The notes under the pieces were generated by a model. The model ran no database searches. It had not been told where the DNA came from and saw only the letters and a list, made by a program, of their open reading frames with translations. This document shows positions 1 through 64,000 of a stretch of 64,000 nt of DNA, one piece after another. Each line of letters opens with the position of its first letter. The first letter of the stretch is position 1. The translations under genes and the position numbers were made by a program. Source of the DNA: Eledone cirrhosa (Eukaryota); assembly GCA_964016885.1 (NCBI GenBank), contig CAXHJY010001327.1, positions 277,421-341,420 of the forward strand, read 5' to 3'.

Positions 1-3000
1 CCATGAATATAAAACTAGTAATGACTGTTACAATGAAATATAGTTCTAGTAATGACTGTTACAATGAAATATAGAACTGGTAATGACTGTTACAATGAAA
101 TATAAAACTAGTAATGACTGTTACAATGAAATATAAAACTAATAATGACTTATAATGAAATATAGAATTAGTAATGACAGTTACAATGAAATATAAAACT
201 AGTAATGACTGTTACAATGAAATATAAAACTAGTAATGACTGTTACAATGAACTATAAAACTAGTAATGACTGTTACAATGAACTATAAAACTAGTAATG
301 ACTGTTACAATGAAATATAGTACTAGAAATGACTGTTACAATGAATATAAAACTAGTAATGACTGTTACCATGAATATAAAACTAGTAATGACTTACCAT
401 GAATATAAAGCTAGTAATGACTGTTACAATGAAATATAGTTCTAGTAATGACTGTTACAATGAAATATAGTTCTAGTAATGACTGTTACAATGAAATATA
501 GTTCTAGTAATGACTGTTACAATGAAATATAGATCTACTAATGACTGTTACAATGAAATATAGAACTAGTATTGACTGCGACAATGAAATATAGAATTAG
601 TAATGACTGTCACAATGAAATATAGTTCTAGTAATGACTGTTCCAATGAAATATAGAACTAGTAATGACTGTTACAATGAAATATACAACTAGTAATGAC
701 TGTTACAATGAAATATAGAACAAGTAATGACTGTTACGATGAAATATAGAACTATTAATGACTGTTACAATGAAAAATAGAATTAGGAATGACTGTCACA
801 ATGAAATATAGAACTAGTAATGACTGTTACAATGAAATATAGAACTAGTAATGACTGTTACAATGAAATATAGAACTAGTAATGACTGTTACATTGAAAT
901 ATAAAACTAGTAATGGCTATTACAATGAAATATAGAACTAGTAATGGCTATTACAATGAAATATAGAACTAGTAATGACTGTTACATTGAAATATAAAAC
1001 TAGTAATGGCTTTTACAATGAAATATAGAACTAGTAATGACTTATAATGAAGTATAGAATTAGTAATGACTGTTACAATGAATATAAAACTAGTAATGAC
1101 TGTTACCATGAATATAAAACTAGTAATGACTGTTACAATGAATATAAAACTAGTAATGACTGTTACAATGAATATAAAACTAGTAATGACTGTTACAATG
1201 AATATAAAACTAGTAATGACTGTTATAATGAAACATAGAACTAGTAATGACTGTTATAATGAAATATAGAACTAGTAATGACTGTTACAATGAAATATAG
1301 AACTAGTAATGACTGTTACAATGAAATATAGAACTAGTAATGACTGTTACAATGAAATATAGAACTAGTAATGACTGTTACATTGAAATATAAAACTAGT
1401 AATGGCTATTACAATGAAATATAGAACTAGTAATGACTGTTACATTGAAATATAAAACTAGTAATGGCGTTTACAATGAAATATAGAACTAGTAATGACT
1501 GTTACAATGAAATATAAAACTAGTAATGACTTATAATGAAATATAGAATTAGTAATGACTGTTACAATGAAATATAAAACTAGTAATGACTGTTACAATG
1601 AAATATTGAACAAGTAATGACTGTTACAATGAAATATAAAACTAGTAATGACTGTTACAACGAACTATAAAACTAGTAATGACTGTTACAATGAAATATA
1701 GTACTAGAAATGACTGTTACAATGAATATAAAACTAGTAATGACTGTTACCATGAATATAAAACTAGTAATGACTTACCATGAATATAAAACTAGTAATG
1801 ACTGTTACAATGAAAAATAGTTCTAGTAATGACAGTTACAATGAAATATAGTTCTAGTAATGACTGTTATAATGAAATATAGAACTGGTAATGACTGTTA
1901 CAATGAAATATAGAACGAGTATTGACTGTGGCAATGAAATATAGAATTAGTAATGACTGTCACAATGAAATATAGTTCTAGTAATGACGGTTACAATGAA
2001 ATATAGAACTAGTAATGACTGTTACAATGAAATATAGAACTAGTAATGACTGTTACAATGAAATATAGAACTAGTAATGACTGTTACAATGAAATATACA
2101 ACTATTAATGACTGTTACAATGAAATAATGAACTAGTGATGACTGTTACAATGAAATAATGAACTAGTCATGACTGTTACAATGAAATATAAAACTAGTA
2201 ATGACTGTTACAATGAAATATAGTACTAGTAATGACTGTTACAATGAATATAAAACTAGTAATGACTGTTACCATGAATATAAAACTAGTAATGACTTAC
2301 CATGAATATAAAACTAGTAATGACTGTTACAATGAAATAATGAACTAGTAATGACTGTTACAATGAAATATAAAACTAGTAATGACTGTTAAAATGAAAT
2401 ATAGTACTAGTAATGACTGTTACAATGAATATAAAACTAGTAATGACTGTTACCATGAATATAAAACTAGTAATGACTGTTACCATGAATATAAAACTAG
2501 TAATGACTGTTACAATGAAATATAGTTCTAGTAATGACTGTTACAATGAAATATAGAACTGGTAATGACTGTTACAATGAAATATAAAACTAGTAATGAC
2601 TGTTACAATGAAATATAAAACTACTAATGACTTATAATGAAATATAGAATTAGTAATGACTGTTACAATGAAATATAAAACTAGTAATGACTGTTACAAT
2701 GAAATATTGAACTAGTAATGACTGTTACAATGAAATATAAAACAAGTAATGACTGTTACAATGAACTATAAAACTAGTAATGACTGTTACAATGAAATAT
2801 AGTACTAGTAATGACTGTTACAATGAATATAAAACTAGTAATGACTGTTACAATGAATATAAAACTAGTAATGACAGTTACAATGAATATAAAACTAGTA
2901 ATGACTGTTACAATGAAATATAGAACAAGTAATGACTGTTACAATGAAATATAGAACTAGTAATGACTGTTACATTGAAATATAAAACTAGTAATGGCTA

Positions 3001-6000
3001 TTACAATGAAATATAGAACTAGTAATGACTGTTACAATGAAATATAAAACTAGTAATGACTGTTACGATCAAATATAAAACTAGTAATGACTGTTACAAT
3101 CAAATATAAAACTAGTAATGACTTATTAGGAAATATAGAATTAGTAATGACTGTTACAATGAAATATAAAACTAGTAATGACTGTTACAATGAAATATAG
3201 TACTAGTAATGACTGTTACAATGAATATAAAACTAGTAATGACTGTTACCATGAATATAAAACTAGTAATGACTGTCACCATGAATATAAAACTAGTAAT
3301 GACTGTTACAATGAAAAATAGTTCTAGTAATGACAGTTACAATGAAATATAGTTCTAGTAATGACTGTTATAATGAAATATAGAACTGGTAATGACTGTT
3401 ACAATGAAATATAGAACGAGTATTGACTGTGGCAATGAAATATAGAATTAGTAATGACTGTCACAATGAAATATAGTTCTAGTAATGACGGTTACAATGA
3501 AATATAGAACTAGTAATGACTGTTACAATGAAATATAGAACTAGTAATGACTGTTACAATGAAATATAGAACTAGTAATGACTGTTACAATGAAATATAC
3601 AACTATTAATGACTGTTACAATGAAATAATGAACTAGTGATGACTGTTACAATGAAATAATGAACTAGTCATGACTGTTACAATGAAATATAAAACTAGT
3701 AATGACTGTTACAATGAAATATAGTACTAGTAATGACTGTTACAATGAATATAAAACTAGTAATGACTGTTACCATGAATATAAAACTAGTAATGACTTA
3801 CCATGAATATAAAACTAGTAATGACTGTTACAATGAAATAATGAACTAGTAATGACTGTTACAATGAAATATAAAACTAGTAATGACTGTTACAATGAAA
3901 TATAGTACTAGTAATGACTGTTACAATGAATATAAAACTAGTAATGACTGTTACCATGAATATAAAACTAGTAATGACTGTTACCATGAATATAAAACTA
4001 GTAATGACTGTTACAATGAAATATAGTTCTAGTAATGACTGTTACAATGAAATATAGAACTGGTAATGACTGTTACAATGAAATATAAAACTAGTAATGA
4101 CTGTTACAATGAAATATAAAACTACTAACGACTTATAATGAAATATAGAATTAGTAATGACTGTTACAATGAAATATAAAACTAGTAATGACTGTTACAA
4201 TGAAATATTGAACTAGTAATGACTGTTACAATGAAATATAAAACAAGTAATGACTGTTACAATGAACTATAAAACTAGTAATGACTGTTACAATGAAATA
4301 TAGTACTAGTAATGACTGTTACAATAAATATAAAACTAGTAAGGACTGTTACAATGAATATAAAACTAGTAATGACTGTTACAATGAATATAAAACTAGT
4401 AATGACTGTTACAATGAAATATAGAACAAGTAATGACTGTTACAATGAAATATAGAACTAGTAATGACTGTTACATTGAAATATAAAACTAGTAATGGCT
4501 ATTACAATGAAATATAGAACTAGTAATGACTGTTACAATGAAATATAAAACTAGTAATGACTGTTACGATCAAATATAAAACTAGTAATGACTGTTACAA
4601 TCAAATATAAAACTAGTAATGACTTATTAGGAAATATAGAATTAGTAATGACTGTTACAATGAAATATAAAACTAGTAATGACTGTTACAATGAAATAAT
4701 GAACTAGTAATGACTGTTACAATGAAATATAAAACTAGTAATGACTGTTACAATGAAATATAGTACTAGTAATGACTGTTACAATGAATATAAAACTAGT
4801 AATGACTGTTACCATGAATATAAAACTAGTAATGACTGTGACCATGAATATAAAACTAGTAATGACTGTTACAATGAAATAATGAACTAGTAATGACTGT
4901 TACAATGAAATATAAAACCAGTAATGACTGTTACCATGAATATAAAACTAGTAATGACTGTTACCATGAATATAAAACTAGTAATGACTGTTACAATGAA
5001 ATATAGTTCTAGTAATGACTGTTACAATGAAATATAGAACTGGCAATGACTGTTACAATGAAATATAAAACTAGTAATGACTGTTACAATGAAATATAAA
5101 ACTAGTAATGACTGTTACAATGAAATATAAAACTAATAATGACTTATAATGAAATATAGAATTAGTAATGACTGTTACAATGAAATATAAAACTAGTAAT
5201 GACTGTTACAATGAAATATAAAACTAGTAATAACTGTTACAATGAACTATAAAACTAGTAATGACCGTTACAATGAACTATAAAACTAGTAATGACTGTT
5301 ACAATGAAATATAGTACTAGAAATGACTGTTACAATGAATATAAAACTAGAAATGACTGTTACCATGAATATAAAACTAGTAATGACTTACCATGAATAT
5401 AAAACTAGTAATGACTGTTACAATGAAATATAGTTCTAGTAATGACTGTTACAATGAAATATAGTTCTAGTAATGACTGTTACAATGAAATATAGAACTG
5501 GTAATGACTGTTACCATGAATATGAAACTAGTAATGACTGTTACAATGAATATAAAACTAGTAATGACTGTTACAATGAATATAAAACTAGTAATGACTG
5601 TTATAATGAAATATAGAACTAGTAATGACTGTTACAATGAAATATAGAACTAGTAATGACTGTTACAATGAAATATAGAACTAGTAATGACTGTTACAAT
5701 GAAATATAGAACTAGTAATGACTGTTACATTGAAATATAAAACTAGTAATGGCTATTACAATGAAATATAGAACTAGTAATGACTGTTACATTGAAATAT
5801 AAAACTAGTAATGGCTTTTACAATGAAATATAGAACTTGTAATGACTGTTACAATGAAATATAGTACTAGAAATGACTGTTACAATGAATATAAAACTAG
5901 TAATGACTGTTACCATGAATATAAAACTAGTAATGACTGTTACCATGAATATAAAACTAGTAATGACTTATAATGAAATATAGAATTAGTAATGACTGTT

Positions 6001-9000
6001 ACAATGAAATATAAAACTAGTAATGACTGTTACAATGAAATATTGAACAAGTAATGACTGTTACAATGAAATATAAAACTAGTAATGACTGTTACAACGA
6101 ACTATAAAACTAGTAATGACTGTTACAATGAAATATAGTACTAGAAATGACTGTTACAATGAATATAAAACTAGTAATGACTGTTACCATGAATATAAAA
6201 CTAGTAATGACTTACCATGAATATAAAACTAGTAATGACTGTTACAATGAAAAATAGTTCTAGTAATGACTGTTACAATGAAATATAGTTCTAGTAATGA
6301 CTGTTATAATGAAATATAGAACTGGTAATGACTGTTACAATGAAATATAGAACGAGTATTGACTGTGGCAATGAAATATAGAATTAGTAATGACTGTCAC
6401 AATGAAATATAGTTCTAGTAATGACGGTTACAATGAAATATAGAACTAGTAATGACTGTTACAATGAAATATAGAACTAGTAATGACTGTTACAATGAAA
6501 TATAGAACTAGTAATGACTGTTACAATGAAATATACAACTATTAATGACTGTTACAATGAAATAATGAACTAGTGATGACTGTTACAATGAAATAATGAA
6601 CTAGTCATGACTGTTACAATGAAATATAAAACTAGTAATGACTGTTACAATGAAATATAGTACTAGTAATGACTGTTACAATGAATATAAAACTAGTAAT
6701 GACTGTTACCATGAATATAAAACTAGTAATGACTTACCATGAATATAAAACTAGTAATGACTGTTACAATGAAATATAGTTCTAGTAATGACTGTTACAA
6801 TGAAATATAGAACTGGTAATGACTGTTACAATGAAATATAAAACTAGTAATGACTGTTACAATGAAATATAAAACTACTAATGACTTATAATGAAATATA
6901 GAATTAGTAATGACTGTTACAATGAAATATAAAACTAGTAATGACTGTTACAATGAAATATTGAACTAGTAATGACTGTTACAATGAAATATAAAACTAG
7001 TAATGACTGTTACAATGAACTATAAAACTAGTAATGACTGTTACAATGAAATATAGTACTAGTAATGACTGTTACAATGAATATAAAACTAGTAATGACT
7101 GTTACAATGAATATAAAACTAGTAATGACTATTATAATGAAATATAGAACAAGTAATGACTGTTACAATGAAATATAGAACTAGTAATGACTGTTACATT
7201 GAAATATAAAACTAGTAATGGCTATTACAATGAAATATAGAACTAGTAATGACTGTTACAATGAAATATAGAACTAGTAATGACTGTTACAATCAAATAT
7301 AAAACTAGTAATGACTGTTACAATCAAATATAAAACTAGTAATGACTTATAATGAAATATAGAATTAGTAATGACTGTTACAATGAAATATAAAACTAGT
7401 AATGACTGTTACAATGAAATAATGAACTAGTAATGACTGTTACAATGAAATATAAAACTAGTAATGACTGTTACAATGAAATATAGTACTAGTAATGACT
7501 GTTACAATGAATATAAAACTAGTAATGACTGTTACCATGAATATAAAACTAGTAATGACTGTGACCATGAATATAAAACTAGTAATGACTGTGACCATGA
7601 ATATAAAACTAGTAATGACTGTTACAATGAAATATAAAACCAGTAATGACTTACCATGAATATAAAACTAGTAATGACTGTTACCATGAATATAAAACTA
7701 GTAATGACTGTTACAATGAAATATAGTTCTAGTAATGACTGTTACAATGAAATATAGAACTGGTAATGACTGTTACAATGAAATATAAAACTAGTAATGA
7801 CTGTTACAATGAAATATAAAACTAATAATGACTTATAATGAAATATAGAATTAGTAATGACAGTTACAATGAAATATAAAACTAGTAATGACTGTTACAA
7901 TGAAATATAAAACTAGTAATGACTGTTACAATGAACTATAAAACTAGTAATGACTGTTACAATGAACTATAAAACTAGTAATGACTGTTACAATGAAATA
8001 TAGTACTAGAAATGACTGTTACAATGAATATAAAACTAGTAATGACTGTTACCATGAATATAAAACTAGTAATGACTTACAATGAAATATAGTTCTAGTA
8101 ATGACTGTTACAATGAAATATAGTTCTAGTAATGACTGTTACAATGAAATATAGTTCTAGTAATGACTGTTACAATGAAATATAGTTCTAGTAATGACTG
8201 TTACAATGAAATATAGATCTACTAATGACTGTTACAATGAAATATAGAACTAGTATTGACTGCGACAATGAAATATAGAATTAGTAATGACTGTCACAAT
8301 GAAATATAGTTCTAGTAATGACTGTTACAATGAAATATAGAACTAGTAATGACTGTTACAATGAAATATACAACTAGTAATGACTGTTACAATGAAATAT
8401 AGAACAAGTAATGACTGTTACAATGAAATATAGAACTAGTAATGACTGTTACAATGAAAAATAGAATTAGGAATGACTGTCACAATGAAATATAGAACTA
8501 GTAATGACTGTTACAATGAAATATAGAACTAGTAATGACTGTTACAATGAAATATAGAACTAGTAATGACTGTTACATTGAAATATAAAACTAGTAATGG
8601 CTATTACAATGAAATATAGAACTAGTAATGGCTATTACAATGAAATATAGAACTAGTAATGACTGTTACATTGAAATATAAAACAAGTAATGGCTTTTAC
8701 AATGAAATATAGAACTAGTAATGACTTATAATGAAGTATAGAATTAGTAATGACTGTTACAATGAATATAAAACTAGTAATGACTGTTACCATGAATATA
8801 AAACTAGTAATGACTGTTACAATGAATATAAAACTAGTAATGACTGTTACAATGAATATAAAACTAGTAATGACTGTTACAATGAATATAAAACTAGTAA
8901 TGACTGTTATAATGAAACATAGAACTAGTAATGACTGTTATAATGAAATATAGAACTAGTAATGACTGTTACAATGAAATATAGAACTAGTAATGACTGT

Positions 9001-12000
9001 TACAATGAAATATAGAACTAGTAATGACTGTTACAATGAAATATAGAACTAGTAATGACTGTTACATTGAAATATAAAACTAGTAATGGCTATTACAATG
9101 AAATATAGAACTAGTAATGACTGTTACATTGAAATATAAAACTAGTAATGGCGTTTACAATGAAATATAGAACTAGTAATGACTGTTACAATGAAATATA
9201 AAACTAGTAATGACTTATAATGAAATATAGAATTAGTAATGACTGTTACAATGAAATATAAAACTAGTAATGACTGTTACAATGAAATATTGAACAAGTA
9301 ATGACTGTTACAATGAAATATAAAACTAGTAATGACTGTTACAACGAACTATAAAACTAGTAATGACTGTTACAATGAAATATAGTACTAGAAATGACTG
9401 TTACAATGAATATAAAACTAGTAATGACTGTTACCATGAATATAAAACTAGTAATGACTTACCATGAATATAAAACTAGTAATGACTGTTACAATGAAAA
9501 ATAGTTCTAGTAATGACAGTTACAATGAAATATAGTTCTAGTAATGACTGTTATAATGAAATATAGAACTGGTAATGACTGTTACAATGAAATATAGAAC
9601 GAGTATTGACTGTGGCAATGAAATATAGAATTAGTAATGACTGTCACAATGAAATATAGTTCTAGTAATGACGGTTACAATGAAATATAGAACTAGTAAT
9701 GACTGTTACAATGAAATATAGAACTAGTAATGACTGTTACAATGAAATATAGAACTAGTAATGACTGTTACAATGAAATATACAACTATTAATGACTGTT
9801 ACAATGAAATAATGAACTAGTGATGACTGTTACAATGAAATAATGAACTAGTCATGACTGTTACAATGAAATATAAAACTAGTAATGACTGTTACAATGA
9901 AATATAGTACTAGTAATGACTGTTACAATGAATATAAAACTAGTAATGACTGTTACCATGAATATAAAACTAGTAATGACTTACCATGAATATAAAACTA
10001 GTAATGACTGTTACAATGAAATAATGAACTAGTAATGACTGTTACAATGAAATATAAAACTAGTAATGACTGTTACAATGAAATATAGTACTAGTAATGA
10101 CTGTTACAATGAATATAAAACTAGTAATGACTGTTACCATGAATATAAAACTAGTAATGACTGTTACCATGAATATAAAACTAGTAATGACTGTTACAAT
10201 GAAATATAGTTCTAGTAATGACTGTTACAATGAAATATAGAACTGGTAATGACTGTTACAATGAAATATAAAACTAGTAATGACTGTTACAATGAAATAT
10301 AAAACTACTAATGACTTATAATGAAATATAGAATTAGTAATGACTGTTACAATGAAATATAAAACTAGTAATGACTGTTACAATGAAATATTGAACTAGT
10401 AATGACTGTTACAATGAAATATAAAACAAGTAATGACTGTTACAATGAACTATAAAACTAGTAATGACTGTTACAATGAAATATAGTACTAGTAATGACT
10501 GTTACAATGAATATAAAACTAGTAATGACTGTTACAATGAATATAAAACTAGTAATGACTGTTACAATGAATATAAAACTAGTAATGACTGTTACAATGA
10601 AATATAGAACAAGTAATGACTGTTACAATGAAATATAGAACTAGTAATGACTGTTACATTGAAATATAAAACTAGTAATGGCTATTACAATGAAATATAG
10701 AACTAGTAATGACTGTTACAATGAAATATAAAACTAGTAATGACTGTTACGATCAAATATAAAACTAGTAATGACTGTTACAATCAAATATAAAACTAGT
10801 AATGACTTATTAGGAAATATAGAATTAGTAATGACTGTTACAATGAAATATAAAACTAGTAATGACTGTTACAATGAAATATAGTACTAGTAATGACTGT
10901 TACAATGAATATAAAACTAGTAATGACTGTTACCATGAATATAAAACTAGTAATGACTGTCACCATGAATATAAAACTAGTAATGACTGTTACAATGAAA
11001 TAATGAACTAGTAATGACTGTTACAATGAAATATAAAACCAGTAATGACTGTTACCATGAATATAAAACTAGTAATGACTGTTACCATGAATATAAAACT
11101 AGTAATGACTGTTACAATGAAATATAGTTCTAGTAATGACTGTTACAATGAAATATAGAACTGGCAATGACTGTTACAATGAAATATAAAACTAGTAATG
11201 ACTGTTACAATGAAATATAAAACTAGTAATGACTGTTACAATGAAATATAAAACTAATAATGACTTATAATGAAATATAGAATTAGTAATGACTGTTACA
11301 ATGAAATATAAAACTAGTAATGACTGTTACAATGAAATATAAAACTAGTAATAACTGTTACAATGAACTATAAAACTAGTAATGACCGTTACAATGAACT
11401 ATAAAACTAGTAATGACTGTTACAATGAAATATAGTACTAGAAATGACTGTTACAATGAATATAAAACTAGAAATGACTGTTACCATGAATATAAAACTA
11501 GTAATGACTTACCATGAATATAAAACTAGTAATGACTGTTACAATGAAATATAGTTCTAGTAATGACTGTTACAATGAAATATAGTTCTAGTAATGACTG
11601 TTACAATGAAATATAGAACTGGTAATGACTGTTACCATGAATATGAAACTAGTAATGACTGTTACAATGAATATAAAACTAGTAATGACTGTTACAATGA
11701 ATATAAAACTAGTAATGACTGTTATAATGAAATATAGAACTAGTAATGACTGTTACAATGAAATATAGAACTAGTAATGACTGTTACAATGAAATATAGA
11801 ACTAGTAATGACTGTTACAATGAAATATAGAACTAGTAATGACTGTTACATTGAAATATAAAACTAGTAATGGCTATTACAATGAAATATAGAACTAGTA
11901 ATGACTGTTACATTGAAATATAAAACTAGTAATGGCTTTTACAATGAAATATAGAACTTGTAATGACTGTTACAATGAAATATAGTACTAGAAATGACTG

Positions 12001-15000
12001 TTACAATGAATATAAAACTAGTAATGACTGTTACCATGAATATAAAACTAGTAATGACTTATAATGAAATATAGAATTAGTAATGACTGTTACAATGAAA
12101 TATAAAACTAGTAATGACTGTTACAATGAAATATTGAACAAGTAATGACTGTTACAATGAAATATAAAACTAGTAATGACTGTTACAACGAACTATAAAA
12201 CTAGTAATGACTGTTACAATGAAATATAGTACTAGAAATGACTGTTACAATGAATATAAAACTAGTAATGACTGTTACCATGAATATAAAACTAGTAATG
12301 ACTTACCATGAATATAAAACTAGTAATGACTGTTACAATGAAAAATAGTTCTAGTAATGACTGTTACAATGAAATATAGTTCTAGTAATGACTGTTATAA
12401 TGAAATATAGAACTGGTAATGACTGTTACAATGAAATATAGAACGAGTATTGACTGTGGCAATGAAATATAGAATTAGTAATGACTGTCACAATGAAATA
12501 TAGTTCTAGTAATGACGGTTACAATGAAATATAGAACTAGTAATGACTGTTACAATGAAATATAGAACTAGTAATGACTGTTACAATGAAATATAGAACT
12601 AGTAATGACTGTTACAATGAAATATACAACTATTAATGACTGTTACAATGAAATAATGAACTAGTGATGACTGTTACAATGAAATAATGAACTAGTCATG
12701 ACTGTTACAATGAAATATAAAACTAGTAATGACTGTTACAATGAAATATAGTACTAGTAATGACTGTTACAATGAATATAAAACTAGTAATGACTGTTAC
12801 CATGAATATAAAACTAGTAATGACTTACCATGAATATAAAACTAGTAATGACTGTTACAATGAAATATAGTTCTAGTAATGACTGTTACAATGAAATATA
12901 GAACTGGTAATGACTGTTACAATGAAATATAAAACTAGTAATGACTGTTACAATGAAATATAAAACTACTAATGACTTATAATGAAATATAGAATTAGTA
13001 ATGACTGTTACAATGAAATATAAAACTAGTAATGACTGTTACAATGAAATATTGAACTAGTAATGACTGTTACAATGAAATATAAAACTAGTAATGACTG
13101 TTACAATGAACTATAAAACTAGTAATGACTGTTACAATGAAATATAGTACTAGTAATGACTGTTACAATGAATATAAAACTAGTAATGACTGTTACAATG
13201 AATATAAAACTAGTAATGACTATTATAATGAAATATAGAACAAGTAATGACTGTTACAATGAAATATAGAACTAGTAATGACTGTTACATTGAAATATAA
13301 AACTAGTAATGGCTATTACAATGAAATATAGAACTAGTAATGACTGTTACAATGAAATATAGAACTAGTAATGACTGTTACAATCAAATATAAAACTAGT
13401 AATGACTGTTACAATCAAATATAAAACTAGTAATGACTTATAATGAAATATAGAATTAGTAATGACTGTTACAATGAAATATAAAACTAGTAATGACTGT
13501 TACAATGAAATAATGAACTAGTAATGACTGTTACAATGAAATATAAAACTAGTAATGACTGTTACAATGAAATATAGTACTAGTAATGACTGTTACAATG
13601 AATATAAAACTAGTAATGACTGTTACCATGAATATAAAACTAGTAATGACTGTGACCATGAATATAAAACTAGTAATGACTGTGACCATGAATATAAAAC
13701 TAGTAATGACTGTTACAATGAAATATAAAACCAGTAATGACTTACCATGAATATAAAACTAGTAATGACTGTTACCATGAATATAAAACTAGTAATGACT
13801 GTTACAATGAAATATAGTTCTAGTAATGACTGTTACAATGAAATATAGAACTGGTAATGACTGTTACAATGAAATATAAAACTAGTAATGACTGTTACAA
13901 TGAAATATAAAACTAATAATGACTTATAATGAAATATAGAATTAGTAATGACTGTTACAATGAAATATAAAACTAGTAATGACTGTTACAATGAAATATA
14001 AAACTAGTAATGACTGTTACAATGAACTATAAAACTAGTAATGACTGTTACAATGAACTATAAAACTAGTAATGACTGTTACAATGAAATATAGTACTAG
14101 AAATGACTGTTACAATGAATATAAAACTAGTAATGACTGTTACCATGAATATAAAACTAGTAATGACTTACCATGAATATAAAACTAGTAATGACTGTTA
14201 CAATGAAATATAGTTCTAGTAATGACTGTTACAATGAAATATAGTTCTAGTAATGACTGTTACAATGAAATATAGTTCTAGTAATGACTGTTACAATGAA
14301 ATATAGATCTACTAATGACTGTTACAATGAAATATAGAACTAGTATTGACTGCGACAATGAAATATAGAATTAGTAATGACTGTCACAATGAAATATAGT
14401 TCTAGTAATGACTGTTACAATGAAATATAGAACTAGTAATGACTGTTACAATGAAATATACAACTAGTAATGACTGTTACAATGAAATATAGAACAAGTA
14501 ATGACTGTTACAATGAAATATAGAACTAGTAATGACTGTTACAATGAAAAATAGAATTAGGAATGACTGTCACAATGAAATATAGAACTAGTAATGACTG
14601 TTACAATGAAATATAGAACTAGTAATGACTGTTACAATGAAATATAGAACTAGTAATGACTGTTACATTGAAATATAAAACTAGTAATGGCTATTACAAT
14701 GAAATATAGAACTAGTAATGGCTATTACAATGAAATATAGAACTAGTAATGACTGTTACATTGAAATATAAAACTAGTAATGGCTTTTACAATGAAATAT
14801 AGAACTAGTAATGACTTATAATGAAGTATAGAATTAGTAATGACTGTTACAATGAATATAAAACTAGTAATGACTGTTACCATGAATATAAAACTAGTAA
14901 TGACTGTTACAATGAATATAAAGCTAGTAATGACTGTTACAATGAATATAAAACTAGTAATGACTGTTACAATGAATATAAAACTAGTAATGACTGTTAT

Positions 15001-18000
15001 AATGAAACATAGAACTAGTAATGACTGTTATAATGAAATATAGAACTAGTAATGACTGTTACAATGAAATATAGAACTAGTAATGACTGTTACAATGAAA
15101 TATAGAACTAGTAATGACTGTTACAATGAAATATAGAACTAGTAATGACTGTTACATTGAAATATAAAACTAGTAATGGCTATTACAATGAAATATAGAA
15201 CTAGTAATGACTGTTACATTGAAATATAAAACTAGTAATGGCGTTTACAATGAAATATAGAACTAGTAATGACTGTTACAATGAAATATAAAACTAGTAA
15301 TGACTGTTACAATGAAATATAAAACTAGTAATGACTTATAATGAAATATAGAATTAGTAATGACTGTTACAATGAAATATAAAACTAGTAATGACTGTTA
15401 CAATGAAATATTGAACAAGTAATGACTGTTACAATGAAATATAAAACTAGTAATGACTGTTACAACGAACTATAAAACTAGTAATGACTGTTACAATTAA
15501 ATATAGTACTAGAAATGACTGTTACAATGAATATAAAACTAGTAATGACTGTTACCATGAATATAAAACTAGTAATGACTTACCATGAATATAAAACTAG
15601 TAATGACTGTTACAATGAAAAATAGTTCTAGTAATGACTGTTACGATGAAATATAGTTCTAGTAATGACTGTTATAATGAAATATAGAACTGGTAATGAC
15701 TGTTACAATGAAATATAGAACTGGTAATGACTGTTACAATGAAATATAGAACTAGTATTGACTGTGACAATGAAATATAGAATTAGTAATGACTGTTACA
15801 ATTAAATAAAGAACTAGTAATGACTGTTACAATGAAATATAAAACTAGTAATGACTGTTACAATGAAATATAGAACTAGTAATGACTGTTACAATGAAAT
15901 ATAGAACTACTAATGACTGTTACAATGAAATATAGAACTAGTAATGACTGAAATATAGAACTAGTAATGACTGTTATAATGAAATATAAAACTAGTAATG
16001 ACTGTTTCAATGAAAAATAAAACAAGTAATGACTGTTTCAATGAAAAATAGAACTAGTAATGACTGTTACAATGAAATATAGAACTAGTAATGACTGTTA
16101 CAATGAATATAAAACTAGTAATGACTGTTACAATGAAATATAGAACTAACAGTGACTGTGACAATGAAATATAGAACTAGTAATGACTGTTACAATTAAA
16201 TATAGAACTAGTAATGACTGTTACAGTGAATATAAAACTAGTAATGACTGTTATGATGAATATAAAACTAGTAATGACTGTTACAATGAAATATAAAACT
16301 AGTAATGACTGTTACAATGAAATATAAAATTAGTAATGACTGTTACAATGAAATATAAAACTAGTAATGACTGTTACAATGAAATATAAAACTAGTAATG
16401 ACTGTTACAATGAAATATAAAACTAGTAATGACTGTTACAATGAAATATAAAACTAGTAATGACTGTTACGATGAATATAAAACTAGTAATGACTGTTAC
16501 AATGAAATATAAAACTAGTACTGACTGTTACAATGAAATATAAAACTAGTAATGACTGTTACAATGAAATATAAAACTAGTAATGACTGTTACAATGAAT
16601 ATAAAACTAGTAATGACTGTTACAAGGAATATAAAACTAGTAATAACTGTTATAATGAAATATAGAACTAGTAATGACTGTTTCAATGAAATATAGAACT
16701 AGTAATGACTGTTAAAATGAAATATAGAAGTAGTAATGACTGTTAAAATGAAATATAGAACTAGTAATGGCTGTTACAATAAAATATAGAACTAGTAATG
16801 ACTGTTACAATGAAATATAAAACTAGTAGTGACTGTTACATTGAAATATAAAACTAGTAATGGCTATTACAATGAAATATAGAACTATTAATGACTGTTA
16901 CAATGAAATATAAAACTAGTAATGAGTTATAATGAAATACAGAATTAGTAATGACTGTTACAATGAAATATAGAACTAGTAATGACTGTTACAATGAAAT
17001 AATGAACTAGTAATGATTGTTACAATGAAATATTAAACTAGTAATGACTGTTACAATGAAATAGAATACTAGTAATGACTGTTACAATGAATATAAAACT
17101 AGTAATGACTGTTACCATGAATATAAAACTAGTAATGAGTTATGATTATAAAACTAGTAATGACTGTTATAATGAAATATAGAACTAGTAATGACTATTA
17201 CAATGAAATATAGAACTAGTAATGACTGTTACATTGAAATATAAAACTAGTAATGACTGTTATAATAAAATATAGAACTGGTAATGACTGTTACAATGAA
17301 ATATAAAACTAGTAATGACTGTTACAATGAAATAGAGAACTAGTAATGACTGTTACAATGAATATAAAACTAGTAATGACTGTTACATTGAAATATAAAA
17401 CTAGTAATGACTGTTACAATGAAATATTGAACAAGTAATGACTGTTACAATGAAATATAAAACTAGTAATGACTGTTACAACGAACTATAAAACTAGTAA
17501 TGACTGTTACAATGAAATATAGTACTAGAAATGACTGTTACAATGAATATAAAACTAGTAATGACTGTTACAATGAATATAAAACTAGTAATGACTTACC
17601 ATGAATATAAAACTAGTAATGACTGTTACAATGAAAAATAGTTCTAGTAATTACTGTTACAATGAAATATAGTTCTAGTAATGACTGTTATAATGAAATA
17701 TAGAACTGGTAATGACTGTTACAATGAAATATAGAACGAGTATTGACTGTGGCAATGAAATATAGAATTAGTAATGACTGTCACAATGAAATATAGTTCT
17801 AGTAATGACGGTTACAATGAAATATAGAACTAGTAATGACTGTTACAATGAAATATAGAACTAGTAATGACTGTTACAATGAAATATAGAACTAGTAATG
17901 ACTGTTACAATGAAATATACAACTATTAATGACTGTTACAATGAAATAATGAACTAGTGATGACTGTTACAATGAAATAATGAACTAGTCATGACTGTTA

Positions 18001-21000
18001 CAATGAAATATAAAACTAGTAATGACTGTTACAATGAAATATAGTACTAGTAATGACTGTTACAATGAATATAAAACTAGTAATGACTGTTACCATGAAT
18101 ATAAAACTAGTAATGACTTACCATGAATATAAAACTAGTAATGACTGTTACAATGAAATATAGTTCTAGTAATGACTGTTACAATGAAATATAGAACTGG
18201 TAATGACTGTTACAATGAAATATAAAACTAGTAATGACTGTTACAATGAAATATAAAACTACTAATGACTTATAATGAAATATAGAATTAGTAATGACTG
18301 TTACAATGAAATATAAAACTAGTAATGACTGTTACAATGAAATATTGAACTAGTAATGACTGTTACAATGAAATATAAAACTAGTAATGACTGTTACAAT
18401 GAACTATAAAACTAGTAATGACTGTTACAATGAAATATAGTACTAGTAATGACTGTTACAATGAATATAAAACTAGTAATGACTGTTACAATGAATATAA
18501 AACTAGTAATGACTATTATAATGAAATATAGAACAAGTAATGACTGTTACAATGAAATATAGAACTAGAAATGACTGTTACATTGAAATATAAAACTAAT
18601 AATGGCTATTACAATGAAATATAGAACTAGTAATGACTGTTCCAATGAAATATAGAACTAGTAATGACTGTTACAATCAAATATAAAACTAGTAATGACT
18701 GTTACAATCAAATATAAAACTAGTAATGACTTATAATGAAATATAGAATTAGTAATGACTGTTACAATGAAATATAAAACTAGTAATGACTGTTACAATG
18801 AAATAATGAACTAGTAATGACTGTTACAATGAAATATAAAACTAGTAATGACTGTTACAATGAAATATAGTACTAGTAATGACTGTTACAATTAATATAA
18901 AACTAGTAATGACTGTTACCATGAATATAAAACTAGTAATGACTGTGACCATGAATATAAAACTAGTAATGACTGTGACCATGAATATAAAACTAGTAAT
19001 GACTGTTACAATGAAATATAAAACCAGTAATGACTTACCATGAATATAAAACTAGTAATGACTGTTACCATGAATATAAAACTAGTAATGACTGTTACCA
19101 TGAATATAAAACTAGTAATGACTGTTACAATGAAATATAGTTCTAGTAATGACTGTTACAATGAAATATAGAACTGGTAATGACTGTTACAATGAAATAT
19201 AAAACTAGTAATGACTGTTACAATGAAATATAAAACTAATAATGACTTATAATGAAATATAGAATTAGTAATGACTGTTACAATGAAATATAAAACTAGT
19301 AATGACTGTTACAATGAAATATAAAACTAGTAATGACTGTTACAATGAACTATAAAACTAGTAATGACTGTTACAATGAACTATAAAACTAGTAATGACT
19401 GTTACAATGAAATATAGTACTAGAAATGACTGTTACAATGAATATAAAACTAGTAATGACTGTTACCATGAATATAAAACTAGTAATGACTTACCATGAA
19501 TATAAAACTAGTAATGACTGTTACAATGAAATATAGTTCTAGTAATGACTGTTACAATGAAATATAGTTCTAGTAATGACTGTTACAATGAAATATAGTT
19601 CTAGTAATGACTGTTACAATGAAATATAGTTCTAGTAATGACTGTTACAATGAAATATAGAACTGGTAATGACTGTTACAATGAAATATAAAACTAGTAA
19701 TGACTGTTACAATGAAATATAGTACTAGTAATGACTGTTACAATGAATATAAAACTAGTAATGACTGTTACCATGAATATAAAACTAGTAATGACTGTGA
19801 CCATGAATATAAAACTAGTAATGACTGTGACCATGAATATAAAACTAGTAATGACTGTTACAATGAAATATAAAACCAGTAATGACTTACCATGAATATA
19901 AAACTAGTAATGACTGTTACCATGAATATAAAACTAGTAATGACTGTTACAATGAAATATAGTTCTAGTAATGACTGTTACAATGAAATATAGAACTGGT
20001 AATGACTGTTACAATGAAATATAAAACTAGTAATGACTGTTACAATGAAATATAAAACTAATAATGACTTATAATGAAATATAGAATTAGTAATGACTGT
20101 TACAATGAAATATAAAACTAGTAATGACTGTTACAATGAAATATAAAACTAGTAATGGCTGTTACAATGAACTATAAAACTAGTAATGACTGTTACAATG
20201 AACTATAAAACTAGTAATGACTGTTACAATGAAATATAGTACTAGAAATGACTGTTACAATGAATATAAAACTAGTAATGACTGTTACCATGAATATAAA
20301 ACTAGTAATGACTTACCATGAATATAAAACTAGTAATGACTGTTACAATGAAATATAGTTCTAGTAATGACTGTTACAATGAAATATAGTTCTAGTAATG
20401 ACTGTTACAATGAAATATAGTTCTAGTAATGACTGTTACAATGAAATATAGTTCTAGTAATGACTGTTACAATGAAATATAGAACTGGTAATGACTGTTA
20501 CAATGAAATATAGATCTACTAATGACTGTTACAATGAAATATAGAACTAGTATTGACTGCGACAATGAAATATAGAATTAGTAATGACTGTCACAATGAA
20601 ATATAGTTCTAGTAATGACTGTTACAATGAAATATAGAACTAGTAATGACTGTTACAATGAAATATACAACTAGTAATGACTGTTACAATGAAATATAGA
20701 ACAAGTAATGGCTGTTACAATGAAATATAGAACTAGTAATGACTGTTACAATGAAAAATAGAATTAGGAATGACTGTCACAATGAAATATAGAACTAGTA
20801 ATGACTGTTACAATGAAATATAGAACTAGTAATGACTGTTACAATGAAATATAGAACTAGTAATGACTGTTACATTGAAATATAAAACTAGTAATGGCTA
20901 TTACAATGAAATATAGAACTAGTAATGGCTATTACAATGAAATATAGAACTAGTAATGACTGTTACATTGAAATATAAAACTAGTAATGGCTTTTACAAT

Positions 21001-24000
21001 GAAATATAGAACTAGTAATGACTTATAATGAAGTATAGAATTAGTAATGACTGTTACAATGAATATAAAACTAGTAATGACTGTTACCATGAATATAAAA
21101 CTAGTAATGACTGTTACAATGAATATAAAACTAGTAATGACTGTTACAATGAATATAAAACTAGTAATGACTGTTACAATGAAATATAGAACAAGTAATG
21201 ACTGTTACAATGAAATATAGAACTAGTAATGACTGTTACAATGAAAAATAGAATTAGGAATGACTGTCACAATGAAATATAGAACTAGTAATGACTGTTA
21301 CAATGAAATATAGAACTAGTAATGACTGTTACAATGAAATATAGAACTAGTAATGACTGTTACATTGAAATATAAAACTAGTAATGGCTATTACAATGAA
21401 ATATAGAACTAGTAATGGCTATTACAATGAAATATAGAACTAGTAATGACTGTTACATTGAAATATAAAACTAGTAATGGCTTTTACAATGAAATATAGA
21501 ACTAGTAATGACTTATAATGAAGTATAGAATTAGTAATGACTGTTACAATGAATATAAAGCTAGTAATGACTGTTACCATGAATATAAAACTAGTAATGA
21601 CTGTTACCATGAATATAAAACTAGTAATGACTGTTACAATGAATATAAAACTAGTAATGACTGTTACAATGAATATAAAACTAGTAATGACTGTTACAAT
21701 GAATATAAAACTAGTAATGACTGTTATAATGAAATATAGAACTAGTAATGACTGTTATAATGAAATATAGAACTAGTAATGACTGTTACAATGAAATATA
21801 GAACTAGTAATGACTGTTACAATGAAATATAGAACTAGTAATGACTGTTACATTGAAATATAAAACTAGTAATGGCTATTACAATGAAATATAGAACTAG
21901 TAATGACTGTTACATTGAAATATAAAACTAGTAATGGCTTTTACAATGAAATATAGAACTAGTAATGACTGTTACAATGAAATATAAAACTAGTAATGAC
22001 TTATAATGAAATATAGAATTAGTAATGATTGTTACAATGAAATATAAAACTAGTAATGACTGTTACAATGAAATATTGAACAAGTAATGACTGTTACAAT
22101 GAAATATAAAACTAGTAATGACTGTTACAACGAACTATAAAACTAGTAATGACTGTTACAATGAAATATAGTACTAGAAATGACTGTTACAATGAATATA
22201 AAACTAGTAATGACTGTTACCATGAATATAAAACTAGTAATGACTTACCATGAATATAAAACTAGTAATGACTGTTACAATGAAAAATAGTTCTAGTAAT
22301 GACTGTTACGATGAAATATAGTTCTAGTAATGACTGTTATAATGAAATATAGAACTGGTAATGACTGTTACAATGAAATATAGAACTGGTAATGACTGTT
22401 ACAATGAAATATAGAACTAGTAATGACTGTGACAATGAAATATAGAATTAGTAATGACTGTTACAATTAAATAAAGAACTAGTAATGACTGTTACAATGA
22501 AATATAAAACTAGTAATGACTGTTACAATGAAATATAGAACTAGTAATGACTGTTACAATGAAATATAGAACTACTAATGACTGTTACAATGAAATATAG
22601 AACTAGTAATGACTGAAATATAGAACTAGTAATGACTGTTATAATGAAATATAAAACTAGTAATGACTGTTTCAATGAAAAATAAAACAAGTAATGACTG
22701 TTTCAATGAAAAATAGAACTAGTAATGACTGTTACAATGAAATATAGAACTAGTAATGACTGTTACAATGAATATAAAACTAGTAATGACTGTTACAATG
22801 AAATATAGAACTAACAGTGACTGTGACAATGAAATGTAGAACTAGTAATGACTGTTACAATTAAATATAGAACTAGTAATGACTGTTACAGTGAATATAA
22901 AACTAGTAATGACTGTTATGATGAATATAAAACTAGTAATGACTGTTACAATGAAATATAAAACTAGTAATGACTGTTACAATGAAATATAAAACTAGTA
23001 ATGACTGTTACAATGAAATATAAAACTAGTAATGACTGTTACAATGAAATATAAAACTAGTAATGACTGTTACAATGAAATATAAAACTAGTAATGACTG
23101 TTACAATGAAATATAAAACTAGTAATGACTGTTACAATGAAATATAAAACTAGTAATGACTGTTACGATGAATATAAAACTAGTAATGACTGTTACAATG
23201 AAATATAAAACTAGTACTGACTGTTACAATGAAATATAAAACTAGTAATGACTGTTACAATGAAATATAAAACTAGTAATGACTGTTACAATGAATATAA
23301 AACTAGTAATGACTGTTACAAGGAATATAAAACTAGTAATAACTGTTATAATGAAATATAGAACTAGTAATGACTGTTTCAATGAAATATAGAACTAGTA
23401 ATGACTGTTAAAATGAAATATAGAAGTAGTAATGACTGTTAAAATGAAATATAGAACTAGTAATGGCTGTTACAATAAAATATAGAACTAGTAATGACTG
23501 TTACAATGAAATATAAAACTAGTAATGACTGTTACATTGAAATATAAAACTAGTAATGGCTATTACAATGAAATATAGAACTATTAATGACTGTTACAAT
23601 GAAATATAAAACTAGTAATGAGTTATAATGAAATACAGAATTAGTAATGACTGTTACAATGAAATATAGAACTAGTAATGACTGTTACAATGAAATAATG
23701 AACTAGTAATGATTGTTACAATGAAATATTAAACTAGTAATGACTGTTACAATGAAATAGAATACTAGTAATGACTGTTACAATGAATATAAAACTAGTA
23801 ATGACTGTTACCATGAATATAAAACTAGTAATGACTTATGAATATAAAACTAGTAATGACTGTTATAATGAAATATAGAACTAGTAATGACTATTACAAT
23901 GAAATATAGAACTAGTAATGACTGTTACATTGAAATATAAAACTAGTAATGACTGTTATAATAAAATATAGAACTGGTAATGACTGTTACAATGAAATAT

Positions 24001-26325
24001 AAAACTAGTAATGACTGTTACAATGAAATAGAGAACTAGTAATGACTGTTACAATGAATATAAAACTAGTAATGACTGTTACATTGAAATATAAAACTAG
24101 TAATGACTGTTACAATGAAATATAAAACTAGTAATGACTGTTACAATGAAATATAGAACTAGTAATGACTGTTTCAATGAAATATAGAACTAGTAATGAC
24201 TGTTACAATGAAATATAGAACTAGTAATGACTGTTACATTGAAATATAAAACTAGTAATGGCTGTTACAATGAAATATAGAACTAGTAATGACTGTTACA
24301 ATGAAATATAAAACTAGTAATGACTGTCACAATGAAATATAGTACTGAAAATGACTGTTACAATGAATATAAAACTAGTAATGACTGTTACCATGAATAT
24401 AAAACTAGTAATGACTTACCATGAACATAAAACTAGTAATGACTGTTACAATGAAATATAGTACTAGAAATGACTGTTACAAGGAATATAAAACTAGTAA
24501 TGACTGTTACAATGAAATATAAAACTAGTAATGACTGTTACAATGAAATATAAAACATGCAATGACTGTTTCAATGAAATATAGAACTAGTAATGACTGT
24601 TACAAGGAATATAAAACTAGTAATGACTGTTACAAGGAATATAAAACTAGTAATGACTGTTATAATGAAATATAGAACTATTAATGACTGTTACAATGAA
24701 ATATAGAACTAGTAATGACTGTTACAATGAAATATAAAAATTGTAATGACTGTTACAATGAAATATAGAACTAGTAATGACTGTTACAAGGAATATAAAA
24801 CTAGTAATGACTGTTACAAGGAATATAAAACTAGTAATGACTGTTATAATGAAATATAGAACTATTAATGACTGTTACAATGAAATATAGAACTAGTAAT
24901 GACTGTTACAATGAATACAAAACTAGTAATGACTGTTACAATGAATATAAAACTAGTAATGACTGTTACAATGAAATATAGAACTAGTAATGACTGTTAC
25001 AATGAAATATAGAACTAGTAATGACTGTTACATTGAAATATAAAACTAGTAATGGCTATTACAATGAAATATAGAACTAGTAATGACTGTTACAATGAAT
25101 ATAAAACTAGTAATGACTGTTACAATGAAATATAGAATTAGTAATGACTGTTACAATTAAATAAAGAACTAGTAATGACTGTTACAATGAAATATAGAAC
25201 TAGTAATGCCTGTTACAATGAAATATAGAACTAGTAATGACTGTTACAATGAAATATAGAACTAGTAATGACTGTTACAATGAAATATAGAACTAGTAAT
25301 GACTGTTACAATGAAATATAGTACTAGTAATGACTGTTACAATGAACATAAAACTAGTAATGACTGTTACAATGAAATATAGAACTAGTAATGACTGTTA
25401 CAATGAAATATAGAACTATTAATGACTGTTACAATGAAATATAGTACTAGTAATGACTGTTACAATGAACATAAAACTAGTAATGACTGTTACAATGAAA
25501 TATAGAACTAGTAATGACTGTTACAATGAAATATAGAACTAGTAATGACTGTTACAATGAAATATAGAACTAGTAATGACTGTTACAATGAAATATAGAA
25601 CTAGTAATGACTGTTACAATGAAATATAGAACTAGTAATGACTGTTACAATGAATATAAAACTAGTAATGACTGTTACAATGAAATATAGAACTAGTAAT
25701 GTCTGTTACAATGAAATAAAGAACTAGTAATGACTGTTACAATGAAATATAGAACTAGTAATGACTGTTACAATGAAATATAGAACTAGTAATGACTGTT
25801 ACAATGAAATATACAACTAGTAATGACTGAAATATAGAACTAGTAATGACTGTTATAATGAAATATAAAACTAGTAATGACTTGAAATGAAATATAAAAC
25901 TAGTAATGACTTACCATGAATATAAAACTAGTAATGACTGTTACAATGAAATATAGTTCTAGTAATGACTGTTACAATGAATTATAGTTCTAGTAATGAC
26001 TGTTACAATGAAATATAGAACTGGTAATGACTGTTACAATGAAATATAGAACTAGTATTGACTGTGATAATGAAATATAGAATTAGTGATGACTGTCACA
26101 ATGAAATATAGTTCTAGTAATGACTGTTACAATGAAATATAGGACTAGTAATGACTGTAACAATGAAATATAGAACTAGTAATGACTGTTACAATGAAAT
26201 ATAAAACTAGTAATGATTGTTACAATGAAATAATGAACTAGTAATGACTGTTACAATGAAATATAAAACTAGTAATGACTGTTACAATGAAATATAGTAT
26301 TAGTAATGACTGTTACAATGAATAT
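1..26325. repeat. 30/31-bp AT-rich tandem satellite, left block (continues past the window's left edge)
   Basis: Continuous tandem monomers GAAATATAGAACTAGTAATGACTGTTACAAT (31 bp), GAATATAAAACTAGTAATGACTGTTACAAT (30 bp) and 27-28 bp variants lacking TGT. Rare variants recur at ~1.5, ~3 and ~6.1-7.7 kb spacing. Confidence 0.99.
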
Positions 26326-29300
26326 CATCATCACCGTTTTAGGTCCGTTCTTCCACGCTAGCATGGGTTAGACGGGTTGTCCTGTTGTGGGCAGTGTCTG
26401 GTCGGCTGACCATGCCTTGCTCATACAGGAACTGATCTGGCTTGATTTCTACAGCTGGATGCCCTTCCTAACACCAACCTCATTTACAGTGAGTGCTGGG
26501 TGCTTTTTCGTGGCGCCTACACGTCCACTTTACAGTGTGGGCTGGGTGCTTTTTTGCCGTGGCACCTCCACGACCACCTTGCGGTGGGGGGGGGGGGCAT
26601 ATTGTTTATATGCTTCAGCATGTACCCATGGGAGGTCGGGTACCCTGTATTACTGCGTGACGCCAGAAGTCACGGTCGTGTGTCATTGACTTTGAGAGGT
26701 GTAGTTGGGTAAGGTCGGCTTTTATCACCTCATCCCAAGTCATCTTGGGTCTCCCCACTCCGCGGTTTCCATCAACTTCTAGTGCTCTGCACCTTTTTAT
26801 GCAGCTGTCATCCTTCATACGCATCACATGTCCATACCAGCGTAACCGCCTCTCCTGCACGCAGCATTTGATTCCTCTTATGCTCAGTCTCTCTCTCAAT
26901 TCATTTATGCTTTGTCGTTCACGTATATTACTGTTACACATCCATCGGAGCATGCAGGCTTCGTTTCTCTCTAATCTACGTAAGTCTTCCACCTTCAGCG
27001 CCCAGGTCTCACTACCATGCAACATCGCTGTTCGGATACACGCATCATACAGTCTGCCTTTCATTCTGAGGGAGAAGCCTTTTGCAGCTAGCAGTGGTAG
27101 TAGTTCCCTAAACTTCTTCCATCCCGTTCTTACCCTAGTTATTGTACTTTCTGAGCACCCACCTCCGTTGCTAATTCGGTCACCTAGGTAGCAGAAGCTG
27201 TCTACTGTTTCTACAGGGCCCTCCCAGAGATTGGTGGTACTTGTTTCCTGTGGCTGTTTGCTTGCTGTTTCAGCACAGCTGCTGCATGTGAATCCTACAT
27301 TCTTAATTAAGCTTCCTGAGATCCCGCTACATCTCTTGTGTACCCATTGTTTGCATTTGGGGCAAAGAATGGAGTTCCTACCTACACCTTTCCTACATAC
27401 TGAGCAAGGCCATTTCCCTGAGGGGATCTGGGTTCTGTTTTCTCGTCTACTTATAAGGACCTTAGTCTTTGTCATGTTGACTTTGAGGCCCTTTCTCTCT
27501 AGTCCCTGCTTCCAGGTTTGGAATTTATTCTCTAGTTCTACCATAGATTCAGCTATGAGTGCGAGGTCATCAGCATACAGGAGTTCCCATGGGCATCCGG
27601 TCTTAAACTCCTCCGTTATTGCCTGCAGGACTATGATGAACAGGAGAGGGCTAAGAACAGAGCCCTGGTGGACCCCAACCTGTACGCTAAATTCCTCGCT
27701 ATACTCATTGCCAATCCTAACTTTGCTGACTGCTCCCCTATACATGGCTTGTACCGCTTTCACAAGCCATTCATCTACTCCTAGTTTTCTAAGAGCCCAC
27801 CAGATTACTGCACGTGGAACTCTGTCAAAGGCTTTCTCAAGGTCGACAAATGCCAAGTAGAGTGGCTTACTTTTAGCTAGGTACTTTTCCTGTAATTGCC
27901 TCACAAGGAAGAGCGCATCAGTGGTGCCTTTCCCTGGAACAAACCCAAATTGCATCTCGTCTATATTCACCCGGTCCCTAATCAGCTGTGCTATAACTCT
28001 TTCTGTTACTTTCATGACCTGGTCCATCAACTTTATACCTCTATAGTTTCCTCTATCTAGTGCATCGCCTTTACCTTTGTAGCAGTTGACAATGATGCTA
28101 CTGCACCAATCTTTTGGTATGGCCCCCTCTAGTATTACCTGGTTAACGATACGTGTGGTTATAGTGTGACCTACAGACCCAGATGCCTTCAGCATCTCGG
28201 CAGCTATACCCGATGGACCGGTTGCCTTCCCTATCTTCATATCTCTGATTGCCTTACTTACTACGCTGCCGCTGACTTGTACTGCTGGTCCCTCTATAGG
28301 GTCTACGTGGGGTAGGGTCTCTTCTTCCCATGCATTCTCCTCATTTAGTAATCTATCATAATGACTCTTCCATGCATCTTTCTTCTCAGCACTTGTGAGG
28401 GCAAGCTCACCTTTATCATTCCGGATACACTTCTCTCCAATGACATCACAACTATCTCTGACACACTGCCTCGCAATCTTGAATACCTCCTGTTTCTGGT
28501 CCTCACGTTGTAAAACATGCTTGAATTTTCTATCCTCTGCTTCCCTCCTAGCTAAGTATACTTGTCGCCTAGCTTCCCTCTTGGTCTCTATGTAATGTAC
28601 CCTGCTCCCCCCGTTCTTCCATTCTTTCCATGCTTGTCTCTTGGCCTTGACTGCTTCATCTACCTTATTGTTCCACCACCAAGTCACTCTCCTCCTGCTT
28701 GAGGTCTTACTCCAGCCACAAACCTCATCCGTCGCCTCTAGTAAGTTATTTTTTAGGAACTCCCAGTTCTCTTCTACGTTAAATGTCTCTATCTGTTCTT
28801 CTTTACTGTCGTAGGCGTTGAGTAAAATATCTTTAAATCTGTTACTGGTTGAGGGGACTTTCAGCTTCCAGATCTTTCTTCTCCAGGTTGGCCTCTGTTT
28901 CAGGGCTCGTCTAGTTCTGACCGTGAGGTCGCTGACAACTAAGCTATGTTGGGATGTACATTCCTCACTAGGGAAGGCTTTTGTGTTTACGACCGTCCAT
29001 CTGTCACGTCCTCTGATGAGGATAAAATCTAACTGACTAGAGTGCTCCCCTGATCTATAGGTGATCAGGTGGTTGTCGGGTTTTTTAAAGTTTGTGTTAC
29101 ATATCGACATGTCATTGGCGTCGCAGAATTCTAGAAGTCTGAATCCTTCCTCATTCCTTGTGCCAACTCCATGGCCTCCATGTACTCTATTGAAGCCGTC
29201 GCAGTGTTTACCTACGTGTCCGTTAAAATCTCCTGCAATGATTAGGAAGTCCTTGTCGTCTGTTAGAGCAGTAGTGTGTATTAGGGACTCGTAAAACCTA

Positions 29301-29404
29301 TCCTTAAGTTCGTCTGGCAGCCCCGATTGGGGTGCGTAAGCTGATATTATTGTGGTAATTGTCTTATTCAGGACTAGTCTGAGTTTAATGATTCTTGCAT
29401 TAAA
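26326..29404 (-). mobile_element. 5'-truncated young RTE-clade non-LTR retrotransposon inserted in the satellite
   Basis: APE endonuclease motifs (SAYAP, GDFNGHVG, SQLDFIL, SQH), RT motifs (QFGF, AFVDLEKAFD, QGSVLSP, YADD) and the RTE-type C-terminus RLRWYGHV...GRPKMTW. ~290-bp 3'UTR ending in (GAT)n. Flanked by GAATAT at 26320-26325 and 29405-29410. Confidence 0.97.
26615..29404 (-). CDS. RTE ORF (partial APE endonuclease, reverse transcriptase, PHD-type zinc finger), 5'-truncated but uninterrupted
   Basis: The ORF track gives 831 aa from Met 29110. The same frame stays open 98 more codons to the junction (FNARIIKLRLVLNKTITTIISAYAPQSG...GDFNGHVG...RLLEFCDANDM). The N-terminal endonuclease part and native start are missing. 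Confidence 0.93.
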   Translation of the reverse strand, partial: FNARIIKLRLVLNKTITTIISAYAPQSGLPDELKDRFYESLIHTTALTDDKDFLIIAGDFNGHVGKHCDGFNRVHGGHGVGTRNEEGFRLLEFCDANDMSICNTNFKKPDNHLITYRSGEHSSQLDFILIRGRDRWTVVNTKAFPSEECTSQHSLVVSDLTVRTRRALKQRPTWRRKIWKLKVPSTSNRFKDILLNAYDSKEEQIETFNVEENWEFLKNNLLEATDEVCGWSKTSSRRRVTWWWNNKVDEAVKAKRQAWKEWKNGGSRVHYIETKREARRQVYLARREAEDRKFKHVLQREDQKQEVFKIARQCVRDSCDVIGEKCIRNDKGELALTSAEKKDAWKSHYDRLLNEENAWEEETLPHVDPIEGPAVQVSGSVVSKAIRDMKIGKATGPSGIAAEMLKASGSVGHTITTRIVNQVILEGAIPKDWCSSIIVNCYKGKGDALDRGNYRGIKLMDQVMKVTERVIAQLIRDRVNIDEMQFGFVPGKGTTDALFLVRQLQEKYLAKSKPLYLAFVDLEKAFDRVPRAVIWWALRKLGVDEWLVKAVQAMYRGAVSKVRIGNEYSEEFSVQVGVHQGSVLSPLLFIIVLQAITEEFKTGCPWELLYADDLALIAESMVELENKFQTWKQGLERKGLKVNMTKTKVLISRRENRTQIPSGKWPCSVCRKGVGRNSILCPKCKQWVHKRCSGISGSLIKNVGFTCSSCAETASKQPQETSTTNLWEGPVETVDSFCYLGDRISNGGGCSESTITRVRTGWKKFRELLPLLAAKGFSLRMKGRLYDACIRTAMLHGSETWALKVEDLRRLERNEACMLRWMCNSNIRERQSINELRERLSIRGIKCCVQERRLRWYGHVMRMKDDSCIKRCRALEVDGNRGVGRPKMTWDEVIKADLTQLHLSKSMTHDRDFWRHAVIQGTRPPMGTC

Positions 29405-32400
29405 GAATATAAAACTAGTAATGACTTACCATGACTATAAAACTAGTAATGACTGTTACCATGAATATAAAACTGGTAATGACTGTTACAATGAAATATA
29501 GTTCTAGTAATGACTGTTACAATGAAATATAGAACTGGTAATGACTGTTACAATGAAATATAAAACTAGTAATGACTGTTACAATGAAACAATGAACTAG
29601 TAATGACTGTTACAATGAAATATAAAACTAGTAATGACTGTTACAATGAAATATAGAACTAGTAATGACTGTTACATTGAAATATAAAACTAGTAATGGC
29701 TGTTACAATGAAATATAGAACTAGTAATGACTGTTACAATGAACTATAAAACTAGTAATGACTTACGATGAAATATAGTACTAGAAATGACTGTTACAAT
29801 GAATATAAAACTAGTAATGACTGTTACCATGAATATAAAACTAGTAATGACTTACCATGAATATAAAACTAGTAATGACGGTTACAATGAAATATAGTTC
29901 TAGTAATGACTGTTACAATGAAATATAGTTCTAGTAATGACTGTTACAATGAAATATAGAACTGGTAATGACTGTTACAATGAAATATAGAACTAGTAAT
30001 GACTGTTACAATGAAATATAGAATTAGTATTGACTGTGACAATGAAATATAGAATTAGTAATGACTGTCACAATGAAATATAGTTCTAGTAATGACTGTT
30101 ACAATGAAACATAGAACTAGTAATGACTGTTACAATGAAATATAGAACTAGTAATGACTGTTACAATGAAATATAGAACTAGTAATGACTGTTACAATGA
30201 AATATAGAATTAGTAATGACTGTCACAATGAAATATAAAACTAGTAATGACTGTTACAATGAAATATAGAAAAAATAATGACTGTTACATGGAAATATAA
30301 AACTAGTAATGACTGTTATAATAAAATACAGTACTAGTAAAGACTGTTACAATGAATATAAAACTAGTAATGACTGTTACAACGAATATAAAACTAGTAA
30401 TGACTGTTACAATGAAATATAAAACAATCAATGACTGTTTCAATGAAAAATAGAACTAGTAATGACTGTTACAATGAAATATAGAACTAGTAATGACTGT
30501 TACAATGAAATATACACCTAGTAATAACTGTTACAATGAAATATAAAACTAGTAATGACTGTTTCAATGAAATATGGTACTAGTAATAACTGTTATAATG
30601 AAATATAAAACTAGTAATGACTGTTACAATGAAATATAAAACTAGTAATGACTGTTACAATGAAATATAAAACTAATTATGACTGTTACAATGAAATATA
30701 AAACTAGTAATGACTGTTACACTGAAATATAAAACTAGTAATGACTGTTACAATGAAATATAAAACTAGTAATGACTGTTACAATGAAATATAGAACTAG
30801 TAATGACTGTTACAATGAATATAAAACTAGTAATGACTGTTAAAAGGAATATAAAACTAGTAATGACTTATAATGAAATATAGAACTAGTAATGACTGTT
30901 ACAATGAATATAAAACTAGTAATGACTGTTACAATGAATATAAAACTAGTAATGACTGTTCCAATGAATATAAAACTAGTAATCACTGTTACAATGAATA
31001 TAAAACTAGTAATGACTGTTACAATGAATATAAAACTAGTAATGACTGTTACAATGAATATAAAACTAGTAATGACCGTTATAATGAAATATAGAACTAG
31101 TAATGACTGTTACAATGAAATATAGAACTAGTAATGACTGTTACATTGAAATATAAAACTAGTAATGGCTATTACAATGAATATAAAACTAGTAATGACT
31201 GTTACAATGAATATAAAACTAGTAATGACTATTACAATGAATATAAAACTAGTAATGACTGTTATAATGAAATATAGAACTAGTAATGACTGTTTCAATG
31301 AAATATAGAACTAGTAATGACTGTTACAATGAAATATAGAATTAGTAATGACTGTCACAATGAAATATAGTTCTAGTAATGACTGTTACAATGAAACATA
31401 GAACTAGTAATGACTGTTACAATGAAATATAGAACTAGTAATGACTGTTACAATGAAATATAGAACTAGTAATGACTGTTACAATGAAATATAGAATTAG
31501 TAATGACTGTCACAATGAAATATAAAACTAGTAATGACTGTTACAATGAAATATAGAAAAAATAATGACTGTTACATGGAAATATAAAACTAGTAATGAC
31601 TGTTATAATAAAATATAGTACTAGTAAAGACTGTTACAATGAATATAAAACTAGTAATGACTGTTACAACGAATATAAAACTAGTAATGACTGTTACAAT
31701 GAAATATAAAACAATCAATGACTGTTTCAATGAAAAATAGAACTAGTAATGACTGTTACAATGAAATACAGAACTAGTAATGACTGTTACAATGAAATAT
31801 ACAACTAGTAATAACTGTTACAATGAAATATAAAACTAGTAATGACTGTTTCAATGAAATATGGTACTAGTAATAACTGTTATAATGAAATATAAAACTA
31901 GTAATGACTGTTACAATGAAATATAAAACTAGTAATGACTGTTACAATGAAATATAAAACTAGTAATGACTGTTACAATGAAATATAAAACTAGTAATGA
32001 CTGTTACAATGAAATATAAAACTAGTAATGACTGTTACAATGAAATATAAAACTAGTAATGACTGTTACAATGAAATATAGAACTAGTAATGACTGTTAA
32101 AAGGAATATAAAACTAGTAATGACTGTTAAAAGGAATATAAAACTAGTAATGACTTATAATGAAATATAGAACTAGTAATGACTGTTACAATGAATATAA
32201 AACTAGTAATGACTGTTACAATGAATATAAAACTAGTAATGACTGTTCCAATGAATATAAAACTAGTAATGACTGTTACAATGAATATAAAACTAGTAAT
32301 GACTGTTACAATGAATATAAAACTAGTAATGACCGTTATAATGAAATATAGAACTAGTAATGACTGTTACAATGAAATATAGAACTAGTAACGACCGTTA

Positions 32401-35400
32401 CATTGAAATATAAAACTAGTAATGGCTATTACAATGAAATATAGAACTAGTAATGACTGTTACAATGAAATATAAAACTAGTAATGACGTATAATGAAAT
32501 ATAGAATTAGTAATGACTGTTACGATGAAATATAAAACTAGTAATGACAGTTACAATGAAATAATGAACTAGTAATGACTGTTACAATGAAATATAAAAC
32601 TAGTAATGACTGCTACAATGAAATATAAAACTAGTAATGACTGTTACAATGAAATATAGTACTAGTAATGACTGTTACAATGAATATAAAACTAGTAATG
32701 ACTTACCATGAATATAAAACTAGTAATGACTATTACCATGAATATAAAACTGGTAATGACTGTTACAATGAAATATAGTTCTAGTAATGACTGTTACAAT
32801 GAAATATAGAACTGGTAATGACTGTTACAATGAAATATAGAACTGGTAATGACTGTTACAATGAAATATAAAACTAGTAATGACTGTTACAATGAAATAT
32901 AAAACTAGTAATGACTGTTACAATGAATATAAAACTAGTAATTACTGTTACAATGAAATATAGAACTAGTGATGACTGTTACAATGAATATAAAATTAGT
33001 AATGACTGTTACATTGAAATATAAAACTAGTAATGACTGTTACAATGAAATATAAAACTAGTAATGACTGTTACAATGAAATATAGAACTAGTAATGACT
33101 GTTTCAATGAAATATAGAACTAGTAATGACTGTTACAATGAAATATAGAACTAGTAATGACTGTTACATTGAAATATAAAACTAGTAATGGCCGTTACAA
33201 TGAAATATAGAACTAGTAATGACTGTTACAATGAAATATAAAACTAGTAATGACTGTTACAATGAAATATAGAACTAGTAATGACTGTTACAATGAAATA
33301 TAGAACTAGTAATGACTGTTACAATGAAATATAGAACTAGTAATGACTGTTACAATTAAATATAGAACTAGTAATGACTGTTACAATGAAATATAGAACT
33401 AGTAATGACTGTTGCAATGAAATATAGTTCTAGTAATGACTGTCACAATGAAATATAGTACTGAAAATGACTGTTACAATGAATATAAAACTAGTAATGA
33501 CTGTTACCATGAATATAAAACTAGTAATGACTTACCATGAACAAAACTAGTAATGACTGTTACAATGAAATATAGTACTAGAAATGACTGTTACAAGGAA
33601 TATAAAACTAGTAATGACTGTTACAATGAAATATAAAACTAGTAATGACTGTTACAATGAAATATAGAACTAGTAATGACTGTTACAATGAATATAAAAC
33701 TAGTAATGACTGTTACAAGGAATATAAAACTAGTAATGACTGTTATAATGAAATATAGAACTATTAATGACTGTTACAATGAAATATAGAACTAGTAATG
33801 ACTGTTACAATGAATATAAAACTAGTAATGACTGTTACAATGAATATAAAACTAGTAATGACTGTTACAATGAAATATAAAACTAGTAATGACTGTTACA
33901 ATGAAATATAGAACTAGTAATGACTGTTACAATGAATATAAAACTAGTAATGACTGTTAAAAGGAATATAAAACTAGTAATGACTTATAATGAAATATAG
34001 AACTAGTAATGACTGTTACAATGAATATAAAACTAGTAATGACTGTTACAATGAATATAAAACTAGTAATGACTGTTCCAATGAATATAAAACTAGTAAT
34101 CACTGTTACAATGAATATAAAACTAGTAATGACTGTTACAATGAATATAAAACTAGTAATGACTGTTACAATGAATATAAAACTAGTAATGACCGTTATA
34201 ATGAAATATAGAACTAGTAATGACTGTTACAATGAAATATAGAACTAGTAATGACTGTTACATTGAAATATAAAACTAGTAATGGCTATTACAATGAATA
34301 TAAAACTAGTAATGACTGTTACAATGAATATAAAACTAGTAATGACTATTACAATGAATATAAAACTAGTAATGACTGTTATAATGAAATATAGAACTAG
34401 TAATGACTGTTTCAATGAAATATAGAACTAGTAATGACTGTTACAATGAAATATAGAATTAGTAATGACTGTCACAATGAAATATAGTTCTAGTAATGAC
34501 TGTTACAATGAAACATAGAACTAGTAATGACTGTTACAATGAAATATAGAACTAGTAATGACTGTTACAATGAAATATAGAACTAGTAATGACTGTTACA
34601 ATGAAATATAGAATTAGTAATGACTGTCACAATGAAATATAAAACTAGTAATGACTGTTACAATGAAATATAGAAAAAATAATGACTGTTACATGGAAAT
34701 ATAAAACTAGTAATGACTGTTATAATAAAATATAGTACTAGTAAAGACTGTTACAATGAATATAAAACTAGTAATGACTGTTACAACGAATATAAAACTA
34801 GTAATGACTGTTACAATGAAATATAAAACAATCAATGACTGTTTCAATGAAAAATAGAACTAGTAATGACTGTTACAATGAAATACAGAACTAGTAATGA
34901 CTGTTACAATGAAATATACAACTAGTAATAACTGTTACAATGAAATATAAAACTAGTAATGACTGTTTCAATGAAATATGGTACTAGTAATAACTGTTAT
35001 AATGAAATATAAAACTAGTAATGACTGTTACAATGAAATATAAAACTAGTAATGACTGTTACAATGAAATATAAAACTAGTAATGACTGTTACAATGAAA
35101 TATAAAACTAGTAATGACTGTTACAATGAAATATAAAACTAGTAATGACTGTTACAATGAAATATAAAACTAGTAATGACTGTTACAATGAAATATAGAA
35201 CTAGTAATGACTGTTAAAAGGAATATAAAACTAGTAATGACTGTTAAAAGGAATATAAAACTAGTAATGACTTATAATGAAATATAGAACTAGTAATGAC
35301 TGTTACAATGAATATAAAACTAGTAATGACTGTTACAATGAATATAAAACTAGTAATGACTGTTCCAATGAATATAAAACTAGTAATGACTGTTACAATG

Positions 35401-38400
35401 AATATAAAACTAGTAATGACTGTTACAATGAATATAAAACTAGTAATGACCGTTATAATGAAATATAGAACTAGTAATGACTGTTACAATGAAATATAGA
35501 ACTAGTAACGACCGTTACATTGAAATATAAAACTAGTAATGGCTATTACAATGAAATATAGAACTAGTAATGACTGTTACAATGAAATATAAAACTAGTA
35601 ATGACGTATAATGAAATATAGAATTAGTAATGACTGTTACGATGAAATATAAAACTAGTAATGACAGTTACAATGAAATAATGAACTAGTAATGACTGTT
35701 ACAATGAAATATAAAACTAGTAATGACTGCTACAATGAAATATAAAACTAGTAATGACTGTTACAATGAAATATAGTACTAGTAATGACTGTTACAATGA
35801 ATATAAAACTAGTAATGACTTACCATGAATATAAAACTAGTAATGACTATTACCATGAATATAAAACTGGTAATGACTGTTACAATGAAATATAGTTCTA
35901 GTAATGACTGTTACAATGAAATATAGAACTGGTAATGACTGTTACAATGAAATATAGAACTGGTAATGACTGTTACAATGAAATATAAAACTAGTAATGA
36001 CTGTTACAATGAAATATAAAACTAGTAATGACTGTTACAATGAATATAAAACTAGTAATTACTGTTACAATGAAATATAGAACTAGTGATGACTGTTACA
36101 ATGAATATAAAATTAGTAATGACTGTTACATTGAAATATAAAACTAGTAATGACTGTTACAATGAAATATAAAACTAGTAATGACTGTTACAATGAAATA
36201 TAGAACTAGTAATGACTGTTTCAATGAAATATAGAACTAGTAATGACTGTTACAATGAAATATAGAACTAGTAATGACTGTTACATTGAAATATAAAACT
36301 AGTAATGGCCGTTACAATGAAATATAGAACTAGTAATGACTGTTACAATGAAATATAAAACTAGTAATGACTGTTACAATGAAATATAGAACTAGTAATG
36401 ACTGTTACAATGAAATATAGAACTAGTAATGACTGTTACAATGAAATATAGAACTAGTAATGACTGTTACAATTAAATATAGAACTAGTAATGACTGTTA
36501 CAATGAAATATAGAACTAGTAATGACTGTTGCAATGAAATATAGTTCTAGTAATGACTGTCACAATGAAATATAGTACTGAAAATGACTGTTACAATGAA
36601 TATAAAACTAGTAATGACTGTTACCATGAATATAAAACTAGTAATGACTTACCATGAACAAAACTAGTAATGACTGTTACAATGAAATATAGTACTAGAA
36701 ATGACTGTTACAAGGAATATAAAACTAGTAATGACTGTTACAATGAAATATAAAACTAGTAATGACTGTTACAATGAAATATAGAACTAGTAATGACTGT
36801 TACAATGAATATAAAACTAGTCATGACTGTTACAAGGAATATAAAACTAGTAATGACTGTTATAATGAAATATAGAACTATTAATGACTGTTACAATGAA
36901 ATATAGAACTAGTAATGACTGTTACAATGAATATAAAACTAGTAATGACTGTTACAATGAATATAAAACTAGTAATGACTGTTACAATGAAATTTAGAAC
37001 TAGTAATGACTGTTACAATGAAATTTAGAACTAGTAATGACTGTTACAATGAAATATAGAACTAGTAATGACTGTTACAATGAAATATAGTACTAGTAAT
37101 GACTGTTACAATGAACATAAAACTAGTAATGACTGTTACAATGAAATATAGAACTAGCAGTGAGTGTGACAATGAAATATAGAACGAGAAATGACTGTTA
37201 CAATGAAATATAGAACTAGTAATGACTGTTACAATGAAATGTAGAACTAGTAATGACTGTTACAATGAAATAATGACTGTTACAATGAAATATAGAACTA
37301 GTAATGACTGTTACAATGAAATATAGAACTTGTAATGACTGTTACAATGAAATATAGAACTCGTAATGACTGTTACCATGAATATAAAACTAGTAATGAC
37401 TGTTACGATGAAGTATAAAACTAGTAATGTCTGTTACAATGAAATAAAGAACTAGTAATGACTGTTACAATGAAATATAGAACTAGTAATGACTGTTACA
37501 ATGAAATATAGAACTAGTAATGACTGAAATATAGAACTAGTAATGACTGTTATAATGAAATATAAAACTAGTAAAGACTTGAAATGAAATATAAAACTAG
37601 TAATGACTGTTAAAAAGAAATATAAAACTAGTAATGACTTATAATGAAATATAAAACTAGTAATGACTGTTACAATGAAATATAGAACTAGTAATGACTG
37701 TTACAATGAAATATAGAACTAGTAATGACTGTTACAATGAAATATAGAACTAGTAATGACTGTTACCATGAATATAAAACTAGTAATGACTTACCGTAAA
37801 TATAAAACTAGTAATGACTGTTACAATGAAATATAGTTCTAGTAATGACTGTTACAATGAAATATAGAACTGCTAATGACTGTTACAATGAAATATAAAA
37901 CTAGTAATGACTGTTACAATGAAATATAAAACTAGTAATAACTGTTACAATGAAATATAAAACTAGTAATAACTGTTACAATGAAATATACAACTAGTAA
38001 TGACTGTTTCAATGAAATATGGTACTAGTAATAACTGTTATAATGAAATATAAAACTAGTAATGACTGTTACAATGAAATATAAAACTAGTAATGACTGT
38101 TACAATGAAATATAAAACTAGTAATGACTGTTACAATGAAATATAAAACTAGTAATGACTGTTACAATGAAATATAAAACTAGTAATGACTGTTACAATG
38201 AAATATAAAACTAGTAATGACTTACAATGAAATATAGAACTAGTAATGACTGTTACAATGAATATAAAACTAGTAATGACTGTTAAAAGGAATATAAAAC
38301 TAGTAATGACTTATAATTGTTTCTACTTTAGGCACAAGGACAGCAATTACCCAGTGCATTACTGGTACTTTATTTTATCGACCCCGTAAGGATGAAAGGC

Positions 38401-41400
38401 AAAGTCAACCTCGGCGGGATTTGAACTCAAATCGTAAAGGGACGTAACTATGCTGGAAAGCATGGCGTCCGACCCTCTACCGATACTGCCAATCCACCGC
38501 CATTTAATGACTTATAATGAAATATAGAACTAGTAATGACTGTTACAATGAAATATAGAACTAGTAATGACTGTTACAATGAATATAAAACTAGTAATGA
38601 CTGTTAAAAGGAATATGAAACTAGTAATGACTGTTAAAAGGAATATAAAACTAGTAATGACTTATAATGAAATATAGAACTAGTAATGACTGTTACAATG
38701 AAATAATGAACTAGGAATGACTGTTACAATGAAATATAAAACTAGTAATGACTGTTACAATGAAATATAGTACTAGTAATGACTGTTACAATGAATATAA
38801 AACTAGTAATGACTTACCATGAATATAAAACTAGTAATGACTGTTACCATGAATATAAAACTGGTAATGACTGTTACAATGAAATATAGTTCTAGTAATG
38901 ACTGTTACAATGAAATATAGTTCTCGTAATGACTGTTACAATGAAATATAGAACTGGTAATGACTGTTACAATGAAATATAAAACTAGTAATGACTTACA
39001 ATGAAATATAAAACTAGTAATGACTGTTACAATGAAATATAAAACTAGTAATGACTGTTACAATGAATATAAAACTAGTAATGACTGTTACAATGAAATA
39101 TAGAACTAGTAATGACTGTTACAATGAATATAAAACTAGTAATGACTGTTACATTGAAATATAAAACTAGTAATGACTGTTACAATGAAATATAAAACTA
39201 GTAATGACTGTTACAATGAAATATAGAACTAGTAATGACTGTTTCAATGAAATATAGAACTAGTAATGACTGTTACAATGAAATATAGAACTATTAATGA
39301 CTGTTACATTGAAATATAAAACTAGTAATGGCTGTTACAATGAAATATAAAACTAGTAATGACTGTTACAATGAAATATAGTACTAGAAATGACTGTTAC
39401 AAGGAATATAAAACTAGTAATGACTGTTACAATGAAATATAAAACATGCAATGACTGTTTCAATGAAAAATAGAACTAGTAATGACTGTTACAATGAAAT
39501 ATAGAACTGGTAATGACTGTTACAATGAAATATACAACTAGTAATGACTGGTTCAACGAAATATGGTACTAGTAATAACTGTTATAATGAAATATAAAAC
39601 TAGTAATGACTGTTACAATGAATATAAAACTAGTAATGACTGTTACAATGAAATATAAAAATTGTAATGACTGTTACAATGAAATATAGAACTAGTAATG
39701 ACTGTTACAAGGAATATAAAACTAGTAATGACTGTTACAAGGAATATAAAACTAGTAATGACTGTTATAATGAAATATAGAACTATTAATGACTGTTACA
39801 ATGAAATATAGAACTAGTAATGACTGTTACAATGAATATAAAACTAGTAATGACTGTTACAATGAATATAAAACTAGTAATGACTGTTACAATGAAATAT
39901 AGAACTAGTAATGACTGTTACAATGAAATATAGAACTAGTAATGACTGTTACATTGAAATATAAAACTAGTAATGGCTATTACAATGAAATATAGAACTA
40001 GTAATGACTGTTACAATGAAATATAAAACTAGTAATGACTGTTACAATGAATATAAAACTAGTAATGACTGTTACAATGAAATATAGAATTAGTAATGAC
40101 TGTTACAATTAAATAAAGAACTAGTAATGACTGTTACAATGAAATATAGAACTAGTAATGACTGTTACAATGAAATATAGAACTAGTAATGACTGTTACA
40201 ATGAAATATAGAACTAGTAATGACTGTTACAATGAAATATAAAACTAGTAATGACTGTTACAATGAAATATAGAACTCGTAATGACTGTTACAATGAATA
40301 TAAAACTAGTAATGACTGTTACAATGAATATAAAACTAGTAATGACTGTTACAATGAATATAAAACTAGTAATGACTGTTACAATGAATATAAAACTACT
40401 AATGTCTGTTACAATGAAATAAAGAACTAGTAATGACTGTTACAATGAAATATAGAACTAGTAATGACTGTTACAATGAAATATAGAACTAGTAATGACT
40501 GAAATATAGAACTAGTGATGACTGTTATAATGAAATATAAAACTAGTAATGACTTGAAATGAAATATAAAACTAGTAATGACTGTTAAAAAGAAATATAA
40601 ATCTAGTAATGACTTATAATGAAATATAAAACTAGTAATGACTGTTACAATGAAATATAGAACTAGTAATGACTGTTACAATGAAATATAGAACTAGTAA
40701 TGACTGTTACCATGAATATAAAACTAGTAATGACTTACCATGAATATAAAACTAGTAATGACTGTTACAATGAAATATAGTTCTAGTAATGACTGTTACA
40801 ATGAAATATAGTTCTAGTCATGACTGTTACAGTGAAATATAGAACTGGTAATGACTGTTACAATGAAATATAGAACTAGTATTGACTGTGACAATGAAAT
40901 ATAGAATTAGTAATGACTGTCACAATGAAATATAGTTCTAGTAATGACTGTTACAATGAAATATAGAACTAGTAATGACTGTAACAATGAAATATAGAAC
41001 TAGTAATGACTGTTACAATGAAATATAAAACTAGTAATGACTGTTACGATGAAATAATGAACTAGTAATGACTGTTACAATGAAATATAAAACTAGTAAT
41101 GACTGTTACAATGAAATATAGTACTAGTAATGACTGTTACAATGAATATAAAACTAGTAATGACTGTTACCATGAATATAAAACTAGTAATGACTGTTAC
41201 CATGAATATAAAACTGGTAATGACTGTTACAATGAAATATAGTTCTAGTAATGACTGTTACAATGAAATATAGTTCTCGTAATGACTGTTACAATGAAAT
41301 ATAGTTCTAGTAATGACTGTTACAATGAAATATAGAACTGGTAATGACTGTTACAATGAAATATAAAACTAGTAATGACTGTTACAATGAATTATAAAAC

Positions 41401-44400
41401 TAGTAATGACTGTTACAATGAATATAAAACTAGTAATGACTGTTACAATGAAATATAGAACTAGTAATGACTGTTACAATGAAATATAAAACTAGTAATG
41501 ACTGTTACAATGAATATAAAACTAGTAATGACTGTTACATTCAAATATAAAACTAGTAATGACTGTTACAATGAAATATAAAACTAATAATGACTGTTAC
41601 AATGAATTATAGAACTAGTAATGACTGTTACAATGAAATATAGAACTAGTAATGACTGTTACATTGAAATATAAAACTAGTAATGGCTGTTACAATGAAA
41701 TATAGAACTAGTAATGACTGTTACAATGAAATATAAAACTAGTAATGACTGTCACAATGAAATATAGTACTAAAAATGACTGTTACAATGAATATAAAAC
41801 TAGTAATGACTGTTACCATGAATATAAAACTAGTAATGACTTACCATGAACATAAAACTAGTAATGACTGTTACAATGAAATATAGTACTAGAAATGACT
41901 GTTACAACGACTATAAAACTAGTAATGACTGTTACAATGAAATATAAAACTAGTAATGACTGTTACAATGAAATATAGAACTGGTAATGACTGTTACAAT
42001 GAAATATACAACTAGTAATGACTGTTTCAATAAAATATGGTACTAGTAATAACTGTTATAATGAAATATAAAACTAGTAATGACTGTTACAATGAATATA
42101 AAACTAGTAATGACTGTTACAATGAAATATAAAAATTGTAATGACTGTTACAATGAAATATAGAACTAGTAATGACTGTTACAATGAATATAAAACTAGT
42201 AATGACTGTTACAAGGAATATAAAACTAGTAATGACTGTTATAATGAAATATAGAACTATTAATGACTGTTACAATGAAATATAGAACTAATAATGACTG
42301 TTACAATGAATATAAAACTAGTAATGACTGTTACAATGAATATAAAACTAGTAATGACCGTTACAATGAAATATAGAACTAGTAATTACTGTTACAATGA
42401 AATATAGAACTAGTAATGACTTACATTGAAATATAAAACTAGTAATGGCTATTACAATGAAATATAAAACTAGTAATGACTTATAATGAAATATAGAATT
42501 AGTAATGACTGTTACAATGAAATATAAAACTAGTAATGACTGTTACAATGAAATAATGAACTAGTAATAACTGTTACAATGAAATATAGTACTAGTAATG
42601 ACTGTTACAATGAATATAAAACTAGTAATGACTGTTACCATGAATATAAAACTAGTAATGACTGTTACCATGAATATAAAACTAGTAATGACTGTTACAA
42701 TGAATATAAAACTAGTAATGATTGTTACAATGAAATATAGAATTAGTAATGACTGTTACAATTAAATAAAGAACTAGTAATGACTGTTACAATGAAATAT
42801 AGAACTAGTAATGACTGTTACAATGAAATATAGTACTAGTAATGACTGTTACAATGAACATAAAACTAGTAATGACTGTTACAATGAAATATAGAACTAG
42901 CAGTGACTGTGACAATGAAATATAGAATGAGAAATGACTGTTACAATGAAATATACAACTAGTAATGACTGTTACAATGAAATATAGAACTAGTAATGAC
43001 TGTTACATGGAAATATAAAACTAGTAATGACTGTTATAAAATATAGTACTAGTAATGACTGTTACAATGAATATAAAACTAGTAATGACTGTTACAACGA
43101 ATATAAAACTAGTAATGACTGTTACAATGAAATATAAAACAATCAATGACTGTTTCAATGAAAAATAGAACTAGTAATGACTGTTACAATGAAATATACA
43201 TCTAGTAATAACTGTTACAATGACATATAAAACTAGTAATGACTGTTTCAATGAAATATGGTACTAGTTATAACTGTTATAATGAAATATAAAACTAGTA
43301 ATGACTGTTACAATGAAATATAAAACTAGTAATGACTGTTACAATGAAATATAAAACTAGTAATGACTGTTACAATGAAATATAAAACTAGTAATGACTG
43401 TTACAATGAAATATAGAACTAGTAATGACTGTTACGATGAATATAAAACTAGTAATGACTGTTAAAAGGAATATAAAACTAGTAATGACTTATAATGAAA
43501 TATAGAACTAGGAATGACTGTTTCAATGAAATATAGAACTAGTAATGACTGTTACAATGAATATAAAACTAGTAATGACTGTTACAATGAATATAAAACT
43601 AGTAATGACTGTTCCAATGAATATAAAACTAGTAATGACTGTTACAATGAATATAAAACTAGTAATGACTGTTACAATGAATATAAAACTAGTAATGACT
43701 GTTACATTGAAATATAAAACTAGTAATGACTGTTACAATGAAATATAAAACTAGTAATGACTGTTACAATGAAATATAGAACTAGTAATGACTGTTTCAA
43801 TGAAATATAGAACTAGTAATGACTGTTACAATGAAATATAGAACTAGTAATGACTGTTACATTGAAATATAAAACTAGTAATGGCTATTACAATGAAATA
43901 TAGAACTAGTAATGACTGTTACAATGAAATATAAAACTAGTAATGATGTATAATGAAATATAGAATTAGTAATGACTGTTACGATGAAATATAAAACTAG
44001 TAATGACTGTTACAATGAAATAATGAACTAGTAATGACTGTTACAATGAAATATAAAACTAGTAATGACTGTTACAATGAAATATAGTACTAGTAATGAC
44101 TGTTACAATGAATATAAAACTAGTAAATACTGTACCATGAATATAAAACTAGTAATGACTGTTACCATGAATATAAAACTGGTAATGACTGTTACAATGA
44201 AATATAAAACTAGTAATGAATGTTACAATGAAATATAAAACTAGTAATGACTGTTACAATGAAATATAAAACTAGTAATGACTGTTACAATGAATATAAA
44301 ACTAGTAATGACTGTTACAATGAAATATAGAACTAGTAATGACTGTTACAATGAATATAAAACTAGTAATGACTGTTACATTGAAATATAAAACTAGTAA

Positions 44401-47400
44401 TGACTGTTACAATGAAATATAAAACTAGTAATGACTGTTACAATGAAATATAGAACTAGTAATGACTGTTTCAATGAAATATAGAACTAGTAATGACTGT
44501 TACAATGAAATATAGAACTAGTAATGACTGTTACATTGAAATATAAAACTAGTAATGGCTGTTACAATGAAATATAGAACTAGTAATGAGTGTTACAATG
44601 AAATATAAAACTAGTAATGACTGTCACAATGAAATATAGTACTAAAAATGACTGTTACAATGAATATAAAACTAGTAATGACTGTTACCATGAATATAAA
44701 ACTAGTAATGACTTACCATGAACATAAAACTAGTAATGACTGTTACAATGAAATATAGTACTAGAAATGACTGTTACAAGGAATATAAAACTAGTAATGA
44801 CTGTTACAATGAAATATAAAACTAATAATGACTGTTACAATGAAATATAAAACATGCAATGACTGTTTCAATGAAAAATAGAACTAGTAATGACTGTTAC
44901 AATGAAATATAGAACTGGTAATGACTGTTACACTGAAATATACAACTAGTAATGACTGTTTCAATGAAATATGGTACTAGTAATAACTGTTATAATGAAA
45001 TATAAAACTAGTAATGACTGTTACAATGAATATAAAACTAGTAATGACTGTTACAATGAAAAATAAAAATTGTAATGACTGTTACAATGAAATATAGAAC
45101 TAGTAATGACTGTTACAATGAATATAAAACTAGTAATGACTGTTACAAGGAATATAAAACTAGTAATGACTGTTATAATGAAATATAGAACTATTAATGA
45201 CTGTTACAATGAAATATAGAACTAGTAATGACTGTTACAATGAAATATAGAACTAGTAATGACTGTTACAATGAAATATAAAACTAGTAATGACTGTTAC
45301 AATGAAATAATGAACTAGTAATGACTGTTACAATGAAATATAGTACTAGTAATGACTGTTACAATGAATATAAAACTAGTAATGACTGTTACCATGAATA
45401 TAAAACTAGTAATGACTGTTACCATGAATATAAAACTAGTAATGACTGTTACCATGAATATAAAACTAGTAATGACTGTTACCATGAATATAAAACTAGT
45501 AATGACTGTTACCATGAATATAAAACTAGTAATGACTGTTACAATGAAATATAGTTCTAGTAATGACTGTTACAATGAAATATAGTTCTAGTAATGACTG
45601 TTACAATGAAATATAAAACTGGTAATGACTGTTACAATGAAATATAGAACTGGTAATGACTGTTACAATGAAATATAGAAGTAGTATTGACTGTGACAAT
45701 GAAATATAGAACTAGTAATGACCGTTACAATGAATATAAAACTAGTAATGACTGTTACAATGAATATAAAACTAGTAATGACTATTACAATGAATATAAA
45801 ACTAGTAATGACTGTTATAATGAAATATAGAACTAGTAATGACTGTTACAATGAAATATAGAACTAGTAATGACTGTTACAATGAAAAATGAACTAGTAA
45901 TGACTGTTACAATGAAATATAAAACTAGAAATGACTGTTACAATGAATATAAAACTAGTAATGACTGTTACCATGAATATAAAACTAGTAATGACTGTTA
46001 CCATGAATATAAAACTAGTAATGACTGTTACAATGAAATATAGTTCTAGTAATGACTGTTACAATGAAATATAGTTCTAGTATTGACTGTTACAATGAAA
46101 TATAGAACTGGTAATGACTGTTACAATGAAATATAGTACTAGTATTGACAGTGACAATGAAATATAGAATTAGTAATGACTGTTACAATGAAATATAAAA
46201 CTGGTAATGACTGTTACAATGAAATATAGAACTGGTAATGACTGTTACAATGAAATATAGAAGTAGTATTGACTGTGACAATGAAATATAGAACTAGTAA
46301 TGACCGTTACAATGAATATAAAACTAGTAATGACTGTTACAATGAATATAAAACTAGTAATGACTATTACAATGAATATAAAACTAGTAATGACTGTTAT
46401 AATGAAATATAGAACTAGTAATGACTGTTACAATGAAATATAGAACTAGTAATGACTGTTACAATGAAAAATGAACTAGTAATGACTGTTACAATGAAAT
46501 ATAAAACTAGAAATGACTGTTACAATGAATATAAAACTAGTAATGACTGTTACCATGAATATAAAACTAGTAATGACTGTTACCATGAATATAAAACTAG
46601 TAATGACTGTTACAATGAAATATAGTTCTAGTAATGACTGTTACAATGAAATATAGTTCTAGTATTGACTGTTACAATGAAATATAGAACTGGTAATGAC
46701 TGTTACAATGAAATATAGTACTAGTATTGACAGTGACAATGAAATATAGAATTAGTAATGACTGTTACAATGAAATATAAAACTGGTAATGACTGTTACA
46801 ATGAAATATAGAACTAGTAATGACTGTTACAATGAAATATAGAACTAGTAATGACTGTTACATTGAAATATAAAACTAGTAATGACATAATACAATATAG
46901 TACTAGTAATGACTGTTACAATGAATATAAAACTAGTAATGACTGTTACAATGAAATATAGAACTAGTAATGACTGTTACAATGAAATATTGAACTAGTA
47001 ATGACTGTTACAATGAAATATTGAACTAGTAATGACTGTTACAATGAAATATTGAACTAGTAATGACTGTTACAATGAATATAAAACTAGTAATGACTGT
47101 TACAATGAATATAAAACTAGTAATGACTGTTACAATGAATATAAAACTAGTAATGACTGTTACAATGAATATAAAACTAGTAATGACTGTTACAATGAAT
47201 ATAAAACTAGTAATGACTGTTATAATGAATATAAAACTAGTAATGACTGTTCCAATGAAATATAAAACTAGTAATGACTTAATGAAATATAAAACTAGTA
47301 ACGACTGTTACAATGAAATATAGTACTAGTAATGACTGTTACAATGTATATAAAACTAGTAATGACTGTTACAATGAAATATAGAACTAGTAATGACTGT

Positions 47401-48422
47401 TACAATGAAATATAGAACTAGTAATGACTGTTACAATGAAATATAGAACTAGTAATGACTGTTACAATGAAATATAGAACTAGTAATGACTGTTACAATG
47501 AATATAAAACTAGTAATGACCGTTACCATGAATATAAAACTAGTAATGACTTACCATGAATATAAAACTAGTAATGACTGTTACAATGAAATATAGTTCT
47601 AGTAATGACTGTTACAATGAAATATAGTTCTAGTAATGACTGTTACAATGAAATATAGAACTGGTAATGACTGTTACAATGAAATATAGAACTAGTAATG
47701 ACTGTTACGATGAAATATAGAATTAGTATTGACCGTGACAATGAAACATAGAATTAGTAATGACTGTCACAATGAAATATAGTTCTAGTAATGACTGTTA
47801 CAATGAAACAGAACTAGTAATGACTGTTACAATGAAATATAGAACTAGTAATGACTTACCATGAATATAAAACTAGTAATGACTGTTACAATGAAATATA
47901 GAACTAGTATTGACTGTGACAATGAAATATAGTATTAGTAATGACTGTCACAATGAAATATAGTTCTAGTAATGACTGTTACAATGAAATATAGAACTAG
48001 TAATGACTGTAACAATGAAATATAGAACTAGTAATGATTGTTACAATGAAATATAAAACTAGTAATGACTGTTACAATGAAATATAGAACTAGTAATGAC
48101 TGTTACAATGAAATATATAACTAGTAATGACTGTTACAAAGAAATATAGAATTAGTAATGACTGTCACAATGAAATATAAAACTAGTAATGACTTACAAT
48201 GAAATATAGAACTAGTAATGACTGTTACAATGAAATATAGAACTAGTAATGACCGTTACAATGAAATATAGAACTAGTAATGACTGTTTCAATGAAATAT
48301 AGAACTAGTAATGACTGTTTCAATGAAATATAGAACTAGTAATGACTGTTACAATGAACATAAAACTAGTAATGACTGTTACAATGAAATATAGAACTAG
48401 TAATGACTGTTACAATGAAATA
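29405..48422. repeat. 30/31-bp satellite, right block (more diverged, local duplications)
   Basis: Same monomer. Marker runs repeat at 3117 bp (30873/33990, 32160/35277), 1287 bp (30873/32160) and ~582 bp (45681/46263). Interrupted by a SINE at 38318. Confidence 0.99.
38318..38504 (-). mobile_element. tRNA-derived SINE with Nin/Deu-like central domain, inserted in the satellite
   Basis: Minus strand shows an A box (TGGCAGTATCGG), a B box (GAGTTCAAATCC) and the body GACTTTGCCTTTCATCCTTACGGGGTCGATAAAATAAAGTACCAG. 14-bp TSD TAATGACTTATAAT at 38304-38317 and 38505-38518. Confidence 0.92.
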
Positions 48423-48733
48423 TAGAACTAGTAATGACTATATCTTATGTTAGTATCATATAGAACTAGTAATGACTATATCTTATGTTAGTCAGTATCA
48501 TATAGAACTAGTAATGACTATATCTTATGTTAGTATCATATAGAACTAGTAATGACTATATCTTATGTTAGTATCATATAAAACTAGTAATGACTATATC
48601 TTATGTTAGTATCATATAGAACTAGTAATGACTATATCTTATGTTAGTCAGTATTATATAGAACTAGTAATGACTATCTTATGTTAGTATCATATAGAAC
48701 TAGTAATGACTGTATCTTGTTAGTCAGCATCAA
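48423..48733. repeat. Transitional 36-42-bp tandem array, 8 units
   Basis: Unit TAGAACTAGTAATGACTATATCTTATGTTAGT(CAGT)ATCATA starting at 48423, 48461, 48503, 48541, 48579, 48617, 48659 and 48695. Its first 17 nt are identical to part of the 31-mer. Confidence 0.95.
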
Positions 48734-48756
48734 CAACAAAAGTATAAATGGGTTGA

Positions 48757-51454
48757 TAGAACACCTGGGTACAAGAGGAGTGTGGTAGAACACCTGGGTA
48801 AAAGAGGGGTGTGGTAGAACACCTGGGTACAAGAGGAGTGTGGTAGAACAGCTGGGTACAAGAGGGGTGTGGTAGAACAGCTGGGTACAAGAGGGGTGTG
48901 GTAGAACAGCTGGGTACAAGAGGAGTGTGGTAGAACACCTGGGTACAAGAGGGGTATGGTAGAACACCTGGGTACAAGAGGAGTGTGGTAGAACACCTGG
49001 GTACAAGAGGGGTGTGGTAGAACACCTGGGTACAAGAGGAGTATGGTAGAACAGCTGGGTACAAGACGGGTGTGGTAGAACACCTGGGTACAAGAGGAGT
49101 ATGGTAGAACAGCTGGGTACAAGAGGGGTATGGTAGAACACCTGGGTACAAGAGGGGTGTGGTAGAACAGCTGGGTACAAGAGGGGTGTGGTAGAACAGT
49201 TGGGTACAAGAGGGGTATGATAGAACACCTGGGTACAAGAGGGGTATGATAGAACACCTGGGTACAAGAAGGGTGTGGTAGAACACCTGGGTACAAGAGG
49301 GGTGTGGTAGAACAGCTGGGTACAAGAGGGGTGTGGTAGAACAGCTGGGTACAAGAGGGGTGTGGTAGAACAGCTGGGTACAAGAGGGGTGTGGTAGAAC
49401 AGCTGGGTACAAGAGGAGTGTGGTAGAACACCTGGGTACAAGAGGGGTGTGGTAGAACAGCTGGGTACAAGAGGGGTGTGGTAGAACACCTGGGTACAAG
49501 AGGGGTGTGGTAGAACAGCTGGGTACAAGAGGGGTGTGGTAGAACACCTGGGTACAAGAGGGGTATGGTAGAACAGCTGGGTACAAGAGGGGTGTGGTAG
49601 AACACCTGACAACAAGAGGGGTGTGGTAGAACACCTGACAACAAGAGGGGTGTGGTAGAACACCTGGGTACAAGAGGGGTGTGGTAGAACAGCTGGGTAC
49701 AAGAGGGGTGTGGTAGAACAGCTGGGTACAAGAGGAGTGTGGTAGAACACCTGAGTACAAGAGGGGTGTGGTAGAACAGCTGGGTACAAGAGGAGTGTGG
49801 TAGAACACCTGGGTACAAGAGGGGTGTGGTAGAGAGCTGGGTACAAGAGGGGTATGGTAGAGAGCTGGGTACAAGAGGGGTATGGTAGAACAGTTGGGTA
49901 CAAGAGGGGTATGATAGAACACCTGGGTACAAGAGGGGTGTGGTAGAACACCTGGGTACAAGAGGGGTGTGGTAGAACACCTGGGTACAAGAGGGGTGTG
50001 GTAGAACAGCTGGGTACAAGAGGGGTATGGTAGAACAGCTGGGTACAAGAGGAGTATGGTAGAACACCTGGGTACAAGAGGGGTGTGGTAGAACACCTGG
50101 GTACAAGAGGGGTGTGGTAGAACAGCTGGGTACAAGAGGGGTGTGGTAGAACACCTGGGTACAAGAGGGGTGTGGTAGAACAGCTGGGTACAAGAGGGGT
50201 GTGGTAGAACACCTGGGTACAAGAGGGGTGTGGTAGAACACCTGGGTACAAGAGGGGTGTGGTAGAACAGCTGGGTACAAGAGGGGTGTGGTAGAACAGC
50301 TGGGTACAAGAGGGGTGTGGTAGAACAGCTGGGTACAAGAGGGGTGTGGTAGAACAGCTGGGTACAAGAGGGGTATGGTAGAACAGCTGGGTACAAGAGG
50401 GGTATGGTAGAACACCTGGGTACAAGAGGGGTGTGGTAGAACAGCTGGGTACAAGAGGGGTGTGGTAGAACAGCTGGGTACAAGAGGGGTGTGGTAGAAC
50501 AGCTGGGTACAAGAGGGGTGTGGTAGAACACCTGGGTACAAGAGGGGTGTGGTAGAACACCTGGGTACAAGAGGGGTGTGGTTGAACAGCTGGGTACAAG
50601 AGGGGTGTGGTAGAACACCTGGGTACAAGAGGGGTGTGGTAGAACAGCTGGGTACAAGAGGGTGTGGTAGAACAGCTGGGTACAAGAGGGGTGTGGTAGA
50701 ACAGCTGGGTACAAGAGGGGTGTGGTAGAACACCTGGGTACAAGAGGGGTGTGGTAGAACACCTGACAACAAGAGGGGTGTGGTAGAACACCTGGGTACA
50801 AGAGGGGTGTGGTAGAACAGCTGGGTACAAGAGGGGTGTAGTAGAACACCTGGGTACAAGAGGGTGTGGTAGAACACCTGGGTACAAGAGGGGTGTGGTA
50901 GAACAGCTGGGGACAAGAGGGGTGTGGTAGAACAGCTGGGGACAAGAGGGGTGTGGTAGAACACCTGGGGACAAGAGGGGTGTGGTAGAACAGCTGGGGA
51001 CAAGAGGGGTGTGGTAGAACACCTGGGGACAAGGTGTGTGGTAGAACACCTGGGGACAAGAGGGGTGTGGTAGAACACCTGGGGACAAGAGGGGTGTGGT
51101 AGAACACCTGGGGACAAGAGGGGTGTGGTAGAACACCTGGGGACAAGAGGGGTGTGGTAGAACAGCTGGGTACAAGAGGGGTGTGGTAGAACACCTGGGT
51201 ACAAGAGGGGTGTCGTAGAACACCTGGGGACAAGAGGGGTGTGGTAGAACACCTGGGGACAAGAGGGGTGTGGTAGAACACCTGGGGACAAGAGGGGTGT
51301 GGTAGAACAGCTGGGTACAAGAGGGGTGTGGTAGAACAGCTGGGGACAAGAGGGGTGTGGTAGAACACCTGGGGACAAGAGGGGTGTGGTAGAACAGCTG
51401 GAGACAAGAGGGGTGTGGTAGAACAGCTGGGGACAAGAGGGGTGTGGTAGAACA
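48757..51454. repeat. G-rich 29-bp minisatellite, ~93 copies
   Basis: Unit TAGAACA(C/G)CTGGG(T/G)ACAAGAGGGGTGTGG. It explains the three ~900-aa minus-strand ORFs. Confidence 0.98.
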
Positions 51455-51510
51455 AGAAAGACTTATCAGTCAGTTTATATTTACTATATATATGTGACTC
51501 CCTACTCTCT

Positions 51511-51594
51511 CAGTTCAAATCCTATCACAGTCAACTTTGCCTTTCATCCTTTCGAGGTCAATAAAAAAAGTACCAGTCATGTACTGGGGTTGAT
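51511..51594 (+). mobile_element. Older fragment of the same SINE superfamily (B box plus central domain)
   Basis: CAGTTCAAATCC...GTCAACTTTGCCTTTCATCCTTTCGAGGTCAATAAAAAAAGTACCAG...CTGGGG matches the body of the SINEs at 38318 and 52957. Confidence 0.75.
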
Positions 51595-51974
51595 TCTTCC
51601 TCTATATCTCTTTCTCATTTCCTCTCTCTCACTTTCTATCTTTCTCTGGAAGAAATCTGTTGTATTCAGACCTGGAGAGGGATGGGCTCCACCATACTTA
51701 AAATACTCGAGAAGCACTGTATATCAATACAGCGCCCCTACCACTATCAGGAGTTACAGGACCACACATATGTGTGGTAAATAAATATACATTAGGTACA
51801 CAATGGAACCAAATTACCAATGTCACTGCCTCCGTCTCTCCCCATCTCATCCCCATCTCACACTATTATAAGAAATGGGAGCCCATGTGCTGGCTGGCCC
51901 TGGCAGACAGAATAGAGAAGGCGTTTCCCCAGAGGATGGTAAGGGAGATGGGTTGGAAGAGTCAACATTGTTAC

Positions 51975-52144
51975 TAAAGAATGCAACAAGGTTTCGTTTG
52001 TTGAGGTCAGTTTCTACCACTTTTTTTCATGTCTTCTTTGGTCTCCTTCTTCCGTAGGTTTTAGCCACTTCTTTATACACATCCATTCTACCACACTCTT
52101 CCTCATCATTTTACACCTGCTTTATCATGCTTGCATGGGTTCGA
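51975..52144 (-). mobile_element. Decayed RTE fragments (ORF C-terminus and 3' tail)
   Basis: Minus strand reads GRRRPKKT*KKVVETDLNKRNL (compare GRPKMTWDEVIKADL). 52103-52144 resembles the RTE terminus (tcatcatttt...catgcttgcatgggtt). Confidence 0.5.
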
Positions 52145-52317
52145 CACACACACACATATTCAGTACTCTCTTCTGCTAACTATTATTCTCGCTTTCTGTA
52201 CACACTGAAACTCTTAGCTGTCACCAGCACCACTGCCTTACAGCAGTCCCCACCACCTCTACCACATTCACACCATCAACAAAATGTCTAACTTCAACAA
52301 ATTTTTTAAAAATCACT

Positions 52318-52367
52318 TCACCTTGAAATCCTTCCTGCACCAAGCTTGAAAAATTTCTGTTCAGAAT
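52318..52367 (-). CDS. GTSF1: GTSF1-like gene, probable coding exon 4 (DSEQKFFKLGAGRISR then TGA, or spliced at AG|GTGAAG)
   Basis: Strong acceptor AATTTTATTTCAG, phase-1 compatible with exon 3. The frame is open to TGA at 52318-52320, which overlaps a possible donor. Confidence 0.6.
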
Positions 52368-52956
52368 CTGAAATAAAATTATTTAAATATAGATATAGAC
52401 GTTAAATGATGATGATGATGTGTTATGCATTTTCTTTGCTGCATTTTAATAAATGCACAGCCAAAGAACACAGCTCACAAAAACAAGATGGTATAAATTA
52501 GAACAAAAAGAGAAAGTAACAGCAAGTAGTCACTGAGGAGGCCACAGAATGTGTGATAAAAGACCTTTGATGACAATCAACAACTAAACAACCATCCAGT
52601 TATTAAACAAACCAACTGGGAAATTATAATAATAAATTGAAGTAAAACCCAACAGGTGTGTGTGTGTGCGTATGTTTTTATTGGCAGTATGACCTACCAT
52701 TTCCATACTAGCAATGGTTGGACATGTCATCACAGAGTAGTTAGTACTCAAGCAGAGCTTTTAACCTCAAGGAGTCTGGGAGGGCCTGACATGATTCCTT
52801 GCATTTTATTGTGGTACCAGCACTCAGGAAGTTGTTATGTCTCTGACATAGCAGAAGAGTTTTGCCAACACTTTGTTTTCTATGGCTGGATACCTTTCCT
52901 ACCACCATCCATTTTACAGAGTATACTGTGTGTATGTGCACATATATATATATAAT

Positions 52957-53139
52957 TGTTTCTACTTTAGGCACAAGGCCAGCAATTACCCAGTGCATTA
53001 CTGGTACTTTATTTTATCGACCCCGTAAGGATGAAAGGCAAAGTCAACCTCGGCGGGATTTGAACTCAGATCGTTAAGGGACGTAACTATGCTGGAAAGC
53101 ATGGCGTCCGACCCTCTACCGATACTGCCAATCCACCGC
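52957..53139 (-). mobile_element. tRNA-derived SINE, near-identical to the copy at 38318
   Basis: About 3 substitutions relative to the satellite copy by eye. Probable TSD ATATATAAT at 52948-52956 and 53140-53148. Lies in a GTSF1 intron. Confidence 0.92.
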
Positions 53140-53155
53140 ATATATAATAAATATA

Positions 53156-53260
53156 CACAATAGTTACCTTAGTCCTAAGAAGCAGCAATAACCACAATAC
53201 TCTATACACAGACACAATAGTTACCTCAGTCCCAAGAAGCAGCAATAACCACAACACTAT
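53156..53260. repeat. Two-copy local duplication (~57-bp period)
   Basis: CACAATAGTTACCT(T/C)AGTCC(T/C)AAGAAGCAGCAATAACCACAA occurs twice. Confidence 0.8.
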
Positions 53261-53303
53261 GTAGAGAGGCAATAGATACTCTGTATATAAAGATGGTACT
53301 TAC

Positions 53304-53405
53304 CAGCTTCCCAATCTTCCTCCCTGTTTAACTCAAAGCTTGCATCAGGTACATCAAGATTGCCTGAAGGGAGATCATCAGTGTCTTTATTTTGTTGAAG
53401 GCAGG
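53304..53405 (-). CDS. GTSF1: GTSF1-like gene, coding exon 3 (ACLQQNKDTDDLPSGNLDVPDASFELNREEDWEA)
   Basis: Acceptor CTTTCAG, donor G|GTAAGT, 102 nt phase 1 to phase 1, no stops. The acidic EEDW motif resembles the Trp-containing PIWI-binding central region of GTSF1. Confidence 0.85.
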
Positions 53406-53428
53406 CTGAAAGTTAGAGAGAAAATCAT

Positions 53429-53970
53429 TTAAAGGATCATTTCAATTTATGTTGACTGAAATAAAAAATATAAATTGGTCCCCCATTGGTTTCAACAAAG
53501 AGCTGTCTCGTTATTCAACCAACAGTCGGACCTACTCATTAAATTCATATTTAAGAGGCTGAGTTTTCTACAGACATATGTACCCTTAACCCTTTAGCAT
53601 TTAAACCAGCCATATCCAGCCAGAATTCTCTCACCTCTTTTTGTTCAAACCAGCTGTAACTGGCCACTCATACTGATGTTAAGGTATTGTTCTCAAAATA
53701 AATAACATCAAAATCTCTTATATTAGATATTATGCAAGATAATTATGTAAGATAAAGCGTTTACCGTGAAAATATAATAGTATATATAGAGTAATGTAAA
53801 TTATAAGGGTTAAAGGAGGATTCCAATTTATGTTGACTGGAATAAAAAATATAAATTGGTCCACCATTGGTTTCAACAAAGAGCTGTCCAGTTATTCAAC
53901 CAACAATAGGACCTACTCATTAAATTCATATTTCAGAGGCTGAGTTTTCTACAGACATATGTACCTTTAA
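53429..53970. repeat. 161-bp direct duplication (53429-53589 and 53810-53970) flanking a MITE
   Basis: Both units run TTAAAGG...AATTTATGTTGACTG...CTACAGACATATGTACC(C/T)TTAA, with scattered substitutions. Confidence 0.9.
53590..53809. mobile_element. piggyBac-type MITE
   Basis: TTAA|CCCTTTAGCATTTA ... TAAATTATAAGGG|TTAA. The interior matches the copy at 57989-58193. Confidence 0.85.
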
Positions 53971-54079
53971 GGTAATTCTCAAGAAGATTCGGCAATGGAC
54001 AATGTGCGACAAAATTGTCCATTTGAATAACAGGCACATGTCAATCTGACAGGCCATTGTTCCAGTGATAGGCTTCCAG

Positions 54080-54250
54080 ATCATCCCTGATTTCCAGGTC
54101 TTACAAGGACGCCCTCTTCCTCATCTACCATGGACCACAATCCTGGTATCCACCCACTACTACAATTCACATGTCCAAACCAACGCAGTGTGCGTGATCT
54201 TAAAACAGGGTCAAGTGCTGGTATCGTTAATTTTTGATAGAGAGATGCCA
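54080..54250 (-). mobile_element. Old decayed RTE ORF C-terminal remnant
   Basis: Minus strand reads VLRSRTLRWFGHV, followed in another frame by GRPCKTW. Confidence 0.6.
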
Positions 54251-54500
54251 TGTAGACTGTCTGAGATTGGGGAGGTGGGATGGGGTATGAATAAAGTACA
54301 AGTCCAGTACTAATGTCAATTGTTCCTGTCACTCCATCTTGTATTATCTCTGTTACAAATAAAATGTGAGTAGGGAAGGGCTTTACCAGGTTTTAAATAG
54401 CCCAAGATATGTCACAAGTTACCCCTCTGTCAAGAGTTGAATACCCAAGGAAAGGTTGTGGATCAAATAAGAACAATACTACATGTAATTTAATACTTAC

Positions 54501-54627
54501 CATATTTTAAATCTTGATCAAGCATGGCTTTATCTGGACATAGGACCAAGTGATACCGAAATTCTGGCTCAGGTATCCGATGTTTATTATTAAAGGGGCA
54601 AACTCGAGTTTTTTTCAATGGAAAATT
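54501..54627 (-). CDS. GTSF1: GTSF1-like gene, coding exon 2, second CHHC zinc finger (NFPLKKTRVCPFNNKHRIPEPEFRYHLVLCPDKAMLDQDLKY)
   Basis: Acceptor TTTTTTGTTTCTAG, donor G|GTAAGT, 127 nt phase 0 to phase 1. C-P-F-x3-H-x9-H-x3-C fits the U11-48K CHHC finger. Confidence 0.93.
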
Positions 54628-54855
54628 CTAGAAACAAAAAAATAAAAGCTAGTGTTTTTAATAGTCACACATCTTGTTCTTAGTTGAGGCTAACTCTAAT
54701 CCAGTGGAAAATTGTTCTCTATTAAAACTTTCAACCAACAATAGTATAAATCCCTGATGGGCTTCCATACAGTTTACATCCACCAAATTTCACTCACAAG
54801 CCTTTAATTCTTTTTTAATCAGAAACTAAGAGTTAGGAGATTTAAAGCTGCAGTA

Positions 54856-54963
<108 letters not shown>

Positions 54964-55031
54964 ATATGTGTGTGCACATATTTGTAATGGAATGGTAAAA
55001 CTTGAAAAAAGTGAAACATTCATTTCAAAGA

Positions 55032-56360
55032 CAATGGAGACTTCTGCTGACCTTGGCCCTAGGACCACCTCCCTACTCACCACCATCAGCACCCCTGAGC
55101 AGTGGAGACTTCTAGTGTCCTTGGCCCTAGGACCACCTCCCTACTCCCCACCATCAGCACTCCTTAGCAGTGGAGGTTCTGGTGTCCTTGGCCCTAGGAC
55201 CACCTCCCTACTCACCACCATCAGCACCTTGTAACAGTGGAGACTTCTGGTGTCCTTGGCCCTAGGACCACCTCCCTACTCACCACCATCAGCACCCCTG
55301 AGGAGTGGAGACTTCTTGTGACCTTGGCCCCAGGACCACCTCTCTACTCCCCACCATCAGCACTCCTTAGCAGTGGAGACTTCTGGTGTCCTTGGCCCAC
55401 CTCCCTACTCACCACCATCAGCACCCCTTAGCAGTGGAGACTTCTGGTGTCCTTGGCCCTAGGACCACCTCCCTACTCACCACCATCAGCACCTTGTAAC
55501 AGTGGAGACTTCTGGTGTCCTTGGCCCTAGGACCACCTCCCTACTCACCACCATCAGCACCTTGTAACAGTGGAGACTTCTGGTGTCCTTGGCCCTAGGA
55601 CCACCTCCCTACTCACCACCATCAGCACCCCTTAGCAGTGGAGACTTCTGGTGTCCTTGGCCCTAGGACCACCTCCCTACTCACCACCATCAGCACCTTG
55701 TAACAGTGGAGACTTCTGGTGTCCTTGGCCCTAGGACCACCTCCCTACTCACCACCATCAGTACCTTGTAACAGTGGAGACTTCTGGTGTCCTTGGCCCT
55801 AGGACCACCTCCCTACTCACCACCATCAGCACCTTGTAACAGTGGAGACTTCTGGTGTCCTTGGCCCTAGGACCACCTCCCTACTCACCACCATCAGTAC
55901 CTTGTAACAGTGGAGACTTCTGGTGTCCTTGGCCCTAGGACCACCTCCCTACTCACCACCATCGGTACCTTGTAACAGTGGAGACTTCTGGTGTCCTTGG
56001 CCCTAGGACCACCTCCCTACTCACCACCATCGGTACCTTGTAACAGTGGAGACTTCTGGTGTCCTTGGCCCTAGGACCACCTCCCTACTCACCACCATCA
56101 GTACCTTGTAACAGTGGAGACTTCTGGTGTCCTTGGCCCTAGGACCACCTCCCTACTCACCACCATCAGCACTCCTTAGCAGTGGAGACTTCTGGTGTCC
56201 TTGGCCCTAGGACCACCTCCCTACTCACCACCATCAGTACCCCTGAGCAGTGGAGACTTCTGGTGTCCTTGGCCCACCTCCCTACTCACTACCATCAGCA
56301 CCCCTGAGCAGTGGAGACTTCTGGTGTCCTTGGCCCAACTCCCAACTTACCACCATCGGT
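55032..56360. repeat. 68-bp minisatellite, ~19-20 copies, intronic
   Basis: Unit CAGTGGAGACTTCTGGTGTCCTTGGCCCTAGGACCACCTCCCTACTCACCACCATCAGCACCTTGTAA (e.g. 55500 and 55568). Some units lack CCTAGGA. Confidence 0.97.
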
Positions 56361-56708
56361 ACAGAGTTGGCGACCTGCAAGTATGAACCTCGCCAACTGG
56401 AATGTCTCTCTCACCATCCTCCAAGAAAAGGCTTTCTCTATTCTGTCCGCTGGGGTTGCTGGGCAGCCAGCACGTGGGACCCCATTTGTTTATAATAGTA
56501 AGAGATGTGGGGGGGGGGGCAATGAGACGGAGGCAGTGAGTGAAAGAGGGAGGACATCAACACTTATTTATACAAATAGCTTTCCCATGATTCAACAGCA
56601 GACACCGACATCCCATTTTTTACAGATCTTCAATATCATTACTTGCAAATTATTTTATTTATGCACTTATTTAGATAGCCCTTATAACTCCAAAAGATTT
56701 GTACTTAC

Positions 56709-56822
56709 CTTTCGACATTTTTCTAAATGATACACCATCCTCCTGCTCTGTACCCTGTGAACAGGGTCATATGGGCACACCTCATAATCATCAGGATCAG
56801 CAATGGGTATAGAGGAAGACAT
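56709..56822 (-). CDS. GTSF1: GTSF1-like gene, coding exon 1, first CHHC zinc finger (MSSSIPIADPDDYEVCPYDPVHRVQSRRMVYHLEKCRK)
   Basis: ATG at 56822, donor AAG|GTAAGT, 114 nt phase 0. CPYD-x2-H-x9-H-x3-CRK is the hallmark N-terminal finger of GTSF1/Cue110/Asterix. Confidence 0.93.
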
Positions 56823-57305
56823 GAACTCTATATATATGTATATATATATATATGTGTGTGTGTGTTTATATATATATATAATTATAACTGTAAATGAACA
56901 AAAGAAAACATACTTAATAAAGGTGGAGATGGATTGAATGACATACAGAAACTTCTCAAAGGATTAAAATTGACTTCTTAGTTTGGAGAAGGAAAACAAA
57001 AAATTTGCAGCAACTGTTAGTAACTTTCGTAGAAAAGAAGAGATAATTTTGAGAAACTAAGAATTAATTTCACAGAAATATTTTGCCTTTCATCTTTACG
57101 AGGTAGATAAACTAGAAGTTCAATATTGAGCATGGCAAATATATACATACATACCAGGTCTGAAATATTCATACTTAAAGGAAAATCAATCTTTGATGGC
57201 AAGAACAGTGACAGCCATGGGCATGTTTCAGTTTGATTAGACCTTATCAGCTAAGCATAGTCATTTTGACCTTAGATTTGATTAACTTGGACTATAAGAA
57301 TAGTA

Positions 57306-57887
57306 CAGGGTTATTAAAAAAGAATGAACCGATTTCATTACGCAATATTTTAATAGGGAAAAGCAATAGAAAACCCCAGCTAAGTCACAAGTATTCTACT
57401 GACAATCAACTTTTATTTCCTGTCTTACAAGTGTTCAATGTGGTCACCACCTGCAGCACGGGCAACATCAATGCAATAAGAGAATTCCTCCCAGACGCGA
57501 ATCAGCACTGAGTCACGATCCACTGAGTTGATCGCTGTTGTTATTCCATGATTAAGGTCATTGAGGTTAGTGGGTTGCGGTGGATAATAAACGCGATCTT
57601 TTACATATCCCCCACAAGAAAAAAAAATCACACACGGTGAGGTCTGGGGATCCCGCAGGCCAAGCACAAAGAGCACGCAGAACGCCTTTTGCTGAGGACT
57701 CGCCATTCTGAGGGTAAACAAACAACTGAACGTTGCTGGAGAAATGCCACGACTACAGCCCCCCTGTGGCAGTCATTCAAAACTTAGAAAACGCCTCTTT
57801 CAAATGGTCACTGACTCATTCCATGACGATGCTTGAGAACTGAAGCAATGCGCCATGAAATCGGTTCATTCTTTTTGAATAAGCCTG
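57306..57887 (-). mobile_element. Internally deleted Tc1/mariner-superfamily DNA transposon
   Basis: TA TSDs at 57304-57305 and 57888-57889. ~33-bp TIRs CAGGGTTATTAAAAAAGAATGAACCGATTTCAT / ATGAAATCGGTTCATTCTTTTTGAATAAGCCTG. Transposase N-terminus MASPQQKAFCVL is joined to the C-terminal part WPAGSPDL...GYVKDRVY...GGDHIEHL. Confidence 0.92.
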
Positions 57888-57988
57888 TATATTTGAACAC
57901 ATACAATTTACATCCATCCCGACCTAGGCACAGAGTCTGTCACCGTCTCCCCTTCCCTCTATCTTTCTTCCATTGCCTGTGTCCTTAA

Positions 57989-58193
57989 CTCTTTAGCATT
58001 TAAACCGGCCATATCCAGCCAGAATTCCCTCACCTCTTTCTGTTCAAACCAGCTGTAACTGGCTGCTCATACTGATGTTAAGGTATTGTTCTCAAAATAA
58101 ATAATATCAAAATTTCATAGCTTCGATATTATGTGAGATAAAGCCTTTACCGTGAAAATAGAGTATATATAGAGTAATGTAAATGCTAAAGGG
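57989..58193. mobile_element. piggyBac-type MITE, second copy
   Basis: TTAA|CTCTTTAGCATTTA ... TAAATGCTAAAGGG|TTAA. Confidence 0.87.
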
Positions 58194-58451
58194 TTAATCT
58201 TTCCACCTTTTCCTCTCATTTATGGCATTTATAGTCCTTTCCTTTACTTTCCTACACAGCCAGATATGCCCTTTACCACTTCCTCCCTATTTTCTCATTA
58301 ATTTTTTTTTATATTTCCACCATTGTATAACTTCTGTCTGTAAAATATTATTTACATTCTAGTTAAACCAATAACGTAGATTACTAATCATTTTTGATGT
58401 TTCAAATATTCCATATTTATGAGAAGAAAACAACATAATTAAAAGATTGGA

Positions 58452-58827
58452 CATCATCATCACCGTTTTACGTCCAATCTTCCACGCTAGCATAGGTTAG
58501 AAGGGTTGTCCTATTGTGGTCAGTGTCCGGTCGGCTGACCATGTCTTGCTCATACAGGAACTGATTCTGGCTAGATTTCTACAGCTGGATGCCCTTCCTA
58601 ACACCAACCTCATTTAAAGTGAGTGTTGGGTGCTTTTTTTTCCGTGACGTCTACACATCCACTTTACAGTGTGGACTGGGGGCTTTTTTGCCGTGGCATC
58701 TCCACGATCATTTTGCAGTGGGAGGGGGTGGGGGCATATTGTCTATATGCTTTAGATTCTTTGTTACTGTGGAAAGTCGGGTCCTCTGCATTACTGCACG
58801 ACACCAGAGGTCACGGTCGTGTATCAT
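58452..58827 (-). mobile_element. Diverged RTE 3' fragment (3'UTR plus ORF end)
   Basis: Starts CATCATCATCACCGTTTTACGTCC and is colinear with 26326-26687, with many substitutions. Confidence 0.9.
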
Positions 58828-58874
58828 CATATATATATATAATATGTCTATATATATATATATAATATGTCTAT

Positions 58875-59526
58875 ATTAGAGAGAAACGAAGCCTGCATGC
58901 TCCGATGGATGTGTAACAGTAATATACGTGAACGACAAAGCATAAAGGAATTGAGAGAGAGACTGAGCATAAGAGGAATCAAATGCTGCGTGCAGGAGAG
59001 GCGGTTACGCTGGTATGGACATGTGATGCGTATGAAGGATGACAGCTGCATAAAAAGGTGCAGAGCACTAGAAGTTGATGGAAACCGCGGAGTGGGGAGA
59101 CCCAAGATGACTTGGGATGAGGTGATAAAAGCCGACCTTACCCAACTACACCTCTCAAAGTCAATGACACACGACCGTGACTTCTGGCGTCACGCAGTAA
59201 TACAGGGTACCCGACCTCCCATGGGTACATGCTGAAGCATATAAACAATATGCCCCCCCCCCCCCCACCGCAAGGTGGTCGTGGAGGTGCCACGGCAAAA
59301 AAGCACCCAGCCCACACTGTAAAGTGGACGTGTAGGCGCCACGAAAAAGCACCCAGCACTCACTGTAAATGAGGTTGGTGTTAGGAAGGGCATCCAGCTG
59401 TAGAAATCAAGCCAGATCAGTTCCTGTATGAGCAAGGCATGGTCAGCCGACCAGACACTGCCCACAACAGGACAACCCGTCTAACCCATGCTAGCGTGGA
59501 AGAACGGACGTAAAACAGTGATGATG
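58875..59526 (+). mobile_element. Young 5'-truncated RTE copy (~650 bp)
   Basis: Near-identical to the reverse complement of 26326-26975 (LERNEACMLRW...GTRPPMGTC*), with a (GAT)n tail. TSD ATATAATATGTCTATA at about 58860-58875 and 59527-59542. Confidence 0.95.
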
Positions 59527-59763
59527 ATATAATATGTCTATATATATAATATGTCTATATATATAATATGTCTATATATAATATGTCTCAAATTCACCTC
59601 ATGCTGCCGGACGAGAATGCAAAGACACCTCTTTATTTCGTCCTGTATTTTTAAAGGTTTATATTCCAACAATATTACTTTTTTTTGCTGTACGCATTTT
59701 TCTATCTGGTATATATACTATATATATATATATATGTATATACTATGTATATATATATATATA

Positions 59764-60802
59764 TCATCATCATCGTTTAACGTCCATGTTCCACGCTTGC
59801 ATGGGTTTGGACGGGAGTTTTCCCACTTGAGGCAAGAGTGGTTGTCTTACTCGCATAGGACTGTCTGGCAGGTTTTCTACAGTTGGATGCCCTTCCTAAC
59901 ACCAACCATATTTACAGTGTGGGGCTGGGAGGTTTTTACCTTGTTGCCTACACGGCCAGATTACGGCGTGGACTGTGTGTTTTTTTTTTGTCGTGACACC
60001 TACACGATCTCATTTGTTTCGGCCTGGATGTTGTGGCACCAACATAACTTTACATTGAAAGGGGCGGTGTGGATGGGGTGGGAGTGGTGGGACGGTGGTG
60101 TATTTTGTTAGAGATGCCTACTGACTGTAGTAGGTTTTACTTTGTATTTAGGTAAGGCGGGTCTTCTCTATTACTGAGTACCGCCAAAGGTCTCGGTCCA
60201 GTGACATTGTCTTGGAGAGGTGTAAGTGTGTGAGGTTGGAATTTATCAGCTCGTCCCAGGTTTTTCTGGGTCTGCCTACTCCGTGGCTACCATCTATCTT
60301 TATTGCCCTGCACTTTTCTATAGAGCTGTCGTCTTTCATGCGCATCACGTGACCGTACCAACGTAGCCTTCTCTCGAGTAAACATCTGATCCCTCTTATT
60401 TCTAATTTTTTCCTTAGTTCTTTTATGCTTTGCCGTTCACGTTTATTCCTATTACACATCCAGCGGAGCATGCAAGCTTCGTTTCTCTCTAGTCTGCGTA
60501 TATCCTCTGCACACAATGCCCAAGTCTCACTGCCATGTAACATTGCTGTTCGTATGCAGGCATCATACAGTCTGCCTTTCATTTTTAGAGAGAAACCTTT
60601 AGCGGCTAATAGTGGTATAAGCTCTCTGAACTTTTTCCATCCAGTTCTGACTCTAGCTACTGTACTTTCAGAGCACCCTCCACCACTGCTGATTTTATCG
60701 CCCGGGTAACGGAAGCTGTCCACTATTTCTATAGAACCCTCTGCGCAATTGAAAGAGCTAGTATTTTGTGGGCACTTGCTGCTACTTATTGCACCAGAGC
60801 AC

Positions 60803-60807
<5 letters not shown>
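59764..60807 (-). mobile_element. 5'-truncated RTE of a second subfamily, inserted in (TA)n
   Basis: ORF 60148-60723 (DSFRYPGD...RLRWYGHV...GRPRKTW) is similar to but distinct from the satellite copy, with a different 3'UTR and a (GAT)n tail at 59764. Confidence 0.93.
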
Positions 60808-60842
<35 letters not shown>

Positions 60843-60889
60843 TATGTATATATGTATACTATGTATATATACTATGTATATATATATAC

Positions 60890-60922
<33 letters not shown>

Positions 60923-60958
60923 CTATGTATATATATACATATATATATATATATACAC

Positions 60959-60995
<37 letters not shown>

Positions 60996-61000
60996 CTATG

Positions 61001-61034
<34 letters not shown>

Positions 61035-61218
61035 CATATATATATAGATATAGATAGGTAAATATACACGGGTGTGTATGATTGTGTATAGAAGATTATA
61101 TTAATAAGAGGAATTCCAACTTTGTCTGATTTACTCGTTTTATTTACAATCCTTTAAAATATATATAATGGTATTATAATGAAATAGTATGATAGAATAT
61201 TAAATTCTAAGTGTTAAT

Positions 61219-61257
61219 TGAACAAGTACTTTCATGCTTTAGCAATCTTCAGGTTCA
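61219..61257 (-). ncRNA. Mirror copy of the hammerhead motif in the left arm
   Basis: Exact reverse complement of 61331-61369. Confidence 0.7.
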
Positions 61258-61330
61258 TGATATGTGGTGACAGTCGAGTTTGCAATTTTCAACTGTTGAA
61301 AATTGCAAACTCGACTGTCACCACATATCA

Positions 61331-61369
61331 TGAACCTGAAGATTGCTAAAGCATGAAAGTACTTGTTCA
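61331..61369 (+). ncRNA. Minimal type I hammerhead ribozyme motif
   Basis: TGAAC-CTGAAGA-T-TGC-TAAA-GCA-T-GAAA-GTAC-TT-GTTCA. Stem I is TGAAC/GTTCA, the core boxes are CUGANGA and GAAA, stem III is the palindrome AGTACT, and the NUH site is CUU. The stem II closing pair is an atypical U-U. Confidence 0.7.
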
Positions 61370-61665
61370 ATTAACACTTAGAATTTAATATTCTATCATA
61401 CTATTTCATTATAATACCATTATATATATTTTAAAGGATTGTAAATAAAACGAGTAAATCAGACAAAGTTGGAATTCCTCTTATTAATATACATATATAT
61501 ATACATATATATATACATATATATATACTATGTATATATATATATATATACATATATACATATATATACATATATATATACATATATATATATATACATA
61601 TATATTAGAAAGTGAGGTTTTTTTTACAAAATGAAAAATAACCGAGGTGTCCTACACGAGTGGGA

Positions 61666-61969
61666 GTATAAAGAAAAAGGGATGAAATCGAAAATGCAAC
61701 TGAAGTCTTATTTTTTTTTTAAAATATATATATTTATTTGGTTCCTTTACCGGTTTTGCAGTTCTTCTGCTTTTCAAAAGGTGAGTTGAAATGGAGGGTC
61801 TGTGGTTTTTCTCACATGATGTGAGAAAAACCACAGACCCTCCATCTCAACTCACCTTTTGAAAAGCAGAAGAACTGCAAAACCGGTAAAGGAACCAAAT
61901 AAATATATATATTTTTAAAAAAAATAAGACTTCAGTTGCATTTTCGATTTCATCCCTTTTTCTTTATAC
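61666..61969. repeat. Near-perfect palindrome, ~151-bp arms, centre G61818; probable Penelope-like inverted repeat
   Basis: GTATAAAGAAAAAGG...CTCACAT-G-ATGTGAG...CCTTTTTCTTTATAC, with one substitution and homopolymer length differences. Confidence 0.93.
61855..61892 (+). ncRNA. Decayed minimal hammerhead motif (mirror copy at about 61744-61781, minus strand)
   Basis: CCTT-TTGAAAA-GCAG-AAGAA-CTGC-AAAA-CCGG-TA-AAGG. All three stems are intact (stem III palindrome ACCGGT, GUA site), but the core differs from CTGAAGA/GAAA by three transitions. Confidence 0.5.
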
Positions 61970-63141
61970 ATATATATATATATACTATGTATATATATAT
62001 ACATATACTATATATATATATATACACATATATATATACTATATATATATATATACACATATATATATACTATATATATATATATACACATATATATATA
62101 CTATATATATATATACACATATATATATATTATATATATATATATACATATATATATACATATATATATACTATATATATATATACACATATATATATAC
62201 TATATATATATATACACATACATATATATATATTATATATATATATATACATATATATATACTATATATATATATATATACACATATATATACTATATAT
62301 ATATATATACATATACTATATATATATATACACATATATATATACTATATATATATATATATACACATATATATACTATATATATATATATACATATACT
62401 ATATATATATATACACATATATATATACTATATATATATATACACATACATATATATACTATATATATATATACATATACTATATATATATATACACATA
62501 TATATATACTATATATATATATACACATATATATACTATATATATATATACACATATATATACTATATATATATATACACATATATATACTATATATATA
62601 TATACACATATATATACTATATATATATATATACATATATATATACTATATATATATATATACATATATATATACTATATATATATATACACATATATAT
62701 ATACTATATATATATATACACATATATATACTATATATATATATATATACATATACTATATATATATATACACATATATATACTATATATATATACTATA
62801 TATATATATACACATATATATACTATATATATATATACACATATATATACTATATATATATATATACATATATATATACTATATATATATATACATATAT
62901 ATACTATATATATATATATACATATATATACTATATATATATATATACATATATATATACTATATATATATATATACATATATATACTATATATATATAT
63001 ATACTATATATATATACACATATATATATACTATATATATACACATATATATATACTATATATATATATACACATATATATATACTATATATATATATAC
63101 ACATATATATACTATATATATATATATACATATATATATAC

Positions 63142-63172
<31 letters not shown>

Positions 63173-63282
63173 CTATATATATATATATATATATATATAC
63201 ATACTATATATATACATATATATATATACTATATATATATATACATATATATATATACTATATATATATATACACATATATA

Positions 63283-63317
<35 letters not shown>

Positions 63318-63770
63318 CTATATATATACATATATATATATACTATATATATATACACATATATATACTATATATATATATACACATATATATACTATAT
63401 ATATATATATATATATATATACATACTATATATATACATATATATATACTATATATATATATATACACATATATATACTATATATATATATACACATATA
63501 TATACTATAATATATACTATATATATACACTATATACTATATATATACTATATATACTATATATATATATATACTATATATATATACTATATATACTATA
63601 TATACTATATACTATATATATATATACTATATATACTATATATATATATATATACATATATACTATATATATACTATATATATATATATATATATACTAT
63701 ATATATACTATATATACTATATATACTATATATATATACTATATATATATATATACTATATATATATATA

Positions 63771-63808
<38 letters not shown>

Positions 63809-64000
63809 TATATATATATATACTATATATATATATATACTATATATATATATACTATATATATATATATACTATATATATATACTATATATATATATAC
63901 TATATATATATACTATATATATATACACATATATATATATACAATATATATATACACTATATATATATACACATATATATATACACTATATATATATACA

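Follow-up and report, generated by a model that had tools for sequence, protein, structure and literature searches.

A probable satellite-filled intron of at least 52 kb in the GTSF1 gene of the octopod Eledone cirrhosa

In the 64,000-nucleotide stretch of Eledone cirrhosa DNA analysed here (the window), a gene of GTSF1, a family active in transposon defence, is read leftward from the minus strand and meets a stop codon just before a block of tandem repeats that runs off the left end. This arrangement raises the question of whether the gene ends at that stop or whether the block is one of its introns. An earlier note on this DNA had suggested that the block may be a giant intron or a read-through region of the gene, possibly supplying RNA to the piRNA pathway. 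As set out below, the long-intron part of this idea gained support from orthologue tails that are absent from the window, whereas the read-through and piRNA part found no support.

The minus strand of the window encodes exons 1–4 of an octopod GTSF1, with two CHHC fingers. Coding exon 1 (56709–56822, ATG at 56822) carries finger 1 (Pfam zf-U11-48K, E = 3.9e-10) and is followed by a GTAAGT donor; 37 of its 38 residues equal those of the Octopus orthologues. Finger 2 (zf-U11-48K, E = 4.2e-8) lies in exon 2 (54501–54627), which has canonical AG/GTAAGT splice sites. Exon 3 (53304–53405; tblastn E = 9e-11) contains an acidic EEDW motif, and exon 4 (52322–52367), preceded by a TTTCAG acceptor, extends 46 nt to a predicted donor and is identical to O. 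bimaculoides at 14 of 15 residues. Introns 1–3 measure 2081, 1095 and 936 nt. Over exons 1–4, 114 of 129 residues are identical to O. bimaculoides, and 112 of 129 are identical between O. bimaculoides and Argonauta over the matching stretch, which points to coding exons without decay. The best PDB matches of the profile were GTSF1 chains (mouse GTSF1, 6x46; GTSF1, 9nhb); two CHHC fingers in tandem at the N-terminus and a central acidic/aromatic motif, both found in those proteins, argue for membership of the GTSF1/Asterix family. In PMC13650160, central aromatic residues of such proteins are described as binding PIWI, and W112 of the EEDW motif, invariant across a 10-sequence alignment, is a candidate for this role. 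Across the whole 64 kb no Rfam family matched at the gathering threshold, and a metagenome scan with the protein query gave 140 pattern matches, none confirmed.

At the end of exon 4, the sequence AAG/GTGAAG (52316–52324, minus strand; GT at 52321–52320) overlaps the read-through TGA (52320–52318), just as the earlier note had pointed out. With five of nine consensus matches, against seven or eight of nine for introns 1–3, this predicted 5' splice site of intron 4 is the weakest of the four. The coding length summed through exon 4 is 389 nt, so the intron would be in phase 2, and splicing at this site would preserve the frame of the orthologues. The split codon AG+N is Ser in both octopod orthologues, fitting AG+T/C. 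These two orthologues differ by a one-residue indel at the predicted joint, a frequent kind of difference at exon joints. If the donor is read through, the frame has 130 codons and closes with GRISR-stop. Any phase-2 donor of the form GTRA necessarily brings an in-frame TRA; the TGA is therefore a by-product of the GTRA consensus and was rejected as a mark of the true gene end.

The 130-residue product had been called short for its family, and comparison with the cephalopod orthologues (O. bimaculoides, Argonauta and cuttlefish), all 321–329 aa, agreed. The full-length set includes proteins from 1.3–1.5-kb Logan contigs, and XP_014787926 and GAB1597928 are among the orthologue accessions. Far from stopping at GRISR, an ending that the earlier note had said would count against an intron, these proteins run on for 195–200 residues beyond the phase-2 donor position, so that about 60% of the protein is missing from the window. 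The C-terminal parts of the orthologues matched none of 3376 six-frame pieces of the window (hmmsearch --max, E<=10), and tblastn at E<=1 did not find them either; for comparison of sensitivity, the 16-aa exon 4 was detected at E = 6e-4. The missing tail holds a C-terminal hairpin resembling the C-terminus of eIF2A/PYM (8dys_A, E = 2.4e-5). As this hairpin was found in 48 of 147 further matches, including brachiopod, limpet, oyster and tunicate proteins, the tail is judged from sequence comparison to be ancient. Cephalopod and many other invertebrate forms, at about 320–500 aa with this hairpin, differ from the GTSF1 of 6x46 and 9nhb. Since the last ~195 orthologue residues are absent from the window, exon 4 probably ends at the donor at 52321, and everything to its left down to position 1 probably belongs to a single intron, at least 52 kb long and 92% tandem; the remaining exons would then lie further left, outside the window. 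We hold this reading with reasonable confidence.

The inferred intron 4 (1–52321, minus strand, open leftward) spans at least 52,321 nt, of which 48,113 nt are tandem repeat. It would begin with a non-tandem segment (51455–52321) with transposable-element (TE) remnants, among them an antisense SINE fragment at 51512–51588. Such remnants had been placed ~170 bp downstream of exon 4, in keeping with the repeat-derived sequence that raised contig depth (bin 52096–52211) indicates from ~110–220 nt downstream. Next comes a GC-rich 29-bp array of ~93 copies (48750–51454), then a 38-bp array (48420–48718) whose core recurs in the 31-bp unit, and then an AT-rich 31-bp satellite (6–48439, the part up to the 38-bp array being 6–48419). 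The satellite contains near-identical multi-kb blocks (for example 99.6% identity at offset 3117 and 99.4% at offset 7684). Two young insertions interrupt it, both on the minus strand. One is a 5'-truncated LINE (26326–29404) with a TGA-repeat tail and a 6-bp flanking duplication, whose motifs suggest that it may belong to the RTE clade; its 936-codon open frame (26615–29425) encodes an endonuclease remnant (Exo_endo_phos_2), a reverse transcriptase (RVT_1, E = 7.5e-32) and a PHD finger. The other, a SINE (38318–38504), is flanked by a 14-bp duplication and shares 98.4% identity with the SINE of intron 3 (52951–53139).

Continuity of the assembly was assessed with short-read contigs from three runs of one study and one sample; the run search that listed these named no RNA dataset. 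Intronic words are present, so the runs behave as genomic DNA; they may come from the window's own individual and hence are not independent support. Exon 2 lies inside an unbranched 945-nt contig, and exon 4 inside a 631–634-nt contig with no differences in all three runs. As exons 2, 3 and 4 each fall in one unbranched single-copy contig at depth ~5–8, no diverged second copy was seen, and a spare 5' fragment seems unlikely. The contigs break at SINEs, and none bridges 51455–51923 (SINE at 51512–51700) into the 29-bp array, whose unit is multi-copy (depth 524–706 vs ~8). This leaves some room for a misjoin or rearrangement, whereby a full-length gene with a shorter true intron was joined to the satellite via a repeat, or its 3' exons really moved. 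Annotations of O. vulgaris and O. sinensis also give GTSF1 as two separate models, although these splits fall between exon 2 and residue ~168–181 and so are not specific to intron 4. Spacerless near-perfect palindromes occur at 61097–61491 and near 61655–61970, showing that odd structures are found in this contig. Against a misjoin, the window has no N, and the 38-bp array looks like an edge derivative of the 31-bp unit. Identity between satellite blocks stays at 98–99.6%, short of 100%, and the flanking duplications of the TE insertions are intact, both as in a resolved array. We consider a misjoin or rearrangement unlikely.

It is less probable still that the donor is unused, such that a truncated 130-aa GTSF1 is made via the TGA and the satellite lies outside the gene, with polyadenylation at a TATAAA variant (52077 or 51479, minus strand) or inside the SINE or LINE, where sense-strand AATAAA occurs at 38374 and 27529, respectively. 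The weak donor would suit such a gene, as would a product that retains both fingers and the aromatic residue of the EEDW motif; short, apparently complete natural GTSF1 proteins are reported in nematodes, for example 95 aa in Trichinella (PMC13650160). The ancient tail is present in all full-length cephalopod orthologues found, however, and none of them ends at exon 4. A search for forms below 178 aa yielded five candidates, one of which qualified, a model of 101 aa that runs on into intron 2; none ended at exon 4. The lack of AATAAA and ATTAAA between exon 4 and the arrays (51455–52320, minus strand), as reported in the earlier note, is correct but at chance level: when the 864-nt flank was shuffled 2000 times with its dinucleotides preserved, 42% of the shuffles lacked both as well, and this absence was rejected as evidence for an intron (P(0) = 0.42). 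A minor isoform made by intronic polyadenylation could exist alongside the long intron.

Under the favored long-intron reading, transcription by Pol II would run across the arrays, and the spliceosome would connect exon 4 with an exon 5 far to the left, which would complete the Ser codon. The arrays probably expanded within an ordinary intron, and may have been tolerated because their sense strand lacks a canonical poly(A) hexamer. On the gene-sense strand of the 31-bp satellite there are no AATAAA/ATTAAA and 44 GTAAGT, vs 32 and none, respectively, on the antisense strand. The missing hexamers were discarded as evidence, since 95% of shuffled monomers also lack them. Of 45 GTAAGT sites in the satellite, 37 share one context, so these sites derive mostly from one deletion variant and represent about one event, not 44. 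More speculatively, the 44 sites may recruit U1, allowing telescripting or stepwise splicing.

That a transcript crossing the arrays supplies satellite and LINE RNA to the piRNA pathway, as feedback from the locus of one of its cofactors, is highly improbable. The gene does belong to a family of piRNA-pathway cofactors, the block does hold a young LINE and SINE, and Pol II would, as in flamenco-type uni-strand clusters, make a long transcript across repeats. In those clusters TE copies lie antisense to transcription. Here, TEs make up only ~3.3 kb of the 52 kb and, instead of dense antisense fragments, one LINE and one SINE lie within 48 kb of satellite, both sense, an orientation expected to give sense piRNAs. 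Their co-orientation with the gene was correctly noted earlier, but two of two is at chance level (P = 0.25) and was set aside as evidence, with close copies nearby in both orientations: a 99.1% identical LINE copy upstream of the gene (58872–59530) is antisense, as is the SINE fragment flanking exon 4.

Least credible of all is that exon 4 is spliced to an acceptor-like site ~0.9 kb downstream, so that the 29-bp array is exonized and its repeats encode a tail of as many as ~900 codons: its gene-sense strand offers 87 acceptor-like sites (at least 10 of 12 pyrimidines before YAG) and three open frames of 910–931 codons, but its tracts are C-rich, that strand has no CTRAY branch motif, the orthologue tails are unrelated to the repeat, and the frames stay open because the 29-nt unit contains no stop; they were also rejected as genes.

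Ordinary octopus introns, expanded by repeats, have a median length of 2,467 bp in O. vulgaris (PMC10700109) and a mean of 5.4 kb in O. minor (PMC6279123). The proposed intron would likewise be enlarged by repeats, but at ~20 times that median length and by tandem satellite instead of dispersed TEs. Another likeness is to kl-3 and kl-5, Drosophila Y-linked fertility genes with gigantic satellite-filled introns (PMC6508621): a germline-associated gene family, and an intron that would be almost wholly tandem and in need of transcription. If the intron is real, it would thus be satellite-dominated in the manner of Y-loop genes. The comparison with Drosophila Y-linked genes made in the earlier note overstated the size, which is megabases in the fly and here no less than 52 kb (a lower bound, as the array runs off the window); the units are complex (29–38 bp) rather than simple, and the organism is a mollusc. 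The Drosophila genes are further marked by Y-linkage, lampbrush-like loops and dedicated RNA-binding proteins. It is a long shot that the octopod intron is far longer than 52 kb and common to O. vulgaris and O. sinensis, with a poly(A)-signal-free strand bearing U1 sites; expression of a PIWI activator would then depend on transcribing and stepwise splicing satellite, a mollusc counterpart of Y-loop genes coupling satellite chromatin state to piRNA-pathway strength.

No published report of the locus was found in the largely open-access literature searched on GTSF1 in octopus, octopus satellites and introns, and GTSF1/eIF2A/PYM. The locus is a probable new mollusc instance of a known phenomenon, and a satellite-filled GTSF1 intron, taken alone, would point to no new mechanism. 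If the reading is right, it would account for the two octopus annotations in which GTSF1 is split or misnamed 'eIF2A' or 'Partner of Y14 and mago'. It would also extend satellite-filled long introns to a mollusc, in a germline gene that is probably essential. Outside Drosophila, the locus would offer a place to study the passage of Pol II and the spliceosome through tens of kb of tandem repeats, here with 87 acceptor-like decoys as well as 44 donor-like sites along the way.

The gene lies on the minus strand, with coding exons at 56822-56709, 54627-54501, 53405-53304 and from 52367 on, separated by introns of 2081, 1095 and 936 nt. The first three exons carry GTAAGT donors, and exons 2 to 4 follow AG acceptors. 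Exons 1 and 2 each match Pfam zf-U11-48K, and the EEDW motif persists in exon 3, its Trp invariant in alignment; the family is defined by CHHC fingers in tandem plus central aromatic residues (PMC13650160, excerpt). With exon 2 as query among longer proteins, all three candidates matched (O. sinensis, 101 aa; O. bimaculoides, 321 aa; Argonauta hians, 329 aa), and the 324-aa O. bimaculoides isoform matched 4 of 1120 candidates, adding a cuttlefish (324 aa) and a bryozoan (297 aa) protein. A profile from four orthologues had solved GTSF1 chains (6x46, 9nhb) as its best matches. The first 129 residues are identical to O. bimaculoides at 114 positions and to Argonauta at 111, the two relatives agreeing at 112 of 129; the source is thus an octopod, and its GTSF1 copy is free of accelerated decay. 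A few nucleotides upstream of the ATG an AG follows a (TA/CA) tract (56823-56850); a non-coding first exon may therefore exist beyond that point. Intron 1 holds 19 copies of a 68-bp minisatellite (55031-56336) and (GT)58 (54858-54974).

Read straight on, exon 4 gives GRISR-stop after 130 codons, the stop overlapping AAG|GTGAAG at 52321. Orthologues ending at GRISR would have refuted the earlier note's proposal, but they run on for 195-200 residues. Up to the donor there are 389 coding nt (phase 2), so that the split codon is AG plus one base; AG+T/C encodes Ser, which both O. bimaculoides and Argonauta have there, with a one-residue indel between them at this position, as would fit an exon joint. 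The missing C-terminal part had no match among 3376 six-frame window pieces at E≤10, nor by tblastn in the window at E≤1; the window search detected the 16-residue exon 4 at E=6e-4. Most likely, exon 4 is spliced from 52321 to an exon beyond the window's left edge; intron 4 would then measure 52,321 nt or more, 92% of it tandem. Judged on sequence, the satellite block is probably such a long intron with further exons to the left, so this half of the earlier proposal stands as probable.

A misjoin in the assembly, or a rearrangement, that brought gene and satellite together is unlikely. Three short-read runs of one sample, possibly the window's own individual, cover the region; none is recorded as RNA, and they contain intronic words. 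A contig of 631-634 nt (from 51923) contains exon 4 and shows 0 differences in any of the three runs; exon 3 lies within a single listed contig in all three and exon 2 in two, at depths of ~5-8. No short-read contig crosses the SINE at ~51512-51700 to reach the arrays, and the link between gene and satellite comes from the assembly. The window contains no N. Blocks of satellite 0.7-3.2 kb long recur at 98-99.6% identity, and the LINE and SINE insertions keep flanking duplications of 6 and 14 bp, as expected of a resolved array. Run X2 has a contig linking 53935 to 53553, whereas the window form has support from X1; the sample is likely heterozygous for a ~380-bp indel in intron 2 (53554-53934), where a ~135-bp segment is duplicated around a repeat. 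Near-spacerless palindromes at 61097-61491 and ~61655-61970, between (TA)n tracts and one with perfect 197-nt arms, could be either real or library/assembly fold-backs.

That the gene is truncated at 130 aa is more doubtful still. The TGA does not speak for a genuine gene end, because any GTRA donor in phase 2 brings an in-frame TRA right after it. A search for forms below 178 aa matched one of five candidates, an O. sinensis model reading into intron 2. The flank does lack AATAAA and ATTAAA, as had been noted, but so do 42% of 2000 shuffles of it, which puts the absence at chance level. A spare 5' fragment is unlikely because the exon contigs should branch if a diverged second copy existed; an identical large duplication is still compatible with them.

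The exon 4 end, flank, arrays, LINE and SINE had been described accurately. Left of the donor, 867 nt of non-tandem DNA (51455-52321) precede arrays with units of 29 bp (48750-51454) and 38 bp (48420-48718), after which a 31-bp satellite extends to position 6, at the window's edge. Two minus-strand insertions, a 5'-truncated LINE and a SINE, break up this satellite. On its sense strand the 31-bp satellite has no AATAAA/ATTAAA, against 32 on the other, and 44 GTAAGT against 0; such a strand would be permissive for elongation, and the GTAAGT sites could recruit U1. These counts need not reflect selection, since 95% of shuffled monomers are hexamer-free and most GTAAGT sites have one variant context in common. 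The LINE and SINE contribute sense poly(A) hexamers at 27529, 29389, 38374 and 38508; the same SINE, with its AATAAA, also sits in intron 3, so such hexamers are tolerated.

The earlier note's other suggestion, a piRNA source, is unsupported and very improbable. Antisense orientation of transposable elements is a feature of flamenco-type clusters, and the LINE and SINE in the satellite are sense. Their co-orientation with the gene is real, but two of two has P=0.25, and antisense copies occur nearby: a SINE fragment within the flank, and a LINE copy upstream of the gene. Four fragments of this LINE family, in both orientations, lie at 58453-60741, upstream of the ATG; one is 99.1% identical to the satellite copy, which points to recent activity. 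Its motifs suggest that the LINE belongs to the RTE clade. Active RTE-clade LINEs have been reported in octopus (PMC9115989, excerpt).

Exonisation of the 29-bp array is the least credible reading: its 87 acceptor-like sites on the sense strand are without a branch motif, and under the long-intron reading all would have to be skipped. All three minus-strand frames are open over 48674-51509 (910-931 codons), 0.9 kb downstream of the donor.

For scale, excerpts give a median intron of 2,467 bp in O. vulgaris (PMC10700109), a mean intron of 5.4 kb in O. minor (PMC6279123), and a gene length above 30 kb for the top ~14% of O. bimaculoides genes (PMC7222433, PMC9068888). GTSF1 models are whole in O. 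bimaculoides and Argonauta. O. vulgaris has two, CAI9721041 (94 aa, N-half) and CAI9721034 (158 aa, C-half), on contigs of equal size (176.7 Mb); O. sinensis has its N-half on a 23.9-kb contig and its C-half, labelled 'eIF2A', on a 164.8-Mb contig. The splits suggest hard-to-assemble long introns, their breaks spanning exon 2 to residue ~168-181 without singling out intron 4. If intron 4 is as proposed, it would resemble the satellite-bearing Drosophila kl-3/kl-5 introns in having tandem DNA transcribed inside a gene (PMC6508621, excerpt). Y-loop genes are also megabases in size, sex-linked and loop-forming, with a dedicated programme; the present locus is known from sequence, and we do not class it among them. 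A literature search of incomplete coverage found no report of the locus.

The tail missing from the window is conserved. In orthologues it ends in a ~50-aa helical hairpin matching the eIF2A C-terminus (8dys_A, E=2.4e-5), a region similar to PYM (PMC12221301, excerpt). Of the 147 new proteins that a profile search listed, 48 have the hairpin, a count biased upward by its presence in the search profile, and 11 are ≤140 aa; carriers include proteins of Lingula, Patella, Saccostrea and Clavelina. Transcript-sized Logan contigs of 1.3-1.5 kb also yield cephalopod-type forms of 321-325 aa. In the split O. sinensis and O. vulgaris models (P0005, P0006, P0008, P0002) the C-halves bear the wrong names, 'eIF2A' and 'Partner of Y14 and mago'. 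GRG-rich stretches precede the hairpin in many invertebrate GTSF1 proteins (orthologues P0007, P0004, P0009-P0157). The same incomplete literature search found no report of a GTSF1 hairpin. Speculatively, it may connect a PIWI activator with the 40S ribosome.
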